A program made the translations under genes and the position numbers. A DNA stretch of 64,000 nt. Source: a virus. Taxonomy: Duplodnaviria > Caudoviricetes. Positions within the stretch are counted from its first letter, which is position 1; the number at the start of each line of letters is the position of its first letter. Under the pieces are notes generated by a model that saw only the letters and a list, made by a program, of their open reading frames with translations, searched no databases and was not told the origin of the DNA. Below are positions 1-64,000 of the stretch, in pieces. The stretch is taken from positions 55,238-119,237 of the IMG/VR virus record IMGVR_UViG_3300012007_000001, one strand, 5' to 3'.

Positions 1-104
1 CAGGTGCTTTCTTGCCGTCATAAATGGCATTGTGCAAATCGCCATATTGCCAGTTGCCAGTCTTGACATCCTTGGCTCTAAATCTTACCGTTCTGTTCAT
101 AGGA

Positions 105-650
105 TTATTTTTTTCTGCCTACATACAGTGTACCTACCACATGGATTTCGGGATAGAATTTTTCTTTTTCCACTTCTATATTGATGCACGTTTTGGCAGT
201 TTTAAGAACTGCGTCCACACACCGCCTTGTCACATCTTCAACCATTCCATCCACGGTGTCGCGAGGTGGTATCATGTATTTTGAAACGCCACGTCTTTCA
301 GCCTCATGCTCCATCATCCGCGCACGAAACAGTTCACCTTCACCAATCACCATGTGACTTTCAATTTTATCCATGTCATATATGGTTTGAGTGACTGGTA
401 TAGGTCGGGCAAGCCGAAGCGTTTCCAGTTCATCTCGCAATGCCCTAACATCCTTTTTCGCTTTCCGCAAGCCGATATAGTTTCTACACCTTTCATGCTT
501 GCAGTAGTCGATAGGCTTCAACTTGTCAGCATATCGCTCCAGCTTACCTCCAAGCCACCGTTTCCAAAGTGGCTTTACATCCTGTCCGTCTGCTATACAA
601 GCCAGTAAGTACAGGATGCCCAATGTTATATAAATAATTGCAATCGTCAT
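105..650 (-). CDS. Hypothetical protein with N-terminal hydrophobic anchor
   Basis: 181-aa ORF in a tightly packed minus-strand operon; N-terminal IAIIYITLGILYLLACIA. Confidence 0.7.
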   Translation of the reverse strand: MTIAIIYITLGILYLLACIADGQDVKPLWKRWLGGKLERYADKLKPIDYCKHERCRNYIGLRKAKKDVRALRDELETLRLARPIPVTQTIYDMDKIESHMVIGEGELFRARMMEHEAERRGVSKYMIPPRDTVDGMVEDVTRRCVDAVLKTAKTCINIEVEKEKFYPEIHVVGTLYVGRKK

Positions 651-652
651 AA

Positions 653-856
653 TTAACAGTTTTTACAATCAACACAAATTCTATTTCCACAACAGGGGCA
701 GGTTATATAATACTGCCATTCATACATGTGGCTCTGCTGGCGTTCACACTCTGATTCAGTGTACTCCAGTTCCGCGCCGCATTTATAGCATTTAGTCTGA
801 TTCACGGCCACAGGCTGCATCCTGTAATGCTTTGGCGGTTTCACTACTCTTACCAT
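653..856 (-). CDS. Small zinc-ribbon protein
   Basis: CYKC...CPCC motifs; abuts neighbours. Confidence 0.65.
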   Translation of the reverse strand: MVRVVKPPKHYRMQPVAVNQTKCYKCGAELEYTESECERQQSHMYEWQYYITCPCCGNRICVDCKNC

Positions 857-1028
857 TATTTTATTTCGTTTTTATCAACAAACATTTCACACTTATCCCA
901 AAAGGGCGATATATGAACACAATATTCATCACCCCGACGCTTGCCCTCTTCCGTCAGCCATGCACGATAGCATTCATCCCGACGCGGGCAGTCCATAGTG
1001 TCGCAGTGGGCGACATCAGATATATAAA

Positions 1029-1466
1029 TCATAACTCCTGCTGTTGTTGACCGAGCCACACATCGAACTTAATCAAGGCATCTTCCATGTCGTGCTGATT
1101 GCCGACAATTCGGGTCTTAGTGAAATCAAATCCCCTGCGAAGTGCCGTCTTGATGGTGACACGCTTTCCACGTTCAATCCTGCCTGATTCGTTCATCGGC
1201 GCAAGATACCAACCTCCCCATAAATCGAGATAGTTAATGATATATGGCTTTTTCTGACCTTCTACAGCCAAGATGTCACGGTCAAAGATGAAATAATCAT
1301 CTTTGTCGTGAAATCCCGTGTACTGGTCTATAGTGCCACGTTCCACCTGTATGACATTTGTATTGTCAACACAAATCTCCATCGGCGCACGGTGCATCAG
1401 CAAGTCACCGTACACAAACTTTCTTGAAAGAATCGCCTTGCCGCGAAAAAGAATAGTCCTATCCAT
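1029..1466 (-). CDS. YopX-family protein
   Basis: ILFRGK, VYGDL, QYTG.HDK....IFDRDIL, IVGNQHD. Confidence 0.85.
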   Translation of the reverse strand: MDRTILFRGKAILSRKFVYGDLLMHRAPMEICVDNTNVIQVERGTIDQYTGFHDKDDYFIFDRDILAVEGQKKPYIINYLDLWGGWYLAPMNESGRIERGKRVTIKTALRRGFDFTKTRIVGNQHDMEDALIKFDVWLGQQQQEL

Positions 1467-1467
1467 A

Positions 1468-1857
1468 TTACTTTTTGTTTATGATGAATCTTTGCCATGC
1501 ACCGATATTCTCCATCAGCATACTGCCACCAACAATATTGAAGGTGTAGTAAGTTGTTCCGTTTTGACCGTTATAGGAGAAATTATACCTGCCATTTTCG
1601 GATGTCGTAACCACACATCTGCACAGATACGCACGATTCGATGTAGAAATGACGATATAAAGCTGGCCATTCTTCGGCAGTTCGCTTTCCATCAGGTCAT
1701 CATCAAACATGATAAACCCGTTCTTATACTGAAACGTCATGCCAGCACGAAAGGCATCTGCAACAACGGCGGCAAACTCTTTCTCTTGGTTAAAGTCGTT
1801 TTCCGCTTTCTTGCAGACTGCATCCAGTTCATTCACATATTTTTCTGTATATCCCAT
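1468..1857 (-). CDS. Hypothetical phage protein
   Basis: 129-aa ORF, 1-bp gaps to neighbours. Confidence 0.7.
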   Translation of the reverse strand: MGYTEKYVNELDAVCKKAENDFNQEKEFAAVVADAFRAGMTFQYKNGFIMFDDDLMESELPKNGQLYIVISTSNRAYLCRCVVTTSENGRYNFSYNGQNGTTYYTFNIVGGSMLMENIGAWQRFIINKK

Positions 1858-1858
1858 A

Positions 1859-2245
1859 TTATTTGCCTTTTTTCTTGCATTTGATAATCAGATTGCCAGT
1901 CTCTTCATCATTGCAGGTCTGCAAGTTGTTCTCGCAGTTCCGACAGAAGTAACCGCCCATCAGAGGCTTGTCACCTTCAACATTCAGCACAGGGCATTCA
2001 ACCCTTGCATTCGGTTTGATGACATACTGCTCATATTTTGGCTGTTCCACAGACTTTGTGCCGACAGGTACGATTTCGCACTCCGTCGGCTCTTTGTCTA
2101 TCCACTGCACATTGGGATGCTGGCTGTTATCCAACATTACCAACTGGCAGTTGTGCTTTGTTTTCCAGCTTCCGTTATGCTTGAACGGCTTCTCGTCAGT
2201 CACCAACAGAATCAGGTCATTGTTTTGTTCGCGTACTAAATACAT
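1859..2245 (-). CDS. Hypothetical phage protein, Cys-rich C-terminus
   Basis: 128-aa ORF in operon. Confidence 0.7.
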   Translation of the reverse strand: MYLVREQNNDLILLVTDEKPFKHNGSWKTKHNCQLVMLDNSQHPNVQWIDKEPTECEIVPVGTKSVEQPKYEQYVIKPNARVECPVLNVEGDKPLMGGYFCRNCENNLQTCNDEETGNLIIKCKKKGK

Positions 2246-2249
2246 ATCC

Positions 2250-2555
2250 TTATTTCATTGTTCCAATAAATTTCAGATAAACAATATGTTTGCCGTCACA
2301 GACATCATGGCTGATGCAGTTGAAGCAATACACCTTTTCGTATTTCTCGCCCAAAGGCACTTGACAGTCACAGTTTGGCTCCCTATTCGTTCCAAGCGTA
2401 CCATCCTGTATGCCACTTATAACCTGCGCTTGCAGCGATTCAAATATTTGGTCGTGACGATATGCGCCACACCGCTTTGCATGTGAGCGTTTGTGCAGGT
2501 CGATGACAAATTCATCTAACTCCTTGAAGTTGGCTATCCGCAAATCTAATTCCAT
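2250..2555 (-). CDS. Hypothetical phage protein
   Basis: 101-aa ORF in operon. Confidence 0.65.
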   Translation of the reverse strand: MELDLRIANFKELDEFVIDLHKRSHAKRCGAYRHDQIFESLQAQVISGIQDGTLGTNREPNCDCQVPLGEKYEKVYCFNCISHDVCDGKHIVYLKFIGTMK

Positions 2556-2757
2556 CCTTCTGCTATTTCAATTCGTACTTTTCTTGAATATCTTCAGGAG
2601 TACAATCGTATTTGTTCCCTTTTTGTTCCTTTTCGGCCTTTGCTGGCTTATCCAGCGTCACGGCCACCCTTGCAAATTGTCTGTTCATGTTTCTTTTCAG
2701 TTCTTTCCATTTCTTGCAACTCTTGAAAGAATTAGCAAGAATTATCACATCACTTTA

Positions 2758-3072
2758 TTATTCGACCTTACACCCACAGGCTATCATCCGCTGGTGCTCT
2801 GCCTTTACCTCCTTGATGAATGCGTCTAATAGCGTCTTGTTGTTTTTTACCGTATAAAAGGTGTAAATATTGAGATTGACAACAGCGAAATCCATTTTTC
2901 CATCGTCCTGCTCCACTTTCTTTGTCTGCGAGATAAAACAGGCGTTGACGGCAATGCAGCCATCATCCTGATACTTGCGCAACCTGACTTCCAAATTCAC
3001 TGTTTCCGCATACTTTTCCTGAATCGACTGCAATTTGCGGAGAAACTGCATCATCTTAGGTTTCTGTGCCAT
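2758..3072 (-). CDS. Hypothetical phage protein
   Basis: 104-aa ORF in operon. Confidence 0.65.
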   Translation of the reverse strand: MAQKPKMMQFLRKLQSIQEKYAETVNLEVRLRKYQDDGCIAVNACFISQTKKVEQDDGKMDFAVVNLNIYTFYTVKNNKTLLDAFIKEVKAEHQRMIACGCKVE

Positions 3073-3239
3073 AATCCATATCTGTTTTGAATATCCGATT
3101 TACTAAATTCCGAACCTTGATACCCTTGAGTCGGGTTATCTTGCGGCTACGGTGGCCGCGCTTCTTTGCTGCACCCTTCACCTCGTCGAAATCCCACGAA
3201 TGGCGAATCTGCATGATTTTTCTGCCTGTTATCTTCATA

Positions 3240-3512
3240 TTATTTGAATTGTTCTGTACCACACACCAAGACATCACCGACAATCGCATTGGCCTTCCGT
3301 GCCATGAATGCAATCAATGAAGCCTGCTTGTTATATGGCAACTTTCTAATCAATCCCTCTTCGTTGACAATCATAATTTGGGTACTGCTTAGATGAATCA
3401 CCTCGACATAGCCTCCGACGATTTTCTGTGCCTCTTCAAGGCTGAAATCCGTACCGTTCTTTGGCGTTATACCATAATACTCGCCGTTTGCATGTATTAC
3501 TGTTGCTGTCAT
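3240..3512 (-). CDS. DUF3846-family protein
   Basis: LEEAQKIVGGYVE, IVNEEG...KLPYN..AS, IVGDVLV. Confidence 0.85.
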   Translation of the reverse strand: MTATVIHANGEYYGITPKNGTDFSLEEAQKIVGGYVEVIHLSSTQIMIVNEEGLIRKLPYNKQASLIAFMARKANAIVGDVLVCGTEQFK

Positions 3513-3524
3513 AATTCTAAAAGG

Positions 3525-3794
3525 TTAAAAATCACATTCAAATGAATATTGCTTTTTCAGTGTTTCCAGTGCCTTTTCAGTAACAAGATAGATGCCGTTA
3601 TTCATTGGCTTTACCGAGCGATTTTGTTTCAGTTCTATAGGTCGCTTTATCCTGTTGCACCGTATCTCATACCGTTCACCATAGACGGCTGTTATCAGAA
3701 AGTCAGCCTGTCTCTTGCGTTCATCTAAGGCAGTGGGCTTATATTCACCCTTCTTGATGAAATTGGTATCTACAAAATAACCTCTTGCTGTCAT
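3525..3794 (-). CDS. Hypothetical phage protein preceded by the conserved leader
   Basis: 89-aa ORF; leader copy at 3803-3840. Confidence 0.75.
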   Translation of the reverse strand: MTARGYFVDTNFIKKGEYKPTALDERKRQADFLITAVYGERYEIRCNRIKRPIELKQNRSVKPMNNGIYLVTEKALETLKKQYSFECDF

Positions 3795-3844
3795 AATCGA
3801 AATGCCTGTTTACTGTCGGCTCGTCAGTTCTAAATGGTTGTGAT

Positions 3845-3872
3845 AAGGCCGCATGGCTAATACAGCGGCCTT
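3845..3872. terminator. Intergenic hairpin (terminator or processing stem)
   Basis: AAGGCCGC-N12-GCGGCCTT inverted repeat; no clear U tract. Confidence 0.45.
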
Positions 3873-3884
3873 GTATGCTGTTTA

Positions 3885-4097
3885 TTATAATTCTTCGGGC
3901 TTGTGCATCCTGTCGTACTCCTCATCCCAAATGGCATCCAGTTCATCCTCTTCTGCATAGACATCGGTATTGTCGTACTTCAAAATCAGTCGCTTTGCGA
4001 AATTGATATGGGTCTTTGCCATTGCGCTGTCTGCGTTCATTATTGTCTGAGCGTCTGAAAGGTGGCTCATGATGGCGATTTGAATGTTGACTTGCAT
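3885..4097 (-). CDS. Hypothetical protein (start re-called at MQVNIQ)
   Basis: ATG lies 9 nt after a leader copy; the upstream in-frame extension is promoter/leader sequence. Confidence 0.7.
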   Translation of the reverse strand: MQVNIQIAIMSHLSDAQTIMNADSAMAKTHINFAKRLILKYDNTDVYAEEDELDAIWDEEYDRMHKPEEL

Positions 4098-4166
4098 AAT
4101 CTTCTGTGCCTGTTTGTCATCAGTCGGCTCTTCTGTTCTAAATGTTGTTGTTTCTTTTTGTTGGTA

Positions 4167-4198
4167 CAAAGGTAAGCAATTAAATTGAAACTACCAAA
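4167..4198 (-). promoter_or_regulatory. Bacteroidetes sigma-A promoter, leftward
   Basis: TTTG-N20-TACCTTTG on the minus strand. Confidence 0.75.
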
Positions 4199-4316
4199 TT
4201 TTTCAGCAGAAAAATAAAGTTATTTGCTTTATTTAACAGTTAAAACGGCAAAAACAAAAGAAAAGGGGTGCAATATCGCTTTTGCATCCCTATAATATAT
4301 ATGTATGGCAGAATTA

Positions 4317-4778
4317 TCAAATATCGCTGAAATCCAGTGTGCAGTCAAGAGCCTGCGCAACACTGAGGAGAAAATCGCAGTCAGACTTGTATTTACCGCG
4401 TTCCGCGCCGCATATTGCTGACCGCTTCGCGCCTATCATGTCTGCAAGCTGCTGTTCTGTAAGATGACGCTGCTTTCGTTTGTTGGCTATCTTTCGGCCA
4501 AGACGGATGCGCTTAATCATCCTGTCTTTCAAAAGCAAATCCTCATCACCCTTTCGGGCTTCTGCCACAAAAGCAATCTCTGCCAGCACAGAACCATCAC
4601 CATCATAGACGCGATACGCTGGAACCTTCACCGTGTTGAAGAAACTGACCTTCGGCGGCTGTGGGAAATCCTTACAATTATCGGCATAGAACGGCTCTAT
4701 CTGACCGTTACCCTCGGAGGCAAGCATCTGTGCAAGTCTGCGGGCATCATCTTCGTAATATTCTGAATATCTTTCCAT
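4317..4778 (-). CDS. XRE-family HTH regulator with an extra N-terminal domain
   Basis: C-terminal RKQRHLTEQQLADMIGAKRSAICGAERGK. Confidence 0.85.
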   Translation of the reverse strand: MERYSEYYEDDARRLAQMLASEGNGQIEPFYADNCKDFPQPPKVSFFNTVKVPAYRVYDGDGSVLAEIAFVAEARKGDEDLLLKDRMIKRIRLGRKIANKRKQRHLTEQQLADMIGAKRSAICGAERGKYKSDCDFLLSVAQALDCTLDFSDI

Positions 4779-4798
4779 GTGCGGTTAAATTTTTAGTG

Positions 4799-4830
4799 CA
4801 AAGATAAAGTTATTTGCTTACATTCCCAAA
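4799..4830 (-). promoter_or_regulatory. Promoter of the XRE gene overlapped by a palindromic operator
   Basis: TTTG-N20-TATCTTTG; AGATAA-AG-TTATTT at 4802-4815. Confidence 0.7.
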
Positions 4831-4862
4831 TTTATATGCTGTTTTTTATATCAAAATAACAT

Positions 4863-5300
4863 TTACGGCTTTATCAGTCCTGCATCTTCCAGTCTTTTGG
4901 AAATCTTATTATAGACAGCATCGACATCCGCATGAAATTCTGAATAGATATAATAATACATCTTCACGTTTTTGCAATTATGTGATATAAGCGTTTTCTT
5001 GCATCCTGTGACTTTGGCAATTTTGTCACGAATGCCACCTCTCTTCATCTTCCGACCACAAAATGTTTCGGGAGAATACAGATACAGGATGATGAAAATG
5101 AACTTAGACCGCTGAATCGTGTTATTCAGTTCCTTGATATTCGGATGCAATTCACGCATCGCAGATAAGAACATGTCGTAGATGTTGCCTATCAGCGAAA
5201 CGTCTGTCAGAATAGGGCATAGCAGTTTTCGCTCTTCTTCAAGTATTTGCTGCTTCCTTTTCTGTAAAGATTCCATTTGGATAATAATATTTTTCAGCAT
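4863..5300 (-). CDS. Hypothetical protein (Bacteroidales phage type, possible DNA binder)
   Basis: 145-aa ORF; KFIFIILYLYSP...G.R..IA motif. Confidence 0.75.
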   Translation of the reverse strand: MLKNIIIQMESLQKRKQQILEEERKLLCPILTDVSLIGNIYDMFLSAMRELHPNIKELNNTIQRSKFIFIILYLYSPETFCGRKMKRGGIRDKIAKVTGCKKTLISHNCKNVKMYYYIYSEFHADVDAVYNKISKRLEDAGLIKP

Positions 5301-5303
5301 AAA

Positions 5304-5387
5304 TTTGGATATTTGCGTTAAAACCAGTACCTTTGCAGCGTCGAGTAATTCGGGGTGTGGAATGTGCGAGCATCTGCCCCCTTTTTT
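5304..5387 (+). ncRNA. Candidate short antisense transcription unit
   Basis: TTTG-N20-TACCTTTG (5304-5335) followed by a GCGA-capped hairpin and T6 run, opposite to the operon. Confidence 0.45.
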
Positions 5388-5582
5388 ATTCTTCGCTGCT
5401 TTCGTTCTTTAATTCTTCACAGTCACCTTCCCGATAGGTAAAGCAAACCTGTATGTCATTACTCTTGCATTCTTCCCTGTACTGGCGGAGCAACTCAGAA
5501 CGTGTTAGTTCCAAGTTGTCCGTCAGAATATCAGTGTGGCGCACCTTTCGCAGTGTGCCGTTTTCTGTCACCCGTATTCTCG

Positions 5583-6338
5583 TTATTTTGAACATACTCC
5601 AAGTTTTTTCTTTTCAAGTTCCATCAATGTCAGTATGCAGTAGTTGGCCATATCCATCAATGAGTCATTGATGCTTTCTTGTTTGACCTGCCCCTCTGCC
5701 TCGGAAAGTACCTCGACACGGTTCAGCTTTTCTTCAAGGTGCATCCTTGCATACTTCATTCCATATTTCTCAAACAGCTTGGCAAACGAGTTGCCGTAGT
5801 CGTGATTCTTGGCCTTGAATGTGTCGGCCATCCATTCGGTGATACGCTTGAATCGGTCTGCATCGGTCATGTTCAGTTCAAAGTCGCGGATGTTCTTTTG
5901 CACCAGCTTTGCAATCTGACTGCTATGGAAATAGGGGATGACCTTGTTATCACCTTTCAGCTGCGGATATTTCTCCATGTACTCCAGTGCTGCATCCTTG
6001 CTGTTAAACAGAAGAACGGAAAGGTCATGCGCACCGCCCATGTGCATTGCACCTTTCTCGTCAATACGCTGGAATACATAATCGTACATGTTCTTTCTGT
6101 AACCTATCACCCATGCGTCAGGTCGAAGGTCGCCGATTCTGATGATTTCCTCGTCCTTTGCGTAGTGCCGTGCGTCATCGCGGCTTATGAACTTGAACGC
6201 CAGTTCGATGTCATTTGTATAGCTACCTTGAGACTGCATGAATGCCGTCTTGCAGCGTTGTGTTTCCGCATCAAACTGGCAGTCAACAACAACAAATAAA
6301 TTGTCTAACAGATATTCTTTCTTTTCCATAAACATCAT
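5583..6338 (-). CDS. DUF1599 / nucleotide-modification-associated domain protein with N-terminal extension
   Basis: KNHDYGNSF...EEKLNR...ESINDSLMDMANYCILTLME. Confidence 0.8.
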   Translation of the reverse strand: MMFMEKKEYLLDNLFVVVDCQFDAETQRCKTAFMQSQGSYTNDIELAFKFISRDDARHYAKDEEIIRIGDLRPDAWVIGYRKNMYDYVFQRIDEKGAMHMGGAHDLSVLLFNSKDAALEYMEKYPQLKGDNKVIPYFHSSQIAKLVQKNIRDFELNMTDADRFKRITEWMADTFKAKNHDYGNSFAKLFEKYGMKYARMHLEEKLNRVEVLSEAEGQVKQESINDSLMDMANYCILTLMELEKKKLGVCSK

Positions 6339-6940
6339 TTTGTACCTGTACTGCCAAAGCCGCCGTCACCGCGCTCACTTTCATCCAGCTTATCTACCAA
6401 TATAAGTTCTGTATTGGGTACTGGAAGAATTGCCATCTGACCAATCTTGTAGCCTTTTGCCAACGTCACGGAAGACTTGTCAACCTTGCCGTTTTCGTCA
6501 ATCCTGCTTGGTGTGGGGTGGTGATTATCGACAATACATCCGACTACACCACGGTAGCCTGCATCCACGATGCCAGTCTTTACTTCCGCATCTATGCGCT
6601 CGCCGTTTACATTCTCAAGCCCTTTCGACATATTCCCGCTTCGTGAACGGATGTATGCACAATAGCCTTGCGGCAGCTGTATGCAGAATCCCAATGGTAT
6701 CTGCTGACGGCCATGTTTCAATACCGTTTCCGATGGCAGATACAAGTCATAGCAGGCATCGTCATCATGTGCCTTTACTGGCATAATCCCACCTTCACGC
6801 AACACTATCTTGATGTCAACAGGAGCGTCATGCTCCACTTGCCACCAGTCAAGTTTTGCTACCATGAAGTTAAAATACAAGAAGATTGCCAAGAATGAAA
6901 AGGCAATGACAATTAACAATCCGATATTATTCAGTTCCAT
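6335..6940 (-). CDS. dut: Trimeric dUTPase (start uncertain, 6940 or 6865)
   Basis: Motifs ACYDL, RSG, GIVDAGYRG, IGQ, RGDGGFGSTG. Confidence 0.95.
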   Translation of the reverse strand: MELNNIGLLIVIAFSFLAIFLYFNFMVAKLDWWQVEHDAPVDIKIVLREGGIMPVKAHDDDACYDLYLPSETVLKHGRQQIPLGFCIQLPQGYCAYIRSRSGNMSKGLENVNGERIDAEVKTGIVDAGYRGVVGCIVDNHHPTPSRIDENGKVDKSSVTLAKGYKIGQMAILPVPNTELILVDKLDESERGDGGFGSTGTK

Positions 6941-7259
6941 TTTCGATAATTGATGTTTTTGTTTCACTAAATCTTTCCTTCAATTTCACGCAGAAGGATT
7001 TCGCGTCGTAATACACGGATTCGACATACCAAAGCGACTGCCTGAATCCGTTTCTTAACTGGATGGTATCAAACGGATAGCACACCCAATCGTTATTGTT
7101 ATGGAAACACTCCCAGCATTCCTGCCTGTCATGTACCAAACACATATCATGCGGATTCGTTGTCTTTGCGCTGTAGCATAGACGCTTTATCCAGTGTGCA
7201 TTGAACGGGATGCGTACAATCCCACCAGCCTTGATGGAATCGTACTCACCCTTTGTCAT
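6927..7259 (-). CDS. Hypothetical protein, possibly ASCH/PUA-like
   Basis: YDSIKAG...WIKRL...FDTIQLRNG pattern. Confidence 0.5.
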   Translation of the reverse strand: MTKGEYDSIKAGGIVRIPFNAHWIKRLCYSAKTTNPHDMCLVHDRQECWECFHNNNDWVCYPFDTIQLRNGFRQSLWYVESVYYDAKSFCVKLKERFSETKTSIIENGTE

Positions 7260-7552
7260 TTGATAATAGAGCCGCATTGTTCCGAAATCTTTTGTCTCAC
7301 AACCTTGTCTATTGCCCTATTCATAAACACAGTAAACATCCTGTCTGCAATCATAAGAATTGCCGCATAGGATGACATGAAAGCCGCCAATCCGTACTTC
7401 CAGCCATAGAACCACGTCACAGCCACACCGATAACGCCAGCAAGCATCAGCAATATGGCTGCAAGCATGAATTTTCTGTGATAGGCATAGATATAGATTC
7501 CCAGCTTATCCTCGTCTGTGATTTCGCACTTTAGTTCGTACATCAGTTTCAT
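7256..7552 (-). CDS. Two-TM membrane protein
   Basis: Two hydrophobic segments. Confidence 0.7.
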   Translation of the reverse strand: MKLMYELKCEITDEDKLGIYIYAYHRKFMLAAILLMLAGVIGVAVTWFYGWKYGLAAFMSSYAAILMIADRMFTVFMNRAIDKVVRQKISEQCGSIIK

Positions 7553-7555
7553 CTG

Positions 7556-8041
7556 CTACTGTTCGTATTCGGGCTTATCGTCCTGTTCTTTCTTCTTGTA
7601 CTCAAACACGTCGATTATGTTGGTTTCCGATACAGATGAGATAACATAGTCTATCATCGTACCACCCATGATTTCTTCGATGCCCTTTACAGCACTTTGC
7701 AGCGTACCAGCCTGCACAAGATAGCAGCAGTTCGTCCGTTTCTCCTTTTCCGTCTTTTCATCAATAGTGATGAATTGCAGCTTGGCCTTATACCAGCGGT
7801 CTGCCATTTCATCGTCATTGAAGAAAATCTCCTTGAATGGGCATTTCTTCATGTCATCAACCGTGAACTCGCCGCTGATGTACGCGGACATTTCCTCAAT
7901 CATGCGACCTTCGCCCTCGGTGAACGAAAGCGCATCGACAACGTAGTTTTCAGATACTTTCTTCTGTAAACCATCTTCCATTGTCTTTTCATACCGAATC
8001 TTTACATTAAACCATTCGGCTGTTCTACTTCTGTAAGCCAT
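7556..8041 (-). CDS. DUF4494-family protein
   Basis: WFNVKIRYEKTMEDG.QKKVSE.YVVDALSFTE.E...DRWYKAKL.FITIDEK. Confidence 0.9.
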   Translation of the reverse strand: MAYRSRTAEWFNVKIRYEKTMEDGLQKKVSENYVVDALSFTEGEGRMIEEMSAYISGEFTVDDMKKCPFKEIFFNDDEMADRWYKAKLQFITIDEKTEKEKRTNCCYLVQAGTLQSAVKGIEEIMGGTMIDYVISSVSETNIIDVFEYKKKEQDDKPEYEQ

Positions 8042-8046
8042 AATCT

Positions 8047-8580
8047 TTAATCTTCTTTTTTGTTAGACTTCATGTATTTAATTCTCTCGTTTACATAGTA
8101 TTCCAAATCCACGTCTTCCGACTTAGCCCAACTGATAATGAATCCCGTCATCATAATCACGCGCTTTTTGATGGGTACTACGGACATTACCAGCTTCGCA
8201 AAGGAAAAGCAGTTGTTATTGAACGTGAACTCCGTGAAATTGCGCTTAAATTCAGGCTCCAGTGCCTCAAAGTTCATTTCTTTTGCAGCGGCCAAATCCA
8301 AGACACCCAACATCAGGTCTGCGAACCGTTCTTCTGTTGACAATCGGATATATTGCCTGTAATTCCTTACGGGATTTGGCTTCTTGAACAGTCTGCGTTC
8401 ATTATTGTAATGCTCGTAACTTCCACGGTCTGCAATCCGCTTCAACTTCACTGCGATTCGCAAGGCTGTAAGATAATCCAGCAGCCTGACCAATCCCTCT
8501 CCGATGTCTGATTTGTCCCATAACCCAGCATTTAGGGCATGTATCTCTTTTGAAACTCTTTCAAGTTGTTCCTTTGTCAT
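8047..8580 (-). CDS. Hypothetical protein, degenerate MazG-like helical domain
   Basis: EERFADLMLGVLDLA resembles EELADxxIRLLDL; ..DLEYYVNERIKY. Confidence 0.45.
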   Translation of the reverse strand: MTKEQLERVSKEIHALNAGLWDKSDIGEGLVRLLDYLTALRIAVKLKRIADRGSYEHYNNERRLFKKPNPVRNYRQYIRLSTEERFADLMLGVLDLAAAKEMNFEALEPEFKRNFTEFTFNNNCFSFAKLVMSVVPIKKRVIMMTGFIISWAKSEDVDLEYYVNERIKYMKSNKKED

Positions 8581-8846
8581 GGATTCATAATTTTTTTGAT
8601 GTAGGCATCCCGCAGATGTTTGATGACATCGCCAACGTCACTTGCCTTGACATTCCACTGCCCCTCAATGTTAGACACATGAAACAGCGGCATACCACAC
8701 ACCACAATTTCGTTGATTAACTCGCCGTTTTCAACCCTGCATGTAGGATAAATCTCGGTCTCTGCCATTTCCACAGCTTTATTGCGCATATCCGTTTGTG
8801 TGCGCTCTGCGAAATAATTTTTGATTTTACTTAAACTAATTTCCAT
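8577..8846 (-). CDS. Hypothetical phage protein
   Basis: 89-aa ORF with ATGA overlap. Confidence 0.7.
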   Translation of the reverse strand: MEISLSKIKNYFAERTQTDMRNKAVEMAETEIYPTCRVENGELINEIVVCGMPLFHVSNIEGQWNVKASDVGDVIKHLRDAYIKKIMNP

Positions 8847-8847
8847 T

Positions 8848-9417
8848 TTATTTCCTATATTTTTGAAATTTATTACCCCAGTTTCCCGAATTATGTTTCC
8901 GAATTAAAGAACTTGCCTTATTCTTCATCATTTTATACATGTCATCACACCTTTCTCCCCATGCCAAATCGTTTTCGTATTCCGAATTTTCGCGCATATA
9001 CTTCATCTTGGCTTGTATCATTTCAGATAATTCCTTGATGTCGTTATGTATCTCATAATTCAAGGTCTTGTCTGTGCGATGCAACACGTCGTTGATGTCA
9101 TTGATGCAGGATTCCATAATGTCGATAGCCATAAACAGCGTTACATTCAACATCTTTATTTCATCCCTATCATCCTGAGGCAAAGGCACATCCTTAAACT
9201 CCATCTCTTCATATTCTTCATTCACTTCGTCGAGATAAGCCTGCACTACAGTTCCGAAAAGGACTTCAATGACCTTGCCCAATGCTAAAGCGGCATCAAA
9301 GTCTTTTTTCTGCTGCAAGAGATACTGCTGTGTCCGCAATCCCTTCACCTTCGGGTCGGCTTCAAACTTGTTGCGTATCTGAGACATTAACTCAGCTGGT
9401 ATATCCTTTGCTTCCAT
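8848..9417 (-). CDS. Hypothetical phage protein
   Basis: 189-aa ORF in operon. Confidence 0.75.
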   Translation of the reverse strand: MEAKDIPAELMSQIRNKFEADPKVKGLRTQQYLLQQKKDFDAALALGKVIEVLFGTVVQAYLDEVNEEYEEMEFKDVPLPQDDRDEIKMLNVTLFMAIDIMESCINDINDVLHRTDKTLNYEIHNDIKELSEMIQAKMKYMRENSEYENDLAWGERCDDMYKMMKNKASSLIRKHNSGNWGNKFQKYRK

Positions 9418-9418
9418 A

Positions 9419-9973
9419 TCAGAATTTCAATGTTTGCTGTTCACCGACAATCTGTTTCTTTCGCATATCCCAATACCTGCACGATGCCAGCCTTGCGACC
9501 GTCAGCCTTTCTTCAAGGAACAGCTTACGCGCACCACTGCGATTACTTAGCTTTTTCGGCTCGTAGCTGAGATAGCCACGTTCATCATACCAAATAACAG
9601 CAGGGTAGAACTGCGTCACGCGGTTTTCAAATTCGCTTTCGTGGTTGTAGAGCAAGCCTATCTTTTTCCATTCAGCCTGAAACAACTCCAACGCCTTTTC
9701 ACGTATCGACTTTGGCAGGCAGTAATAGAATCTATACACCTTTTCGTCATTGTGAAAGATGTCTTTCTTGAAGTCTGCCCTCAAATCCTCGATTGAACGC
9801 TTGATTTCTATTTCCGTCAGATAGCCGCTTTTGTTGACAATGGCGAGGTCTGCCTCATGATTCAGCAAGCCCCATGACAGGTTAGGGATGATGATGTCAT
9901 TCCGTACACTGGCCATGCCCGAACCGAATATCAGCGCGTTTTCTATGTCACGCACACTTAGATTCGTGTCCAT
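9419..9973 (-). CDS. MmcB-like PD-(D/E)XK nuclease
   Basis: EADL.......LTEIEIKRSIEDLRADFKK. Confidence 0.75.
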   Translation of the reverse strand: MDTNLSVRDIENALIFGSGMASVRNDIIIPNLSWGLLNHEADLAIVNKSGYLTEIEIKRSIEDLRADFKKDIFHNDEKVYRFYYCLPKSIREKALELFQAEWKKIGLLYNHESEFENRVTQFYPAVIWYDERGYLSYEPKKLSNRSGARKLFLEERLTVARLASCRYWDMRKKQIVGEQQTLKF

Positions 9974-10188
9974 ATCCTACTGCTTGACGAAAATCACATT
10001 CTTACCGTCCTTTCGCTTGTCAGCCTTGCATTCACCGTGAAAGTTCCACACATTCATGCGGTTGCAGTGCTGATGACGATAGAAACAGCCATCACAACTC
10101 TTGCTTTCTGACTCCTTGACCTGCAAAGAAACCGACCTGTTTCTGTCTGTGCGGTCATTGTAAACTTCACCAATTTGCCTTTCCATAA

Positions 10189-10725
10189 TTATATAGTTTT
10201 GAATTTATATCCATGCACAGTGCCGTTTCTTGATAGCGCACCTGATATTTGATTCTTCGGGATGCCGAGGTCAACGGCTGCGGCCTTGATAGACGGGTAT
10301 TCCTTCCCTGTAGTGACACAAAGGACTGGCTTTCTTACTACCACCTTGCCGAACCTGCAATTAGGGTCATGCACAAGCCTGTAAGCCGTCTGCCTGTACT
10401 GCTCTTTTCGCTTTTGCCGACTTTCCTCCGACCATTCCGACATGGGCTTGAATGTTGACGTGCCTTTCTTCATCGGCTGCGTGTACTTCGTGCGCTTATA
10501 TGCCAATTCATGCGTCCTGCCCTCAAGCCATAACTTATGATACTCGTCGTTATACATCCATTTCAGGCCGTAGTACAGATGACCAGTCTTGCAGGCATCG
10601 CTAATCTTGCCTGCTGTCAGGTTGTACTTCCGTGCCGCATCGACTATCCTTTCAAAATAGCCGCACATCGAACCGTCTGCATCAACGGCAACAATGTCCT
10701 TTGTTCGTTTGTCTTTCTTTTCCAT
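10189..10725 (-). CDS. NUMOD1-type DNA-binding protein (homing endonuclease-related, no nuclease domain seen)
   Basis: Two modules FERIVDAARKYNL...ISDAC and KPVLCVTTGKEYPSIKAAAVDLGI...IS. Confidence 0.75.
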   Translation of the reverse strand: MEKKDKRTKDIVAVDADGSMCGYFERIVDAARKYNLTAGKISDACKTGHLYYGLKWMYNDEYHKLWLEGRTHELAYKRTKYTQPMKKGTSTFKPMSEWSEESRQKRKEQYRQTAYRLVHDPNCRFGKVVVRKPVLCVTTGKEYPSIKAAAVDLGIPKNQISGALSRNGTVHGYKFKTI

Positions 10726-10727
10726 AG

Positions 10728-10868
10728 TAGAGGGAGCAGGGCTCGAACCTGCGACACACACAATCCATGTGTAACTTCATGTATGCGAGGCTGCTATTCT
10801 TGCGCTCGTATTTACAGCCATCCTCCCGTTCCATATACGGGTGTGCTAACCAACTACACCATCCCCCT
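10728..10868 (-). ncRNA. tRNA-like element with a 72-nt variable-region insertion
   Basis: AGGGGGA/TCCCTCT acceptor, GTGT/GCAC D stem, CCCGT/ACGGG stem with ATATGGA loop, GCAGG-TTCGAGC-CCTGC T arm. Confidence 0.7.
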
Positions 10869-11073
10869 GTTTTCAAAAATGGCGGCGGGCTGCGCTACCA
10901 GCCTCTCGCGCCCTGCATGACGGTGGATTCACACCCTTTCCATTTTATAAGGGTTTCTATCCGAATAAATTGAAACGTATTGCAATGCAGGTTTTACCGC
11001 TATAGGACATACCTAACCACCGAATAACTTAATTTTTTATCAATCGTATGAACATGTAACCATTTCCCACCCT

Positions 11074-11358
11074 TCAACCCTTGCACTCCCATTTAGCTGG
11101 CGGTCTGTGTCTGTAACCCGCCATCGTATTTGAATCGGGAGGTGTCATTGTAATGTATTCCGTAACGAATAGCATCAGCGTCGTTTCAGAATTGATTGGC
11201 AGCATTGTGAAACACGCCGTTTCAGCAGCATCGAAATGCAATGACTTTGCTACTACCGCCGTTTTCCTTCCGTCATCGTATAACGGCCTTGCTTCGGCAG
11301 TGAACATCAGACTGGCGAGAAATGCAGTCACCAAAAAGAGATTCATTTTCATGAGCAA
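11074..11358 (-). CDS. Small protein with predicted signal peptide
   Basis: MKMNLFLVTAFLASLMFTAEA. Confidence 0.5.
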   Translation of the reverse strand: MLMKMNLFLVTAFLASLMFTAEARPLYDDGRKTAVVAKSLHFDAAETACFTMLPINSETTLMLFVTEYITMTPPDSNTMAGYRHRPPAKWECKG

Positions 11359-11376
11359 AACTTTGTTTTTTAGTTA

Positions 11377-12192
11377 TTAAATGACCGAACTGAAAAGATT
11401 CGGCTGAATATTCTCTTCTATAAACTTGCAGGCTTCCCGATAGAAATTCTTGTCTATTTCAAAGCCGTAAGCCTTACGCCCAAGATTCGCGGCTGCAAGC
11501 AACGTCGAGCCACTGCCAGCCACGGGGTCAATCACAACATCGTCGGGGTCTGTGAACAGTTCTATCAGACGCTCCAGCAGTGCAATGGGCTTTTGTGTCG
11601 GATGGATTTTCTTCACACGGGTTTCACGGGGAAATTCCATGCAGTTGAAAACCATATTGCCATTGTTGTTGAACTTCGGCAACCTGTCACGGTACAGGAC
11701 TAATCCCCATTCCGTATTTCCGACAATCTTCATGTTTGCCTTGAGCACCTGTGCCGAATAGTTCTTTCTGAACACCAACGGTATGTATTTTGCAAGGCCA
11801 TAACGCTTTCCAAGGTCAATGAAATATTGAAGCTGGTCAAACGCACAGAACAGAACCATGCACGGCGACTGGCTTTTCATCTTACTGCCGACCTTCGGGG
11901 CGTTTTCAAGTTCCTCTTCACTGACACCGTATTTCGGCTCTTTCACCAACAGCTGACTGCAAAAGTGCATAAACTCCGCAGGTTTGAAGTTGACATCAGA
12001 ATTAAAGAACTGCTTACCTGCAAGTTCCGATTCACCGTTTTTATTGTCACCATCCTTATACCACGCGGGGTTGCTGGCATAGGCATTGTTACCAAGCGAA
12101 TACGGCACGTCCGCAATAATCAGCTGTGCCTTTGGTATCTGATAGCCTTTCCAGTTTTGATAGGAATCATTATACAGTTCTATCCGTTTCAT
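11377..12192 (-). CDS. N4-C/N6-A DNA methyltransferase (beta class)
   Basis: DVPY catalytic motif, HPTQKP, DPVAGSGST. Confidence 0.92.
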   Translation of the reverse strand: MKRIELYNDSYQNWKGYQIPKAQLIIADVPYSLGNNAYASNPAWYKDGDNKNGESELAGKQFFNSDVNFKPAEFMHFCSQLLVKEPKYGVSEEELENAPKVGSKMKSQSPCMVLFCAFDQLQYFIDLGKRYGLAKYIPLVFRKNYSAQVLKANMKIVGNTEWGLVLYRDRLPKFNNNGNMVFNCMEFPRETRVKKIHPTQKPIALLERLIELFTDPDDVVIDPVAGSGSTLLAAANLGRKAYGFEIDKNFYREACKFIEENIQPNLFSSVI

Positions 12193-12204
12193 TATTATCT
12201 TGTT

Positions 12205-12888
12205 TTACATATCAAACATATCAAGCTGTTTTGCCACCCTGCCATCTTTCAGTACCACCTCGCCATGACAGATTTCATTGAAGCGTTTCTCCTGTTCGCC
12301 ATAATACTCATCGTCTATTTCCGTGGCGTAGAAATCAAAGCCCATTCTGTAGGCCGCTATCCTGCTGCTACCACTACCCAAAAACGGGTCAAAGATAACA
12401 TCACCATTTTGCGCATAGTTTTTCAGAATCCACGCATACAGGGCTATAGGTTTCTGCGTAGGATGTATGCGCGTTTCCTCGTTGTTCTGCTTCGTCGCCG
12501 CATACCGAAATATCTTTGCCGTCCTGTCCGTGAACGTAGTCAGTGCCAGTTCACACATGGCGAAAGACAACCCTTCGGGCTGTGCCTTATCCCACACAAT
12601 CCACGCCTTTGAATCAACGGGTATTTCCGAAATGAAATGGTTTGCACCGAACACTATCAGATTCTTGGATATTCGCAGCATTTCGTCGAAATACTCCTTT
12701 GCTGGAGGTGTCTTATCCCATTCTTTGTATGCTCGGCCTTTCTCCTTGCAGATTCTTCCGCTGGAGTTGATGTCTATGCCATAAGGCGGGTCTGCAATGG
12801 TAAGGCTGAAATGTTTGTCGGGCAAAGTTTTCATGTAAGACAGGCAATCCATCTTGAAAACTTTACTTATAGGTTCATTTTCTACCAT
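12205..12888 (-). CDS. N4-C/N6-A DNA methyltransferase (beta class)
   Basis: DPPY, HPTQKP, DPFLGSGS. Confidence 0.95.
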   Translation of the reverse strand: MVENEPISKVFKMDCLSYMKTLPDKHFSLTIADPPYGIDINSSGRICKEKGRAYKEWDKTPPAKEYFDEMLRISKNLIVFGANHFISEIPVDSKAWIVWDKAQPEGLSFAMCELALTTFTDRTAKIFRYAATKQNNEETRIHPTQKPIALYAWILKNYAQNGDVIFDPFLGSGSSRIAAYRMGFDFYATEIDDEYYGEQEKRFNEICHGEVVLKDGRVAKQLDMFDM

Positions 12889-13217
12889 TTTATTCTAAGT
12901 GTTCCAATATTGTTGTGTTTATACTTATACTCCACGTCAGGATGCTCCTCCTTATATCGTCGCTGACATGCCCTGCAATACGGCTGTCTGCCATCCTTTG
13001 CCTTTCGGGATAGATTGAACAGGTTGAACGGCAAAACCTTTCCGCAATATGGGCATCGCTTCTTTTTCTGCGTGAAGTCCATATCTTCAAACGGCAAAAC
13101 TTGTTCTATGACTTTCTGCCGTTTTAGTGGCATCTGTATGATTTGCTGGCGTTCCGTTCTGCGTCTGAATAAGTCGAGCGTCAGCTGTCTATGTTTGTAG
13201 ATTCGCCGTCGTTTCAT
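12882..13217 (-). CDS. Zinc-finger protein
   Basis: CPYCGK..PF..F......KDGRQPYCRAC. Confidence 0.65.
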   Translation of the reverse strand: MKRRRIYKHRQLTLDLFRRRTERQQIIQMPLKRQKVIEQVLPFEDMDFTQKKKRCPYCGKVLPFNLFNLSRKAKDGRQPYCRACQRRYKEEHPDVEYKYKHNNIGTLRIKW

Positions 13218-13465
13218 TTTTCTTACATCTGTTTTTACGATACCATTCTCGGTGATATGCCCTGCGTCTTTCCACATCATGCTGAAACTTAACCTTCGGT
13301 GGCTTTGACAGCATTTCAACACTACGTCTTTCCTTCGCCTTGGCCAGTATGTCATCACGGTTAGCGATGTAATATTCATGCCGTTTGGCCAGCCGCTCGT
13401 CACGGTTTCGCATATACCGCTCATGGTCGAGCCGTTTTCTTCTTTCCTTCGATGTCTCTGTCATC

Positions 13466-14608
13466 CTATATCCTCCTGTCCTTTGTAACCTTCCATACTT
13501 CCGCAAGCGGTGAGAGGTCGATTCTGTTTACCATCAGCTTGACCTCTTCGGGTGCTTTCTCGTAATAGAAGAAATCCCCTCGCTGCTTGTGCAGCCTTAA
13601 CATTCGCTTGCAAGTGGCTGTGAAGTTCAAAACAGGCTTTCCAGCAACGATGCGGGTCAAAAGCAATGCTGCCGCCTGTCTTGATGCCGTCAACGTCCTG
13701 TCCTTTCCGAATTTCAAGGTATGTGCGCAATAGTATGCCATGTGTGGCAATAACCGCTGTGTTAAGTACTCGCAAATGGGCTTGATGTCCTTTGTCTGAT
13801 GGTAGTCGTAAAGCAAAACGGATTCTTCCGCTGCATTGACAATAATCTCGTCGATGCGAGCCGCTTCATCCTTGTGCTGTTCCATTCTCCACCAGTCAGC
13901 CTTGTTGTCAGTCGGCCTAATCTTGCCTTGCTTGACGGCTTTCAGCCAGTTCACGCAGTCATCCCAATCCTTTGAGCGGTATCTGTAACGCTGGCCGCTG
14001 ATGGTGATTTCTGCCCTCCAGCAATCCTTGAAAACTCGCTTTCCGTTTTTCCACCCTTTCGATGCGTTGTCGTGGTAGATAGTACCTGTGCTTTTTCGTC
14101 CGAACTTGTTCTCAGAATCATACATATTGATGTTTTTCTCGTCTGCATAATCCTGTAACGAATCCAAATGTTCGGGATGCTTATCAGCTTTTTTCGTTTC
14201 GGGCTTGGTATATGACTTTTTCCTGACTGGCTTTTGTTCAGCTGGAGGTTCTGTTTTGACAGGTTTTGACTCCAACGATGCAGATTTTGACGGCTTGTTT
14301 GACTTTTTCGGCTTTTCGTCGGTCAAAACTTCCTTATCGGGATGCAATAGGTCGCCATGATACAGGTCTTTTGATTCTGCCCACCTGAACATGTGTTCCA
14401 TACATGAACGGGCTTTCACCTTTCTGTCATTTGGCTGCTCTGAACACGCGCACCATAAAGACAATGTAAAATCGCTGACCTCTTCAATATCCGTGTCTGC
14501 GTACTTCCTTAATATCACTGGCTGCATACTTTGCAGGCTTGACGACGCAAAGCGTTTCCATTCGGGCAGATTGCCCCACATTTGATATAGCTGTTTTATT
14601 GTCACCAT
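13466..14608 (-). CDS. Multi-domain putative DNA-binding protein
   Basis: 380 aa; K/P-rich linker; AP2-like WRAEITISGQRYR. Confidence 0.65.
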   Translation of the reverse strand: MVTIKQLYQMWGNLPEWKRFASSSLQSMQPVILRKYADTDIEEVSDFTLSLWCACSEQPNDRKVKARSCMEHMFRWAESKDLYHGDLLHPDKEVLTDEKPKKSNKPSKSASLESKPVKTEPPAEQKPVRKKSYTKPETKKADKHPEHLDSLQDYADEKNINMYDSENKFGRKSTGTIYHDNASKGWKNGKRVFKDCWRAEITISGQRYRYRSKDWDDCVNWLKAVKQGKIRPTDNKADWWRMEQHKDEAARIDEIIVNAAEESVLLYDYHQTKDIKPICEYLTQRLLPHMAYYCAHTLKFGKDRTLTASRQAAALLLTRIVAGKPVLNFTATCKRMLRLHKQRGDFFYYEKAPEEVKLMVNRIDLSPLAEVWKVTKDRRI

Positions 14609-15531
14609 AATGTCAGTTGTTGTGGCTGCTTTTTCTTTTCTTCCGCAACACTCGTTTGTTCGCGGATGGGTTGAACTGCCGCAGCGTCTTTGCGGTCAAC
14701 CTTGCGCTGCTCCTGTTTCTGTTCAGTTTCCTTTTCGTTCTGCATCCGTCTGACAGCCCACATTCGGGTACTGACGAATCGCATCGGATTAGTGTATTTC
14801 CGTATGCTTGGGATGTTTGTCGGGAAAGGCCACATGGCCTCGTTGATGATATATCCCAGCCTAACCTCGTCGGGTTCGCATAGCGTATCATGGCAGACAG
14901 CCTCGCCGAAACAGTTGTGCATCATCATGTTTATTGCCGACATCTTGACACAGTTGTAATCCAAATCTTCCGCAACAAGATACGGCCTTCGTGCCGCAAT
15001 CGTCGCTGCATCCCATTTTGCTTCATCACGCATAGCATCCAGCATCAGTTTGTTTCCTGCAAGCAGAAGTCGGCTTGAGCCAGCCGCAGGGTCACTAATT
15101 GTAATCCTTCTGCCGAATGCCGTTTGCGTAGTTGCCCACGTCCTGCCGTAGTCATCCCAATTTCCGCTTCTGATACAGGTCTGTGCCGTAGCCATGCAGA
15201 CACTTGGCGGTGTAAAAAACTGACCTTTGCCGCCACCGTTGGAGTGCAAAGACATATACAAGTCACCGAAAGCATCATACCAGCCCAGCTTTTCCGTCTG
15301 CTCCTTCATTATCAGGAAGTACACCCTTGCCATTTCACAGAAAGCCATAGACTCATCTTTCCCGAATTTCCATCCGTCGGGTTTGTTGCCGTCGGGGTCA
15401 AACATCCATAGCAGGTAATCAAGAAAGCCCTTAAACACTGTGTCGTAGTCGTAGCCCTTTCTGTGACATAAAGCCGTCATCAGTCTTTCAAGTGGTCTGA
15501 TAGCGGCCTCGCCCATGTAATCCTTGCTCAT
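14602..15531 (-). CDS. N-6 DNA methylase-like protein lacking the NPPY/F motif
   Basis: GDLYM...GKGQFFTP, DPAAGSSRLL; no motif IV after HDTL. Confidence 0.8.
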   Translation of the reverse strand: MSKDYMGEAAIRPLERLMTALCHRKGYDYDTVFKGFLDYLLWMFDPDGNKPDGWKFGKDESMAFCEMARVYFLIMKEQTEKLGWYDAFGDLYMSLHSNGGGKGQFFTPPSVCMATAQTCIRSGNWDDYGRTWATTQTAFGRRITISDPAAGSSRLLLAGNKLMLDAMRDEAKWDAATIAARRPYLVAEDLDYNCVKMSAINMMMHNCFGEAVCHDTLCEPDEVRLGYIINEAMWPFPTNIPSIRKYTNPMRFVSTRMWAVRRMQNEKETEQKQEQRKVDRKDAAAVQPIREQTSVAEEKKKQPQQLTLW

Positions 15532-15824
15532 ACCCCGTGTTCCTTATCGTATTCTTTCATCATGTCACAATCGGCCATACACAGGCCATAGTCAATATCG
15601 CAGTGCCAGTCGTATATGATATGCGGGCAGGTAGCGATGAATGCTTCCCTTTCCTGCATTTCCGTCGAGCCGTCGAAGTAACACCTGCAAACATTCGTAT
15701 CATCGTTTCTGACAATGCCCCTTTCGTCGCAAAAGCCCTTACCCCTCATGCTCTCCTTGCAGAATTGGGTACTCAGAGGCTTTTTCTTGAAGATGCAGTT
15801 TCCACAAGTCTTAACCTTTGCCAT
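15528..15824 (-). CDS. Cys-rich hypothetical protein
   Basis: MAKVKTCGNC... Confidence 0.6.
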   Translation of the reverse strand: MAKVKTCGNCIFKKKPLSTQFCKESMRGKGFCDERGIVRNDDTNVCRCYFDGSTEMQEREAFIATCPHIIYDWHCDIDYGLCMADCDMMKEYDKEHGV

Positions 15825-16653
15825 ACTTCTTGATGTAGTCCTGCGGCAGCATACCATATCTTTTCTTGAAAGCATCAACCATCCTTGCCTGACCTTCATT
15901 GTCAAGACCATAGACGTTATCAACTGTTCCACGCGCTGATTTCAGGACTTCCTCAACATTATCCTCCTTCGGCTTCGCCTTGAAGAATGTCGGTTGCGGC
16001 TGTTCTCCAGTCGATGACGGCAACACCTTGGATGTAATGCTTTTCGTCGGGTCTATACCGTTCTTTTCGCAGTATTCCTTATATGTGATGGCCGAAAGCC
16101 TGTCCTGCTCTTCCTTGAGTGCTTCCATCTTGCGCTCATACCTGTATTTTGCGACGTTTCTTTCAACCATAAACTCACGCAGGGATTTTGTGATTGCCAG
16201 CGGGTCAACAGTACCGTAAAACTCCGCATACTTACCCAACTTGAAGTTATAGAAGAAAAGCATCAGTTCCGTTATACGCAGATACGGATATTGCGTCACG
16301 ATGATTTGCGCCAGCTGCCTCAGTTGGTTCTCGTTCAGCTTATCCTTTGCACCGACAAACTCTGACAGGTCGAAAAGCTGTGCCACAAGCCACTGTTGCG
16401 CCGTGTTGCTAAGATATGCCACATTCAGGTGTGCCAGTGTAGGCACATTGCCGAAATAGCAGAAGAAATCATTCTTGACGGCCTCAAACTGTGCATCAGG
16501 ATTGAATGTTTTCAAAAACTGCTTATCAGTACCGAACATGCGCTTAATCGTCGCTTTCAGTTCCTTCCGCTCTAAGTTTGCTAATAAGGTTGGCCGCGTC
16601 ATTAAGGCGTTGCTCTGTTGTTGTGCCACTTCCATTGTAGGTTTGTTTGCCAT
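15811..16653 (-). CDS. Replication-associated protein (DUF6633-like)
   Basis: YLRITELMLFF..FK.G.Y..FYG.VDP..I; directly follows the initiator. Confidence 0.6.
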   Translation of the reverse strand: MANKPTMEVAQQQSNALMTRPTLLANLERKELKATIKRMFGTDKQFLKTFNPDAQFEAVKNDFFCYFGNVPTLAHLNVAYLSNTAQQWLVAQLFDLSEFVGAKDKLNENQLRQLAQIIVTQYPYLRITELMLFFYNFKLGKYAEFYGTVDPLAITKSLREFMVERNVAKYRYERKMEALKEEQDRLSAITYKEYCEKNGIDPTKSITSKVLPSSTGEQPQPTFFKAKPKEDNVEEVLKSARGTVDNVYGLDNEGQARMVDAFKKRYGMLPQDYIKKYGKG

Positions 16654-17230
16654 GATTGAATACCCTTTCATTGCCTGCCCATGTTGCAAGCCTTTGACCT
16701 ATTTCAAACGCGCCTTTGTCGCGCTCCTTCTCAAAAAGCATCTTCTTGCCGCCATTGTTTATCTGAGTCCAGTAGGAATAGAACTTGTTTAGCATATCCC
16801 TACCATACTTTTCCAAATACGGTTTCAGCTTCTCCGCAAACTCTGCCTTTCGTTCATCTAAGGTCTTTTTTGCAGAAGGTACAGGCGTTTTCGGCTGTTC
16901 GCCCTTGTCATCGTCTTTGTTCCTTGCTTGTTTTTTGGGCTTTTTCGGTGTGATGTATCTTTCAATGTCACAGACGGTTATCTGCAAAACGTTCCTTGTT
17001 GTTCCCCGTCTCGTTACCTTGTTAGTATCGGTTAAGCAGATTTCAGCCTGCTTAAATTTTGCGAGGCAGTTCCGAATGGTCTGCACAGACAATCCAGTAT
17101 CATTCTCGATTTCGGCATAGGACTTTTGCAGCACACCGTCATTCGATTCCAACAGCAGATACAGAAAGAAGTGCTCCATATTGGCATTACCATTCAGGAC
17201 GGCCAAAATTTCATCATCCAGCTGTATCAT
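16544..17230 (-). CDS. Phage replication initiator-like protein
   Basis: N-terminal wHTH (FLYLLL...SYAEI..DTGLS.QTIR..L), low-complexity linker, C-terminal FYSYW..KM.FE....RLATW. Confidence 0.7.
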   Translation of the reverse strand: MIQLDDEILAVLNGNANMEHFFLYLLLESNDGVLQKSYAEIENDTGLSVQTIRNCLAKFKQAEICLTDTNKVTRRGTTRNVLQITVCDIERYITPKKPKKQARNKDDDKGEQPKTPVPSAKKTLDERKAEFAEKLKPYLEKYGRDMLNKFYSYWTQINNGGKKMLFEKERDKGAFEIGQRLATWAGNERVFNHGKQTYNGSGTTTEQRLNDAANLISKLRAEGTESDD

Positions 17231-17232
17231 AC

Positions 17233-18411
17233 TTAATAGAATTTATTGGTTAGTTGTCTGCCGTTTGATTCGACAATCCATTTGCCTCGGCCAGTGTCAC
17301 GCAGCCACAAGTCCTCAACCTTTCCGAATTGCTGGTAAGTCTTGCACAGGTCAACAATCCAGCCCTTCTTTTCGATATACGGGCGAATTGCACGGCCTAC
17401 AATCTGATACCACATAGCCAGTGAACGTGTCGGCCTTGCCATTACGATAGTGTCTAATTCAGGATAGTCAAAGCCAGTGGTCAAAACGGCTGCATTCGCC
17501 ACGACCTTGATAGTTCCAGCCTTGAACTCTTCCAAAATCCTGTCACGTTCTTTCGGCTTGGTATCTCCAGTAACCAATGCCGCCGTCACACCTTCGGCCA
17601 TCAGCCTGTTCACAAGATAGTCGGCCTCGTAGATAAACCGCGTGAACACCAGTATTCCGTGACGTGGCACTTTGCTGTTATACACCAGCCTGTGCGTTAT
17701 CTGATACAGCCACTCCTTGATGTCAACACGCTCATATTCCGCTTGCACCGATTTGTCGGTATAGTCTGCACCTGTGCTGTTGACTACCAGCTTCGACGAA
17801 TCCCAACCCTTCGGCGGGCAGTCGAAATAGTCAAGCTGTGCAAGAAAGCCCTTCCGTAGCAAATCCTGTATCTGAACATAATATATCACCCTGTCAAACA
17901 CTCGCGGATTTGAGCGCGTGATGAATTTCAGCATTGAGCCGTAATCCTGATATGATACCAGTCTGTAAGGCGTGGCCGTCAGTCCAAGAATCTTTGTGTC
18001 GCCCAAAGCCTGAAAGAAATCCTTATACATTCCTTCCTTCGGATTCACGCGATGGCACTCGTCAACGATGATATACTTGAACCTCTTGAACATTTCAGGA
18101 TGGCTTTTCACGCTGCCAATCATGGCAAACGTGACACGCGATATTTCCTTCTTGTTGAATGATGCCGAATAGATGCTACAGTCAGTCATGCCATACGAAC
18201 AATACTTCTTATAGTTCTGTTCCAGTATCTCCTTGTTTGGCTGAAACACAAGCACATTATCATCCAGCCGATTAGCTATGTCTGCGATGATAAGCGACTT
18301 TCCGCATCCAGTAGGCGCAACAATCAGGCCGTTATACTTTTGGCCGTCAGTAAAGAATTTTATCGCTGCATCCGAGGCTTCCTGTTGATAATCCCTTAAT
18401 TTGTACGTCAT
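17233..18411 (-). CDS. SF2 DEAD/DEAH-box helicase (RadD/UvsW-like)
   Basis: PTGCGKS, DECH, TATP, LTTGFD, QIVGRAIR. Confidence 0.95.
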   Translation of the reverse strand: MTYKLRDYQQEASDAAIKFFTDGQKYNGLIVAPTGCGKSLIIADIANRLDDNVLVFQPNKEILEQNYKKYCSYGMTDCSIYSASFNKKEISRVTFAMIGSVKSHPEMFKRFKYIIVDECHRVNPKEGMYKDFFQALGDTKILGLTATPYRLVSYQDYGSMLKFITRSNPRVFDRVIYYVQIQDLLRKGFLAQLDYFDCPPKGWDSSKLVVNSTGADYTDKSVQAEYERVDIKEWLYQITHRLVYNSKVPRHGILVFTRFIYEADYLVNRLMAEGVTAALVTGDTKPKERDRILEEFKAGTIKVVANAAVLTTGFDYPELDTIVMARPTRSLAMWYQIVGRAIRPYIEKKGWIVDLCKTYQQFGKVEDLWLRDTGRGKWIVESNGRQLTNKFY

Positions 18412-18649
18412 CTTTCAAACCAGTATTTTTTCGGCCTGTCCTCAATCTGAGGCTCGCCGTTTCGTTTCTCTGACTTTCCACATGCCCGCGTACTGGCACA
18501 CATCTTGCCTTCTCCAGCACTGCATTCACTTATCAGCGGGTCATTGCCATACCTGACAATATGCCCGAACTTGCAGTTATAGCAGGTGTCGGCTCGTTCC
18601 ACTCTTACGGTTGTGGTGGTTGTTGTTGATGTCCTACCTCTTCCCATTC

Positions 18650-19192
18650 TTAAAACCTTTCAGATTCAAATGCCTTTACCAAGCATTCATAGTATTTGAT
18701 AAGTTCCTGCAATTCGGGTGCTGACCATTTCTTTGTCATGTTCGCCCTTCGTCCAAGGGCTTCAACCTTTTCTTTGCCTAACTCCCGAACCTTGTAATAT
18801 CGCTTTTCCACGTCAGCGATATTCAGACCACGGGCGAGGTATTCCTTATATCCTAACTTGTTGATTAGGTTATCACGGTAATTCAAAAGATTGCCCTGTT
18901 CAAAACGGTTGCAGTGGCGGCACTGGCCATTGCAGTTTTCTTCATCCCATCGTGTATTCATGTTCCGTCTGCTGTGAAAGTGGCCACAATCCATCTGACT
19001 GTACGGCTTCGTCTCACCGCAGGATATACACACAAACTGATAATATCCGAAGTTCCTGCTATCCCTTAGTCTGATGTACTTGCTGAAAACCACATCCAGC
19101 TTGTCTCTTAACGACTTGATGCTGGGTGTACGCTTACGGGGCTTTTTCTGCTGAATTTCGGTCTTTTTCTTTGGCTTACTGTTGTATAGCAT
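18650..19192 (-). CDS. NinG/Rap recombination endonuclease
   Basis: FSKYIRLRD, CISCG, DCGHF.SR, RWDEENC..QC..CN. Confidence 0.9.
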   Translation of the reverse strand: MLYNSKPKKKTEIQQKKPRKRTPSIKSLRDKLDVVFSKYIRLRDSRNFGYYQFVCISCGETKPYSQMDCGHFHSRRNMNTRWDEENCNGQCRHCNRFEQGNLLNYRDNLINKLGYKEYLARGLNIADVEKRYYKVRELGKEKVEALGRRANMTKKWSAPELQELIKYYECLVKAFESERF

Positions 19193-19207
19193 GTTATAAG
19201 TTGTTAT

Positions 19208-19310
19208 TGGTGGGATGGCAGGGAGTCGAACCCTCTTTCAGTGTATTAACGTTCTCTTTTTATGGCACTCAAGAAAGCTGCTTTGTCGCCCGTGCGACGT
19301 TTTCCACCCC
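19208..19310 (-). ncRNA. tRNA-like element with encoded CCA and a non-canonical interior
   Basis: GGGGTGG/CCATCCC acceptor + ACCA; AGGG-TTCGACT-CCCT T arm; no standard D or anticodon arm. Confidence 0.55.
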
Positions 19311-19370
19311 GTTTGAAAAACCACCCCGCGCCCACGATTGACGCGAGGCAGTCTGAAAAAATGAAAGAAG

Positions 19371-19823
19371 TTAATACATAAATTCTTTGTTTGCTTCTAT
19401 CTGCTGCTGGGCATAGATAAGAAACTCATGATTCGATGCGTCAGGCAGCGGTATTCCAATCTGTGCCGACCAGTTCATAAACCTTTCGATAGACAGGCGC
19501 ATTTCGTCAACTGACAAATCGGCTGAACTGCGAAGGTACTCGACGGTCTGACCTTTCCGATTCACGCGGGTAGATGTAAAAATATCCTTGTTGCACCTTT
19601 CCTTATAGAACCGAACCTTTGCCTCGTCAAGTCCGCAACCGTATTCACAGGCGAAGAACCCCAAAAGCACATGCAGGTATGCGTTCTGCGACAAAGTGCG
19701 CTGCGGCTTCTTCTCGACAAGTTCCACGGTGACGGTTTCTTTATTCTTTACCCGTTCAATCATCTTCTGAACCTTTTCAATGAACTTGCTGAATTGCAAG
19801 TCATCATTAAGCCTGTATATCAT
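19371..19823 (-). CDS. NinB/Orf-like protein
   Basis: RTLSQNAYLH...RSSADLS..EM...IE. Confidence 0.75.
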   Translation of the reverse strand: MIYRLNDDLQFSKFIEKVQKMIERVKNKETVTVELVEKKPQRTLSQNAYLHVLLGFFACEYGCGLDEAKVRFYKERCNKDIFTSTRVNRKGQTVEYLRSSADLSVDEMRLSIERFMNWSAQIGIPLPDASNHEFLIYAQQQIEANKEFMY

Positions 19824-19840
19824 AGTTTACAAATTTAGCA

Positions 19841-20410
19841 TCAGAACGGAAGGTCATCTGCACCACCTCCTGTTGCACCATCGGCAGGTGGCGGGAACGG
19901 AACAGAACCCTCCTGTGCCTGTGCATTGTTCTGCGGCTGCTGTGCTGCACCATGAGACTGCTGGCCTTGGCCTTGGAAACCTGCCGTCGCTCCAGTCTGC
20001 GGGATGTTACCAGCACCGATTGCAGGTCGCCCGCTGCCGTTGCCGTCACCCTTACCAGTCAGACAGATGTCAGATGCCACGATGTCAGTCACGTACATCT
20101 TTACATCGGAATGTGTCTTGTGGTCATAGGTGCGATATTGCAGTTCACCAGTTATAAACAGCTTGTCACCCTTCTTGACATACTTCTCGACGATTTCTGC
20201 CAGCTTGCGCCATGCAACGATGTGATGCCATTGAGTGACTTCGGGAACTTCCGTACCATCCTGCCGTTTGTAGCCGCCTTTCGTAGTAGCCAGCGAGAAT
20301 TGCGCCACCTTGACATTCGGCTCATTCGGGTTGTTGGTCGGTATTGTGGCAATTTCGGGGTCTTTTCCGACATTGCCCATCAACGTTACTTGATTGAATG
20401 ATTTTGCCAT
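19841..20410 (-). CDS. ssb: Single-stranded DNA-binding protein
   Basis: NQVTLMGNVGKDPE, WH.IVAW, C-terminal DDLPF. Confidence 0.97.
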   Translation of the reverse strand: MAKSFNQVTLMGNVGKDPEIATIPTNNPNEPNVKVAQFSLATTKGGYKRQDGTEVPEVTQWHHIVAWRKLAEIVEKYVKKGDKLFITGELQYRTYDHKTHSDVKMYVTDIVASDICLTGKGDGNGSGRPAIGAGNIPQTGATAGFQGQGQQSHGAAQQPQNNAQAQEGSVPFPPPADGATGGGADDLPF

Positions 20411-20522
20411 TGTATTTCTGTTTTTGAAAGTTCAAAGGATAGTGGCAGCGGTTTTCCCAAATCACTGCCACCGAGGTCTCATAATTGCCATTTACGATTT
20501 ATTCTAAACAAGTTGCTAAAGT

Positions 20523-21419
20523 CTATCTTACCTTGAATGTCAGACTTTCCTTTACGTTGGTTTCCTTGAGATACTTGTTATACAAGTCCTCATTGTCTGC
20601 CATCAGCTGTTTGGAGTCGAAACGCTTCTGCGTAGATGCGGCCTTGAGTGTAATCAGCACCTTTCCAGTGTCGATTGACTTCTTGCCATCAGCGGCCATG
20701 CGCTTCATCAAGTCGGCCTTGATTTTCTCCAGTTCCTCGTCGATTTCTGCCTTGCGCTGTGACAGGGCGATGATTGACTCCTCCTCGATAGAAACGTAGT
20801 CGGGGATTTCGCTTGCCCATGTGAAAGGCATGTCGTTGATGTCTGCATGAAGCAACTCCTTGACAAGTTCCACGGGCTTGCGCTCAACCGCTATCAGGCG
20901 GGCGATGTCACCGCGAAGCCACAGGCCATACAAGCCCTTGACGGGGATATTGGGGTTCATCAGTTCAAAGAAATAGGCATAGATTGACAGCTGCCACGAT
21001 ACCGATTCCTTGTCAAACTTTGATGTGGTCTTTGCATCGGTCAAGAAAACGGCTGGCGTTCCGTCGGTCAGCACGATGTCAATAGATGAAGCGTAATTCT
21101 CGCCATCGGTGACAAGGTACTCGTTTTCCACCGTTTTCAGCCCGTGCTCTTCTTTCAGCTTCAGATAGTTCTTAACCTCCTGCACGTCGGGATTGACACC
21201 CAGCGAATCAGCCAGTTCTATCTGTTCGTGAATGAACGAGCCTCTTTCGGCTGCACGTTCCATCATTTCCTTCGACACAAACTTGTATTTGTCGGGGAAA
21301 AGTCGGCGTTCCAGTACACCAGTAACGCCCTGTAGCTGCTTGCCGTTCAGCCAGTACTCATGCTCTTCCTGTTTGAACTCAACAGCACACTTTGCTAATT
21401 TGATTTTCTTTGTTGCCAT
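20523..21419 (-). CDS. PD-(D/E)XK (Cas4/YqaJ-like) phage exonuclease
   Basis: HEY, RGSFIH, E..V...YASSID, DAKT, QLSIYA. Confidence 0.8.
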   Translation of the reverse strand: MATKKIKLAKCAVEFKQEEHEYWLNGKQLQGVTGVLERRLFPDKYKFVSKEMMERAAERGSFIHEQIELADSLGVNPDVQEVKNYLKLKEEHGLKTVENEYLVTDGENYASSIDIVLTDGTPAVFLTDAKTTSKFDKESVSWQLSIYAYFFELMNPNIPVKGLYGLWLRGDIARLIAVERKPVELVKELLHADINDMPFTWASEIPDYVSIEEESIIALSQRKAEIDEELEKIKADLMKRMAADGKKSIDTGKVLITLKAASTQKRFDSKQLMADNEDLYNKYLKETNVKESLTFKVR

Positions 21420-21430
21420 GATGTTTGAAT

Positions 21431-22237
21431 TTATTTTTTCTTGACTGCCTTTTTCCTTGCCGACAATGCCGCCGATATGACTGCAAATCCACCTTGGCTC
21501 ACCTGACCGTTGTAACTGTTATAGATTTCAGTCAGCTGCTTGATAGTCGTGGCCTTCTCGATTTCCGAAAGTGCCTTTTGCACAAGTGCCGTCTCTTCAT
21601 TCTGAGGAGCCTGTGCGGTCGGTGCGGGGATGCCTACTTGCGGTGTTCCTGTAGGTGCTGGCAAACTGCTTTCCGATGACGGAGCAGGCTGCTCTTGGTT
21701 CTGAATGGTTTTGGGCGTATGTGCGTTTGGATAACTGTATCTTAACCGTCCGAAAGCATCCACGATGACCAGTTTATTAATCTTGCGGCTGTCATTGTAG
21801 CCGATGTCGCTTACAAAGAACCAGTTGTTCCGAACCTTGCCGTCTTTGCCGAAATCGTCTTGGCAAAGGTTGATGAACAGGTCTTTTGGCGCAGAATAGA
21901 GTTCGCGGCCAATGCCGATGTTCACGCAGGCACGTTTGAATGCGTCACTGGCCTCGCCTTTCTCCTTGGCCGTGAACGATTCCTTTCCGACATCCTGCTT
22001 CGATACCCACTGCTTAGTGGTCTCGTCATAGATTTCTACCGTACAGAACAGTTCAGTGTCAATCAGCTGGTGGCTTCGCTTCCATCCGAAAATCCCGAAT
22101 GTCTCATCGAGCACGGCTTGGTCGCAGCGGGCATCCTTATACAATGCCAGCTGACACCAGCTGTTGTTTTTCGCTGTCTGTAGCACCCTGCACTGGATTT
22201 CCTCCGCCCGCAGGGTTCTGATTTCTACATTTCGCAT
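21431..22237 (-). CDS. Sak/Rad52-family single-strand annealing protein
   Basis: YKDAR.....LDETFG..GW, KQDVG, EKGEASDAFKRA.V..GIGRELY. Confidence 0.9.
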   Translation of the reverse strand: MRNVEIRTLRAEEIQCRVLQTAKNNSWCQLALYKDARCDQAVLDETFGIFGWKRSHQLIDTELFCTVEIYDETTKQWVSKQDVGKESFTAKEKGEASDAFKRACVNIGIGRELYSAPKDLFINLCQDDFGKDGKVRNNWFFVSDIGYNDSRKINKLVIVDAFGRLRYSYPNAHTPKTIQNQEQPAPSSESSLPAPTGTPQVGIPAPTAQAPQNEETALVQKALSEIEKATTIKQLTEIYNSYNGQVSQGGFAVISAALSARKKAVKKK

Positions 22238-22372
22238 AACTTCTTCATTTTTATAATTAAAAAAAGGGATTATCTTTTCCAGTAGTACCAATGCTCCCCT
22301 GCCCGAATTGACAGGGGAGCGCATCGCTTGGCTCTTCACTTACCACCAAGACGGACTTCTCAGGTTCCTACG

Positions 22373-22684
22373 TCAGATATGGAGATTTTCATTCATTACG
22401 TTTTTCAGCCTGACAGACATCAGCAGTTTCTTCGTGTCGGCGAAAGAGAACAGGCATGACGTGTTCTTTCCGTTATCCTGCCTCTGTTTCAGCAGACCGT
22501 CTGCAATCCAGCGGTCAATGATGCAGGGCTTGAATCCCATACGACTGACATACCGCTTTATCTCAGACCTTTTCACATAGTCCTGTTCGGGCTCGATGCT
22601 TCTCCTGTATTCCTGTACGCCAGCATCTACGGCAGACGCACACAACTCCATCAGCGTTTGGAGTTTGATAGTAACTGTTTCCAT
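22373..22684 (-). CDS. Excisionase-like small DNA-binding protein
   Basis: IIDRWIADGLL wHTH pattern; position in the early operon. Confidence 0.55.
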   Translation of the reverse strand: METVTIKLQTLMELCASAVDAGVQEYRRSIEPEQDYVKRSEIKRYVSRMGFKPCIIDRWIADGLLKQRQDNGKNTSCLFSFADTKKLLMSVRLKNVMNENLHI

Positions 22685-22688
22685 TGCC

Positions 22689-22904
22689 TTAGTCGTTGTT
22701 GATTATACACATCAGCCCAAGCGGGGCATTCTTCGTGATAGAATATCGCTTGTGGCCTATCTTCCCATTGATTTCAGATGCTTTCGCCCTGAATGACTTC
22801 ACGTTGACTTTAGACAGGTCGAACTCCCGAATGTCACCAGCCTGAACATCACGAATGGTTTTCTCAAGAAAGCCGTTGCGATAGGTTTTTCTTCTTTTCT
22901 TCAT
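22689..22904 (-). CDS. Small basic hypothetical protein
   Basis: 71-aa ORF starting just after tRNA-Gln. Confidence 0.65.
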   Translation of the reverse strand: MKKRRKTYRNGFLEKTIRDVQAGDIREFDLSKVNVKSFRAKASEINGKIGHKRYSITKNAPLGLMCIINND

Positions 22905-22920
22905 CTTCTTTTCCGTTTAG

Positions 22921-22991
22921 TTGGAGAAACGGGAGTCGAACCCATACAAACAGACCCAAATTCTGTTGTGCTACCATTACACCATTCTCCA
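22921..22991 (-). tRNA. tRNA-Gln(TTG)
   Basis: TGGAGAA/TTCTCCA acceptor, D arm GTGT-AATGGTA-GCAC, ACAGA-ATTTGGG-TCTGT, T loop TTCGACT; CCA not encoded. Confidence 0.9.
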
Positions 22992-23211
22992 GTATGACGG
23001 CCTTTTGAGCCGCCCACCTTGAACACCGCCAATGTCGTCACCGTCAACAGCCGCAGGATTTAAGCGGACATCCACCCACATGCTACCCTTTCCGATTTTT
23101 TGGGGATTGCGCAGATACTCTCACATGCTTTAGGCTCGCTTTCGGTATAGGTCGCGCCCCTTAACGCTTCCAAATGTACTCGCTTGTGGTGCGTGTTCTG
23201 ATACAAGACTG

Positions 23212-23283
23212 TACCCCATGCAAGAATCGAACTTGCCTTGACAGGTCGAAAACCTGTAGTCCTAACCGATAGACGAAAGGGGC
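23212..23283 (-). tRNA. tRNA-Glu(TTC)
   Basis: GTCTATCGGTTAGGAC D arm, ACAGG-TTTTCGA-CCTGT, GCAAG-TTCGATT-CTTGC; one T-T mismatch in the acceptor. Confidence 0.85.
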
Positions 23284-23539
23284 ATCATCCCGCATTTGAA
23301 GGTGCGGGCAACCTTATATGTTATATATAATGTGATACGTTCATCCGAAAATAAGATGTTCCAGCCATTATACTTACGTTCGTTTCAAAACAGATGCCAT
23401 TGCTGGCATCCCATCAGTCGAAGCGGCTTATGTTGTTCACCGCTTCCGATGACCTGCTTTCAGACTTGTTTGTGATTACCGCAGCCATCGCCGCTACACA
23501 TCCGCTCCTACTTGCAGGATTAGCCTTTATTGTTCCACT

Positions 23540-23551
23540 ATGTCAAAGAAC
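23540..23551 (-). promoter_or_regulatory. boxA-like antitermination element
   Basis: GTTCTTTGACAT upstream of the tRNAs and the 23-kb leftward operon. Confidence 0.6.
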
Positions 23552-23593
23552 TCCGTTTGCCTGTTCGCCGTTGCTGGCGAGACTGGCTACGCA

Positions 23594-23938
23594 TCAGAAC
23601 CGATTCCTAAAGAACCAGCCATTTGCCAGTGACGGGGATTTTTCAAAATCACATCGGGGGTCTTCGGCCTCCTCGTAATCAACCTCCCACCAGTCGGGCA
23701 ACTGCGATGCTATCTTCTCCTCCAGCAATGGCGACTGATGCTCGTTAAGAGTTCCGTCAGCGTCATAGTGGTAGATAATGACTTCTTTTTCTGTCGGTGA
23801 CATCGAGACTTCAATCTCCGTGTGACCAAATTCACGCAGGGTAATACGTGCGGTTTTTTCACCAGCGGCCTTGTTTTCTGCCACTGAAACCTTCACGGCC
23901 TCCTTCACCTTATTTATAATAATACTTAAATTCTTCAT
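23594..23938 (-). CDS. Hypothetical first gene of the leftward operon
   Basis: 114-aa ORF after the promoter at 24011. Confidence 0.7.
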   Translation of the reverse strand: MKNLSIIINKVKEAVKVSVAENKAAGEKTARITLREFGHTEIEVSMSPTEKEVIIYHYDADGTLNEHQSPLLEEKIASQLPDWWEVDYEEAEDPRCDFEKSPSLANGWFFRNRF

Positions 23939-24010
23939 TTTTTCAACTTCTTTTTTGCCAGTCTGCAAAATATTCACTATATTTGCAGATGTATTAACGA
24001 TTTCTGTTTG

Positions 24011-24064
24011 CAAAGATAGTGCTTATTTTCAGAACTACCAAGAAAAAGTCTGATTATTTGCAGA
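24011..24064 (-). promoter_or_regulatory. Leftward promoter with two putative CI operators
   Basis: TATCTTTG at 24011-24018; GTGCTTATTTTCAGA and CTGATTATTTGCAGA. Confidence 0.7.
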
Positions 24065-24368
24065 ATGTTTGTATTTCTTAACAAGGCGAAACGGTTTTTA
24101 AGAAATTAAATAACTTTATTTGCCTATATTGTGAGAAAGTTGCAGAGTTTCATTTATCAAAATGCACATGATTTCGTTGATGGCGGTCTTTGACATTCTG
24201 ACCCTGCTTAGACGGCCTTTTGGATTTCAGGTGATGAATTTGCCGATTTTCGGCGTTTTTCGCGGTCTATGACCCTAAAAATCGGTTTTCTGCCTGCTCA
24301 CGCGCCTACTGGAGAGCGCGGGTGCGCTATGGTTGAGTGCTTTCTTTATGGGTGCGGTTTTGAATACA

Positions 24369-25163
24369 TCAGGCATACTGTCTCTCCCTTCGGATTAAGT
24401 CACAGGAATATTTGTAGATGTTGGTGCGCTGGCACAGGATTTTGCCGCCCTTTCGGAAGAAATAGCCGCCAAAGCCGATTTCTTTCATGTATAGCGGTGC
24501 AAGTGAGCAGAAGTTCGCTGGATTGATGCCAGTCTCTTCAAGCTGTTCATCCTTTCGGAGTGCGCCGTTTGCCAAAAGTGCGCCCATCAGCTTGCGCTCG
24601 GAATACCGCTTCGTGTTCGTCAGCTGCATGATGCGGCCATTGCTCAGGCCACGTCGGAATGATTGTGATGGGAGCATACTTGATGTTCTACGGTACATCC
24701 GTTTCAGACGGCCATACGGGATGCGTCGGCCATCTTCATCAAAGCCCGTAGTCAGTGCTTTATAAGTATTCCCGCAATCGTTCTGTTTCTTGACGTGGTT
24801 CAGGATAATGGAAGCACGGATGCCTCTGATTACATCAGCGATACGCATAGGACATTCGCCATTGGTGGGAACATCGAAGCTGAATCGGCATGTATAGTCA
24901 CCAGCGGTCTTTACAGGACATGCGACAATGGATTTGCCGTCACGCCTGACATAGCCGCCGTCAAGGGCATTCTTCAACACGCGGGCGGTCTTTGCACTGC
25001 CCATGTGGAAGATGCGCATAAGGTTTCTGTTTGTGGGGTTGTTGACGCGAGATGAACGAAAGGCCATCTTCACCATCACGGCAAAGGCCAAGCCCTCCAG
25101 CCGTTCTTTGGAACGGACTGCGAAGGATGCCTCGCTGATTGATATGTAGATTGACCTCTTCAT
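24369..25163 (-). CDS. Basic 264-aa protein with probable wHTH, in the cro position
   Basis: Divergent from CI; RNLMRIFHMGSAKTARVLK.AL..GYV. Confidence 0.7.
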   Translation of the reverse strand: MKRSIYISISEASFAVRSKERLEGLAFAVMVKMAFRSSRVNNPTNRNLMRIFHMGSAKTARVLKNALDGGYVRRDGKSIVACPVKTAGDYTCRFSFDVPTNGECPMRIADVIRGIRASIILNHVKKQNDCGNTYKALTTGFDEDGRRIPYGRLKRMYRRTSSMLPSQSFRRGLSNGRIMQLTNTKRYSERKLMGALLANGALRKDEQLEETGINPANFCSLAPLYMKEIGFGGYFFRKGGKILCQRTNIYKYSCDLIRRERQYA

Positions 25164-25272
25164 ACAAAAGGGAATCCCCGAATCGTGCTTGCACCACGAA
25201 ACGGGGATTGGAAATATGTTAGTAACATAAATCGTTGCGCCAGTCATCAATGTGCAAGATTGATTTCGGGTG

Positions 25273-25323
25273 CAAAGATAGTGATTATTTTCAGAACTGC
25301 AAAACTTTCTGATTATTTTCACC
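25273..25323 (-). promoter_or_regulatory. Leftward promoter with two putative CI operators
   Basis: TTTG-N19-TATCTTTG; GTGATTATTTTCAGA and CTGATTATTTTCACC. Confidence 0.7.
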
Positions 25324-25341
25324 TAAATTAACTCTTGCACT

Positions 25342-26286
25342 ATGGATATAGATGACAGGATTGAAGAATTTGTGAATCACCTCCACATCGGGAAGCGTGA
25401 TTTTGAAATTGCGGTTGGCATTGCCAGCGGAACTCTGAGCAAAAAGACCAAAAACGGGGTCAGAAGCGACACACTAAGACGAATCAAGGAGAAATACCCG
25501 CAGCTTAACCTGAACTGGATAGTGGCGGGCGAAGGAATGATGCTGAACGGGCATATTGAAGTGCCGCCAGTAGTCACCGACGGCATCAAGGAGCGTTTGT
25601 TCGCATTCTTGGAACATGAAGGCATCGGCCAAACCGAATTTGAGAAGAAATGCGGGATGGGGCAGGGCTTCGCCAGCAGGATTACGGATAACGTCAGGGA
25701 GGATTCACTCAAGAAAATTTCACGGGCGTTTCCGCATCTGCGTATGTACTGGCTTCGCACGGGCGACGGCGACATGCTGCTGACAGATGAGGAGATTGAA
25801 CGTAACAGCCAGCCAGTAGTCGAGACGGCCACGCCTGAAAACGTCGTGTACGTGCCTTTGGTAAGCCAGTATGCCTATGGCGGCTATGTCGCTGGGTACT
25901 CCAGCATGGAATATCTCAGCCGCCTTGCCGTCAGGCCGTTTGTCGTTGACAACGAATCCAAGCACAGCAACTACATGGCCTTTGAGGTTCGGAATGACAG
26001 CATGGATGACGGGCTGCGCCACGCATACGCGCAGGGCGACATCATCCTGTGCAGGGAGGTTGACAGGGCGTATTACATGGAAAGGCTGCTTGACTATGAC
26101 CGCAGCGACTTCGTGATAGTCCACAGTGACGGAATACTCGTCAAGCGGATAATCGCGCATGACGTGATGAACCACAAAATCACAGTCCACTCGTTCAATC
26201 CGATATTTGATGATTTGGTCATCGACCTTGCAGATGTCAGGCAGATATTCTCCGTGATTCTGAAACAGCAGCAATGCAGACGATAG
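25342..26286 (+). CDS. CI/LexA-like repressor: two tandem HTH domains + S24 peptidase
   Basis: Duplicated ..FE...G...G...LN..W...G.G.ML domains; NDSM and LVKR catalytic motifs. Confidence 0.92.
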   Translation: MDIDDRIEEFVNHLHIGKRDFEIAVGIASGTLSKKTKNGVRSDTLRRIKEKYPQLNLNWIVAGEGMMLNGHIEVPPVVTDGIKERLFAFLEHEGIGQTEFEKKCGMGQGFASRITDNVREDSLKKISRAFPHLRMYWLRTGDGDMLLTDEEIERNSQPVVETATPENVVYVPLVSQYAYGGYVAGYSSMEYLSRLAVRPFVVDNESKHSNYMAFEVRNDSMDDGLRHAYAQGDIILCREVDRAYYMERLLDYDRSDFVIVHSDGILVKRIIAHDVMNHKITVHSFNPIFDDLVIDLADVRQIFSVILKQQQCRR

Positions 26287-26609
26287 ACCTGTTCATCCTC
26301 GTGGAATGGATGGCCGAGCAGGTGAACAGTGACAGGCTGGCCGTTCCGAAGTCCTTTCTTGCACAAGGGGCTTGGTCTGCCATCGCTGGAGGTCACACCT
26401 TCGATTTCTCGTTCACAGACACCGTAATGACGGCCACAGCCGACGGCAAGGAAACAGAGCGGTACTTATACCGTCTCGACGGCCAAACGCTGACAGCGGC
26501 CACAGGACGGGGCGAGATAAAGATGCAGGTCTATATGGCAGACATCGACACGCCCAACCTGATTATCGACGGCATCATTTTCCACCAAAATTCGCCCGAA
26601 TGTCACTAA
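26274..26609 (+). CDS. Hypothetical protein co-transcribed with the repressor
   Basis: 111-aa ORF overlapping the CI stop; start uncertain. Confidence 0.5.
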   Translation: MQTIDLFILVEWMAEQVNSDRLAVPKSFLAQGAWSAIAGGHTFDFSFTDTVMTATADGKETERYLYRLDGQTLTAATGRGEIKMQVYMADIDTPNLIIDGIIFHQNSPECH

Positions 26610-26921
26610 TTCACCGCAAACAATGAAAACAGCAGCATGTAAAACATCGGTAAACACAGGCGATTCCAGCGGTTTTGCCATTCAGATTGTGGTTCTGAAT
26701 GTCCTCGGTTCGAGTCCGAGCGGGCACCCTGACATTGGAAAGGTCTCAAAAATTGCTAAATACCAGTGTTTATCGGCTTTACGCGATATACCGCCATAGC
26801 TGAATCACTGATGAAGAAATGCAATTTTTGGGGCTTTTTTGTTTGCAAATTCACCGCAAATTCACCGCAAATTCACCGCAAATCAGCCTCAATTCGGAAA
26901 ATTCACCGCAAATTCACCGCA
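26608..26921 (+). repeat. Six copies of AATTCACCGCA (integrase arm-type sites)
   Basis: 26608-26618; tandem x3 at 26848-26880; tandem x2 at 26900-26921; on both sides of the att core. Confidence 0.85.
26681..26729 (+). other. attP core = 3' part of tRNA-His(GTG)
   Basis: TCAGA-TTGTGGT-TCTGA anticodon arm, CTCGG-TTCGAGT-CCGAG T arm, 3' acceptor strand; 5' half absent; 210 bp upstream of the integrase. Confidence 0.85.
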
Positions 26922-26937
26922 AAAAATTTATCGAATT

Positions 26938-28224
26938 ATGGCAACTTTAAAAGTAGAACTTGGCAATCCCGCGAAAGACGGTAGCCGCAAACTTTACATC
27001 ATCCTTTCACACGCCTGCACCCGCAGACGCATCCCGACAACTATATCTGTCGAAGGAAAGGAAGTGTCTGCCAAAACTGGCAGAATCATATCGTCACAGA
27101 AGCAGCACCTCATTGATGACTTGGTGGCAGAATACAAAAACAGGATTTATCAGCTTGACTTGGAACTGACTGGCGCACGGGTGGATGCCGATTACATCTA
27201 CCAGCGCATCACGTCATCGAAGCCGAAGAATGATGAATACGATTTCTTCCAGTTCACGGAAGAATGGCTCAAAGGTAAGGGCAAAGAGAAAAAGAACTAT
27301 GCCACGATGCTGAACTCTGTGGAAAAATACCTTGGGCGGCGCAAGCTGTCATTCAAGGATATTGACTACATGTTTCTAAAGGGATATTCTGACTACATGA
27401 GCCAGTATCAACGGGCGCAGTCGCACTATCTTGGACTAATTAGACACATCCACAACCTTGCACGGAAAACATACAACACAGACGGACAAACGGTAATACC
27501 TTCAACTGCCATCGAGAACTTCGATTTTCCACGTCAGCAGTTAAAGGGCGGCAGGGCTATGGATATTGACATCCTTCTGCGTGTGTTCCGCTACCAGCCT
27601 ATAGGCCGACGCGATACGCTTGCCCGTGACTGTGCCATCATTTCCTTCTGTTTCATGGGCATGAACTCCGTTGATATGTTCAATGCTACATCGTTCAAGC
27701 GGGGTGTGCTGGCCTACAACCGCACCAAGACCGAAGGGCGGCGTTCCGACAATGCCTATATCGAGGTCAAGATGTATGACCGTATCAAAGACTTGATGCG
27801 CAAGTATTCTGATGATACCCGCGTTTTCAGCTTTCACAAGCGATTCTCGACACCTGCCAGCTTCAACAGAGCACTGAACATCGGGCTAAAGACCATCATG
27901 GATGCCATCAATGCAGAAATTTCGCTGGAGAACAGGAAGCGGAAGCCAAAGGACAGGACAAAGATGCTTGATACCTTGCAATTCTACCAGTTTAGGCACA
28001 CATGGGCTACTGTAGCAAGAAACAATGTCGGAATAGACAAGTACACCGTTCACGAATGTTTGAACCATATCGACGCTGATACACGAATTGATGATGTCTA
28101 TATCAAGAAAGATTTCGGAATCGTCAATGCCGCTAATGCAAAGGTGTTGGATTATGTGTTTGGCCTGCTGGATGAACAAGAGCAACAAGAGAACAACAAG
28201 AAAGCAACAAGGTTAAACGTCTGA
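26938..28224 (+). CDS. int: Tyrosine integrase (Bacteroidetes type)
   Basis: N-terminal arm-binding domain, SAM-like domain, GMNSVD, YNRTKT, YQFRHTWAT, LNH, catalytic Y in DDVYIK. Confidence 0.95.
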   Translation: MATLKVELGNPAKDGSRKLYIILSHACTRRRIPTTISVEGKEVSAKTGRIISSQKQHLIDDLVAEYKNRIYQLDLELTGARVDADYIYQRITSSKPKNDEYDFFQFTEEWLKGKGKEKKNYATMLNSVEKYLGRRKLSFKDIDYMFLKGYSDYMSQYQRAQSHYLGLIRHIHNLARKTYNTDGQTVIPSTAIENFDFPRQQLKGGRAMDIDILLRVFRYQPIGRRDTLARDCAIISFCFMGMNSVDMFNATSFKRGVLAYNRTKTEGRRSDNAYIEVKMYDRIKDLMRKYSDDTRVFSFHKRFSTPASFNRALNIGLKTIMDAINAEISLENRKRKPKDRTKMLDTLQFYQFRHTWATVARNNVGIDKYTVHECLNHIDADTRIDDVYIKKDFGIVNAANAKVLDYVFGLLDEQEQQENNKKATRLNV

Positions 28225-28289
28225 TAATTAGAAAGTTCCTATCTTCGCAGAATAACAAACAACAAGAGGCTAACAAAAGGACAACAAGA

Positions 28290-28314
28290 AAGGGCGGTCA
28301 CATGGCCGTCCTTT
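28290..28314. terminator. Bidirectional terminator between convergent genes
   Basis: AAGGGCGGTCA-C-ATGGCCGTCCTTT hairpin. Confidence 0.65.
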
Positions 28315-28318
28315 TCCG

Positions 28319-28756
28319 TTATTCTTTCTTCGGTAGTAATGCCCTTAGATTCTCCAACACTTTATTCTTTCCGCATCCTATCCTTCTTTGTGTTTCTGAC
28401 ATTCTGTTTATTGTTTTTTCTGTAAATCGCAGAAAATCTTCAATGTTTGCCTGCATAACATCGTTAGGTGTAAGATACAACAAACCAAGATGCCTATCAT
28501 CCCCTTGCAACCATTCCGATTTCAAAACGAAGTAGTGCATCTTGCCTTTTATATAATATTGTATTTCCCAATGAGCAGGCTCCCAGCTGCTTGCTTCATA
28601 CCATTTAATTTCAACCTTCCTAACCTTCTGCTTTTCTACAGCAGCAAAATCTTCACCGCCATATACCCAATGCGAATAGCAGGTATCACCCACCTTTAAT
28701 ATTGGTACTGGTGGATGACATTTTTCTGTGTACCTATAAAATCTCTCTTCTTTCAT
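28319..28756 (-). CDS. Hypothetical protein (paralogue of 28753-29187)
   Basis: KVGDTCY..W....KVRKVEI...YYI. Confidence 0.7.
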   Translation of the reverse strand: MKEERFYRYTEKCHPPVPILKVGDTCYSHWVYGGEDFAAVEKQKVRKVEIKWYEASSWEPAHWEIQYYIKGKMHYFVLKSEWLQGDDRHLGLLYLTPNDVMQANIEDFLRFTEKTINRMSETQRRIGCGKNKVLENLRALLPKKE

Positions 28757-29187
28757 TTCACATGTAATAAGTTTCTTGCTTCACGTTCCGAATACCCTAT
28801 CTTCATTGCTTCATCACGTATCATAAACGACTTCTTTTGAAGAAACTCCTTCAATTTGATAAGGTTCTGTTCCATCGCCTCCCGTGGTGTGCCGTAAATC
28901 ATCAGGTAGTTCCAATGGTCTGCACCATAGCTGAATGGCAATCTGTAGCCAGTGATGTAGTAGTGAACGTGGTACTTTCCATCAATGTCAGACTTAGTAA
29001 CTTCAATTTTCTTAATCTTTCGCGGTGTGACCTTCTCGATTTCATCCAGCCCCCACAGACACGGGATATAGACTGTATCGCCGACGTTGAAGCGCGGCAC
29101 TGGCTTGATAGTTGCCAAGTCAATGACATCAGCATTCAGTGCAAGTTCCAGTTGGTGCGCCCTAATCTTTGCCTCTATTCTTTTCAT
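28753..29187 (-). CDS. Hypothetical protein (paralogue of 28319-28756)
   Basis: NVGDTVY...W....KIKKIEV...YYI. Confidence 0.7.
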   Translation of the reverse strand: MKRIEAKIRAHQLELALNADVIDLATIKPVPRFNVGDTVYIPCLWGLDEIEKVTPRKIKKIEVTKSDIDGKYHVHYYITGYRLPFSYGADHWNYLMIYGTPREAMEQNLIKLKEFLQKKSFMIRDEAMKIGYSEREARNLLHVK

Positions 29188-29491
29188 ACTCTTCGATTGC
29201 CTGTTTGCCTACATTGGTAATGCAATACCCTGTATTCGTTCCACTGAATGCACGACTATACCATTTCACCAGCCCCCTCTTTGCCATCTTGCCAAGCAGT
29301 GACCCAGCGCAAAGCCATGCCTTTTTACCAGCACATGCACCATTGCCGCCGTTGCTGACAGCTTCAAACAGATACCGCTTTTCTTCATCTTCACCCCACA
29401 ATGCAAGGGCAAAGCTATTAGCGGGCATCGGGCGTGAAAAGGTGGTTTTCTCCAGTACCTTCAATGCCTTATAGGTCTTTTCCGTAATCAT
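29162..29491 (-). CDS. wHTH-like hypothetical protein
   Basis: LGKMAKRGLV...YCITNVGKQAI. Confidence 0.65.
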   Translation of the reverse strand: MITEKTYKALKVLEKTTFSRPMPANSFALALWGEDEEKRYLFEAVSNGGNGACAGKKAWLCAGSLLGKMAKRGLVKWYSRAFSGTNTGYCITNVGKQAIEEYEKNRGKD

Positions 29492-30437
29492 ACTTTAGTA
29501 ACATCCATTTCACCATTAAAATACTTCATCGTTGGATTGCGCCAGTCACATGAAAGACATTTGACCATACGTTTCCCGTCATTACGAATGTACTTTTTCA
29601 TAACAAGAAACGTGTTGCACGTCCTTTTTGATTCAAACAATGCGTATTTCCTTTTAGTACGAAACACATCGCCATCTGCCAAATCAAACAGCATCATAAC
29701 GTCTTGACACAACGCAGGGCGAAATCCAGTGCTTCAATCTGATGCTGGCACTTCGCGGCCTTGTCATACAACTTCAACTTTTCAGCATCCTGCATTTCCG
29801 CATTCAGCTTTTCGACCTTCTCCTCGATGGTCTGAATAATCAACTTTCTATCTTCCATATCAACCTAATATTTTATTGTGAATTTTCTCTTGCAGTTCAA
29901 TATGAATATCCTGCAATCCTGTTTCAAAATACTGCGCTTCCGCTGTTGGAGAAAATATGCCCTTCAATGACAGACAATGAAGATAATGACATTTCTCCAG
30001 CATCTCCAGTTGTTTTGCCGTGAACTTTTTACGCTTCACGTCTTTTAATTTCATCTTTGCCATATTACTTATAATTTACCATTCGTTTAACCGTGAATAA
30101 TAATCTTTCTAACACATCTATTTTGTCATCGCTTTCTTGAACATCGTCAATAATAGCAATCAATTCTTCGCGTTCTTTCTTCGTCATGGCCTATTCCTCC
30201 ATCGCTTTACGAAAATCATCAAACATATAGTCAATGTCACGTCCTTTTACAAGATAGTCATTTATATGGCTTTTCAGCCATTCGCAAGCATCATCTATTA
30301 CTTTCTTGTTTGACCATTCCACGATTCTTACGGCCACGCCAGTAGTTACCTCATAGTCGGATAAAAGTTCATGCCCTATTTCGGTCATCAACTCTGCCGC
30401 CTTTTTCCGTACTTCTTCTTGTTTAATCATCATATTG

Positions 30438-32306
30438 TTACTTGAAATATTTGTTTCTGAATGCCTGTGAAAACAGTGTGCGCTCTACCAGTGTATAGGT
30501 CTCTTTCTCCTTTGCCGTGATAGGCCGCTTCCACTTCAACCTGTTCTTTATCGTATCAATGGCCACACGCACAATCGACTCAGCTGTTATGCCGTCTTTC
30601 GGCTGTAAGCCCTTTGCCATCATCTGACCCACGAACATCTTTATATATTCGTTTTCAGCCTCCAGTTCTTTCAGGTACATGGTCTTGAACTCCTTCAACA
30701 AACGCACAAATCTGTAATACTTTGACCTGTGCAGGCGCGAATTGAGGTAGTACTCAACATCTTCAATCTTCATGTCATCGTAATTCAGAATGCCGTCGTT
30801 GTCAAGGGCGACCCGAATTGAAACGCGATTCTTCCGCTTGCTATCTTCCCAATAACCGCGTACCTCATTCGTTGGCATGTATTTAATCAAGAAATCGTAA
30901 TTATCCCAATAGCCTTTACGCAAACCATCATCCAGTTTCTCCAGTGTGTAGATTCCGCTGGCTGGCAGTTCAGGGGCAGACCATTTGTTAGTGTAGTATT
31001 TCACGAAATCATGCTCGTCATTAAAATGATAGCCGCGTTCCGTGCTATACTTCGCTACTATAATCAACACGCGCTTACCTTCGCAAAGCTGGCTGTTCAT
31101 AGACTTCATCCATTCTTCGACAGACGGCCTACCATCGCCAAGTGCTCTGCTGGCATCCAGTTCATACCGAAGCTGAATCTGTTCATCCGTGAATCCTTCC
31201 ATCTTGATAAGACTGCCTGTAACGGTGTGCGGCGAAAACACATCGGAGCGTTCTACCAATCCCTGCATCAAGAAAGCCACCTGCGTATATTGCTTGCGAA
31301 AACTTTCTGATTCAAGTGTTCCGCTGACATGTGTGTACTGCCTCTCCTTTTCAAGAATCTTTAGGTATTCTTCTTTGTTCGGGTACATCCTATCAAACAG
31401 ATAGATGTGTTCAGAATCTATCTTATAGAGGTTCTCACCGTTCCGAATAAGAAATACCGTATGATGGTTGGGTATATTCATTATCCTGTTTGTCATTGCA
31501 CCGCCAATGCTGCCTTCTTCTGCATACTTCTTATCCGTCCGACGCGGCTTGACGGCCACCATAGACTTCTCGTCAGGCATGAACTCCTTGAAGCGGTCAT
31601 TCTGCAACAGCCATTCGTCGAACTTGTCAACCTTCTGCCAGTCGAAATCGTCATCAATCAATGCCAGTTCCTCATCCATAAAGATTACGGCCTGCCTGAA
31701 TACTATCGGAGTGGTTTCGGGTGCTGGTTCGCCAGCGTGTAACTGTTCCACGCTTTCCTTGATGCCCGCATAGGTCTCGATGGTCTGAATGACATAATCC
31801 AGCCTTTTGACCTCACGCCCCATCTTTTCTATCATATCACGCATAGGCCGAAGCCGTGCCTCCAGTTCCCGTGTTTTCCGCTGAATCATTATATCAGCAT
31901 ACTTTCGGGTCTTTTCGGCCACGATTGCAGCCCTGTTGATATTCTCACGCAGAATCATCAAAGTGTCTTTACTGCCAAGCGACATCAAAGCCGTATCGCT
32001 GCTTTCCGTAAACTCTTCAAAGGTTTCTCCGTTCAGCAGTCTTTCGGCCATCTGCTTAATCTTTTCGACATCAACACCCAGCACACTGTAATAATGCAGG
32101 TTGTCTTTTCCGATTCTGTAATCCTTCTTGAAGGTGTTATCTATCACCTCCAGCGTTTCAGGGTTCACAGTGTCAACGACTACGCTCCCATCATCATTGA
32201 CGGCCTTAATCCTGTAGATGTCATCACGGTCGTACAGGTAGCATCCGACCTTCAACTCTTCATTGACGGCCAGCTGCAAATCCGCTTTCTTGATGATTCC
32301 GTTCAT
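30438..32306 (-). CDS. Large hypothetical phage protein (622 aa) with coiled coil
   Basis: Long ORF; motifs RQAVIFMDEE, LIRNGENLY, QGLVERS; function not recognised. Confidence 0.85.
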   Translation of the reverse strand: MNGIIKKADLQLAVNEELKVGCYLYDRDDIYRIKAVNDDGSVVVDTVNPETLEVIDNTFKKDYRIGKDNLHYYSVLGVDVEKIKQMAERLLNGETFEEFTESSDTALMSLGSKDTLMILRENINRAAIVAEKTRKYADIMIQRKTRELEARLRPMRDMIEKMGREVKRLDYVIQTIETYAGIKESVEQLHAGEPAPETTPIVFRQAVIFMDEELALIDDDFDWQKVDKFDEWLLQNDRFKEFMPDEKSMVAVKPRRTDKKYAEEGSIGGAMTNRIMNIPNHHTVFLIRNGENLYKIDSEHIYLFDRMYPNKEEYLKILEKERQYTHVSGTLESESFRKQYTQVAFLMQGLVERSDVFSPHTVTGSLIKMEGFTDEQIQLRYELDASRALGDGRPSVEEWMKSMNSQLCEGKRVLIIVAKYSTERGYHFNDEHDFVKYYTNKWSAPELPASGIYTLEKLDDGLRKGYWDNYDFLIKYMPTNEVRGYWEDSKRKNRVSIRVALDNDGILNYDDMKIEDVEYYLNSRLHRSKYYRFVRLLKEFKTMYLKELEAENEYIKMFVGQMMAKGLQPKDGITAESIVRVAIDTIKNRLKWKRPITAKEKETYTLVERTLFSQAFRNKYFK

Positions 32307-32835
32307 ATTCTAAATGGTTTTGAATGATTCTTATTTATACTTTTCTGCATACCAGTCCATCGCCATGTCCTCAAAATGGCCGACGCTGGCATCTTTGGAT
32401 TCGTCACCGTATTTTGCGGCGACTTCCGCTCTTGATGAAATGTACTCGACCTTTTCACCGTCTTTTCTTTCAAACCGCATCTCATACCGCTCATCGTGTT
32501 CACAATAGCGTGACATGCTTTTCAAATCGTGCTCTATGGTGAAGAGCAAAAACTTCTTGTCTTCCATTTTTCCGTTTTTTATTATAAGACCTTTTTTAAT
32601 TTGTTCAGTGCTTCGTCGCGTGTCTTGCCCCAACAGGCAGGATTCACATTGCCGTCATTGTCGATGATTTCAGCAGCAAGATACCAAAAATCATATTCCC
32701 ATTCGCTGTATTCCTTCTTGGCTTCACGAATCGTTTCAAACTCATCCACAATATCCTGTGTGCCTTTGTTGCACACTGCAATACTGATGCAGATGGTATA
32801 ACCTTTATACTTAACTTCCTTCATTTCCGTATGCT

Positions 32836-33354
32836 TTAGAATGTTTGACCCCAGCCCTCATTACGATGGTATTCAGCCAGCTTGCAGCCGAAACTATTGT
32901 AATAATAGACCACTTCATCACGTTCCTTGGTGTAGTCACCCTCTTGGGCTGTCTGCTGTAGGTAAGCCATGAACTCATCCTCGCTGACATGCGCCCTGTT
33001 GTACTCGTCGAAATCCAGTATCTTCATATTGAATGCTTTTGGCAGTTTCCTTGTCTGTTTCCGAAATCCGTTGTGCCACTTACAGGCATCAATGAAATCT
33101 GCTGTCGTGACCTTTTCGCCATCGCCAAGCAGGTGCATCAGCTGTGCAAAAACCTCTATCGGGCAACTGTGCGCCCTTCCGTTTATCTGAGCCGTCACAA
33201 CAAAGGCATTCTGCCTGTTGTCGTATTCGCAGACGGCATCACATTCAAGGTAGGCTTTGGCAAGTTCTGTCATCGCCCTGCACTCTTGCATGTACTTACC
33301 CAATGCAACCTGTGCGCGTTGTGCGACCTTCCGCAGCTTTGTTTCATCTTTCAT
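32836..33354 (-). CDS. Hypothetical phage protein
   Basis: 172-aa ORF in operon. Confidence 0.7.
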   Translation of the reverse strand: MKDETKLRKVAQRAQVALGKYMQECRAMTELAKAYLECDAVCEYDNRQNAFVVTAQINGRAHSCPIEVFAQLMHLLGDGEKVTTADFIDACKWHNGFRKQTRKLPKAFNMKILDFDEYNRAHVSEDEFMAYLQQTAQEGDYTKERDEVVYYYNSFGCKLAEYHRNEGWGQTF

Positions 33355-33878
33355 AAGTTCGGCCAGTATTTATAATCGTTCTCGTTCAATCTGTCACTGA
33401 ATACATTTCTCATGTGGGTATCTTCAAACGGCTTGTTACCGTGATTCTTGACCCTGTAGATGTATTGCTCTGCATCATCATCGACCTGTGCATACTTCCA
33501 GCGTTCCAAGGCAGCGTAGAATGTTCGCTTCTCGTCGGCTGTCAGGTCTGAATAGCTGCAAAGCGTTCTTTCATGCGCCTGTTCATACAATCCGACTATA
33601 GCGGCCAGTTCGATGCTGATATTGCCTTTCATCGGTTCTTTGACATAAATCCTGAACAGGTCTCTCAATCCGAAACGAATGGGTATCTGATTCCATTTGT
33701 TCGGCTCAAGCCCCTTGCGATGCAGCAGGGTTGCAATATCCGTCGTTGTCTTGACTGCTGGTTTATTCATATCCTTAGAAGCACTTATATACCTTATTAT
33801 ATATATTCTCTCCGTGTAATACCTTGATGACGGCCAGCATAGCGTTCTGCATATCATATCGCTTGTTACAGTCATCAA
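33351..33878 (-). CDS. Hypothetical phage protein (true start probably at MNKPAV)
   Basis: ORF in operon; 5' extension overlaps the upstream gene. Confidence 0.65.
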   Translation of the reverse strand: MMTVTSDMICRTLCWPSSRYYTERIYIIRYISASKDMNKPAVKTTTDIATLLHRKGLEPNKWNQIPIRFGLRDLFRIYVKEPMKGNISIELAAIVGLYEQAHERTLCSYSDLTADEKRTFYAALERWKYAQVDDDAEQYIYRVKNHGNKPFEDTHMRNVFSDRLNENDYKYWPNL

Positions 33879-34035
33879 TCGTCATGCAATCCTTATCCAG
33901 TAGGCTGTCGAAATACTTTTTGAAGTCTTTCAGCCCGAAGTATTTGGCAACCTCTGAGCATACCTCTGTGTGCAAGTTATCGGCGGTCATATCCTGCCAC
34001 TCCATAACCTTCTGAATGAATGTTTTCTTTGCCAT
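33775..34035 (-). CDS. First gene of the leftward block, preceded by the conserved leader
   Basis: 86-aa ORF; leader at 34044-34084. Confidence 0.75.
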   Translation of the reverse strand: MAKKTFIQKVMEWQDMTADNLHTEVCSEVAKYFGLKDFKKYFDSLLDKDCMTIDDCNKRYDMQNAMLAVIKVLHGENIYNKVYKCF

Positions 34036-34100
34036 ATCTCTTGTGCCTTTGTTTATGCTGTCGGCAGCAGTCTAAATGTTGTTGTTTCTGTTATCTGATG

Positions 34101-34237
34101 CAAATTTACGAATAATATTTGAATTGACAATGAAATATTTAATTTTTAACACAAAATTAACCTTTGCTAAATAAAGTTATTAAATTAAAGATTTTAGACT
34201 AAAAGTTTGCATAATAAATTTATTTGCTTTATCTTTG
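34101..34237. promoter_or_regulatory. Divergent promoter pair with two palindromic operators
   Basis: TAAATTTG (minus, 34101-34108); TTTG-N20-TATCTTTG (plus, 34206-34237); operators at 34169-34182 and 34212-34225. Confidence 0.75.
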
Positions 34238-34308
34238 CACCCATAAAGCGAAAGCAAAACCATTTAGAAGCGGATGCGCCAACCGTTCAAACAGGCACGT
34301 AATATAAT

Positions 34309-34659
34309 ATGTATAAGGTAGATGAACATAGGCACTATAAACAGATACTCTTAGAACTTTCAGATGACAAGCTGAAAAACGAAATTATGCGCCTTTACGG
34401 TGACAGATTCAGGTTTCTCCAGTCGAAGGGAGCAAACACAGATACCTATATCAAGAAGGTACGCGATAACGAGTACATTATGAAGGTGTGGAACTGCAAC
34501 TACAGATGGGCAGACGGTGAGATATTCGGCGAGATTGCACCCTGTAAGAACAACACAGACCATACTATTACATTCACGAAGCATGGCGACCAGTGGCGCG
34601 TCATACACTTTCAACGGAGATATTACGGACAGTCAGACATCAATACTCAATTACAATAA
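34309..34659 (+). CDS. First gene of the rightward block, preceded by the conserved leader
   Basis: 116-aa ORF; leader at 34256-34297. Confidence 0.75.
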   Translation: MYKVDEHRHYKQILLELSDDKLKNEIMRLYGDRFRFLQSKGANTDTYIKKVRDNEYIMKVWNCNYRWADGEIFGEIAPCKNNTDHTITFTKHGDQWRVIHFQRRYYGQSDINTQLQ

Positions 34660-35091
34660 TTATGGTACAGACAACAAAGGAATACAAAGACGATAAGGTG
34701 ATTGCACATATCACTATTGATGACCGTCAGCCGTTTGCACTGGCTTTCAACAGCGAACAGGAGATGCAGCGACTCGGTGAGTGTCTAATCGACCTTGCGC
34801 GTGGGTGCAGGTCAGCAAAAATCGGATAGCATGAGTACAGACTGCGATTTACTGAAAGAACTGCGGAAAGAACGCAGGACGAACAAAGAAGGTGGCAGGA
34901 TTGACTATGCCATCAGGCAAATCACAGAACTCGGCTATAAGGTGTCAATGGAAGGTAATACGGCCATCAGTTTCATCTTTATGGGTGAGCGCGTCATGGT
35001 GTACCCTTATACTGGATGGTTCACTGGCAAGACGGTGAAAGACGGTCGCGGAATACAGAACTTACTTAAACAGATAAAACAGAAATAGGTA

Positions 35092-35571
35092 ATGGCAAAG
35101 TACGGAGGCGAAGAATATAAGGACATGTACGGCATTCGTGAAATCAGATTCAGAGGCCGTGTGGTGAACATGTGCAAGGAACTGAGCACGGACTTATACA
35201 CCATTGCAGAAGCATGGGTATATGGCGACTTGATTCAGGATGGCGAGAAATACTACATCAAAGACAGGCATAGCATGAATCTTATACCTGTACCGAAGGA
35301 AACCATCTGTGAATATACTGGAGTCAACGGTTGCCATAGCAAGCTGTATGAAAACGACATCCTGAAAAGGGGCAAAAACCTGTATATTGTCACATGGAAA
35401 GAAGGTGCTTTCGGCCTTGAGAATGTCAAGACAGGGCGTTTCAAGCCGTTCTATCAGATTACGACCATAACATATTGGGAAGATAACTATGAACATATCG
35501 GAAACACTATCGACAATCCTAACTTGATAAACAAAGATATATGCGAACAATTCAATTCAGAGCAAAGGTAA
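35092..35571 (+). CDS. YopX-family protein
   Basis: REIRFRG, WVYGDL, EYTG, LYENDIL, IGNTIDNP. Confidence 0.85.
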   Translation: MAKYGGEEYKDMYGIREIRFRGRVVNMCKELSTDLYTIAEAWVYGDLIQDGEKYYIKDRHSMNLIPVPKETICEYTGVNGCHSKLYENDILKRGKNLYIVTWKEGAFGLENVKTGRFKPFYQITTITYWEDNYEHIGNTIDNPNLINKDICEQFNSEQR

Positions 35572-35972
35572 AAAAGACCCGTGCGGAAAACGCATTCGGT
35601 AAGAAGCCCGACGATGGCACTTGGGTTACAGGCGACTTGCATTATTACAATACAGGCCACCCGCATATTCATTACGACTTAAATCACCGAATTTCTGTTG
35701 ATGTTGATACCGTCGGCCAGTACACAGGCATGTATGACTCCAACGGAAAGCAGATTTGGGAGGGTGACATCATCAAGGCTACCAACATTGAAGATAGCCC
35801 GAACCTTGGAAAAGAACTCTTGGGGTATGTCGGTTATGATGAAGAGATAGCCGCCTTTATCCTGATACACCCTGACGGCAAGCATGGCGGCACTTTGTAT
35901 AAGAACAACGATTGCACCGTGCTGGAAGTAGTCGGAAATATCCATGACAACCCCGAACTCTTAAAAAAGTAG
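35541..35972 (+). CDS. YopX-family protein
   Basis: RTIQFRAK, TVGQYTG.YDSNGKQIWEGDII, EVVGNIHDNPELL. Confidence 0.92.
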   Translation: MRTIQFRAKVKKTRAENAFGKKPDDGTWVTGDLHYYNTGHPHIHYDLNHRISVDVDTVGQYTGMYDSNGKQIWEGDIIKATNIEDSPNLGKELLGYVGYDEEIAAFILIHPDGKHGGTLYKNNDCTVLEVVGNIHDNPELLKK

Positions 35973-35975
35973 GCA

Positions 35976-36368
35976 ATGAACAACGACGAACGCAAAATAG
36001 AGAATCTGAATAAGGTTTTCAAGCCTGAACAGGCTGCACAGATATACGTGGCCAACGTGCCTCTTTTGGAAGGCCATCAAGGATTTACATATTCGCAGAT
36101 GCGCCAAACATTCACGGCTGGCGTGACATGGGCAAACGAACTGGAGAAACGAAGTTACAAATCCCGCTTCAATGAGGGATGGTGGAACTGCCTCGATTCT
36201 TTCTACCAGCAGACATCCAATGAATCAGCAGCATACAAGGTGATGGATGAAGCTGGCATTGCAGAGCGCGAGGTGCTATGGGCTATCAAGATGGGCATTG
36301 TCGGTGAAACGACAACTAACATGCTAAAGGAATATGCGAAAGACCGTTTTAATACAGATATGGTATGA
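35976..36368 (+). CDS. Hypothetical phage protein
   Basis: 130-aa ORF in operon. Confidence 0.7.
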   Translation: MNNDERKIENLNKVFKPEQAAQIYVANVPLLEGHQGFTYSQMRQTFTAGVTWANELEKRSYKSRFNEGWWNCLDSFYQQTSNESAAYKVMDEAGIAEREVLWAIKMGIVGETTTNMLKEYAKDRFNTDMV

Positions 36369-36955
36369 CAGACATTGAAATCAGATTGGAACTGGCAAAG
36401 GCCGCGTTAATGGGTAACATACCGCTGACGCTGCAAGAAGCCTACGAATTTGTGTCGAATGGCGTAAATGCAGAAAGAGCCGACATCGAAGAGCCTGCAA
36501 GCGGTGTGCCTAATCATCCTTTAGGTGACACCTACGAGGAACAGGAGGCAGCGGAAGAAAAGATTGCCAACAATATCTACTGTTATATTCGCGGGATGAA
36601 CAAATACGATGCCAATGAGATTATTCGCAACTTGCTCGACCCCCGACAAGTCAGTTTGAACTCTGCGACGAAGATTGCACGACTATTCATTACAGCACAT
36701 GCCAAAGAAACCATTCTGCAAGAATTGAAGGATGGGAACATCAAAGGAACTGTGCCAGTCATGCGCGAAGTTGAAATTCGTCATGGATATACAAAGCCAT
36801 ACGAAATGACAAAACGCACACAGCCTGTCGGAAGCTATGAATTTGACGTGGCCTCCTTGGTGTACTGGCTGACACAGCACTATCAATGCAGGGTGATAGA
36901 CAGTAACCTGCAAAAGATTATTCGTGAATGTTGCAAAAAACATACTAAAAGATGA
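36365..36955 (+). CDS. Hypothetical phage protein
   Basis: 196-aa ORF with ATGA overlaps. Confidence 0.75.
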   Translation: MTDIEIRLELAKAALMGNIPLTLQEAYEFVSNGVNAERADIEEPASGVPNHPLGDTYEEQEAAEEKIANNIYCYIRGMNKYDANEIIRNLLDPRQVSLNSATKIARLFITAHAKETILQELKDGNIKGTVPVMREVEIRHGYTKPYEMTKRTQPVGSYEFDVASLVYWLTQHYQCRVIDSNLQKIIRECCKKHTKR

Positions 36956-37341
36956 GACAGATTAAATTCAGAGCGCAAGATATTGCGAGCAACAAGTGGT
37001 TGTATGGTGATTTGAGACACCATAAGGATGACGTTTGCATCTTCGAGCAGGGAAGCACGAAGGGCGAACAAGTGAAACGTGATACCGTCGGTCAGTTCAC
37101 AGGTCTGCTTGATAAGAACGGGAAAGAAATATACGAAAGTGATATTATTTTATTAGGAAAGAATAAAACCTATACTGCACAAATAGTATATCGAAATGAT
37201 TCACTAAGAATTTATAGTGTTGGTGGATATTTTATTGGCGACCTTGATTACATTCGTCAATGCGGAATTGATTACTGCGAGGTCATTGGTAATATTCACG
37301 ATAATCCTGAAATGGTTGATGAAATTAAAGAAAAAGTATGA
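36952..37341 (+). CDS. YopX-family protein
   Basis: RQIKFRA, TVGQFTGLLDKNGKEIYESDI, EVIGNIHDNPE. Confidence 0.92.
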   Translation: MRQIKFRAQDIASNKWLYGDLRHHKDDVCIFEQGSTKGEQVKRDTVGQFTGLLDKNGKEIYESDIILLGKNKTYTAQIVYRNDSLRIYSVGGYFIGDLDYIRQCGIDYCEVIGNIHDNPEMVDEIKEKV

Positions 37342-38003
37342 AAAAGATAAAAGCATTATGTATCAAAGATTTATATGTAGATAGTAAGTGTATCTGCAAG
37401 ATAGGTGACTACATTACAATGGAAGAAAAAGATTGTAGTTGGGAAAGTAAGCCTTTCATACCAAGAGAACCTGATGACTACGATAGTTTCATCTGCCATT
37501 GTAACTATATACATGCAAGGAAATTCAAGATGCAAAATTTATGGCTTGAAATCGAGTTCTTTGACGGAGATAAAGCAGCCAGTCATTACAATGGTATTAA
37601 CTTCAACGAATATTTCACTTTGGCAAACATGGAACTGACAGCAGAAAATGTAGAAAGAATCTACAGCAAATGTGTTGCAAGCAATCCAACAAGTAAGGAT
37701 GTTATTAAGGTCTGCGGTATAAAGAACACTGACATATACAGCAGTAAAGAACTGGAAAAGTACAAAGAGGACATCAAGGCCATGCTTAACCAGTTACCTG
37801 ACAATTTCAAAAAATCAATAGGAGGTGGATGGTCATTCTTGAACATGTGTATGCGCAAAGACGATTACCAATGGACGGGATTACATAGAACAATGGAAAA
37901 ACTCGTTACTATGGCCATTGCAATCAAAGCAGCCGAATTTATTTTACCACAAAAAATGTGGGGGATTCTCCCTGCTGGAATGCCTTATATTGCTATATTC
38001 TAA
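37338..38003 (+). CDS. Two-domain hypothetical protein
   Basis: C-terminal GGGWSFL.MC......QWTG...GMPY domain. Confidence 0.75.
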   Translation: MKKIKALCIKDLYVDSKCICKIGDYITMEEKDCSWESKPFIPREPDDYDSFICHCNYIHARKFKMQNLWLEIEFFDGDKAASHYNGINFNEYFTLANMELTAENVERIYSKCVASNPTSKDVIKVCGIKNTDIYSSKELEKYKEDIKAMLNQLPDNFKKSIGGGWSFLNMCMRKDDYQWTGLHRTMEKLVTMAIAIKAAEFILPQKMWGILPAGMPYIAIF

Positions 38004-38014
38004 AATGGTGGATT

Positions 38015-38662
38015 ATGACTGATAACTTTGACAACTACAGAAAGCTGATTCAGCTGAACGGTGGCCTGCCCGATGACAACGAGCGAGGCACACTGGATAA
38101 ATACTACGTCGTGGAACTGATGCGCCGTGGCAAGGATAATCCCGATATGCCAGCGGCCAACTACCACTTTAAGAATTACTACATCTATTCATGGCGGGAT
38201 TTGGCCAAGTACGAAGAGGAAATCAAGAATATCTGTGAACTGCTTCGCTTGCGGGCGTACTGCTCCGTAAATTACAAGCTGATGTCACAGGTCGCACTCG
38301 ATACGATGGCCGAATCTGCAAGGCGCATTGCAGCCCATGACTTCAAGAAATTCTATGCAATCTTTGAGTCGTGTTCGGGCAAGTTCGTTGACCACAATAA
38401 CGGCATGTGGGTTATTGACGTTGACGGCTGGGTGTCGGAAGATGACCTCTATGACTTGTGCACCTACATCAACCGCATGGATTCGCGCTATGATGAGAAA
38501 GTCGTATTTGTGATGCCGACGCGGAACGGCGTACACCTGATTTGCAGGCCGTTCAATCTCAAGCAATACAAGGATGGATTCAGGGCGTTTTTCGGAAATC
38601 GCTATGATGAAATCCCTGAAATCAAGAAGAATCACTTAACATTGTTATACGAAAACCTGTAG
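38015..38662 (+). CDS. Putative archaeo-eukaryotic primase (AEP)-like protein
   Basis: WVIDVD (DxD) and PTRNGVHLI (sxH-type) motifs. Confidence 0.55.
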   Translation: MTDNFDNYRKLIQLNGGLPDDNERGTLDKYYVVELMRRGKDNPDMPAANYHFKNYYIYSWRDLAKYEEEIKNICELLRLRAYCSVNYKLMSQVALDTMAESARRIAAHDFKKFYAIFESCSGKFVDHNNGMWVIDVDGWVSEDDLYDLCTYINRMDSRYDEKVVFVMPTRNGVHLICRPFNLKQYKDGFRAFFGNRYDEIPEIKKNHLTLLYENL

Positions 38663-38666
38663 GATT

Positions 38667-39086
38667 ATGAAAGCATGTGATTTGATGATTGGGGATTACC
38701 TCAAATGGAACGGCAAACCGTACAGGGTTGCACAGGTAAGTACACCGACTGTAGCAGGTGACTTATATGATGGCTGGATGCTTGAAAACGGCGAGGAAGA
38801 TGCTGGCGATGCAATACCTATTACTGCCACTATCCTGAAAAAGAATGGTTTCAGGGAAAAGCATGTAGCCGACGAAATAGACCGCCAGTTTATCTATGAT
38901 GGTGACAACGAAATCACTATCAAGGTGTATTTCAATTATATGCGTGGTGAAGATGGTGTTAATGATATTGAGCGGCTGGTGCTTATGGAAGGTGCATTGT
39001 TTGAGATGAGCCTTTACATCAACTATGTTCACGAACTCCAACATGCACTTAGGCTTTGCGGAATCAAAAAGACTATTGTACTATGA
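38667..39086 (+). CDS. Hypothetical protein, LMIGD/YVHELQH family copy 1
   Basis: LMIGD, IPIT..ILKKNGF, YVHELQHALRLCGI. Confidence 0.8.
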   Translation: MKACDLMIGDYLKWNGKPYRVAQVSTPTVAGDLYDGWMLENGEEDAGDAIPITATILKKNGFREKHVADEIDRQFIYDGDNEITIKVYFNYMRGEDGVNDIERLVLMEGALFEMSLYINYVHELQHALRLCGIKKTIVL

Positions 39087-39655
39087 ATGATAAAGAAAAA
39101 ATCAGAATCGAAGTCGAAAGACTGAAAGACGAAGCGAAGCAGAATCTTAGGCTTATCCCAAATGAAAATATCGTTTGGGTTCAGCAGATGACGGTGTGCG
39201 ACAAAATCCTGTATTTCATTGATAACTTACCAGTGGAAAGCAAGGTCAACATCAAATGCCCACACTACGATGAAATATATGGCTGCGGAATAAGCCCACA
39301 AAAGAAATGCGAGACATGCCAAAACAAGAATCTTTTGTTAGGCGTAGCCCAAAGCCCAAACTCTATGACAGAAGACATGGCCAACGATTTACTGAAAGCG
39401 ATTGAGGATATGAATGAATCTTCTGCCCAATTCGATGCTGCAATGAAGGAAATGATACCTAAAACCGTAGATAACTTTGCAGCCAACTTGATGCTAAAGC
39501 ATGGTGAACGGTATGCACACTATCTTACAAAATATAGCAACGCATGGCCAATTATACGCTGGTACTGGAAATGGATGATGCAGAAAGCCAAAAAGAAGCT
39601 GGATAATGCACAGGATTTCGCTGGTGAATGGATTGAGTTAAAGAAAAATCTATAA
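39083..39655 (+). CDS. Hypothetical phage protein
   Basis: ORF with ATGA overlap. Confidence 0.7.
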   Translation: MNDKEKIRIEVERLKDEAKQNLRLIPNENIVWVQQMTVCDKILYFIDNLPVESKVNIKCPHYDEIYGCGISPQKKCETCQNKNLLLGVAQSPNSMTEDMANDLLKAIEDMNESSAQFDAAMKEMIPKTVDNFAANLMLKHGERYAHYLTKYSNAWPIIRWYWKWMMQKAKKKLDNAQDFAGEWIELKKNL

Positions 39656-40322
39656 AGATATGGTTTGCTATAAGACAAGCAAGGATTATAAACGCCTGAA
39701 AGCCTTATTGGAAGCAGGTTATGAAGTCGTTTGCTTTACTACCTATGATTGGGGTAGCGGGTATGAGGTTACTGATGTCTGTAGGGCGCGATTCGATGGT
39801 GAAAGATACCAAATATCAGCCCGTGGCATTGAATACTGCTGCTATTGGGCTGGAATGCACCGCTATAAATCCTTTGAGGATGCTTGCGAACAAAGCAAAA
39901 TTGAATTTATTGAACCAACAATAACCAAAGAAGAAAATGAAACTAAAGAAGGGAAATAACTACCAGTGCATCAAGGCTGCGAAGTTCAAGACTAATGAAC
40001 TTAGCAATACATGGGTGGAAGTCGGAACAGTCCTATACTGCGAAGCCGACGGCATTCTCCTGCTGAATGACGGCAGACGAATCGCATGTAGTGGTGATGC
40101 AGGCGATATTTTTGTAAGGTATGAAACTCCTGAAGAAATAAAGCACTGGAAAGAAATTCGTGAGAAAGCGGCCATCGCAGCACTGCCTGCATCTGTTGAA
40201 TGGGTAGGCGGTTTGATGAAAATGAGCGCACAAGCGGAACATGACACGATTCAGGGCGAGATAGCTGGATTTGCTGTCAGGCTGGCAGATGCACTGGTCA
40301 AAGAACTAAAAGAAGAATAGGT

Positions 40323-40805
40323 ATGACAATAGGTGAAAAACTTTTGGAATTACACCCATACAAGCATGATGACGGTGTGTTTGAGTTCAAATACAATGTC
40401 CGAAACGACAATGGAACGATAACGAGAAAGTCATTCAAAGGCAGGCTCGACAATAAGTTTGTGGCAGCGGAAGATGGAAAGAACTGGCAGGACGAGCATT
40501 ATAAACGCAAGCCAGCAAATTCTATGAAGATTGGCATTTGCAGAGAAACCCCATTGTGTGATGTGGTAAATTTCAGTGCCTTGATAGACCTAAGAATGGA
40601 ACATGAGCGTTGGATTTACGAAAGCATATTGACGAAAATTGCCGTAGAAGGTGTTAAAATGATTCGTCCGATAGTCATTCACACAAATAATGTAATGTGG
40701 CCTAATGACCAAGCGCATGGGAAATTACATACATACGGTTATGTTTATGTTCGCCAACAAAATGTTAGAAAAGATATTTTTAATCTGAAATATACAAAGG
40801 AATAG
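40323..40805 (+). CDS. Hypothetical phage protein
   Basis: 160-aa ORF in operon. Confidence 0.7.
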   Translation: MTIGEKLLELHPYKHDDGVFEFKYNVRNDNGTITRKSFKGRLDNKFVAAEDGKNWQDEHYKRKPANSMKIGICRETPLCDVVNFSALIDLRMEHERWIYESILTKIAVEGVKMIRPIVIHTNNVMWPNDQAHGKLHTYGYVYVRQQNVRKDIFNLKYTKE

Positions 40806-40807
40806 TT

Positions 40808-41221
40808 ATGGATGTGAAAGAATTGATGATTGGTGACTACATTCGCCAAAAGCATAGCAACCTTGTATTGAAGGTTTCCGCTATTACGCCTCCCTATGTG
40901 CAATGTGAAGGTGAAAATGGGCAGTTCCATGAAGATACCATAGAACCTATTCTGCTTTCTGTCGAAATATTGGAAAAGAATGAGTTCGCATACTGTATCT
41001 CTAACGGCTGTTGCGGTGGTTATTTTGATGAATCATATTCTAATCAAACAATGGAAGTATTAATTTTCAACGTGAAAAGCGAATATAGAAACAATCAACT
41101 GCATATTTGCGATGCGAACAATGACAATAAAGTTATGTTGCACTTGATGGCGTGTAATTTTGTTCATGAGTTACAGCATGTATTTAGAACTTGCGGAATA
41201 AATAAGGAGATAAAGCTATGA
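40808..41221 (+). CDS. Hypothetical protein, LMIGD/VHELQH family copy 2
   Basis: ELMIGD, IEPILLS.EILEKNEF, FVHELQHVFRTCGI. Confidence 0.8.
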   Translation: MDVKELMIGDYIRQKHSNLVLKVSAITPPYVQCEGENGQFHEDTIEPILLSVEILEKNEFAYCISNGCCGGYFDESYSNQTMEVLIFNVKSEYRNNQLHICDANNDNKVMLHLMACNFVHELQHVFRTCGINKEIKL

Positions 41222-41751
41222 TAGAAAGGATTGAACAACATTTGCCGATTAGCTATGACACCATCAGAAAGCGTTATGGCAGGGCTTATCTTGTTGCTTG
41301 CGTCAGAATCCTGTTGAAGATGAACGCCAGCACAAGAATGTGGTACAACTGCGGCCAAAAACTGTTTGGCGGCAAATATGACCGTTTCTGTCTTTCATAT
41401 ACTGGAGGCAGGACATCCAACCAGTACACCGTCAATGTCGATGGAACTTGGTACTGCATCAGATTAGGCCAGTTTTTCGGTAATGAAGTAACCACCCTGC
41501 ATGTCGGTGCTGTTGAATCGTTGTCTAAGTTCTATAATTTTCTGTTAAAGCATAAGAATGAAAATCTATGGATTCCGAGATTAGGCGAAAAATTCTTTGT
41601 ACCATACGAAAGCAAAGTTAGGTTTGATATTTGGCATCACACAGGCAAACAAAATCAATTACAGGCTAAAGGATTGTGCTTTAAGACAGAAAAAGAAGCT
41701 GAAAATTATAGACAAAGATATTTAGTAAAAAACAAAACTATTATAAAATGA
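41218..41751 (+). CDS. Hypothetical phage protein
   Basis: 177-aa ORF. Confidence 0.7.
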   Translation: MIERIEQHLPISYDTIRKRYGRAYLVACVRILLKMNASTRMWYNCGQKLFGGKYDRFCLSYTGGRTSNQYTVNVDGTWYCIRLGQFFGNEVTTLHVGAVESLSKFYNFLLKHKNENLWIPRLGEKFFVPYESKVRFDIWHHTGKQNQLQAKGLCFKTEKEAENYRQRYLVKNKTIIK

Positions 41752-41975
41752 TTTGATATGGAACAGAACGGATGCTATACGAATCTGCCTGTCAATGAGC
41801 GGATAAACGCTAAAAGCTGGGTGAACGGCCTTACCAATGGCCAAATACACAGCGCCTTGGGTTTCTGTCTTGGATGGAAGAAACTGCCGCCAAAACTGGC
41901 TGAAAACATCGACGAGCCTTATACCAAAGAGGCTTTATTAAAGAAAAAGAACTGGATGCTTTACAAATTGTAATT

Positions 41976-42479
41976 ATGGAACAGGAAAATGAACTTTGTA
42001 CTACACAAAAACAGGGAGAAAGGTTTATGAAGCTGGGGTTAGACCCGCATACTGCTGATATGCACTGGCATCATAAAGATACACGGATTAAGTCGCTTGA
42101 GTGGGAACTACGGCCATACAAGCCGCTGTTTTTTGAAGGTGATGGCATTAAGATGATGGAAAAGTTTGCAACTGCAACCAACACCTTCAATGAAAAAATG
42201 AACTTCAAAAAAAGTCCAAAAGAAACTGCGAAATCATATTATGACCGTACACATGGGAAGGATATACCTGCGTGGTCTCTGAATGCCTTGCTGAAAATTA
42301 TACCGAAACACATTCAAGATGTCGGTGACTTAGAAATTGGTGTCAACGGCGACGAATGGAAAGTTTCATATATAATGGGCTTTTGTGGCAGAAAAAATGT
42401 TGGAGGCAAGTCTTTATTCAATGCCATTATAGAATTGGTTGAGTGGTTGCTGGAAAACGGACATTTAAGTAATAGATAA
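41976..42479 (+). CDS. Hypothetical phage protein
   Basis: CTT..Q.....KLGLD..TADM.W, IPAWSL.ALL. Confidence 0.75.
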   Translation: MEQENELCTTQKQGERFMKLGLDPHTADMHWHHKDTRIKSLEWELRPYKPLFFEGDGIKMMEKFATATNTFNEKMNFKKSPKETAKSYYDRTHGKDIPAWSLNALLKIIPKHIQDVGDLEIGVNGDEWKVSYIMGFCGRKNVGGKSLFNAIIELVEWLLENGHLSNR

Positions 42480-42733
42480 CTATATTTGGTAACGGTATGA
42501 CAAAGAAAGAGATTGAATTTCACGGCAACGGCGATGCCACTGCTGGGATTGAAAGGGCTGTCGAAAGACTGCTTGAAGATGTGAACGAGATGGGTAAGTG
42601 TGACCGCTCACACTGGAACTTGAGTATCGGTGCTGGCAGTTTACTGATTTCAGAGGGCGAACAGATTGTTAATGACGCAAAAAGCCTGCTATCACTGATT
42701 AAAGGGTATGTCGGAAACAGAAAATAGACGGTT

Positions 42734-43135
42734 ATGGCAGACTACAGGCAGATTATCAAAACAGAGGTTATACGGCTCTGTGATGAATACTATAATAGTG
42801 AAACGCTTGGATGTGCCGTCAGTTCACTGAAAAACGACATTATCAGCTTCATCGACTCTTTGCCCGATGCAGACAGCGGCATAGTCATTCGTGGAAAGAC
42901 TTACAGCGGGATTGAACACTGGCTCTACAACATCCACGCACGGCTATTGAATAAATGGTATAACGAAGCGATGAAGCATGAAGATGGCACGAAGCTGAAA
43001 GACATTCCCGAACTTGAACCGCTGGCTCAGGATGTCGAGGATTTCAGAGCCATGTGTAAGCGATTCCTTGGCTATGAATACAAAGGCACTTTAGGATTTG
43101 AGGATTTTGTAGAAACAGATAATAATGCTTTTTAG
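42734..43135 (+). CDS. Hypothetical phage protein
   Basis: 133-aa ORF. Confidence 0.7.
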   Translation: MADYRQIIKTEVIRLCDEYYNSETLGCAVSSLKNDIISFIDSLPDADSGIVIRGKTYSGIEHWLYNIHARLLNKWYNEAMKHEDGTKLKDIPELEPLAQDVEDFRAMCKRFLGYEYKGTLGFEDFVETDNNAF

Positions 43136-43415
43136 TATGACTAACGAAGAATGGAACGAACTAACAGAAGAAGAGAAAATGCTTCAACTTGACACCTTGA
43201 AAGTCAGGGAAAAGATGATGGCAGAACCATTTTATATTAAAAAAGTTGACTATGAAGATTAATTTTTATTCGTACCACAAATGGAATGATTTTGGATTCA
43301 ATTTTATCCCGTGTCTCTATTTCTTTCGTGAAGAGAATTATCCGAAGCCTAACCGTCTGTTTGGTATTGGCTGGCTATGCTGGAGTGTTGAATTGGAATG
43401 GTAAAACGGATGACT

Positions 43416-43814
43416 ATGAAGATAAATGATATTTGTGTCGGAGATAAGGTGAAAATCACTGGCCGACGGAGAATCTATACCGTAGTGGAAATCCTGAAAG
43501 ACGGCGAGGTTGCACTGGAGGCAAACTGCGGTACATTGGATGTTAAGATAGACAAGATAAGACCTATCAAGCTGACACCGTACATCCTTGAAGAAAACGG
43601 ATTTGAGTCATGGCCATGCGGAGACCTGACTACATGCTGGAAAGCAGTAGGGAAAAACGGTGACGATGATTTGGAGGTCGATTTTGAGAAAGGCCGTGAC
43701 ATCATGGTAAAGTTTGATATTGTCGGCATGTATATCTGTACGCAGAATATTCAGTATGTTCACCAGCTGCAACACCTGATGCGCCTGTGCGGACTGCCTG
43801 AATTGGAAATTTAA
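43416..43814 (+). CDS. Hypothetical protein, VGD/YVHQLQH family copy 3
   Basis: ICVGD, IRPIKLTPYILEENGF, YVHQLQHLMRLCGL. Confidence 0.8.
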   Translation: MKINDICVGDKVKITGRRRIYTVVEILKDGEVALEANCGTLDVKIDKIRPIKLTPYILEENGFESWPCGDLTTCWKAVGKNGDDDLEVDFEKGRDIMVKFDIVGMYICTQNIQYVHQLQHLMRLCGLPELEI

Positions 43815-43913
43815 GGAAATCATGGGGGAATTTCCCCTAATAGAAATGCCCCTTGCGACCCTCACGGGCGGCTTGGGGCTGAATTACATAAACATGAAAG
43901 TAGTATGAAATAT

Positions 43914-44405
43914 CTAAATGAAAGGTATCTTCTTCCTGAATTTCCTGAATAGCCACACCAGCAGCCCGATGATGGCCGCAACGGATATTCCGATTGCGAT
44001 GCCACCGACATCCATTTTGAACGACTGCCATTTGTTCAGCGGCTTATCCCTGTACTGTATATCGTGAATGGTTACGGTATCTTTCTGTTCCGACATCCTA
44101 ACAAGCGAATCGCACAGGTTCTTATAGTAGGCCGTAGAATCCTTGACCTCCTTGTATTTCTCCTTGTAGTGCCATTCGCTGCGCCCTATCTCGTTTCCTT
44201 GGGAATCCACACGGATAACGACGCTATCTCGCACGTTCACGCTGTCCTTTATCTGCGTCTTTGTTTCCCACCGCACACTGTCAACGATATGTATCTCCAC
44301 CGAATCCTTCTTTTCAGTCGAAGTCTCGATTGTCTCGTATGTTTTATGACTGCATCCAGTCAGCATGACGGCAAAGGCCATCAGCAAAAACAAAATCTTC
44401 TTCAT
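43914..44405 (-). CDS. Lipoprotein with C-terminal TM helix; unimolecular spanin candidate
   Basis: Lipobox LTGC, C-terminal TM followed by KFRKK, directly after the endolysin. Confidence 0.7.
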   Translation of the reverse strand: MKKILFLLMAFAVMLTGCSHKTYETIETSTEKKDSVEIHIVDSVRWETKTQIKDSVNVRDSVVIRVDSQGNEIGRSEWHYKEKYKEVKDSTAYYKNLCDSLVRMSEQKDTVTIHDIQYRDKPLNKWQSFKMDVGGIAIGISVAAIIGLLVWLFRKFRKKIPFI

Positions 44406-44464
44406 ATTCCGTTTGAGTTAAGTTACAACTAAACCAAGGGTGTGCGGCTACCCTCGGTGAAAAG

Positions 44465-45169
44465 TCACAGCATGTACTTTTGGATATAGTTCAATATACC
44501 ATCAACATGCAGGCGGGCAATGGCATGACGGCCTTCATTGGAAAGCAGGAATGCCACGTCGCGCTTGTTGTCCTGAAACAGATTCTCTGTCAGAACAGCA
44601 GGGCAGGCGGTTTTTCTGATGACGTAGAGGTCTGCCTCCAAGTCACGGTCGCCGTCCGTCTTATCCATCCTGAACGGTGTCTGCTTCTCCGTGTAGTCGC
44701 CGCGCCGCTTGCCATCATCCACAATCTTGACGTATTCCTTCAAGTTGGAAAAGGCAGCGTCATACATGCACTCTGCCAAGCTGTCAGCCATCGTGCGGCC
44801 TCTTGACGTATAGCAGCACCAGCCTCCAGCACCATGCCACTTTCCATCAGAGCCAGCGGCATTGACATGGATGCTTACATACAGACACTTATCCTTTCCA
44901 TACTTTGCGCACAGGCTGTTTACAACCCTTACGCGGTATTCAAGTTCGCGGCTTTGCAGTGTTCCGCTGCCAGTCATCTTGTCTGACTTGTTAAGCGGCT
45001 CATAGTCAACGAATACCTTATACCCGTAAGACTCCAGCTTTGCCTTAACGTCAGCGACGATTTCACGGCTATAGACACACTCGCGCAGCGATTTGTCGGG
45101 TGAGCACTTACCCAAAATCTCATCAAGATGGGCAGTGCCAAGCATGACGATAATCTCTTCCTTCCTCAT
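44465..45169 (-). CDS. Endolysin, N-acetylmuramoyl-L-alanine amidase (Amidase_3)
   Basis: AH....GK.SPD..LRE, VSIHVNAA, CPAVLTENLFQDN. Confidence 0.93.
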   Translation of the reverse strand: MRKEEIIVMLGTAHLDEILGKCSPDKSLRECVYSREIVADVKAKLESYGYKVFVDYEPLNKSDKMTGSGTLQSRELEYRVRVVNSLCAKYGKDKCLYVSIHVNAAGSDGKWHGAGGWCCYTSRGRTMADSLAECMYDAAFSNLKEYVKIVDDGKRRGDYTEKQTPFRMDKTDGDRDLEADLYVIRKTACPAVLTENLFQDNKRDVAFLLSNEGRHAIARLHVDGILNYIQKYML

Positions 45170-45642
45170 ACCGTTTCCTTCATTTTGTCACCAAGAACGG
45201 AGCGACGCATTGCCTCCGCAAGAATCTCTACCATCTCCTCCCTGCTTAACACCTGCTTTGCAAGTCTTTCTGCACGGGCGATTTCCGAATGCACCTTCTC
45301 ATCTGCCTTTTCGCGCACTGACAGGAACTCCACGACACACCAAAAGATTGCCACCGCAATGGTAATCAATGGGAGGCCAAAGACAATATCCCATCCGAAC
45401 CACTGATACAGCTTTGAAAAGTGAATCAGAACGTCGATAAGCGTTGCTATCAGCAGACAGCCGTGATATAGCACGAACTTGAATCCTGTACGCTTCAAGT
45501 AGTCCGATTTCCACTTCTCTTTCCTGTACCAAGCCTTATACATGCCTGATGCGAGGTCGATGATAATTGCAAGGAAAACGACGATGATGGAGATAACCGC
45601 AATCAGCATCATGGCTTCCGTTCCTTCTAATAGTTCTTTCAT
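45166..45642 (-). CDS. Holin
   Basis: Three TM segments, DLASG..KA, E.LSVREKA; ATGA overlap with the endolysin. Confidence 0.85.
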   Translation of the reverse strand: MKELLEGTEAMMLIAVISIIVVFLAIIIDLASGMYKAWYRKEKWKSDYLKRTGFKFVLYHGCLLIATLIDVLIHFSKLYQWFGWDIVFGLPLITIAVAIFWCVVEFLSVREKADEKVHSEIARAERLAKQVLSREEMVEILAEAMRRSVLGDKMKETV

Positions 45643-45762
45643 TGTTCAAAACACATTAAGTTGTTACTGAAAAAGTTGACTTGTCGAGTAACTCTTTCCA
45701 CAGGCAGTAAGCCGCCTATCCGCTGTCTTGATAATCCATCATAGGCATTCCGTTTTTAAGGG

Positions 45763-46038
45763 TTAAACATCAGTGACCATATAAACCGAGTAATCGGGGT
45801 TTGCTACCAGCGGCAGAATCTCGCTGTCATCGAGAAACGCCATAGCGTACCTTTGGATGCTTTTCTTTATCTGTTCCAACGTGGGCTTCGCAGGGTACTG
45901 CGACATGCCGAAGGTGACGATTTCCTCGCCAAAGGCATCATACCCGCCTGTCGGCCTTATCGCATACCGCACCACCCATTCGCCGTTTGGCAGCTGTTCT
46001 ATAGGCTTCGCCTTGCTTCTTGGCAGATAGTTTCCCAT
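45763..46038 (-). CDS. Hypothetical protein
   Basis: 91-aa ORF in the late operon. Confidence 0.65.
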   Translation of the reverse strand: MGNYLPRSKAKPIEQLPNGEWVVRYAIRPTGGYDAFGEEIVTFGMSQYPAKPTLEQIKKSIQRYAMAFLDDSEILPLVANPDYSVYMVTDV

Positions 46039-46039
46039 A

Positions 46040-46501
46040 TCAGTAGCAGACTATAAGCACAATAATAAGTTGTGTGAATGCCGTCAGTTCAGCCCAAAAC
46101 GTATAGCATTTCCACCAGTACACAAGCATTGCGGCAAGATACAGCAGCCAGCACAGCAGACACTCCCAGCAGTTAGCGGCCACAATGTACGTTGCGCATA
46201 TACCGCATATCCAGCCGCCGACATAGTGCAGCAGCTTTGCCTCCGTCTTATAGTAGGATGAAGCGGCCACGCAGCACAGGCCGACGATGCAGAGGAAGCC
46301 TATCCACTGCCTGTTTTCGGGCAGGTGCTCCATGATGTCGGGCATCAGCAGAATCCCCATGAGGGCAGTCCACGAAGAGAATGCCCAATGCGGGATGATG
46401 TATGCCATTTCCGATATGGAATCCAGTACGCCGCCTTTCTTGCAGGTGGCATGTCCTACGCCGATAATCGTCAGCGTTATTGCTAACCAAGTCGTAATCA
46501 T
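46040..46501 (-). CDS. Multi-pass membrane protein
   Basis: About five hydrophobic segments; SISE.AY motif. Confidence 0.75.
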   Translation of the reverse strand: MITTWLAITLTIIGVGHATCKKGGVLDSISEMAYIIPHWAFSSWTALMGILLMPDIMEHLPENRQWIGFLCIVGLCCVAASSYYKTEAKLLHYVGGWICGICATYIVAANCWECLLCWLLYLAAMLVYWWKCYTFWAELTAFTQLIIVLIVCY

Positions 46502-47244
46502 AGCGTGTACTCAAGCATTGGGGGATAACCATTCGTGTAGTCGTAAGCCGTCAGTTCCTCTTCGGTCTGCAATGCCCTTGCAGCCATCAGATGCGCCGTA
46601 GTAACGCCCATGCACTGCGTCGCATAGACCTCCAGCTGCGTAATCATGCCGTCAAGCACGTTGCAGGGGAGTTGGGTCTGAATGCTGCCAAGCACAAAGG
46701 GGAAGTTGTCGATACCAGCCTTTTGGAAGCGGTCAAGCGACGTTACCAGCGACTCGCGCATGGGCTTCGTCAGCCAGTATTTATCGCCGTTGATGATGAA
46801 TGCGTTCACGGCATCCGAAATGTCGCGGTTCTCGATTTTCTGCAACACCAATGCACGGGTGTTTTCCAGCGCGTCGAAACCTTCATCGTCACCGAGGCCG
46901 TTATCCATTGCGAAACGAAGGGCTTCACGGGCTATGACCTTTGCAGCACCGCGCCACCGCTGCATCTCCGTAAAGGCATCGGCGGCTTCCATGTCGCTTT
47001 GGTTGGCCATGTAGTTGTTTCTTACTGCATCCATCCTGTCGGCTGGATATTCATTGTTAATCAGCGCACTGACCAAGGCCGAATAGTCATCGACACAGAT
47101 TCTATCTTCCGTCAGCAGCGTTACAGAACTGGCCTCGAACTCTTCTTCAATCTCTTCGATGCCGTAGTTCACGGTGGTATGGAATCCCGCTGGGGTTCTC
47201 GATACCGTTACGAATTGCGGTCTTTCTGAATACCTCATAACCAT
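46498..47244 (-). CDS. DUF4376-like tail-fibre assembly-associated protein
   Basis: SDAVNAF.ING..YWL....R..L, LEVYA..C..VT..H, YDYT.GYP..L. Confidence 0.7.
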   Translation of the reverse strand: MVMRYSERPQFVTVSRTPAGFHTTVNYGIEEIEEEFEASSVTLLTEDRICVDDYSALVSALINNEYPADRMDAVRNNYMANQSDMEAADAFTEMQRWRGAAKVIAREALRFAMDNGLGDDEGFDALENTRALVLQKIENRDISDAVNAFIINGDKYWLTKPMRESLVTSLDRFQKAGIDNFPFVLGSIQTQLPCNVLDGMITQLEVYATQCMGVTTAHLMAARALQTEEELTAYDYTNGYPPMLEYTL

Positions 47245-47263
47245 CTGTTTTATTTGTTGAACA

Positions 47264-48775
47264 CTAATAATCGTATGGGAGCACCAGTTCCCTGTATTTC
47301 CGTAATGCCCTGATGCTTTCGTAGTGGCCACGGATGTAGAAGTACCTGAACAGCCCTTCGCCCATAGAGTCGAGGATTTCCTTACGCTTTTCGTAGGTCT
47401 GCTTGCCCTTGCAGAATCCAAGATATGAGTTTATGACCTGTTCGATGCGCTTGCAGTCAAGGATGGTCAGTTCGTCCTTTGACTCTATAAGCCGCCTGAA
47501 ACCTATCGCCCGTTCCTCAAAACGAGCCAGCGTCCTGTTTGAAAGGTACAACCTGTTAGGCTTGATGTACGTGCCGACGAATGAAAGCCCGTGCGCGATT
47601 GGCTGCAAGTACCGCTTATCCTTGTGCATCTCCAGTTTCAGCTTATCACGAAGGAAAACCTCCATCTTCGGGATGGCACTAAGCAGGAAATCCAAGTCAT
47701 CGCACTGGTTATCCCAATCGTCAACGAAACGCTCGTATGAGAAATTCTGCCGTCTGAACAGGAAAAGCACGTACATGTCGAAGAATGACATCAGGAAGTT
47801 CGCAAACAGCTGCGTCGTAAGGTTGCCGATGGGCTCGCCCTTCTCGTCGCCGCAACCGAACAGCGACTTATTGGGCGCAAGACCTTCCCAAAGCGTAATC
47901 GGCGAGTTCAGCACGCAGTCGTTTTCAGGATGGTGCATGACGATGACCTCAACCGTGCGGATGAGAATATCCCAATACATTTCAGGCATATCGGAAAGCC
48001 CAAGGCGTGACAGGATTTCATAGTCAATCCTCTGCCAGCCCTCACGCTGCCAGCGTTTGCGCCAGCGGGTGATGAAGCGTTCCAAGAGATACCAAAGCAG
48101 CTTCTTGTCTATCGACATGAAGAATCCCGTCAAGTCGCCCTTGAACACCCAAGCGGGCTTAGTGAATCCGTCAGACACGCGCCTCATGCCGTCGGCGCAG
48201 TGGCGCACGCAGGCATCTGTTCCGAATCCCTTGCGGCAGTTGAATGACACGTTACCCTGTGATATGAAACGCTCCTCAAACAGCGGCTCCAGTCTGAGGC
48301 ATACCCAGTGATGCACGATGCGGTCACGGAAATTCGCCGCAAACACCTCGCGCAGCTTCGGGTATTTCACTAAAAAGCAAGTGGAAGTCGTTGGTCTGTA
48401 GATACCAGTCCACAACTCCCAAGCAAGACACGGCAAATCCGCATAGGCAATCTGCATGTATTCGACTGCCTGCGTAGAAGCCATCTTGCCACGCAAGCAA
48501 TCCTTGTAAGCATCCACCACGGAATCATAGAATGCACTGTATAAGCCCCCACATGCGGCCACAGGACGAACAACGTTACTGTTATACTTGTTGTTGTTGT
48601 TGACGTTACCATTGTTGAAATTCACGTTCCAAGCATTGTTGCTGTTGTTCTCAGTAACAGACCAGTAGTTGCTGTCTTTCTGCGGTTTTGCATCTTCGTA
48701 ACTGCGACGGGCTGTAAAGTCCATCACAGTAAACCGCCCATTTAGGGGATTATGTAACACTCTGCCAGTCATCAT
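47264..48775 (-). CDS. DGR reverse transcriptase (TR lies within its 5' coding region)
   Basis: PKLREVFAANFRDRIVHH, SFNCRKGFGT, KGDL.GFFMSID, PIGNLTTQLFAN, RFVDD, FVG. Confidence 0.95.
   Translation of the reverse strand: MMTGRVLHNPLNGRFTVMDFTARRSYEDAKPQKDSNYWSVTENNSNNAWNVNFNNGNVNNNNKYNSNVVRPVAACGGLYSAFYDSVVDAYKDCLRGKMASTQAVEYMQIAYADLPCLAWELWTGIYRPTTSTCFLVKYPKLREVFAANFRDRIVHHWVCLRLEPLFEERFISQGNVSFNCRKGFGTDACVRHCADGMRRVSDGFTKPAWVFKGDLTGFFMSIDKKLLWYLLERFITRWRKRWQREGWQRIDYEILSRLGLSDMPEMYWDILIRTVEVIVMHHPENDCVLNSPITLWEGLAPNKSLFGCGDEKGEPIGNLTTQLFANFLMSFFDMYVLFLFRRQNFSYERFVDDWDNQCDDLDFLLSAIPKMEVFLRDKLKLEMHKDKRYLQPIAHGLSFVGTYIKPNRLYLSNRTLARFEERAIGFRRLIESKDELTILDCKRIEQVINSYLGFCKGKQTYEKRKEILDSMGEGLFRYFYIRGHYESIRALRKYRELVLPYDY
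48553..48675 (-). repeat. DGR template repeat (TR), 123 bp
   Basis: 16 Asn (AAY) codons, 43 adenines; aligns without gaps to the VR with 14 mismatches, 13 at TR adenines. Confidence 0.97.
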
Positions 48776-49302
48776 TCTTTTCTTTCCGAATCGTCCGACG
48801 ATTTAGCACCCTCGTTCATAGTATAATCTCGCCACGCCACAAGCTGCGACCTTATACTCTTCACCAACGCTTTCACCTTGTTGTCAAGGTCTTTTCCGAC
48901 CAAAGGCAGACGGTGAGACTTGTCAGCATCACATTCCTCTTCTGTCTTTTTCTTCGATGGCATTTCAATTCGGCGAAGCGTCGTGAAATCATCACTCAAA
49001 TCCTGCACCAGCACACAGGCGCAATCCAAATACCAAGCCCTTTCGTCGGGTGTCCGCGAAATACTGGCCATGCCAATAGACTTCTTGACTTCCGACGCAG
49101 TACCCAGCATTTGGTCAAAGAACTTCGTGAGGCTCCTCGGACTTTTCGCCATCAAGGTTGTCACGATGTACTTCAAATTGGCCGATGCCCTGTAAACAGG
49201 CAGTTGAGCCAGTGTTTTCTTGTTCTTACTCTTCTTGGTGTTGCTATCTTCCACCGTCAACTGTGGTATGACAACGCCTGTCGGATGAACCGTCTCTTGC
49301 AT
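48772..49302 (-). CDS. avd: Avd-like accessory variability determinant (four-helix bundle)
   Basis: LPVYR...L....P; ..R..YL; IRSQLVAWR; between target and RT with ATGA overlap. Confidence 0.8.
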   Translation of the reverse strand: MQETVHPTGVVIPQLTVEDSNTKKSKNKKTLAQLPVYRASANLKYIVTTLMAKSPRSLTKFFDQMLGTASEVKKSIGMASISRTPDERAWYLDCACVLVQDLSDDFTTLRRIEMPSKKKTEEECDADKSHRLPLVGKDLDNKVKALVKSIRSQLVAWRDYTMNEGAKSSDDSERKE

Positions 49303-49355
49303 CTTGCTTTATCTTTCTTTTCTGTTTTCAAATATTCTTTTTTGTTCCGAAGAGT

Positions 49356-49382
49356 GGCGGGGCTGTTGGAACAGCCCTCGCC
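49356..49382 (-). promoter_or_regulatory. DGR hairpin/cruciform downstream of the VR
   Basis: GGCG-A-GGGCTGT-TCCA-ACAGCCC-CGCC, 5 bp after the target stop codon. Confidence 0.75.
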
Positions 49383-49387
49383 GAATG

Positions 49388-52300
49388 TTAAATGTCATAA
49401 ATAAATGCGGCCACAGGACGAACAACGTAACTGTTAGCCTTGTTGTAGTTGCCGACGTAACCATTGCTGAAAAGCACGGTCCAAGCATGGTTGCTGCTGT
49501 ACTCAGTAACAGACCAGTAGTTGCTGTTAGTGGGAATGTTAAAAGGTGTTGTCGTGACCCCCGCATCTGCAACTCTTTTTAAGATATTCGCAAATAACGG
49601 CAGCAACGCCTCGCTGTCGGGATTCTCGTTGGCGTTTTCAGCCGTACACCTTCCACCTGCTTCATACGTCTGATGGCCGCAACTGTTATAGAAGAAATTG
49701 TAAATCCTTGCCAGTAGTCCGCATGTCGGCAGCAGCCACTTATTGCGCTTATACTGGTCATTCAGCGTTCCTTCAACCGTCGGCTCATACACATGGCAGG
49801 CGAATGCTGCTGGGTAGAATAGCTGCCTATAGCGCGTCGGTACTGAAACGCCTTGCGCTGTCATCGCCGCAACAAGTGCCTGCATTGCATTCGCAAGTTC
49901 CGTCGGTGTGGTCGGATAAGACTCGCCGAGATAGCCGTTGATGATGGATTTTGCATGGTTGATGACGATTTCATTCTTTGATTCCACGTCGAAGTCCGAG
50001 CAGCTTCGGTTCTGCACCAACACGGCATAGCCGTCATCTTGTGCCGCGTCATGGAATGAAGCGTCATTGATGTATCGGTAGTCAGTGTTCGCAGCATCCG
50101 TCGGGCTTGTAATACCCGATGACGTAAGGTTTGCCATTGCGGTGTCAACTGCATTGGAAAGACCTGCGGCTGTGGCAATCTCGTTATACACCGATGACGG
50201 GAATCCGTTCTGTGCCGCTTCTTCGGGATAGATACCCCAAACGTGTGAGCCAGTGTTGTAGGTCGAATCGTCAGACTTGCAGACGGCATTCTCCTTGGCA
50301 TAGACCCACAACTTCCGCTGTGAAGCAGAAATCTCGTCAACCTTCACGATAGCACCAACAAGTTCCTTCGACTGGTCGAACTCATCATCAAACGCACCGT
50401 CTGCATAGGCGAAATCACCAATCTTAGGGAGTCGCTTATGGAATCCAACCTTCTTGTTATATGTCATCACCGTGCCATCAAGCAGCGTGACTGTCATCCT
50501 AAGAGTGAATGTCCTGTACTCATTGTTAGGGTAGGTGTTCGTGACGTTCACTGTACCTTTGACGGCATCTGTAATTGTCGCATAGGCGGCTGCACCAGCC
50601 TCGACGAAAGCAAACGTAATGGCCTCATGGCCGCTTACGACGGCAACATTGTTACCCACGTCGTTAGTCGATGCTGCGCTCCAGTCGTTATGCGTTCCAA
50701 GCGTATAGAGGTACTTCTCGCCCCTAATCATCACGCCGTTCACGTCACGCTTCTGATAGTCGATATACAGTCTGTCATTCGGTATTCCGCTCGGTACGGT
50801 CTGAATGTCGCCGAACTTCCTGATAAGCTGGATGACCTCGGAGAATGAAAGCCATCTGTCATTGGCCGCACGCAGCATGACAACCTTTCCGTACATGTTG
50901 CACGTCGTAGCACCTGCCAGCCACATCAGCACGTCGGCCTTGGTGTCAGACCAGTTGACGTGTCGGAGGTTGAGCAGCGTCAGCCTTGCAGGTGTAGCAC
51001 CGCCAGCGGAACGCTCATCGTAGATGTCCCTGAGTATCTGCTGCACGTTCAGGCTTGGACTGTTGGTGACGGTCAGTGAATCCAGCTGTGAGCCGCTCTC
51101 GATGGAAAGCGTGGCAAGGCTGGGCTGGGCTGTCAGCGACAAAGCCGTGATAGCGGATGGCAGTCTGAGGATTGTCAGTGATGCCGTCTGCGGAACATTC
51201 ACAGCACCGATGCTGGTCTGTCTGAGGTCAACCTCTTCGCACAGCGTCAAGGCCGATATGTTCAGCGGTGCGCGTTCAGTGGCCGACAGCGTAGAACATC
51301 CCTTCAACGACAGCTTTCTGAGGCGCGTACCCGTTGCGATACGGAATGAAGCGGGTCTGAAAGCAGGCTCATATCCATCCGTAGGCACGCTGACAGGCAC
51401 GGCAGAAGGATTATTCGCCAGTGTCGCGGGTGTCGGGTAGTACGTCGTAGGCTCTGCGATAAGTTCCGTCAGGCGACGGCCATCAAGGTTGAATGCGATG
51501 TTCGGGTCGCATGACATATCACCGATATTGCCGACAGAACGGTAGTAGTTCAGTCCGAACAGCGAAACGCCGTTATCGGAAATCACCACCGACGGCACGG
51601 TGTACTCCAGTACCTCGTTAGGTGCGACGCGGGTATATGTCGGCTTGGAGTCCGTTTGGAAGCCGAAGCATGGATAGATATACTGGTGCGGCTTCACATG
51701 GAATGTGTACGTCGGCGTTGTCACACCATCGGGCAATGCCTTGGCGTTGAATGCCATAGAAGCACCAGCATCCGCAAGTCCAGTCAATCCGTTACGGGCA
51801 TGTGACTGTGCAGGAAGGAACTCACCGAAAACGGCGTATGATGCCATATAGACAAGTCGGCGGTTCATAAACTGCAACTCAGATTCCAGCTGGTCGCCCA
51901 TTGACTGCGTAAGCGGGTCGATGGTGTCACGTCCCAAGAAGCCCAGCATGGCGGGGAACTCATAGCGGATTCGCGCCGCCTCGTTGAATGCCACCTGCGG
52001 GAAATAACGCTGGATGTCGAAGATGTAGCGGTTCAGTGCCTTCCATACACCGCTCATCGTGTCTGACTCTGCCGAGCCGATACCGCCAGTAAGCGCAGCC
52101 ATCAGTGACAGGATGCTGTTCAAAGCCTGTGAAAGTTCATGCGTACCTTCCCACATTTCCTCGCAGAGATTGAACAACGTGTTCTGCCTACCTTCATAGC
52201 AGCAGTCGGTATGGCCTGTGTCTTTGTCATCCCACGGGTGCATACGGTCAACGTAGTACGGCTTGGACTGGAAGCCGTTGTTGTCGGTTGCCAGCGTCGT

Positions 52301-55300
52301 GTCAACGTCATCCTGATGCAGTTCTATAAGTTTCGTCACGGGGTCGATGACATAGTAGGTGTTCTTTGAGCAGTTGTCAGTACCAGCGATGAAATGGTTC
52401 TCAAAGCAGTAGTGGAACTTCAATGATGACACCTTGAAATACGTGCCGATGTTCTGCCTTGCATCCTCTACCACGCATTCGATGAACTTCTGATTCACGG
52501 CTTCGTGGTTGGCTTTCTGCGCGTCTGTCATCGAACTCCAGTTCATGCCCGTGTAGTCGCGGATGTCAACAGAATCGTAGGCGTAGCCGTTCCAAAGGCC
52601 AGCATCCACCCATGCCCTGTCATAGAAATCCCAGCGTTTCAGCTTATAGTCGTTGGAGTCCGTGCCAGCGTTTGAGCGACACCACCACTTCTCTTTCTTC
52701 TGAAAGTCGGTGAGATTCTCCTGCTGAAGCTGTGCGAACGTTCCACGGTACAGGTTGATTCGCGGGTTGTGCATATACAGGAAATTCCAAGCGGCCTTAT
52801 AGATGTTGGTAAGCCTTGACTTCGGATATTCCAGCACGTCGCCGCCTGACTCCACCTCATCGACTGCGCCGCCGTCGAAGCCAACGCATTTCTCTGCCGA
52901 CACCTGAACCGTCTGCCCTGTCACCTGTCCTGTCTGTTCGTCAACGACATCGACAACGGAAGTCTTGCGGTACATCCACGCCTCAGATGCGGGGTCATAA
53001 AATACCTTTGCCTCCTGATTGCCATGAGCGACATCATCCCACGGTGCAACCATATCGCCGAGAATAGTGTTGTTGTTCGCACCTTCTGCCATAGCGAAAT
53101 AGTCATGGCCGTTGGGTCTGTAGTGGGCATCGCCTACAGTCGTAATCTTGGAAGCCTTCTTGCTGTAGCCCCATGTGGGTTTATCCATCTTTCCAGGGCC
53201 GAATGCGCCTGGCCCGCGATAGACAGCGGAAGCAGGGTCTTCGTTATCCCTGTCAGCAGTGAAGAACATGACGGGCTCGGTGTGCTTTGCGACCAATGCC
53301 GTAGGCGTGTCGCGCTGCAAGGAGTTCTGACCGCAGAAGCGGGTGTGCAACTCATGATAGAGCCAGTTGATGCCGATAAGGTGCGACTGCATGGAAGAGG
53401 CGTAGTTGATTTTCAGCACAAGTTTCTGTGCAAGCGGCTGGTTGGGCGAAATCATGTAGCCACGTCCACGGTACTTGCCGTTTCCGTCAACCCATCCGTC
53501 GGGTACGGTCACATAGCCATCGGCATACGGATAATCCTTAGTTCCGTTTCCTACGGGGAAGTCGGAGCCGAGGTTGCCGCCATAGATGCTGACCACCATA
53601 TTGCCCTCACCGTCATCATGCGGCTGACCGACATGAATTGACGAATGGAAGTCCGCAACGGCCACTTGGATAGTATCTTCAACGTCGCCTATCTTGAATT
53701 GCAGGTTACTGTAATAATATGTGTTGGCCGTCGTACCCTGACGCTTCGGTTTCAGCGACTTTGTTTCCTTGCAGATTGTTCCCGAACATTCGGGCTGGTA
53801 TGTGCCATCGTAGCCGAAGCACTTCATCTCAATCCATCCCTTCGAGCCGCTGGTTTCCTTGATGTAGGGCTCCACGCCGTGCCATACCATCGTGCGCAAG
53901 CCGTTTGCCTGACATGCCTCCAGTGATACAAGGCCGTTGGTCTTGGTAATGGCGTTGGCCTGCTTCACGCGGATTTTCTCCTCGCTGGCCGGAAGCGTTG
54001 AGATGTAGTTCTGAACAGCGGCCTTTGGGTCGATGGCCTGTGCCGAGTTATCCCAAATGCGGATGCCGTAGATGTCGATGTCCGCACCTGACTGGCCAAT
54101 CTTGATGCCGCCGTTAGACATGGCAGCGGTACAGAACTCACGCGCACCTGACTCCGTGCTGAATCGCAGTTCACGGCAAATGACACCATTGATTAGCACA
54201 CGCACAAGGTTCAGCGTTCCCCTTGCACGGCTTTGGTCGGCTGCAATGGCCAAACCGTCGCCGTAGGTGTTAGGCGCGACGTTAGGCACGATGTTGATGC
54301 TGATGTGCGTGCGCCTGTCCTCACTCCAGCGGAAATCCGTTTCGGTCTCTACACCTTCTGAAAGTGCCGATGCCATAGTTCCTACCATCGGGCGCATACG
54401 AAGCCCAAGGTAAGTGCCACGGCCTGCGTCAAGCACCTCGCAAAGCTGGATGATTGGGTCATCCTCGTTTACGACGTTACGGACACAGAAATCTATGTCA
54501 ATGGTCATCGTTGAGTCGGGCGACGCAAGGAACTGCGCAAACGGGTTGTACTGGATGTTAAGCAGACAGCCAGCGGGGATGCGGAGCACCTTGTTGCCGT
54601 CATCATCGACAGTCCATCCGTCCGTTCCGTCCATCTTGAATCCGTCGCTCCATGTGCTTGCCACCAGTGCGTTGTTGTTGCGGGCGTTAAGGATGCGCTT
54701 CGGGTTGGCCTCCGAGTTGTTGCGGGTCTTCGGGTTCAGCAGGAACACCGAGCCTGCCGTCGGCTGGAAGCCGCCAGTATTATCCACCTTGACATACATA
54801 TAGCCTGTGCCGTAGCTGTCTGCCAAGAAGTCAACAAGCGTACCGTTGTCGTTGCGCACGGCATGTAGGAACGTGTCGAAGTCATCAGCGACGGCCTCGC
54901 CTGCGTTCTGCTCGATTTCAAGCGTGGCGTTCAGGTCATACTGCTGTCCTGCCTGTGCCGTGACCTCCTGATTGAAGTATTCCGTCTGTGTCGTTGTCAG
55001 GATGTTGTCGCTTCGGTCTGTCATCAGCAATGAGAACGTCACGGGGTCGCCTTGGTTTGTATATACGCCCTCGATAAGTTTAGGCGAATAGACTGCGTAC
55101 TGACATACGCGGCCTGACACGAAGTTGTCAATGGAAGAGGCGATGCTCTGAATCAGCAGGCGGGGCTGCATCAAGGTCGCTGGCTGGTTGGTGTTGACCA
55201 TCATCAGCTGGTGCTCGATGACATCCGACGTGATTGTGCCGTCGTTTCCGTCCGCTGCCGTGAGCCACGCCCTTACGGTATGAACGCCAGTGCGGAGTAT

Positions 55301-56155
55301 GCCCTTCGTTCCTGCGCCGTCCTGACACTGCACGGTGATGGAGCCCTGCTGTGCTGCTGAATAGTCTATCGTATCGTTATGGCCTGTATATCCGTCAACA
55401 CCCGACACCTGTATATGCAGGGTCTTTGCCACGTTGCCCTCAATCATAAAGTTCAAGGGGAGCGATGTAAGCTGGCTGGCCTGTACTGGCTGCGCCCAAT
55501 TCGTCTGTAGGGTTACGGCCAAAGAAACGGAAGCGATTTTCAGGATGACGTTGCCGCTGGCTACTGTTGCATCTTCACCGCTGGAGTCTGTATATCCGAA
55601 CGTAGCCCTCAAGCGGATTTGGTTCTGACGGCCTGTAAGAAGGTACTGGCCGACGTTCACGGTTGTAGGATAGTCAACGGCTGACGGGTCGGAACTGACT
55701 ATAGGCTGCGATGCTACCCTCGTCCAGCTTGAGCCGTCGGTGCTTCTTTCGATGATAAGCGTACCGTTTCCGCTCATGGCCTCCTGTTCTGATGTCGCGG
55801 CGATGATGTGCAAGGCCGAGAACCTCAGACTGGCACTGAACGGGTCGCCGTCCTTTACCGCATAGTTCCTTGACGTGTCACGGTCGCAGTACAGACGCGC
55901 AACATAGGAGTCTGTCTGTGACGTAGAGATTGGTAGCTGCTGCTCGTCGAGCAACAGTTCCGCGTTTCCTACAGGGTCGCTGATGTAAGCGGCCTTGTCT
56001 GCCGCAGACGCGAATATTTGGATGTTGTAGAACGTGCCGTCCTGCACCCATCTCACCGCGCCTGCCTTTTGGCCGAGAATCTTCTTCAAGAATGCTTCGA
56101 CTTCAATGCCTTCGTGGTTTTCCCACGCTTCCTGCAAATTGATAATATCTGCCAT
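49388..56155 (-). CDS. DGR target protein, 2255 aa: CotH-kinase-like region, LRR-like region, C-terminal C-type lectin-like VR domain
   Basis: RQGTT, DNCSKNTYY, DDVDTTLATDN.G; LxxLxL repeats; YWS.TE....AW...VRPV. Confidence 0.9.
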   Translation of the reverse strand: MADIINLQEAWENHEGIEVEAFLKKILGQKAGAVRWVQDGTFYNIQIFASAADKAAYISDPVGNAELLLDEQQLPISTSQTDSYVARLYCDRDTSRNYAVKDGDPFSASLRFSALHIIAATSEQEAMSGNGTLIIERSTDGSSWTRVASQPIVSSDPSAVDYPTTVNVGQYLLTGRQNQIRLRATFGYTDSSGEDATVASGNVILKIASVSLAVTLQTNWAQPVQASQLTSLPLNFMIEGNVAKTLHIQVSGVDGYTGHNDTIDYSAAQQGSITVQCQDGAGTKGILRTGVHTVRAWLTAADGNDGTITSDVIEHQLMMVNTNQPATLMQPRLLIQSIASSIDNFVSGRVCQYAVYSPKLIEGVYTNQGDPVTFSLLMTDRSDNILTTTQTEYFNQEVTAQAGQQYDLNATLEIEQNAGEAVADDFDTFLHAVRNDNGTLVDFLADSYGTGYMYVKVDNTGGFQPTAGSVFLLNPKTRNNSEANPKRILNARNNNALVASTWSDGFKMDGTDGWTVDDDGNKVLRIPAGCLLNIQYNPFAQFLASPDSTMTIDIDFCVRNVVNEDDPIIQLCEVLDAGRGTYLGLRMRPMVGTMASALSEGVETETDFRWSEDRRTHISINIVPNVAPNTYGDGLAIAADQSRARGTLNLVRVLINGVICRELRFSTESGAREFCTAAMSNGGIKIGQSGADIDIYGIRIWDNSAQAIDPKAAVQNYISTLPASEEKIRVKQANAITKTNGLVSLEACQANGLRTMVWHGVEPYIKETSGSKGWIEMKCFGYDGTYQPECSGTICKETKSLKPKRQGTTANTYYYSNLQFKIGDVEDTIQVAVADFHSSIHVGQPHDDGEGNMVVSIYGGNLGSDFPVGNGTKDYPYADGYVTVPDGWVDGNGKYRGRGYMISPNQPLAQKLVLKINYASSMQSHLIGINWLYHELHTRFCGQNSLQRDTPTALVAKHTEPVMFFTADRDNEDPASAVYRGPGAFGPGKMDKPTWGYSKKASKITTVGDAHYRPNGHDYFAMAEGANNNTILGDMVAPWDDVAHGNQEAKVFYDPASEAWMYRKTSVVDVVDEQTGQVTGQTVQVSAEKCVGFDGGAVDEVESGGDVLEYPKSRLTNIYKAAWNFLYMHNPRINLYRGTFAQLQQENLTDFQKKEKWWCRSNAGTDSNDYKLKRWDFYDRAWVDAGLWNGYAYDSVDIRDYTGMNWSSMTDAQKANHEAVNQKFIECVVEDARQNIGTYFKVSSLKFHYCFENHFIAGTDNCSKNTYYVIDPVTKLIELHQDDVDTTLATDNNGFQSKPYYVDRMHPWDDKDTGHTDCCYEGRQNTLFNLCEEMWEGTHELSQALNSILSLMAALTGGIGSAESDTMSGVWKALNRYIFDIQRYFPQVAFNEAARIRYEFPAMLGFLGRDTIDPLTQSMGDQLESELQFMNRRLVYMASYAVFGEFLPAQSHARNGLTGLADAGASMAFNAKALPDGVTTPTYTFHVKPHQYIYPCFGFQTDSKPTYTRVAPNEVLEYTVPSVVISDNGVSLFGLNYYRSVGNIGDMSCDPNIAFNLDGRRLTELIAEPTTYYPTPATLANNPSAVPVSVPTDGYEPAFRPASFRIATGTRLRKLSLKGCSTLSATERAPLNISALTLCEEVDLRQTSIGAVNVPQTASLTILRLPSAITALSLTAQPSLATLSIESGSQLDSLTVTNSPSLNVQQILRDIYDERSAGGATPARLTLLNLRHVNWSDTKADVLMWLAGATTCNMYGKVVMLRAANDRWLSFSEVIQLIRKFGDIQTVPSGIPNDRLYIDYQKRDVNGVMIRGEKYLYTLGTHNDWSAASTNDVGNNVAVVSGHEAITFAFVEAGAAAYATITDAVKGTVNVTNTYPNNEYRTFTLRMTVTLLDGTVMTYNKKVGFHKRLPKIGDFAYADGAFDDEFDQSKELVGAIVKVDEISASQRKLWVYAKENAVCKSDDSTYNTGSHVWGIYPEEAAQNGFPSSVYNEIATAAGLSNAVDTAMANLTSSGITSPTDAANTDYRYINDASFHDAAQDDGYAVLVQNRSCSDFDVESKNEIVINHAKSIINGYLGESYPTTPTELANAMQALVAAMTAQGVSVPTRYRQLFYPAAFACHVYEPTVEGTLNDQYKRNKWLLPTCGLLARIYNFFYNSCGHQTYEAGGRCTAENANENPDSEALLPLFANILKRVADAGVTTTPFNIPTNSNYWSVTEYSSNHAWTVLFSNGYVGNYNKANSYVVRPVAAFIYDI
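49405..49527 (-). repeat. DGR variable repeat (VR)
   Basis: Encodes SNYWSVTEYSSNHAWTVLFSNGYVGNYNKANSYVVRPVAA at the target C-terminus. Confidence 0.97.
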
Positions 56156-56578
56156 TGCTAATCTTTATAAATAAGTACATAAATAAGTTTCCCCTTTGAT
56201 TCACTGAACACGATGCTGATGACGTTGTGCTTCTCGCAGAAAGCATCCAAGGTGTCGTTTCCTTCCTGTTCAATATCATCCAATTTGAAAACGAAGGTAT
56301 GCTGTCGCAAACCACCGCGCACAGACCGCTTCGCGGCCTCACTGACATCCTTATGTAATCCCATAGTCGAAAATTCTTATAGTTACTATTTCCTGTTCTT
56401 CCACTTCTCAGCACCGAGCCAAGGCTTTGTAGGCACCCATATTCCGCTGCCGAAACAGCTTCTTACGGCCTGCCATACCAATCTGCCCTGATGATAGATG
56501 GCCGCAACTGCCTTTCCCAAGATGTAGATTCCAACAGCCTCCTTGTTGTTCCTGTATATCATGCCGTGCCTCCCTTCT

Positions 56579-56881
56579 TTAATCCTCAAACACGAAAGTA
56601 AGCGCGTTCAGGTTCACCCTGTCCTCGTTGACCAGCACCTCATATTCCGATTGGGTGTAGAACTCATGCGGGATGTGTTCATTGACCAGTGTGTTCAGGG
56701 CGTTTCCCTGCCTTGATTGCGTCTGCTGCATGTTGCTTATCGTATTTCCGATATTGGTAATCTGCTGTGCATTCGCGCCTATCCTGCTGTCGTTGTCGTT
56801 GACGGCATCGACCACTGCGTTAAATTCATTGGCCGTCAGCTTGTCACCGCTGCGCTTGGCCGCAATATTGATTCTTGACAT
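56579..56881 (-). CDS. Small tail-associated hypothetical protein
   Basis: K.SGDKLTANEFN..V.AVN plus coiled coil. Confidence 0.7.
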   Translation of the reverse strand: MSRINIAAKRSGDKLTANEFNAVVDAVNDNDSRIGANAQQITNIGNTISNMQQTQSRQGNALNTLVNEHIPHEFYTQSEYEVLVNEDRVNLNALTFVFED

Positions 56882-56882
56882 A

Positions 56883-57158
56883 TCACGTTAAAGTTAAAAT
56901 ATCCTCGTCAAACTCAAAATCCAGCACGTATGGGAATCCCCAGCCCCTCGCAAGGGCGAACGGAAACGTATAGGTGAATCCCAAATTGTCGATTTCTTGG
57001 TCTGTGTACTGACTGCCCTTGATGGCGTTAAGGATAAGAGGAAGTTCATTCGTCGCAAGGTGCGGCTTGTCACTGCTCATCATGCGGATAGTGACCTGTG
57101 AAACGCCGTTTGCGTGGATTTCCCTGTTCTCTACTATGAACCCTATCTTATCTGCCAT
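56883..57158 (-). CDS. Hypothetical protein
   Basis: GFTYTFPF / GFPYVLDF repeats. Confidence 0.65.
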   Translation of the reverse strand: MADKIGFIVENREIHANGVSQVTIRMMSSDKPHLATNELPLILNAIKGSQYTDQEIDNLGFTYTFPFALARGWGFPYVLDFEFDEDILTLT

Positions 57159-57423
57159 TCAGCACCTGAAATAAATACCGTTTGATTGCTGCAATGTAGT
57201 TGGAATCCATGATGACCTGCGCAAGAGGCTTCATGTACTGCTGCGGTATCTCAACCTCACCGTCGCTGTAATAGATTTCCTCTGCCAGTTTCTCAAACCC
57301 GATGTCCTGAATAACAGAGCCGTTAAACTTCATGTCATTGCCAACCTCCTTTGCGATGTTGAACTTCTTGCGTGTGCCGTCAAAGCTGACCTGCACCTCA
57401 ATCTTCGTAAAATCTATCTTCAT
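57148..57423 (-). CDS. Hypothetical protein
   Basis: MKIDF...DIG...LA..IYYS.GEVEIP. Confidence 0.75.
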   Translation of the reverse strand: MKIDFTKIEVQVSFDGTRKKFNIAKEVGNDMKFNGSVIQDIGFEKLAEEIYYSDGEVEIPQQYMKPLAQVIMDSNYIAAIKRYLFQVLNGR

Positions 57424-57441
57424 ACTACCTTCCATATTGAA

Positions 57442-57849
57442 TTAATTCAGTAAATAAAAAATCCAAGCGAAACGCCTGCGGTTTTGCAGGTAATCCAAAT
57501 CCTTCTCGTTGGCATACGCCTCACGCTCATGGCTGATGTTCCTGTAGGCTTGATGCGTGTCGCGGTACTGCACCAGCCTAAAGCACCATTCAAGACCGTA
57601 CCACCAAAAGAACACAGGCAGGGCAAGCAATGACCACCATCCGCAGCCCAGCACAAAGAGCACTGCCGACAATACGCCACCGACGGCGAGCATTTCCTTC
57701 TGCTGTTCACCGTGGATGTGTTCGTGGTTGTCTGCAACCGAATTGTAATGACTGGCGGCATTGTTCCGCACAAAGATGAACGGCCACAGACACATGGCCA
57801 AGAATCCCTTAACGGGGATGATGTCATTGAATACTACCTTCGTTTTCAT
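57442..57849 (-). CDS. Membrane protein with HExxH motif
   Basis: NHEHIH..QQKEML, TM segment, AYRNIS.EREAY. Confidence 0.8.
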   Translation of the reverse strand: MKTKVVFNDIIPVKGFLAMCLWPFIFVRNNAASHYNSVADNHEHIHGEQQKEMLAVGGVLSAVLFVLGCGWWSLLALPVFFWWYGLEWCFRLVQYRDTHQAYRNISHEREAYANEKDLDYLQNRRRFAWIFYLLN

Positions 57850-57972
57850 ATCACAAAACATTTTCCGACAAAGTTAATCGTAATATTTTTGCCACTTCAC
57901 TCTGTCGGTTCTTTTGTTTTCACCCACTTTTTTTAGTGACAAATTAACCCAAAAACAACCCAAAAACAACCA

Positions 57973-57999
57973 CAAAAAAAGCGGGGCATTATACCCCGC
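57973..57999 (-). terminator. Rho-independent terminator of the inserted island
   Basis: GCGGGG-N7-CCCCGC with a U tract on the minus strand. Confidence 0.75.
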
Positions 58000-58028
58000 C
58001 TAACAAAACAAACCACTTAGATGACCTG

Positions 58029-58859
58029 TCAGACAAACCACAGCCCTTTTTCAGTATCAGGATTATATGATAGCTGTTTCAGGTCTTTCTTCGTGTAGTA
58101 GGCATTCCACGTCTTGATGAAGATGGCCTGTTTATAGCCAGCGGTCATCTTCATCCTTGCCCGCTTCATGCCGCGCTCCTGCATCATGCGCCTAAAGAAT
58201 AGCGAAATAGCGTTCAATGACACATCCTTCTGATAACAAAGCTGCGTGAAGAAAGTACGCACTTCATCCTTCGTATGGTTCATGTCGTGAACGAGATAGA
58301 ATCCGTAGGCCGCAATCAATGCGGGCGACAATACGAAATACTGCTTATAGCACTGCTGCCCGAAATTCAGCCAGTCTTTCCATACACCCTCATACTTATT
58401 GTAAAGGTCGAGCAATTCCGAATGGTCGCACTGGCCTGTCAGTGGGTTTGGGTTGGCCACTATTATCTGATGCTGCTGCAAATAGAAATATTTGTGTACC
58501 GCAGCCGCGTAGTTTTTAGGGTTGGCGATGCTGTTGAACTGAAACACATCCCCTGCCGTGCGGTTGCCGCCTGTGTCGATGTCGAGAATGCCCTTCTCTG
58601 TCACGTTACGCGCTATACAGTAGTACAAATCCACATTGGCCTGTACCTGTGCAGTAAGTCTGTGCTGGCCGTCACACAGCCTTCCATCGGTGTCAAACTT
58701 TAGCGTCTCGCCGTTGTCGTGCCAGTTGCCGCGTGTCATCTGCCGCGCATAGCGATTCACTAACCTCGGCTTGATAGCCCTGTTCGTTCTCATGTCTGCA
58801 AGCCATTGTCTTGCCTGTGCTGGAGTCACTAACTCCACTGTCAAATCCTTTGTTTCCAT
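58029..58859 (-). CDS. ParB-like N-terminal (DGQHR) domain protein
   Basis: VTP..A..WL....NR......V..YA..M..G.W, DGQHRL. Confidence 0.85.
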   Translation of the reverse strand: METKDLTVELVTPAQARQWLADMRTNRAIKPRLVNRYARQMTRGNWHDNGETLKFDTDGRLCDGQHRLTAQVQANVDLYYCIARNVTEKGILDIDTGGNRTAGDVFQFNSIANPKNYAAAVHKYFYLQQHQIIVANPNPLTGQCDHSELLDLYNKYEGVWKDWLNFGQQCYKQYFVLSPALIAAYGFYLVHDMNHTKDEVRTFFTQLCYQKDVSLNAISLFFRRMMQERGMKRARMKMTAGYKQAIFIKTWNAYYTKKDLKQLSYNPDTEKGLWFV

Positions 58860-59124
58860 AATCGTTCTAAATAGATGTTGTTGTTACTATATTAAATGAA
58901 AATGGCAGAGAGTCACCCCTCTGCCTTGATTGTCTCGTTTGCCTCTTCTTCCGTAATGTCAACGAGCAATTCAAGCATCGTGCGCCGCATGGTCTCATAG
59001 CCGCTATACAGCTTGCCGCGCTTGTTGCTTTCCGCATTCTGCTTGGTGGTGTCGAGAATGTTATCCACCTTGAACGTGATGACTGCCAGCTGTTGCAGCA
59101 TCGCAGTCAGTTTGTTTGCCTGTC

Positions 59125-59409
59125 CTACCATATTCTGTGAACTTGAAAATCGGGATAATGTTTCAGTACGAAAAGCGAAGCGATTGCCGCGCCTGTCTCA
59201 GTAACTCCAGCCATCAGCCACATTGCAGACAAAACGCCTTGCAGGTCATTGTCTGTCATCTGCTCCTTGATGGTCTGTCCGTCCATAGAAAGAACATAAC
59301 CGTCCTTTCTGTGCGCCACCTGCATCTGCATCCCCTTGTCTGATAGAATACCGCAGATTTCTTTGAATCTTTCGCCGTAGTCGGCGAGTTTCTGTCTGAT
59401 TGTTGCCAT
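59125..59409 (-). CDS. Hypothetical protein
   Basis: 94-aa ORF in the island. Confidence 0.65.
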   Translation of the reverse strand: MATIRQKLADYGERFKEICGILSDKGMQMQVAHRKDGYVLSMDGQTIKEQMTDNDLQGVLSAMWLMAGVTETGAAIASLFVLKHYPDFQVHRIW

Positions 59410-59457
59410 AATATACGTTATAAATGAGTTGTTGTTGCTAAATGGTTTTGGGGCGTG

Positions 59458-59784
59458 TCAGGCAATTCTCAGCAGATTTGCACGCTTAAAGCATCGCCAA
59501 GCGGCTTTCTCTGTGTCGTAGTAGGTTTGAATGGTGTCGTTTGGCTTGCGCGTGTCTGTGCCAGCGATAGCGGGTATCATGCCCTGTGCCAGCGTACCCC
59601 AAGCCTCGCGTGTGCTGCCATCTACCTTAATAAAATAAAACTTCACGATGCGCTTTGTCATAGCTGCCTTGAGTTTCATGTTCAGCCATGCCACTTTCAT
59701 TGCCTCGGCCATAGTGTAGCCGTTTCTTCTTACGAACTGCCAAGCCAGTTTCATAAGGTCTGATAAAAATTTCTTCGTGTTCAT
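59458..59784 (-). CDS. DUF2693 / WYL_2-type SH3 beta-barrel protein
   Basis: LMKLAWQFV, VKFYF.KVDGS.REAWGTL, YYDTEK..WRCFK. Confidence 0.85.
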   Translation of the reverse strand: MNTKKFLSDLMKLAWQFVRRNGYTMAEAMKVAWLNMKLKAAMTKRIVKFYFIKVDGSTREAWGTLAQGMIPAIAGTDTRKPNDTIQTYYDTEKAAWRCFKRANLLRIA

Positions 59785-59826
59785 AATCTAAAGCGTTATA
59801 AATGGGTTGTTGTTTGTTGTTGAGTG

Positions 59827-59997
59827 CAAAGTTATAGAATAAAATCTATATTGCCTAACAAAAATATAAAAAACATTCTATATTTTGCAAAGATTAAGAA
59901 TTAAAGAATAGATTTTATAGTTATTAACTAAATATAGACTATAATTTATATTTTATCCTAATTTGTTTGGTATATTGAAATAAAATAACTACCTTTG
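59827..59997. promoter_or_regulatory. Divergent promoters with a palindromic operator
   Basis: TAACTTTG (minus, 59827-59834); TTTG-N20-TACCTTTG (plus, 59966-59997); TATAGA-N6-TCTATA at 59833-59850. Confidence 0.7.
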
Positions 59998-60023
59998 CAC
60001 CCACATAATATAAGATATAGGCT

Positions 60024-60290
60024 ATGAATATAAAAAACGTAATCAAAAGGCAAGGATGGACTCTTGAACGCCTTGCAGCAGAGATGAAGGGTAAGGATGG
60101 TAAAAAAGGAATTTCCCAGCCGTCCGTGTCAAGTATCATCAATGGCAATCCAACTATTGATAAACTTGTGGAGATTGCTTCCATCATTGGTGTTTCGATT
60201 TCTGAATTGGTTGCTGATGAAGAAAACACCATTCCGAAAGCTGTCTGCCCCCACTGCGGCAAACCGATTTCGATTTCAATTAGTAAATGA
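60024..60290 (+). CDS. XRE HTH regulator with C-terminal CPHCG
   Basis: TLERLA....GISQPSVS.IINGNPT..KL.EIA. Confidence 0.9.
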   Translation: MNIKNVIKRQGWTLERLAAEMKGKDGKKGISQPSVSSIINGNPTIDKLVEIASIIGVSISELVADEENTIPKAVCPHCGKPISISISK

Positions 60291-60299
60291 TATTTAATT

Positions 60300-60944
60300 A
60301 TGAAACATTCCGTATTTTTTATTTTAGCCATCATATTCATGGCTACATCCTGCACAAATACAGGTAAAAATCAAGGTACAGAACAAAAACAGGATTCTGT
60401 CAGGGTTGTACCACAATCAGCAAAATCGGACAAATCTTCGCCGCATCCGTTGATGAAGATTTTCGTTGACTATACGAAAAACAATCCAAATGCGTTTAAT
60501 AACTCTGCAACAAGGGATAATGCTGCAACAAAAATACAATCAATTTTGTTTGATTCCATCCAAAACAATCCAAGTTTGCTTAAAACAATCCCGTTTAGGT
60601 ATGAGGATTTGATGAAAAAAGGCAATAAGTATATTGTTAAGTTTTCTTTGTCAAGTTTTAGCGAAAAGAATATCAATTACAGGAACAATGACAAATACAG
60701 TATTTCATTTGATGTATTTACTATTGCAGACGATTCTTTTGTTGAGGTACTGAAAGACAGATATTTCTACAAATTCAAGAATTTCGACTTCAAAGGTAGT
60801 GTAAATGGAAAAATTGCATTACCATCAGGCAGAACTTTTTCACAGAACCCATTTATTCTTATTGAAAAAGACTATAACAGCAAATATGATTTGAATCTTG
60901 GTGGCATATATCTTACCAATATAGAACTTGAAAGCTGGAAATAA
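60300..60944 (+). CDS. AT-rich lipoprotein gene (moron-like)
   Basis: Lipobox ATSC; visibly lower GC than flanking tail genes. Confidence 0.8.
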   Translation: MKHSVFFILAIIFMATSCTNTGKNQGTEQKQDSVRVVPQSAKSDKSSPHPLMKIFVDYTKNNPNAFNNSATRDNAATKIQSILFDSIQNNPSLLKTIPFRYEDLMKKGNKYIVKFSLSSFSEKNINYRNNDKYSISFDVFTIADDSFVEVLKDRYFYKFKNFDFKGSVNGKIALPSGRTFSQNPFILIEKDYNSKYDLNLGGIYLTNIELESWK

Positions 60945-60954
60945 ACGATAAAAA

Positions 60955-60983
60955 GAGCCGCAAGGATTTATTCCAAGCGGCTC
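60955..60983. terminator. Terminator between convergent genes
   Basis: GAGCCGC-N15-GCGGCTC preceded by an A run. Confidence 0.6.
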
Positions 60984-60991
60984 CCTTCTTA

Positions 60992-63900
60992 TTAGCCTCT
61001 GTGCGAAACCATGTATGCGTTGAATGCAGAACCATCGTACACCAGTATAAGGTGTAATATGTCACCTTCTGCTATACCGATACCGTCCGTAACGTCTTGG
61101 AAGCTGTCATTATTGCGGATGTGCGGGCAGTCACTGTCATTATAACTTCCATCTCTGTAGCCAAACACCACCATACCACTAGCACCGCTTGCACCCATTA
61201 TTATAAGTTCCAGCGCAAAGTATGTACTACTGTTTATATCAAGGTATGTCCTGCAAGCAGCCAGCGTTGGCAGATAAACCGATTTCATTGTCGAATTTTT
61301 AAGATAAACCCTGTTTCCTTTTGCAATCGGTATTGAATTGCTACCTGATGACGGTGTGAAAACATTCAGTTTGAAGCCGTCAACAGCACCGTTAAGCAGG
61401 CCGTTTCCTTCACCGACGAATGCGTAATTATAATCGGCATTTTTTGCCCGCATTACAACCGCAATATTCTTGCCGTAGCCAAACCAGTTAGCAGTATCCT
61501 CAATCTCGAATCTTGCCGTCGCCCTCGCGGTGGAATATGCAGGTAGGACGTTCGGGCCTATTCCGACAAAACTTCTATGGTCATCGTTACGAAGAATGAT
61601 ATAGGCATCATTCGTGAATGTGCCATCATCGTTTACGTTCGTCAATCCATTACCTGAAATCTTGAAGCCGCCAATCTTTCCACTGCTTGCCGTCACCTTA
61701 CCCGTGATGGTAGCATTCGTTGCCGTGAAACCGTCCATCGTGACGTTGCCATTTGAATCAACTGAGAACTTTCCGTTGATGACAGTCTTACCCTTGAATA
61801 CGATGTGGTCAGCATCAATAGAATACGATTTTCCAGTAAACGTGATTTGGTCTGCACCGATGCTAACACCGCTTTGAATAACACCTTGTGAATTTTTGGT
61901 AACAAACGCGGTCATGTGCGCTTCTGCTATCTTATTTCCGTCTGCATCGGTGGCCTCGGCGAATAGTGAAGCCCAATCCGTAGATGTGATGAATCCTGCG
62001 GCTGTGCCATAGTCTTCCGCACGCTTGTATGCAACCGCACGGACATATCCTTTCAGGTTCTCTATAAGGCTATGCGTCGATTCCTGCAACATTTCCCAAT
62101 CAGAGCCATTATACATGTGTATGGTTATGCCGCCCTCGACTGTTTGGTAGCCAGCAGGCGCATTACTGTCAGTGAATGTTACGGTAGCACATACTATATC
62201 ATACATCTGTTTCGTAATGGTCGGATGGGTTCTGAAAATACGAAGGCTGTATTGGCCGATTACTTCATACAGTGTCTTGAATGACTCAAGAAGTGAACTG
62301 TTGCTTATTGTAGCCCAACCGTTGTAGTATCGTTGCAGATTTCCGTTGTAGTATCTTAGATTACCGTTCTTATTCGTTCCACTGTTACCAAGCGACATGG
62401 TGAGATAATCGTTCGATGAAAGGTCACGGATATAGCCGCCTGAATAGTTATATGCCATGTTCACCAAGGCTGCAATAAGTATTCGCGGGTCACGTTTCTC
62501 CGTGATTTCCTTCATGTTCGCCCAATCGGTCTCCTGACCTGTTCCGCTTGTGCGTGTCACGACACACACGAACATCTCACCAGCCTCGGCCTGTGCCAGT
62601 GTAGGATTATCCGATGAAGTTTTCAGCCACAAGTCACCTTTCTTATACGGTGGTGTCGGAACGGACGCGCCGACAAAGTAATTCACTTTCTCAACGGCCT
62701 CATCATAGGCATCATCGGCTTTCTGTTTGGCCAAGTCGGAAAGTGCAGTGAGTACCGCTGTTCGTGCCGAATAGAAATCAGACCATTTGCTTCGCCATGT
62801 GCTGCCAGTGATGGTTTGCGTATTACCCATATTGGCAGACTGAATCCATGAAGGTAGGTTACTGTCCGTAGCCCTGTAGGTGTCATTCTGTATCGTACTG
62901 CCAGCACTCCAGTTAGTGTTTCCGTTCAGGTATTTACCAAGTGCGACAAAGGCGTTGATGTACGGATTAATATAAGCGGATTGGCTGATTATATAGTTGT
63001 TGTTGTTGTCAAGGCACATATCAAGTATTCCACCCGATTTATCCTTTTCATCCCATGCAGCCATGAACTCCCTCTTCACGGTCAGCTTCTCAGACGGGTC
63101 TAACTTGCCGTCACTGGCCATGTCGCCAATCTTATTCAATGCAGTGGTAGCATCGGCCTGCGCCGCATCTGCTAACTCCTTGGCTCTTGCTGTGATAACC
63201 TCCAGTAATGCGGTTAGTGCCACTTGGTAGTTATTCCATACCGTATGATAGTTTGCGGATGTCTGCGTCGGGGTGTTTGCCAGCACCGTGTCAACATTCA
63301 TATTTGCCGTTGTCAGCCATGCGGGGCGGGCTGTGCCGTTCAAGATGCTTGCAGTGGGATTCGTGCCGTTGTTCAGCATCTTCGCCAAATTGGTATAGGC
63401 AGTAACCAGCGCGTCATCCTGTGAATTGTTAGTACCGAAATAATCCTCTGCCTGTTCGATGTACTTCTTGTATTCTGCAACAGATTTCAGCCATTGCAGG
63501 TACAGGAGCGACTTCTCAGAGCCAGCACTGATGATACCGTCGGAAACGATGTCATCTATACGGTCATGCGCATCATCAGCTGTGCCCTGTGCGTGGTCTG
63601 TCAATGCAGTAAGTACCGCAGTGCGCTTTGCGTAGAAATCAGCCCACTTGCCTCGCCATGTGTCGCCCGAAATGGTCTGCGTGTTACCCATGTTGGCCTC
63701 TTGAATCCAAGAGGGAAGATGTGCGTTGTCAAAGTTCGCCAATGTCGGAATAGTCCATGTCGTACCTCCATTCAGGTATGTACCCAATGCACGGAATGCA
63801 GTAATGTACGGGGTTATCCATGCGGCTTCACTGATGATGTAATTGCCGTTTGCATCCTTTGCCATGTCAAGTATGCCAGCGGCATAGCCGTTCTCGTCGG

Positions 63901-64000
63901 TGTCCATCATTTCGTGATAGCAGGCCATGAACTCCCTCTTCACGGTCAGCTTCTCAGACGGGTCTAACTTGCCGTCACTGGCCATGTCGCCAATCTTATT
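60992..64000 (-). CDS. Large minor tail protein with ~140-aa internal repeats (5' end outside window)
   Basis: Frame open to the window edge; SDG.L.PSEK repeats; PPYKKGDLW; ITGKVTASSGKIGGF beta repeats. Confidence 0.85.
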   Translation of the reverse strand, partial: NKIGDMASDGKLDPSEKLTVKREFMACYHEMMDTDENGYAAGILDMAKDANGNYIISEAAWITPYITAFRALGTYLNGGTTWTIPTLANFDNAHLPSWIQEANMGNTQTISGDTWRGKWADFYAKRTAVLTALTDHAQGTADDAHDRIDDIVSDGIISAGSEKSLLYLQWLKSVAEYKKYIEQAEDYFGTNNSQDDALVTAYTNLAKMLNNGTNPTASILNGTARPAWLTTANMNVDTVLANTPTQTSANYHTVWNNYQVALTALLEVITARAKELADAAQADATTALNKIGDMASDGKLDPSEKLTVKREFMAAWDEKDKSGGILDMCLDNNNNYIISQSAYINPYINAFVALGKYLNGNTNWSAGSTIQNDTYRATDSNLPSWIQSANMGNTQTITGSTWRSKWSDFYSARTAVLTALSDLAKQKADDAYDEAVEKVNYFVGASVPTPPYKKGDLWLKTSSDNPTLAQAEAGEMFVCVVTRTSGTGQETDWANMKEITEKRDPRILIAALVNMAYNYSGGYIRDLSSNDYLTMSLGNSGTNKNGNLRYYNGNLQRYYNGWATISNSSLLESFKTLYEVIGQYSLRIFRTHPTITKQMYDIVCATVTFTDSNAPAGYQTVEGGITIHMYNGSDWEMLQESTHSLIENLKGYVRAVAYKRAEDYGTAAGFITSTDWASLFAEATDADGNKIAEAHMTAFVTKNSQGVIQSGVSIGADQITFTGKSYSIDADHIVFKGKTVINGKFSVDSNGNVTMDGFTATNATITGKVTASSGKIGGFKISGNGLTNVNDDGTFTNDAYIILRNDDHRSFVGIGPNVLPAYSTARATARFEIEDTANWFGYGKNIAVVMRAKNADYNYAFVGEGNGLLNGAVDGFKLNVFTPSSGSNSIPIAKGNRVYLKNSTMKSVYLPTLAACRTYLDINSSTYFALELIIMGASGASGMVVFGYRDGSYNDSDCPHIRNNDSFQDVTDGIGIAEGDILHLILVYDGSAFNAYMVSHRG

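What the first reader, a model, noticed from the sequence alone, without database searches (positions are those of the whole stretch)
3803..34297. Four-copy covarying 5' leader with pseudoknot geometry in front of early genes
Seen in sense orientation, 8-11 nt before an ATG: 3803-3840(-) AACCATTTAGAA CTG ACGAGCCGA CAG TAAACAGGCA; 4107-4150(-) AACATTTAGAA CAG AAGAGCCGA CTG ATGACAAACAGGCA; 34044-34084(-) AACATTTAGA CTG CTGCCGA CAG CATAAACAAAGGCA; 34256-34297(+) AACCATTTAGAAG CGG ATGCGCCAA CCG TTCAAACAGGCA. The stem middle pair covaries (T-A, A-T, T-A, G-C), and the invariant loop GCC is complementary to the invariant downstream GGC after an AAAC linker, as in an H-type pseudoknot. Three copies directly follow TAnnTTTG promoters, and the downstream genes are unrelated. 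Inference: an undescribed cis-acting RNA element (translation enhancer in SD-less Bacteroidetes, protein- or ligand-binding switch, or antitermination site). The helices are only 3-5 bp, so the fold would need tertiary contacts or a protein.
Basis: partly seen in the sequence, partly recalled or inferred. Interest (0 to 1): 0.8.

Follow-up and report, generated by a model that had tools for sequence, protein, structure and literature searches.

The report
Phage mRNA leader with matching sRNA
A 119-kb phage of Bacteroidota starts at least eleven of its operons with the same ~45-base RNA leader: a box that matches a small phage RNA exactly, then a tiny co-varying hairpin or pseudoknot just before the start codon. 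It looks like an undescribed phage-wide translation control circuit.

Summary
The whole 119,237-bp phage genome has 11 full copies, and a narrow clade of related metagenomic phages yields 41 distinct variants. Every copy is sense to a gene, with GGC 9-12 nt before the ATG. The 3-bp stem pairs in all 41 (A-U 24, U-A 15, G-C 2), and the same loops occur with both stem versions. Loop GCC and tail GGC change together to ACC/GGU in two relatives. There is no Rfam match. A stringent pattern gave only 2 hits (a chance level) in 596 Gb of prokaryote genomes.

The invariant 5' half, AAAACCAUUUAGAA, is the exact complement of the unpaired seed of a 98-nt phage sRNA encoded outside the window. That sRNA has its own promoter and terminator. 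Its stems co-vary and its seed is invariant across seven relatives. A second anti-leader sequence sits in a 3' UTR.

Best reading: a two-module translation-control leader, made of an antisense-RNA pairing box plus a mini hairpin/pseudoknot at -45 to -10. The direction of regulation and the actual fold are inferred.

Earlier notes of this scan on this same genome described both the leader and the sRNA. Nothing was found on other DNA.

The parts
34256..34299 (+). Full leader copy (pairing box, CGG/CCG stem, 9-nt loop with GCCAA, A-rich linker, GGC); ATG of a 116-aa ORF at 34309
   Evidence: R1 score 56.7 bits
34230..34237 (+). Bacteroidota-type -7 promoter box TATCTTTG, 24 nt upstream of the box core
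   Evidence: spacing statistics
34042..34083 (-). Full leader copy (AACAAC-type box, CTG/CAG stem, 7-nt loop); ATG of an 86-aa ORF at 34035
   Evidence: R1 48.9 bits
34101..34108 (-). -7 promoter box TAAATTTG of the divergent minus-strand unit
4105..4149 (-). Full leader copy (AACAAC-type box, CAG/CTG stem, 9-nt loop); ATG of a 70-aa ORF at 4097
   Evidence: R1 65.2 bits
4167..4174 (-). -7 promoter box TACCTTTG
3801..3841 (-). Full leader copy between two cistrons with no promoter (CTG/CAG stem, 9-nt loop); ATG of an 89-aa ORF at 3794
   Evidence: R1 56.4 bits
3845..3872 (-). GC-rich hairpin at the end of the 70-aa gene, directly before the intercistronic leader. The same arrangement occurs in three relatives
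32300..32321 (-). Short form: exact 14-nt pairing box ending 2 nt before the ATG (32306) of a 622-aa ORF, with no hairpin. Predicted duplex with the sRNA -23.7 kcal/mol
58857..58872 (-). Short form: partial box plus ATG (58859) of a 276-aa ORF. Weak sRNA match (-10.3 kcal/mol) but strong match to the 3'-UTR anti-leader (-26.0 kcal/mol)
59438..59450 (-). Box-only site about 30 nt before the ATG (59409) of a 94-aa ORF. Complementarity to the sRNA extends past the seed

Best explanation
The element is a two-module 5' leader that acts on the mRNA around translation initiation.

Module A is the box AAAACCAUUUAGAA, or its AACAAC variant. It is a pairing site for phage-encoded antisense RNAs. The main one is a 98-nt sRNA (genome minus strand 9675-9772, outside the window) whose unpaired seed UUCUAAAUGGUUUU is the exact complement of the box. 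The second is a terminator-proximal 3'-UTR sequence at about 27.5 kb, which pairs best with the variants that the sRNA pairs poorly with.

Module B is a 3-4-bp hairpin (C-N-G / C-N'-G) with a 7- or 9-nt loop ending in GCCRA, followed by an A-rich linker and GGC at -12 to -10. The loop GCC most likely pairs with that GGC to give a minimal H-type pseudoknot, stabilised by A-rich-linker contacts, the ribosome or a protein. The pseudoknot would abut the 30S platform in a host whose ribosomes do not use Shine-Dalgarno pairing.

Inferred logic: module B sets efficient or positioned initiation on the leader-bearing operons. Accumulation of the antisense RNAs masks the A/C-rich box, shutting these operons down together. 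In the short forms the box sits at -16 to -3, so pairing would cover the ribosome-binding region itself.

Shown: copy number, orientation, spacing, covariation, the sRNA gene with its conserved seed, and the complementarity. Inferred: that the fold forms, that the sRNA is expressed, and that the effect is repression.
For: Copies and placement:
- 11 full copies in the genome, all sense and each followed by an ATG.
- They sit at operon starts roughly every 8 kb.

Statistics on 41 distinct variants:
- GGC-to-ATG gap is 9-12 nt.
- A promoter lies at a variable 12-24 nt upstream, and is absent in 11 of 41.
- The stem pairs in 41/41 (A-U 24, U-A 15, G-C 2); PK triplet is GCC/GGC 39, ACC/GGU 2.
- 100% of 222 cells are paired and 0/500 shuffles reach the observed covariation; slid controls give 1-37%.
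- Four different loop sequences each occur with both stem versions, and the stem flips within at least 7 groups that share the downstream gene.
- ACC/GGU occurs in two diverged orthologues.

sRNA gene:
- It has a TAYCTTTG promoter, three hairpins and a 14-bp terminator with a U tract.
- MFE -44.3 kcal/mol, z -7.5.
- In seven relatives whose neighbouring protein is 57-98% identical, 4 pairs show double compensatory changes while the seed is invariant and unpaired.
- It is single-copy in G000 and in G001.

Complementarity:
- sRNA against 15 leader sites: mean -17.4 kcal/mol versus -9.6 for shuffles, 0/200 shuffles as good.
- 3'-UTR element: mean -22.5 versus -11.2, 0/200.
- Genome-wide there are 17 sites at or below -14 kcal/mol, against 0-6 for five control seeds, and the best sites are the leaders.

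The modules are separable. Box-only sites exist at window 32300, 58857 and 59438. One hairpin-only copy has a decayed box (L134:5415).
Against: - There are no expression data, so the sRNA, its timing and the sign of regulation are all inferred.
- In full leaders the box lies about 38-52 nt upstream of the ATG, outside a normal 30S footprint, so simple occlusion does not explain repression there.
- The two helices are only 3 bp each, and leaders fold weakly in silico (-5 to -18 kcal/mol per ~100 nt, apart from one of -25.5 that includes an upstream hairpin).
- Pseudoknot covariation rests on one pair in two related sequences, possibly a single event.
- The fourth pairs of both helices are not conserved (19/41 and 13/41).
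- Two of the 11 leaders pair with the sRNA over only about 9 bp (-10.6 and -13.2 kcal/mol).
- G/U-rich RNAs pair readily with A/C-rich leaders, which inflates the energies for the 3'-UTR element.
- Paralogous leaders can exchange sequence, so the counts overstate the number of independent events.
- Seed and box are invariant in all relatives, so no seed-target co-variation could be tested.
Confidence: 0.55

Rival explanations
1. Protein-bound translational operator. The hairpin loop GCCRA, the AAAC linker and GGC are contacts for a phage or host RNA-binding protein (RegA- or coat-protein-like logic). They do not pair with each other. The protein, with or without the sRNA, sets translation of the whole leader set.
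For: - The unpaired nucleotides are the most conserved, and the helices are too short to fold alone.
- Loop length (7 or 9 nt) and linker length (6-10 nt) vary, as tolerated by many protein sites.
- The phage encodes candidate RNA binders: a WYL_2 Sm-like protein directly behind one leader and near the sRNA gene, and an ASCH-like gene (note, not checked here).
Against: - GCC to ACC and GGC to GGU change together in two diverged orthologues, with no mismatched intermediate.
- No protein partner was identified or tested.
Confidence: 0.2
2. Recombination cassette. The promoter-leader unit is kept alike by gene conversion, and serves mainly as a homology patch for shuffling gene modules, like the PeSL promoter/stem-loop cassettes of T4-type phages. 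It would have no regulatory fold of its own.
For: - Near-identical leaders precede unrelated genes.
- Whole hairpin variants swap between orthologous positions in relatives.
- PeSLs are documented in PMC2839356 and PMC4122927.
Against: - Homology patches do not need a 9-12-nt distance to the ATG, a stem that never mismatches while its middle pair flips under the same loop, or a trans RNA with an invariant complementary seed.
- Intercistronic copies lack the promoter half.
Confidence: 0.07
3. Small ligand-sensing pseudoknot, of the size class of the preQ1-I riboswitch. A metabolite stabilises the GCC/GGC helix next to the start site and gates translation of all leader-bearing operons.
For: - The core is 33-37 nt, a hairpin plus an A-rich tail whose GG pairs with loop CC.
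- Invariant unpaired nucleotides resemble a binding pocket.
- The resemblance to preQ1-I and luteovirus pseudoknots comes from my own knowledge and was not tested.
Against: - No Rfam riboswitch family matches, even at E up to 10.
- Stem 1 is 3 bp.
- Downstream genes share no pathway.
- Eleven copies per genome is not a known riboswitch pattern.
Confidence: 0.06
4. Transcription-level element: a nut/put-like antitermination signal, or a DNA operator for the phage's sigma-r4/alpha-CTD-like protein.
For: - Most copies sit just downstream of promoters at operon starts.
- Intercistronic copies follow terminator-like hairpins.
- The phage encodes a protein with Sigma70_r4 and RNA_pol_A_CTD hits.
Against: - Spacing is fixed to the ATG, not to the promoter or a terminator.
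- Occurrence is strictly sense-strand.
- A flip from CAG/CTG to CTG/CAG changes the DNA sequence a protein would read but keeps RNA pairing.
- The leader comes after, not before, the hairpins.
- A complementary trans RNA exists.
Confidence: 0.05

Closest known systems
GcvB-type sRNA regulons (a G/U-rich seed targeting C/A-rich elements in and upstream of ribosome-binding sites; own knowledge, Sharma et al. 2007)
   Same: One sRNA has a conserved, unpaired U/G-rich seed flanked by structured hairpins and an intrinsic terminator. It is complementary to A/C-rich boxes in the 5' UTRs of many unrelated mRNAs, some well upstream of the start codon.
   Different: Here both the sRNA and all its predicted targets are phage-encoded. 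The target box is a near-identical 14-mer, not a loose motif. It is coupled to a conserved hairpin/pseudoknot. The host phylum lacks Hfq (own knowledge) and does not use Shine-Dalgarno pairing (PMC7797042).
T4 post-transcriptional control: the RegA translational repressor of many early mRNAs, and the gene 32 leader pseudoknot (review PMC3014915)
   Same: A phage-wide set of mRNAs shares a recognition element at the initiation region, giving coordinated shut-off. A small pseudoknot sits upstream of an unstructured A-rich stretch leading to the AUG.
   Different: RegA and gp32 are proteins and no such protein is identified here. The trans factor indicated by the sequence is RNA. The gene 32 pseudoknot is a single autoregulatory site, not an 11-copy leader.
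Minimal H-type pseudoknots with a 3-bp second stem and an A-rich third loop (luteovirus frameshift pseudoknots, preQ1-I aptamer; own knowledge)
   Same: Hairpin loop nucleotides pair with a short G-rich segment after an A-rich linker. The overall size is about 30-37 nt. In preQ1-I the 3' helix lies at the ribosome-binding region.
   Different: Stem 1 is only 3-4 bp, against 5 bp in those examples. There is no Rfam match, no frameshift context and no queuosine-related genes. The fold has not been shown.
PeSL promoter/stem-loop cassettes of T4-type phages (PMC2839356, PMC4122927)
   Same: A conserved promoter-plus-hairpin unit is repeated many times in a phage genome in front of unrelated small genes.
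   Different: PeSLs combine an early promoter with a terminator stem-loop and are read as recombination sites. Here the hairpin lies inside the 5' UTR at a fixed distance from the ATG, co-varies, occurs without the promoter, and has a trans antisense partner.
Phage antisense RNAs such as P1/P7 c4 (own knowledge)
   Same: A phage-encoded small RNA acts in trans on complementary sequences in a phage mRNA leader to control translation.
   Different: c4 has one target operon (icd-ant) and is processed from the same transcript. Here one free-standing sRNA matches at least 15 sites across the genome.

Membership tests
Any Rfam 15 family (including DUF2693, DUF2693-FD, Bacteroidales/Bacteroides motifs, preQ1 classes) | Match to the family covariance model at the gathering score, or at least a suggestive E-value | tested here: not met
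   The only matches at gathering score across the whole genome are tRNAs. No relevant match at E up to 10 around the window copies, nor at E up to 5 around the sRNA and the copy upstream of the WYL_2/DUF2693 gene.
H-type pseudoknot | A hairpin stem supported by covariation | tested here: met
   41/41 variants pair. The middle pair is A-U 24, U-A 15, G-C 2. Four loop sequences each occur with both stems. 0/500 shuffles reach the covariation score.
H-type pseudoknot | Hairpin-loop nucleotides pair with a segment 3' of the hairpin, supported by covariation | tested here: inconclusive
   Complementary in 41/41: GCC/GGC 39 and ACC/GGU 2 (L134:5415, L260:9671), with no mismatch. Only one pair varies, possibly one event. 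Flanking fourth pairs are not kept.
H-type pseudoknot | The fold forms in solution | not testable with these tools
   Nested-structure folding gives only weak structures. No pseudoknot energy model or probing is available.
Trans-acting base-pairing sRNA with a multi-target regulon | Own transcription unit: a promoter and an intrinsic terminator, with no ORF | tested here: met
   A TAYCTTTG box is conserved in all seven homologues. A 14-bp stem is followed by a U tract. This is by sequence only; expression was not tested.
Trans-acting base-pairing sRNA with a multi-target regulon | A conserved single-stranded seed flanked by co-varying structure | tested here: met
   29 predicted pairs, 4 with double compensatory changes and many G-U/G-C switches. 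The seed columns are invariant and unpaired. z = -7.5.
Trans-acting base-pairing sRNA with a multi-target regulon | Complementarity to several mRNAs at or near the initiation region, beyond chance | tested here: met
   The exact 14-mer, or near matches, occur at 11 leaders plus short forms. There are 17 sites at or below -14 kcal/mol against 0-6 for control seeds. Mean energy is -17.4 against -9.6 for shuffles, 0/200.
Trans-acting base-pairing sRNA with a multi-target regulon | A regulatory effect on targets, rescued by compensatory seed/target mutations | not testable with these tools
   Needs reporter assays. Seed and box are invariant in all relatives found, so natural co-variation could not be scored.
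preQ1-I riboswitch | Family model match, a 5-bp P1, and association with queuosine/preQ1 genes | tested here: not met
   No Rfam match. The stem is 3-4 bp. Downstream genes are unrelated small ORFs, DUF3560, Amidoligase_2 and WYL_2.
PeSL-type mobile promoter/stem-loop cassette | An early promoter joined to a terminator stem-loop, lying at indel or replacement boundaries between close genomes | tested here: inconclusive
   The promoter plus leader recurs before unrelated genes. But the hairpin is a 3-bp UTR stem next to the ATG, and 11 of 41 copies lack the promoter. Breakpoint mapping between G000 and G001 was not done.
nut/put-type antitermination site | Acts on the elongating polymerase, lies upstream of terminators, and has no constraint relative to start codons | tested here: not met
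   GGC-to-ATG spacing is 9-12 nt in 41/41. Intercistronic copies lie after, not before, the hairpins.

The most novel reading that the evidence does not exclude
The GCC:GGC mini-helix, always at -12 to -10, is a cis-supplied stand-in for the Shine-Dalgarno helix. It would dock on the 30S platform of Bacteroidota ribosomes, whose own anti-SD is sequestered, and so give phage mRNAs privileged, correctly spaced initiation. The phage sRNA and the 3'-UTR RNA then switch this privilege off for the whole set of operons. That would be a self-contained phage translation-initiation system plus its RNA off-switch.
Probability: 0.1. Interest if true: 0.92.

Novelty: new variant of a known kind. Interest (0 to 1): 0.72.

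Why it matters
Little is known about how phages of Bacteroidota get their mRNAs translated by ribosomes that ignore Shine-Dalgarno sequences. I know of no phage-encoded sRNA described for this phylum, and two literature searches found none.

This case offers a compact and fully specified test system:
- a 45-nt leader present 11 times per genome
- a 98-nt sRNA with a perfectly conserved complementary seed
- natural variants that already separate the two modules

If confirmed, it would show a phage running a genome-wide post-transcriptional switch with its own RNA. It would also provide a portable leader/sRNA pair for gene-expression control in Bacteroides or Prevotella. The mini-pseudoknot may further show what a strong initiation signal looks like in an SD-blind host.

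Tried and rejected
- **Rfam.** Searches at gathering score and at permissive E-values found only tRNAs.
- **GenBank phages.** blastn of the divergent promoter region found no match.
- **First IMG/VR pattern scan.** It gave 99 stretches, nearly all single chance hits. Only one related 116-kb record (G001) had several.
- **The genome search pattern on the own genome.** It returned 0 although the copies are there, so I used a script instead.
- **Distant relatives.** Found through TerL (61-69% identity, 79 IMG/VR loci, 1.29 Mb, plus L140-L142) and through the ASCH-like neighbour (about 55%, L257 and L259). None has the leader. The motif is confined to a narrow clade, so no deep alignment is possible.
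- **Whole ENA/Logan/metagenome records.** These cannot be searched, so sRNA and leaders could be seen together only in G000 and G001.
- **Possible diverged sRNA in L141** (R2, E 0.0014). No matching targets were found in the 21 kb held, so I dropped it.
- **Outer helix UUU(A)/(U)AAA around the hairpin.** Both sides are invariant, and the one variant is not compensated, so there is no support either way.
- **Fourth base pairs of both helices.** Not conserved.
- **Extension of sRNA pairing into the hairpin.** None.
- **Pairing of GGC or the loop with the 16S 3' end.** Judged from memory of the Bacteroidota sequence only: no convincing match, and not tested with a tool.
- **Repeats in L141.** These are a different repeat family and were not pursued.
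Full report
**What is there.**
The window is bases 55238-119237 of a 119,237-bp IMG/VR virus record with direct terminal repeats. After laying the whole genome in the script box, a loose regular expression found 11 full copies. Ten are on the minus strand and one on the plus strand. Each is sense to an ORF that starts a few bases downstream.

A covariance model built from the 11 copies (R1) recovers them at 49-70 bits. It finds 11 equivalent copies in one close relative, G001 (116 kb). The copies sit at roughly 12.7, 20.5, 29.3, 37.9/37.65, 45.7, 51.8, 59.4/59.07 and 89.3/89.5 kb, which are the heads of successive gene blocks. The tape-measure gene and the structural block at 99-119 kb lack the leader. 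One copy heads the block that runs into terminase and portal, so 'early genes' is not established.

**Anatomy.**
From 5' to 3' the leader has five parts:
- an A/C-rich tract ending in the box AAAACCAUUUAGAA (variant AACAACAUUUAGA)
- a stem C-N-G / C-N'-G around a loop of 7 or 9 nt that always ends GCCRA
- a 6-10-nt linker containing AAA
- GGC
- 9-12 nt, then ATG

I collected 60 instances from the genome, G001, metagenome contigs and contigs fetched through TerL and a neighbouring gene. Of these, 41 are distinct.
- The promoter box TAnnTTTG lies 12-24 nt upstream in 30 of them and is missing in 11.
- The copies without a promoter lie between cistrons, several directly after a GC-rich hairpin.
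- So the element is tied to the start codon, not to the promoter, and it never occurs antisense to a gene. The one antisense site is the sRNA locus described below.

**Is it more than chance, and is it known?**
- A composite pattern has 0.00 expected matches in shuffles of the window.
- A stricter pattern hits 7 times in this genome, but only twice in 596 Gb of prokaryote genomes, as single hits in unrelated phyla.
- R1 finds nothing in 1.29 Mb of phages whose terminase is 61-68% identical, nor in other distant relatives.
- Rfam 15 has no match at the gathering score or at permissive E-values. That includes the copy in front of the WYL_2 (former DUF2693) gene.

The motif is therefore real, undescribed, and confined to a narrow clade with terminase identity of 84% or more. 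One neighbouring protein is named as from a Prevotella MAG, which is only a weak host hint.

**Covariation.**
On the model-based alignment, all 222 cells of the six proposed pairs are standard pairs. None of 500 shuffles reaches the observed covariation, and slid controls give 1-37% pairing.
- The middle stem pair is A-U 24, U-A 15, G-C 2, with no mismatch.
- Paralogous leaders can exchange sequence, so raw counts overstate independent events.
- Even so, four loop sequences each occur with both stem versions, and the stem flips within at least seven groups that share the same downstream gene. That is hard to obtain without selection for pairing.
- The outer, fourth pair is present in only 19 of 41.
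- For the loop-to-tail helix, GCC/GGC is invariant except in two diverged orthologues of the 45.7-kb copy. There it reads ACC/GGU, a compensatory change, and no mismatched intermediate was seen.

This supports the pseudoknot geometry, but it rests on one pair and possibly one event. The leaders are otherwise weakly structured in silico.

I checked it. On the minus strand at 9675-9772 there is:
- a TACCTTTG promoter box
- two hairpins
- an unpaired stretch containing UUCUAAAUGGUUUU
- a 14-bp terminator with a U tract

The 14-mer is the exact complement of the leader box. The RNA folds at -44.3 kcal/mol, z = -7.5, with the seed unpaired.

Using the protein encoded just upstream as a handle, I fetched five more homologues. 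Their neighbouring protein is 57-79% identical to that of G000. Across seven sequences the three hairpins keep pairing through 4 double compensatory changes and many G-U/G-C switches. The promoter box and the seed do not change. It is single-copy in G000 and in G001 and is absent from Rfam. This is the signature of a trans-acting base-pairing sRNA.

**Targets.**
- A genome-wide duplex scan with the seed gives 17 sites at or below -14 kcal/mol, against 0-6 for five control seeds.
- The best sites are the leaders, plus short forms that carry only the box.
- One short form ends 2 nt before the ATG of a 622-aa ORF (window 32300-32321; -23.7 kcal/mol). Others are at window 58857-58872 and 59438-59450.
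- Over 15 sites the mean is -17.4 kcal/mol against -9.6 for shuffled seeds, and 0 of 200 shuffles do as well.

A second anti-leader sequence turned up as a weak hit of the sRNA model. The 3' UTR of a 219-aa gene at about 27.5 kb carries a U/G-rich stretch containing the same core, directly before a terminator. It is identical in G001. It pairs best (-22 to -30 kcal/mol; mean -22.5 against -11.2 for shuffles, 0/200) with the AACAAC-type leaders that the sRNA pairs poorly with. G/U-rich RNA pairs easily with A/C-rich RNA, so I treat this second element as suggestive only.

**Mechanism.**
Shown:
- an RNA-level, start-codon-linked, two-module leader
- a conserved sRNA gene whose invariant seed matches module A
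- a co-varying stem and a complementary loop/tail in module B
- separability of the modules, since box-only sites exist and one hairpin-only copy has a decayed box (L134:5415)

Inferred:
- The sRNA and the 3'-UTR RNA pair with the box and repress translation of the leader set. In short forms they would do this by covering the initiation region directly. In full leaders they would mask an A/C-rich enhancer or standby site, or disturb the adjacent pseudoknot.
- Module B helps or positions 30S binding. GGC sits at -12 to -10, where a Shine-Dalgarno helix would lie, and Bacteroidota ribosomes sequester their anti-SD (PMC7797042, PMC9976891).
- Activation instead of repression, or an effect on RNA decay, cannot be excluded.

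**Rivals.**
- A protein-bound operator is the main alternative for module B. The ACC/GGU change argues for RNA-RNA pairing, but only weakly.
- A PeSL-like recombination cassette (PMC2839356, PMC4122927) explains the repetition. It does not explain the ATG spacing, the never-mismatched stem or the trans RNA.
- A ligand-sensing mini-pseudoknot is not excluded, but it has no family match or gene logic.
- Antitermination or a DNA operator fits poorly. The spacing is to the ATG, occurrence is sense-only, the stem flips alter the DNA sequence a protein would read while keeping RNA pairing, and the leaders lie after rather than before the hairpins.

**Verdict.**
It needs the addition of a phage sRNA that matches its invariant half.

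I class it as a new variant of a known kind, namely an sRNA-controlled 5' leader with a small pseudoknot, and not as a member of any described family. Earlier notes of this scan had described the leader and the sRNA on this same genome. A sequence look-up found nothing on other DNA.

Noticed in passing
genome G000 minus strand 9675-9772 (L100:9675-9772:-), outside the window: 98-nt sRNA gene with its own promoter and terminator, three co-varying hairpins and an invariant unpaired seed complementary to the leader box. Conserved in seven relatives and absent from Rfam.
   Followed up: yes
genome G000 minus strand about 27500-27565 (L101:8500-8565:-), outside the window: 3' UTR of a 219-aa gene carrying a second anti-leader sequence directly before an intrinsic terminator. 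It lies in the operon headed by the leader at 29.3 kb, so it could be a 3'-UTR-derived sRNA or a 5'-3' contact within one mRNA.
   Followed up: partly
window 21698-21725 (+): A 26-28-nt stretch nearly identical to the sRNA seed plus the 5' arm of its terminator, antisense inside a 297-aa ORF. Equivalently, it is an extended target site within that coding region. No matching 3' terminator arm follows.
   Followed up: no
window 47264-56155 (-): A reverse transcriptase (PHROG 1423, E 6e-54) lies next to a 2255-aa ORF. I confirmed only the RT match.
   Followed up: partly
window 10728-10868 (-), 22921-22991 (-), 23212-23283 (-); L102:6446-6518 (-): Four tRNA matches in the genome. One is 141 nt long with a large insert. 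One lies at 45.45 kb, just downstream of the leader at 45.7 kb and a 15-aa ORF. That ORF is 68 aa in relative L138, and earlier notes call the tRNA initiator-like with anticodon GAC.
   Followed up: no
L260:14131-17445; L257:14133-16499: In some relatives the large terminase carries Hint/LAGLIDADG intein domains, giving products of 788-1104 aa against 451 aa here.
   Followed up: no
genome G000 35573-36535 (-); L134:14758-15705; L138:14696-15634: A conserved ~315-aa protein with Sigma70_r4, RNA_pol_A_CTD and HTH_17 hits, possibly a phage transcription factor for the operons that lack the leader. The G000 coordinates are the syntenic ORF and were not scanned themselves.
   Followed up: no
L140:8997-10301; L141:17074-18261: More distant relatives (TerL about 68%) lack the leader and encode a methionyl-tRNA formyltransferase-like protein beside an HTH gene.
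   Followed up: no
L100:12359-12703 (-); L252:1-202: A WYL_2 (former DUF2693, Sm-like barrel) protein is encoded directly behind one leader and 1.3-2.6 kb upstream of the sRNA gene in two lineages. It is a candidate RNA-binding partner. The Rfam DUF2693 motifs do not match here.
   Followed up: partly
L141:15326-15586: Two runs of a perfect 12-nt tandem repeat inside a 358-aa ORF of a distant relative. Also a separate family of ~280-400-nt repeat units at L141:3850-7340.
   Followed up: no

Follow-up and report, generated by a model that had tools for sequence, protein, structure and literature searches.

The stretch of viral DNA analysed here (the window; 64,000 nucleotides of a complete virus record of 119,237 bp with terminal repeats) contains, at 10728-10868 on the minus strand, a real and conserved gene for a predicted tRNA-shaped RNA of uncultured phages. 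Judged from sequence comparisons, this element encodes a tRNA-shaped RNA that is under selection and has a structured insert in its variable loop. The locus exists as two alleles, the long form present in the window and an 82-nt form with an unrelated interior, which share an acceptor/T-arm frame. It is part of an accessory locus with two tRNA-framed RNAs, the interiors of which are exchanged as cassettes. The sequence has the features listed in the initial annotation, including G3-U70, A73, the AUAUGGA loop and a 14-codon mini-ORF. The parts of the long form are the following:

10728..10868, minus strand: whole tRNA-shaped RNA gene (long form), 141 nt, identified by the Rfam tRNA match
10862..10868, minus strand: acceptor 5' strand AGGGGGA, the partner of which is 10729-10735
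10843..10859, minus strand: D arm GUGU AGUUGGUUA GCAC with A14, G15 and G18G19, aligned to the RF00005 D arm
10825..10841, minus strand: anticodon arm CCCGU-AUAUGGA-ACGGG, with AUG at the anticodon position (10832-10834)
10787..10822, minus strand: insert hairpin 1 (36 nt), stem GGCUGU/GCAGCC plus 2 basal pairs
10754..10786, minus strand: insert hairpin 2 (33 nt), G.U-rich 10-bp stem and 13-nt loop
10736..10752, minus strand: T arm GCAGG-UUCGAGC-CCUGC, with a C-G to U-A pair change in the relative L132
10728..10735, minus strand: acceptor 3' strand UCCCUCU and discriminator A73; CCA is not encoded

The Rfam tRNA model RF00005 matched the element end to end (model positions 1-71 of 71), as the initial annotation had proposed to check, with 43.5 bits for a gathering score of 29 (E = 6e-06, computed for the 64-kb window), and the alignment places 72 extra nt between model positions 44 and 45. 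In the relatives L132 and L131 the same model scored 47.6 and 42.2 bits, respectively. The four stems have 7, 4, 5 and 5 bp and the bases involved in core tertiary contacts are complete (U8, A14, G15 with C48, G18G19 and UUCGA). The sequence following A73 is CUAUG or CGAAA in the copies and CCA in none. On these features, the predicted RNA retains everything needed by tRNA-maturation enzymes and for the L-shape. No credible match to any Rfam family other than tRNA was found in the segment 10600-11100 at E values up to 10, and ARAGORN left the element uncalled in the window, where its calls were limited to a tRNA-Gln and a tRNA-Glu, with no tmRNA. The minimum-energy fold is a cloverleaf with two insert hairpins side by side, which recovers the two hairpins initially proposed for the insert, and a compensated pair is found in hairpin 1 across copies. 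As the fold energy is unexceptional relative to shuffled sequences (z of -0.58 for the whole element and +0.12 for the insert), thermodynamics alone is no proof of the structure.

The nature of the insert is illustrated by a paralogous tRNA-type gene located outside the window (G000:C1:45446-45518, minus strand, corresponding to L005 5846-5918, minus strand), which ARAGORN reports as tRNA-Val(GAC). This gene, referred to below as tRNA(GAC), has an initiator-tRNA body with a CGCGGGA acceptor, a C1xA72 mismatch, A11-U24 and U37. A 5' motif, GGGAUGG.G.AGUUGGU, is common to this gene and the element, which are also identical over 24 nt (10732-10755) comprising the T arm and flanking bases. Relative to this paralogue the insert is 68 nt long and splits the normal AGGUC variable loop into AGG and UC; the comparison and the Rfam alignment both place it in the slot of the class II long arm, between positions 45 and 48. 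A second genomic copy of the insert, sought with the idea of a mobile repeat, was not found, and the insert is single-copy. A third tRNA-shaped element of 103 nt is present in the window between the NinB and NinG genes (19208-19310, minus strand), with a rewired interior between the acceptor GGGGUGG/CCAUCCC and the T arm AGGG-UUCGACU-CCCU; its CCA is encoded.

Relatives were collected by DNA-pattern searches, which identified the sister phage L001 in IMG/VR and the metagenome contigs L131 and L132, and from the homologues of a neighbouring 69-aa protein (nine protein clusters) and their contigs, which gave fifteen more loci. Besides the sister phage, the DNA patterns retrieved only unrelated tRNAs and coding DNA from viral contigs, no homologue from genome contigs and no DNA match from GenBank phages. 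A synteny search of viral contigs with the endonuclease and the 94-aa protein returned the sister phage only. Copies were defined by direct reading together with a covariance model built from the element (R1), which scored 175 bits at the window and 150-175 bits in six relatives; on 100 other phage loci, it hit only ordinary tRNAs and unrelated odd tRNA-like genes. The long-form set consists of seven distinct copies (window, L001, L131, L132, L154, L156 and L160). The search for homologues and covariation that had been suggested at the outset thus yielded six further non-identical copies in which the structure is kept. At 24-27 bits, R1 also pointed to unrelated phage contigs carrying tRNA-like genes of 103-109 nt with normal acceptor and T arms and odd interiors (L067 3786-3888, minus strand; L097 5021-5123, plus strand; L051 1800-1902, plus strand; L021 1084-1192, plus strand; L098 8660-8765, minus strand).

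Among the seven copies, which come from one narrow clade and owe most of their covariation to one sequence, L132, pairing is kept in 98.9% of pair cells and both bases were substituted in four pairs, namely 1:72, 4:69, the outer one of hairpin 1 and one of the T stem. Of the tRNA stems, the acceptor and the T stem contain the compensated changes. Among 500 column shuffles, only 1 reached the observed values, and sliding the partners by 1-3 columns left 34-60% of cells paired. Pair 1:72 is A-U, AxG (in three copies) or C-G, and pair 4:69 is G-C, G.U or A-U. The D and anticodon arms are invariant in all seven copies, and since their stems never vary they are uninformative for covariation. In L132 the outer pair of hairpin 1 changed from G-C to U-A and the apex from C-GCAA-G to C-GUAA-G, both of which fit a GNRA loop; the apex belongs to a conserved apical part of 19 nt. 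Hairpin 2 of L132 has a loop shorter by 11 nt and a stem that survives three one-sided changes, and the loop sequence of this hairpin is unconserved across copies. The 11-nt indel excludes a protein-coding constraint.

The element is also better conserved than its surroundings. Its identity to the L132 copy is 86% (76% for the flanking genes) and to the L131 copy 96% (76-80% for the flanking genes). Columns 5-49, which span the acceptor end, the D arm, the anticodon arm and the start of the insert, show no change in any copy; the rest of the L132 element differs at 18 aligned positions, and by our own estimate the probability that columns 5-49 remain invariant by chance is about 0.001. A73 (column 141), the GG of the D loop and the UUCGA of the T loop are invariant in the seven copies as well. 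Combined, the kept pairing and a structured insert under selection in seven copies agree with the initial view that the gene is not a decayed pseudogene.

The relatives led to a different outcome for the alanine identity that had been attributed to the RNA. G3-U70 is present in one of the seven copies, that of the window, and the six others have A3-U70; pairs 1:72 and 4:69 vary freely, and tRNA-Ala was rejected. The acceptor helix is kept while its identity positions drift, which argues against AlaRS and any synthetase reading positions 1-4. A73 is present as expected for a tRNA-Ala and carries little weight because many other tRNAs share it. The idea of a HisRS substrate fared no better: the anticodon is AUG, with A34, instead of GUG, position -1 is C or A, and the discriminator is A73, so that the G-1 opposite C73 of a tRNA-His is missing. 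Regarding the mini-ORF, its ATG is replaced by ATT in L132, and the 11-nt indel is found 3' of this codon, in insert hairpin 2. The loss of this start, the full anticodon arm and the lack of an ARAGORN tmRNA call led to the rejection of a tmRNA or tRNA-mRNA hybrid. Finally, the start region of the following gene resembles the anticodon loop in L132 (AUAUGGAACG); this match was attributed to Met-Glu-Arg coding and chance and is absent in the window. On the basis of these comparisons, the predicted RNA is not an alanine tRNA and has no conserved Ala, His or tmRNA features.

The element is located in a region of early and replication genes. Two DNA methylase genes are followed there by a 94-aa gene, a non-coding stretch of about 200 nt and then the element, after which come a 178-aa endonuclease-like gene and the 69-aa gene. 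The helicase of the phage is 66% identical to a Bacteroides phage helicase and other relatives infect Cellulophaga; from this kinship, the host of the phage clade is probably a member of the Bacteroidota. The features surrounding the element, together with the short form found in other contigs, are the following:

11074..11358, minus strand: 94-aa gene upstream of both RNAs, its product having a hydrophobic N-terminus; aligned to the L131 and L132 counterparts
11022..11073, minus strand: conserved non-coding block from the 94-aa stop to RNA #1, 86.5% identity to L132 (76% for the flanking genes)
10880..11021, minus strand: RNA #1, second cloverleaf-shaped RNA, 142 nt, 11 nt upstream of the element, from consensus folds
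10189..10725, minus strand: 178-aa NUMOD-type homing-endonuclease-like gene (weak Pfam NUMOD1 and I-HmuI NUMOD-like matches; PHROG HNH / homing endonuclease)
9977..10186, minus strand: 69-aa Cys-rich gene, the anchor for collecting loci, product 78% identical to that of L132
L151 1880-1961, plus strand: short form, also in L152, L153, L155, L157, L158, L159 and L163

No Pfam or PHROG family was found for the 94-aa protein. The block 11022..11073 is a possible promoter region; a scan of the minus strand for sigma-70-type promoters and terminators gave no match in this block and nothing useful. A U-run located 3' of RNA #1 is not conserved and is gone in L132. The start codon of the endonuclease-like gene lies 2 nt 3' of A73 in all copies having this gene, in long and short forms alike. 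The 2-nt spacing reported for the NUMOD1 gene in the initial annotation therefore holds here, but does not reflect a fixed link: L132 contains the RNA and lacks the endonuclease gene, and 28 nt separate its element from the ATG of the 69-aa gene. The endonuclease gene is, by this comparison, a separate insertion not tied to the element. In the endonuclease-like protein only NUMOD-type DNA-binding modules were matched (residues about 96-176), and residues 1-95 gave no recognisable nuclease domain. Elsewhere in the window, a reverse transcriptase gene (47264-48775, minus strand; PHROG 1423, Pfam RVT_1) adjoins the gene of a 2255-aa protein (49388-56155, minus strand), and Lcl_C domains were found in the part of the genome around it; this pair of genes looks like a diversity-generating retroelement targeting a tail-fibre-type protein.

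The short form is found at the corresponding position, again just ahead of the endonuclease gene, and is identical in eight contigs from different samples. It keeps the 7-bp acceptor stem with a single mismatch, U8-G9-G10, A73 and a T arm of sequence GCAGG-UUCGACC-CCUGC, has other hairpins at the places of the D and anticodon arms, and folds into a four-way shape. Over the flanks, the eight phages reach about 93% identity to the window. Between the window and L151, the flanks are about 90-97% identical and only two islands cannot be aligned, at about 10750-10865 and about 10925-11010. The first corresponds to the interior of the element and the second to the centre of RNA #1. At the element, the T arm and the acceptor ends are thus constant and the interior is replaced.

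RNA #1 has a comparable organization. Its frame consists of a 6-bp closing stem (the third pair being U.G or C-G), a 5' hairpin, a 3' hairpin and an unpaired A. The 3' hairpin, GGYUG-GUAGCG-CARCC, adjoins the closing stem and contains a pair that is U-A, C-G or U.G. The centre is a long variable arm that exists in three unrelated versions among the relatives, and no match to RNA #1 was found in Rfam. A more distant phage, L150, is devoid of the 94-aa gene, both RNAs and the endonuclease gene, which indicates that the RNA module is accessory. In this part of L150 (1640-2713, plus strand), a PAPS-reductase-like gene is present 57 nt before the 70-aa gene.

From these data we propose that the element is an exchangeable tRNA-scaffold RNA which tRNA enzymes would mature and which would work away from the ribosome, either as a decoy or as a display scaffold, a proposal that in our judgement stands evenly poised between right and wrong. 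The element would be co-transcribed with RNA #1, joint transcription being inferred from the conserved block after the 94-aa stop and from the lack of conservation of the U-run after RNA #1. The tRNA frame would recruit RNase P for the 5' cut, 3' trimming after A73 and CCA addition, and the stable product of about 144 nt would be a tRNA mimic off the ribosome. The invariant D and anticodon arms would be bait for a host factor handling tRNAs (a nuclease, a modification enzyme or a synthetase); alternatively or additionally, the GNRA-capped hairpin 1 would be displayed on the tRNA scaffold. The working surfaces would then be the D and anticodon arms, which never vary, together with the conserved apex of hairpin 1. 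Cassette exchange and accessory status seem to fit better with host-phage conflict, for instance a nuclease bait, than with housekeeping decoding. No partner protein or defence system was identified. A search of the phage genes revealed no aminoacyl-tRNA synthetase, CCA enzyme, RtcB, RNA ligase or splicing endonuclease. A PNK3P-domain protein (a lone 192-aa phosphatase-type ORF) was considered for RNA repair and rejected; because the family also matches the E. coli and B. thetaiotaomicron controls, it is no evidence of RNA repair.

Could the element nevertheless be a working elongator tRNA that reads CAU (anticodon AUG, with A34), the giant arm being tolerated or used by an anticodon-blind synthetase, such as LeuRS, which needs A73, or SerRS, which needs a long arm? 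The complete cloverleaf, U33, the 7-nt loop and the invariant A73 are in line with it, as is G36-G37, the usual m1G37 context on tRNAs for codons starting with C. CAU makes up 58% of the His codons of the phage (391 codons), and the phage has further tRNA genes (Gln, Glu and GAC). However, in the 228 distinct ARAGORN tRNAs from the loci collected here, A32 occurs in 5, A34 in 8 and the A32/A38 combination of the AUAUGGA loop in 1; U33 and G37 are thus accompanied by two rare residues, and the loop departs from the canonical one at position 32. The longest of these tRNAs has 98 nt, compared to 141 nt for the element, which also exceeds the usual tRNA length of about 70-95 nt, and the hairpins of 36 and 33 nt are far larger than any known variable arm. 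As to the synthetases, the HisRS determinants G-1 and C73 are missing; E. coli LeuRS uses A15-U48 and Ser tRNAs usually have G73, but the element has G15-C48 and A73. Moreover, the anticodon arm is wholly replaced in sister phages otherwise about 93% identical, indicating that decoding is dispensable at the locus. The role of the RNA is probably not ordinary codon reading, and we consider an elongator tRNA unlikely. An intron of 68-72 nt, the removal of which would join the halves into a normal tRNA of 73 nt whose variable loop reads AGGUC, is very unlikely. Excision of 68 nt would restore exactly the AGGUC loop of the tRNA(GAC) type, and in G002, a phage found in the same series of samples, tRNA genes contain inserts of 47-58 nt within or close to the anticodon loop, showing that the element is not alone among phage tRNA genes in having a small insert. 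On the other hand, group I and group II introns are larger than about 140 nt, and the insert is too short for either and without an Rfam intron match. Inspection by eye of the predicted fold, in which the two hairpins are adjacent, showed no bulge-helix-bulge pairing across the junctions. Bacteroidota, and not archaea, are the hosts of the nearest cultured relatives, which bears on introns of the archaeal type, and RtcB, an RNA ligase and a splicing endonuclease were not found in the phage. The change of the conserved hairpin-1 apex from one GNRA to another fits a functional arm of the mature RNA better than an intron.

The part common to the long and short forms, namely the acceptor and T arm, is what RNase P/Z would require as a substrate, and the endonuclease ATG always lies 2 nt past the discriminator where the gene is present. 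Both observations would be expected if the RNA acted in cis, either as RNase P/Z punctuation separating the upstream transcript from the mRNA or by masking the endonuclease start codon. Such a role is nonetheless improbable: L132 keeps the RNA without the endonuclease gene, the next ATG being 28 nt away, and a cutting signal needs neither 45 invariant nt of the D and anticodon arms nor a conserved hairpin-1 apex. The remaining alternative, a tRNA pseudogene that decays or drifts neutrally, received its insertion by chance and travels with the homing endonuclease, could account for the A1xG72 mismatch of three copies and for the polymorphism of the locus, which is missing in L150. We regard it as extremely improbable given that 98.9% of cells stay paired with four compensated pairs and that the element is more conserved than the neighbouring genes.

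The inserts of G002 were observed in a complete genome of 135.6 kb. At least three genes of its tRNA cluster have inserts (L138 about 1370-2140, minus strand, equivalent to G002:C1 about 114100-114900), and two of these inserts end in CAGCAAATT(T/A)ATTTT. They may constitute a family of small intron-like inserts.

The proposed scaffold RNA was compared with known RNAs. Like class II tRNAs, the element has a full cloverleaf and an extra arm leaving the core between positions 45/46 and 47/48. Unlike them, it has two adjacent hairpins totalling 68-72 nt rather than one stem-loop of at most about 20 nt, its AUG anticodon suits no class II amino acid (Leu, Ser, Tyr or Sec), and it differs by its 4-bp D stem and the Levitt pair G15-C48. 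Some class II synthetases ignore the anticodon. With tmRNA it shares a tRNA-like body with a large internal insertion and, in the window genome only, G3-U70, A73 and a short ORF, but it differs by its complete D and anticodon arms. The T4 stable RNAs C and D (species 1 and 2) belong to a tRNA cluster, are matured with the tRNAs and lie beside free-standing homing endonuclease genes. They resemble the element in being phage-encoded, about 120-140 nt long, among tRNA genes and near homing endonucleases; compared by description only, the T4 RNAs are not known to be full cloverleaves with an anticodon arm and a giant variable arm. In the engineered tRNA scaffold reportedly devised by Ponchon and Dardel, a cargo replaces the anticodon arm and the enzymes of the cell process and stabilise the foreign RNA. 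The same logic may apply to the long and short alleles; however, that scaffold is artificial and takes its cargo at the anticodon arm, whereas the element would carry it in the variable loop with an invariant anticodon arm. A literature search for tRNA-like phage RNAs with long arms found no description of such an RNA.

Phage tRNAs are now regarded as weapons against host defences that cleave tRNAs. In a published example, Septu cuts tRNA-Tyr in its variable loop and the homing endonuclease SegB amplifies anti-defence loci (PMC13096335). In a speculative extension to which we attach a low probability, the long and short forms and the centres of RNA #1 would be alternative cargoes, exchanged between co-infecting phages with the aid of the endonuclease and serving as decoys or inhibitors against different tRNA-directed defences or translation factors. 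In a bolder version, the loop sequence UAUGG of the long form, a 5-nt complement to the loop UCAUA of Met-tRNA, would bind methionine tRNA directly.

What is new here is that the element is one of two alleles, together with the swappable centre of RNA #1. The case also calls for caution, as the alanine identity was suggested by the G3-U70 of one genome and removed by six relatives, and such genes are missed or mislabelled by ARAGORN and Rfam annotation. If the element is a decoy or a scaffold, the combination of a complete tRNA body with a selected module of 70 nt would widen the known roles of tRNA-shaped RNAs, and the same would hold for the cassette-like exchange of its interior among near-identical phages.

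Follow-up and report, generated by a model that had tools for sequence, protein, structure and literature searches.

Evidence for a Complete BPP-1-Type Diversity-Generating Retroelement with Two Target Genes in a 119-kb Ruminant-Gut Phage

Results and Discussion

Organization of the Locus

The DNA analyzed here (the window, 64,000 nucleotides) is part of a record whose circular assembly corresponds to a 119-kb phage genome. The source of this phage is ruminant guts, and its host would be a ruminant-gut member of the Bacteroidales, probably Prevotella. Relatives were also found on long contigs of 166-350 kb. When the whole element was compared by megablast with 50,697 phage records, there were zero matches. 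All the parts of the diversity-generating retroelement (DGR) near the target gene T1, that is, target, hairpin, avd-like gene, TR, and RT, are on the minus strand:

49388-56155, minus strand: target gene T1, 2,255 aa, with VR1 at its C-terminal end
49405-49527, minus strand: VR1, codons 2210-2251 of T1, a gapless 123-nt match to TR
49405-49428, minus strand: GC-rich 3′ end of VR1, an IMH-like boundary with the same letters as TR
49356-49382, minus strand: hairpin 3′ of VR1, with an 11-bp stem, one bulge, and a 4-nt loop, starting 22 nt after VR1
48772-49302, minus strand: accessory gene, 176 aa, a predicted Avd-like four-helix bundle (fold match)
47264-48775, minus strand: reverse transcriptase (RT) ORF, 503 aa, containing TR (phrog_1423, E = 1e-53)
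48547-48747, minus strand: long-range 5-bp RNA helix, 48743-48747 (CCCTA) with 48547-48551 (TGGGG), enclosing the RNA hairpin and TR
48682-48737, minus strand: RNA hairpin immediately 5′ of TR, with arms at 48723-48737 and 48682-48708 (RNAalifold, 8 relatives)
48553-48675, minus strand: template repeat (TR) with 43 adenines, coinciding in frame with codons 34-75 of the RT ORF

The initial annotation had described intact avd and RT frames in the order target-avd-TR/RT. Both frames were indeed intact, and the order target-avd-RT stood; the placement of TR between avd and RT did not, TR being inside the RT ORF. Besides the TR in the RT frame, the second target carrying VR2 beyond the window and the RNA structure around TR had been missed.

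Template Repeat and Adenine-Specific Differences

The alignment of TR with VR1 proposed from the letters was reproduced over 123 nt without gaps. Thirteen of its 14 mismatches were at TR adenines, and with 43 A in TR the probability of at least 13 of 14 falling on A by chance was p = 3e-6 (hypergeometric). The sole non-adenine difference was a T>G located beside an A>C in the same codon (TAT>GCT). In the reading frame of T1, the altered adenines were the first and second letters of AAC/AAT codons.

The GC-rich identical 3′ end and the hairpin downstream of VR1, both claimed initially, were borne out. The final 24 nt, GC-rich and of the GTTGTTCGTCCTGTGGCCGCAT type, were the same in TR, VR1, and VR2, and the flanks parted right after GCAT; past this shared end, A/T-rich letters came after VR1 and GTGGGGGC after TR. 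Folded as DNA, the VR1 hairpin gave a dG of -12.5 kcal/mol (z = -3.7), and in relative L019 the letters of its stem were changed with the pairing retained. VR2 also had a downstream hairpin (z = -5.7), and a fold scan downstream of TR gave no hairpin comparable to those after VR1 and VR2. The GC-rich end, beyond which VR and TR part (IMH/IMH*), and the downstream hairpin are putative target recognition signals.

Target Genes

Residues 2199-2248 of T1 gave its lone Pfam match, to Lcl_C/DUF1566 (E = 1e-6 to 4e-6), which fell short of the gathering score: T1 reached 27.6-29.4 bits and the second target, T2, 22.5 bits, both under the Pfam cut-off of 34.9. Splitting T1 in three pieces for the Pfam search gave nothing except this tip, and phmmer against the PDB gave no matches for T1. 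An AF2 model of the C-terminal 330 residues, from a 9-sequence alignment, was unusable (pLDDT 36). Because this model failed, the C-type-lectin fold suggested for the tip has the sub-threshold Pfam match as its one source. Homologues of T1 formed more than 100 clusters, with lengths of 2,000-2,350 aa. None of the genes neighbouring T1 had a recognisable tail function; T1 is probably tail-related, and it would presumably have a receptor-binding role.

T2 is located outside the 64-kb window, 71.7 kb away on the record and 47.5 kb around the circle. It encodes a 319-aa DUF1566-type protein ending in VR2, in which 18/18 differences from TR were at adenines (p = 1e-10). No third VR was detected genome-wide in a scan permitting up to 12 non-adenine mismatches over 123 nt.

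Accessory Protein and Reverse Transcriptase

Searches of the accessory protein in Pfam, PHROG, and NCBIfam were empty except for a chance-level match to PIN_4 (E = 0.04), and the HMM of its alignment gave only noise against PDB sequences; 61 homologues were found. Its AF2 model (pLDDT 78) was compared by Foldseek, and the top matches were 2gsc and 2rld, followed by BPP-1 Avd (4dwl_B, 8ub7_B), with target TM of 0.77-0.88, probability of 1.00, and E = 5e-3 to 0.1. The predicted model thus supports an Avd fold.

The closest solved relative of the RT in the PDB was the bRT of Bordetella BPP-1 (8ub7_A, E = 1.7e-21). All catalytic blocks were present, including the motifs KGDLTGFFMSID, PIGNLTTQLFAN, and FVDD, plus a block D..FF.SID. 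The enzyme has FVDD for YxDD and TQ for SQ in the DGR-typical IGxxxSQ block. Both variants were common to 120/120 representatives of its family, which comprises about 900 clusters, and to the RT of the cultured phage BS-TP1.

RNA Structure around TR and Position of TR in the RT Frame

Compensatory changes were seen at 7 of the 14 pairs of the hairpin upstream of TR, whose loop takes up the variable 45-57-nt inserts of the relatives. The 3′ strand of the long-range helix starts 2 nt past TR, and compensatory changes were seen in 3/5 of its pairs. Both helices together account for 19 pairs, 10 with compensatory changes, and 98% of the cells pair, versus 35-47% in slid controls, in a set of 8 sequences only that represents about 3-4 lineages; no template:primer duplex was recognised among these pairs. 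In BPP-1, the RNA segments on the two sides of TR pair with each other as the avd:Sp duplex (bioRxiv 10.1101/2023.10.23.563531), and the helices that bracket TR here appear to be like this duplex, or a cPRT-Stop-like one, by analogy.

TR was in frame within the RT ORF across the family of about 900 clusters. We propose tentatively, at somewhat below even odds, that TR and both flanking RNA elements are embedded in the RT frame, that TR is translated as an N-terminal extension of the RT, and that TR, being imperfectly protected from homing, can be overwritten as a self-inflicted off-switch. If true, one RNA must act as mRNA, template, and primer scaffold.

It is also possible, though rather unlikely, that translation of the RT starts at codon 72, a GTG among the final 12 nt of TR, the upstream block being conserved only as RNA structure. 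Residue 15 of bRT aligns with residue 83 of the ORF, and an RT begun at codon 72 would thus have an N-terminus no longer or shorter than normal; in addition, the upstream block forms a strand of the co-varying helices, which alone could account for its conservation. Against this start, the conserved N-terminal block of the RT begins 3 codons after TR with no ATG in between. The ATG upstream of TR follows an A-rich leader and shares the letters ATGA with the stop of avd, and the frame is open from it in all relatives examined and in 120/120 family representatives. Moreover, variation within the N-P-L-N-G-R block is confined to synonymous sites, each residue being encoded by 3-4 alternative codons, and its pN/pS of 0-0.26 resembles that of the RT core. 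The GTG start, too, would fall within TR. The conservation of the block upstream of TR was rejected as stand-alone proof of translation because the block doubles as a strand of the co-varying helices.

Proposed Mechanism

We estimate a probability of about 0.92 that the 119-kb phage carries a complete DGR of the Bordetella BPP-1 type. According to the mechanism proposed for such an element, the avd-RT transcript would carry TR, and the RT together with Avd would copy TR to cDNA, misincorporating opposite adenines. The cDNA would then replace the 3′ end of the two genes that share the GC-rich boundary followed by a hairpin, T1 (at VR1) and T2 (at VR2). We infer these steps of cDNA synthesis and homing. 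Randomisation would be limited to the Asn (AAC/AAT) codons of the lectin-like tip, so that stop codons could not arise.

Turnover of the Variable Repeats

An invariant VR among relatives had been named at the outset as the sign of an inactive element, and this was not what the relatives displayed: the close ones retain TR, and their VRs differ at TR-adenine positions. Between G000 and its relative G001, VR1 differed at 23 positions, of which 20 were TR adenines. The circular assembly of G001 broke inside VR1, and the contig ends are two VR1 alleles on an identical flank. For T2, the 300 nt upstream of VR2 were 95.7% identical between G000 and L021, and VR2 was 81% identical, with 20/21 differences at TR adenines. 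Meanwhile, the TR-coded peptide was constant in dozens of near-identical RT variants. The kept TR with differing VRs, together with the two alleles of G001, indicates from the comparison of genomes that the lineage diversifies its VRs. In three other runs (X2, X5, X7) the assembled contigs terminate inside VR1, which fits VR heterogeneity at the level of contigs, not of reads. Codon-length changes were also seen in the (AAC)4-5 run of the VR, a hint of RT slippage as an extra source of variation.

The TR position holds an adenine-mutagenised copy in two or more relatives that are independent of each other. An overwritten TR loses adenines, and the element would in this way be able to disable itself. 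These naturally overwritten TRs bear on template protection and decay in DGRs.

Taking into account such self-disabling, it may be asked if this copy is a genuine DGR that is now silent, its VRs being frozen by past homing and the variation coming only from related phages. The contig of the source run spans VR1 with a single allele, although contigs drop rare variants, and VR1 has its one non-adenine mismatch. Nevertheless, a silent copy is improbable: the RT, Avd, TR with its 43 A, the two boundaries, and the two hairpins have all remained intact, and polymorphism is evident in close relatives that share this TR. In addition, 31/32 TR-VR differences are at adenines, and therefore there was almost no drift since the last homing. 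This exact copy is thus presumably active. The idea that a gene end was simply duplicated and that its copies then grew apart through point mutation or recombination, without reverse transcription, has only the existence of a repeat in its favour and is ruled out by the mismatch spectrum, which shows the same adenine specificity in two copies independently (p = 3e-6 and 1e-10), one copy of the repeat being Asn-codon rich and invariant beside an RT that matches the DGR clade.

Comparison with Known Systems

The initial assignment to the BPP-1 type was supported by the kinship of the RT, the Avd fold, the adenine-specific differences, the GC-rich end, and the hairpin. As in BPP-1 (mtd - avd - TR - brt), the order is target-avd-TR-RT. 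The two elements also resemble each other in the adenine-specific changes at AAC codons, the GC-rich end of VR and TR, the hairpin with a 4-nt loop after the VR, the RT, the predicted Avd fold, and the pairing RNA on either side of TR. There are several differences. The main target here has 2,255 aa and a DUF1566-type tip, not one of the Mtd type, and there is a second, non-adjacent target. The non-coding spacer of about 140 nt is missing, and TR with both RNA elements lies inside the RT frame. Compared with that of BPP-1, the RT has about 175 additional aa, owing to an N-terminal extension, an insert of about 77 aa, and a C-terminal tail, and it has FVDD and TQ where BPP-1 has YMDD and SQ. 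The Avd is extended at its N-terminus and contains an additional beta-hairpin as an insert.

The initial annotation was also right in that the class is not new in Bacteroides phages, since the same module is present in the cultured phage BS-TP1, published in 2025. That report describes DGRs with targets of about 2,000 aa in cultured temperate Bacteroidaceae phages (Gut Microbes 2025, PMC12694917). BS-TP1 (PQ571274.1) has an unannotated target of about 2,000 aa, a four-helix-bundle protein, and an RT of about 495 aa in the same order, and its TR, VR, and a hairpin after the VR could be seen in a genome of 112 kb, compared with 119 kb here. T1 was homologous to gp27 of BS-TP1 over the full length (26% identity, E = 5e-161), and the RTs were 43% identical over 95% of the length. 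The RT of BS-TP1 also has FVDD, IGNLTTQ, and a TR-coded peptide inside the annotated RT ORF. However, the identity of the module is just 26-43%, with the Avd barely alignable, and conservation of the N-terminal NPLNGR block does not extend to BS-TP1. The baseplate-side genes of BS-TP1 had no homologues in the 119-kb genome, there being no synteny outside the module. The phage here is of a ruminant Prevotella type, whereas BS-TP1 belongs to human Bacteroides. The element is a well-formed addition to a class already described in Bacteroidaceae phages, and the type of system is not new. It is a textbook phage DGR whose module was already published for cultured phages, and its value lies in giving an abundant phage lineage of the ruminant gut a reference copy that is clean and complete, that has two targets, and for which there is evidence of natural turnover.

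Hankyphage and other gut Bacteroides phages also carry Bacteroidota DGRs that diversify a presumed receptor-binding protein (PMC6199706, PMC8143477, PMC7290462). This group differs in its small siphovirus or crAss-like genomes, much shorter targets, and more distant RTs, those of Bacteroides uniformis phages being 34-36% identical to the RT described here; Hankyphage was set apart by description.

By its VR, which overlaps a weak DUF1566 match, T1 resembles the category "d" (DUF1566/CLec2) targets, such as LdtA of Legionella (PMC5758913). About half of the category "d" targets are short DUF1566-only proteins (Wu et al. 2018, PMC5758913), which is what T2 resembles. According to the same authors, a non-adjacent target of a phage-associated DGR is usually found no more than 50 kb from the RT (Wu et al. 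2018, PMC5758913), and the 47.5 kb that separate T2 around the circle are within this range. TR was stated there to be untranslated (Wu et al. 2018, PMC5758913), in contrast to the location of TR inside the RT frame in this element. An overlap of TR with the annotated RT ORF defines "group 3" of Schillinger et al. (2012, PMC3521204). With BS-TP1 as a cultured relative, the questions of TR inside the RT and of TR overwriting are testable at the bench.

Anatomy of the Element

The genes of the element, of its neighbourhood and of its second target are listed below, in window positions unless marked otherwise.

Features of the DGR and its surroundings
49388-56155, (-): target T1, intact ORF, 2,255 aa
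48772-49302, (-): accessory gene (avd), intact ORF, 176 aa
47264-48775, (-): RT ORF, intact, 503 aa
46040-47421: two unknown ORFs between the RT gene and the lysis cassette
44465-45642, (-): lysis cassette, a holin-like protein (158 aa) and an endolysin (234 aa), ~1.6 kb 3′ of the RT gene
22920-23283, (-): tRNA genes Gln(TTG) and Glu(TTC)
genome 32050-33009 (L002:1534-2493), (-): target T2, 319 aa, with VR2 at its end, outside the window

The template repeat (TR, 48553-48675) and the variable repeat of T1 (VR1, 49405-49527), both on the minus strand, were aligned over 123 nt without gaps. Thirteen of the 14 mismatches fell on TR adenines, of which there are 43 in total (p = 3e-6 for at least 13 of 14 on A by chance), and the adenine-confined changes described in the initial annotation were thus recovered. 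The lone non-adenine difference was a T>G located beside an A>C of the same codon. The changed adenines are the first and second positions of AAC/AAT codons in the T1 reading frame, so that Asn is recoded and no stop codons are possible. The GC-rich identical 3′ end and the downstream hairpin were also found as annotated: the 3′-terminal 24 nt do not differ between TR and VR1, and a stem of 11 bp, interrupted by one bulge and closed by a 4-nt loop, lies 22 nt 3′ of VR1 (−12.5 kcal/mol, z = −3.7). The same folding analysis found no comparable hairpin after TR. Directly past GCAT, VR1 runs into an A/T-rich stretch containing the stop codon, while TR continues as GTGGGGGC.

Tandem copies of TTTAACA, one to three in number, occur in the stretch separating VR from the hairpin (window 49383-49404) and in its equivalents after VR2 and in relatives; these copies also provide the stop codon of the target and their number differs between relatives. 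At L015, one T2-like locus, the hairpin is absent altogether.

RT and Accessory Protein

The avd and RT frames are intact, as had been annotated. The RT matched phrog_1423 (E = 1e-53), and its best solved relative was bRT of the Bordetella phage BPP-1 (8ub7_A, E = 1.7e-21). The blocks aligned between both proteins were KGDLTGFFMSID, PIGNLTTQLFAN, and FVDD; where the last two align, bRT carries SQ and YMDD. Considering that FVDD was present in 120/120 listed representatives of the RT family and that the RT of the cultured Bacteroides phage BS-TP1 has both FVDD and IGNLTTQ, these are family traits and not lesions. The accessory protein gave no match in profile searches. Its AF2 model (pLDDT 78) was a four-helix bundle, for which the best Foldseek matches (target TM 0.77-0.88) were 2gsc, 2rld, which bears the title "S23 ribosomal protein family", and the Avd of BPP-1, as 4dwl_B and as the Avd chains in 8ub7 and 8ub8; an N-terminal extension of ~30 aa and an inserted beta-hairpin are additional to this fold. 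Both proteins agree with the earlier assignment to the BPP-1 type.

Location of TR within the RT Reading Frame

The proposed order target-avd-TR/RT held for the genes; TR, meanwhile, is not a separate element and corresponds to codons 34-75 of the RT ORF, in the same frame as that in which VR is read. The start ATG of this ORF overlaps the avd stop (ATGA), the block matching the bRT start follows 3 codons past TR, and there is no ATG between TR and that block. The same arrangement was observed in relatives down to ~60% RT identity, in BS-TP1, and in all 120 representatives listed for a 903-cluster family; the Asn-rich segment coded by TR was found by pattern search in 114 of those 120. The N-terminal block N-P-L-N-G-R-F/L-T is invariant as protein with 3-4 different codons at wobble positions, and its pN/pS (0-0.26) is similar to that of the RT core, which speaks for translation of TR within the RT. 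Translation from the ATG upstream of TR is therefore the probable reading of these sequences, and we place it no higher because the conserved block also belongs to an RNA structure. Wu et al. (2018) stated that TR is not translated (PMC5758913), and Schillinger et al. (2012) listed DGRs with TR overlapping the annotated RT ORF (PMC3521204).

The RNA structure was predicted with RNAalifold from a small sample of eight relatives, representing about 3-4 lineages. A hairpin lies immediately upstream of TR (arms 48723-48737 and 48682-48708), and its loop takes up the 45-57-nt inserts found in two relatives. A long-range helix of 5 bp (48743-48747 with 48547-48551), whose 3′ strand begins 2 nt past TR, encloses the hairpin and TR. 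In these eight sequences 98% of the alignment cells pair in both elements, with compensatory changes in 10 of 19 pairs; when the 3′ partners were slid by 1-3 columns as a control, pairing was 35-47% and the covariation score fell from 0.61 to 0.09-0.17. In the cryo-EM structure of the BPP-1 RNP there is an upstream-downstream avd:Sp "cPRT Stop" duplex, predicted for 207/278 DGRs (bioRxiv 10.1101/2023.10.23.563531). The predicted helices around TR are the same kind of pairing; unlike in BPP-1, both strands here belong to the coding sequence of the RT, and a non-coding spacer is absent.

A Second Target

The window covers bases 55238-119237 of a 119,237-bp virus record. The ends of this record have 26 bp in common (direct terminal repeats in the IMG/VR classification), and it was read as a circular assembly. 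By scanning the whole genome with TR, one further copy was detected at genome 32061-32183 (-). Its homology to TR begins ~8 nt later than that of VR1, and VR2 covers about 32061-32175; 18 of 18 differences were at TR adenines (p = 1e-10), and the same hairpin follows (z = −5.7). The sole family signal of T2 was a weak Lcl_C/DUF1566 tip, and its nearest language-model neighbours were small viral DUF1566-like proteins. It is surrounded by small unannotated genes, with a portal gene ~5.5 kb upstream. The distance between T2 and TR is 71.7 kb when measured along the record and 47.5 kb by the circular route. This agrees with the finding that most non-adjacent targets in phage-associated DGRs are <50 kb from the RT (PMC5758913).

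Turnover of the Variable Repeats

Public runs were examined as contigs. Those of the source run spanned VR1 with a single allele, and contigs ending inside VR1 were found in three further runs, one from sheep, one from cattle, and one with no label beyond "gut metagenome". The relatives are more telling. The relative G001 (116 kb, RT 96% identical) is a circular assembly broken in VR1; its ends share an identical 104-nt flank and carry two different VR1 alleles, both with adenine-only differences from the G001 TR and one with an additional codon in the (AAC)4 run. An invariant VR among relatives, which the initial annotation would have taken as a sign of inactivity, was not what was found: VRs differed, mostly at TR-adenine positions. 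Between the phage under study and G001, 20 of the 23 differing VR1 positions were at TR adenines, and 2 of the other 3 were TR polymorphisms. In T2, the 300 nt before VR2 were 95.7% identical to locus L021 and VR2 81%, with 20/21 differences at TR adenines. Meanwhile, the TR-coded peptide was invariant or nearly so in dozens of near-identical RT variants on many contigs. Taking both observations together, these sequences indicate that the lineage is diversifying T1 and T2. Since all parts are intact and 31/32 TR-VR differences over VR1 and VR2 are at adenines, we consider that this copy is likely to be currently active, with a probability of about 0.8.

Changes in VR length were also noted. 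The VRs at L004:5-120, L022:4943-5058, L014, and L018 have 116 nt and thereby exceed the TR core of 113 nt by one codon in the (AAC)4 run, and VR2 of G001 (L010) has 115 nt, which puts a +2 frameshift close to the end of T2 in that phage. Slippage of the RT on the AAC repeat could account for these changes, as could co-existing TR length alleles.

In two independent relatives TR appears to have been overwritten. In L019 (ERZ842401 NODE-2597; protein P0331), the TR flanks are normal and the TR interval (3760-3875), between avd and the RT core, is an Asn-poor 116-nt copy with nearly all adenines replaced, the limits of the changes coinciding exactly with the TR/VR homology. The same allele is in a second gene call, P0328, on one 191-kb contig recorded under both Logan and ENA. 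The other case, P0234, is on six contigs, and 14 other members of its cluster retain the Asn-rich TR. A k-mer assembly chimera is unlikely, because only 8 nt separate the TR-specific flank from the nearest mutated base. If real, such overwriting would mean that TR itself was the recipient of homing or gene conversion, removing the needed adenines and disabling the DGR.

Relatives, Role of T1, and Gene Neighbourhood

The closest annotated phage was BS-TP1 (PQ571274.1), a temperate phage of 111.7 kb with B. salyersiae as host. Its gp27 (2,187 aa) is a full-length homologue of T1 (E = 5e-161), gp26, annotated as "four helix bundle protein", occupies the place of the accessory gene, and gp25 is an RT 43% identical to the present one with TR inside its ORF; VR is followed by a hairpin, as here. 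Beyond the DGR module no synteny was detectable. The paper on BS-TP1 (PMC12694917) describes DGRs with unannotated, probably tail-related targets of ~2,000 aa in cultured temperate Bacteroidaceae phages. This DGR belongs to an already described class and is not a novel system type, as the initial annotation held. The T1 family comprises >100 clusters of 2,000-2,350 aa; one of these has a Prevotella sp. MAG name, as does an RT from the cluster closest to this phage. The runs with the element came from 15 studies of sheep, cattle, and goat gut metagenomes.

Outside its tip, T1 had no recognisable domain by Pfam or by phmmer against PDB. By the DGR paradigm and the tail-related targets of that 2025 paper, T1 may have a receptor-binding or tail role. 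Annotation of the genes upstream of T1 gave no informative function. A temperate lifestyle like that of BS-TP1 is hinted at by a 461-aa ORF (window 26839-28224, (+)) that weakly matches tyrosine integrases (phrog_1, E = 4e-9) and by the occurrence of DGR-gene relatives on contigs of 166-350 kb, exceeding phage length. A 997-aa protein (window 60992-63985, (-)) showed a short match to PF03881 fructosamine kinase (E = 3e-6, residues 386-455) and another to phrog_22546, of unknown function, which is odd beside a presumed tail gene.
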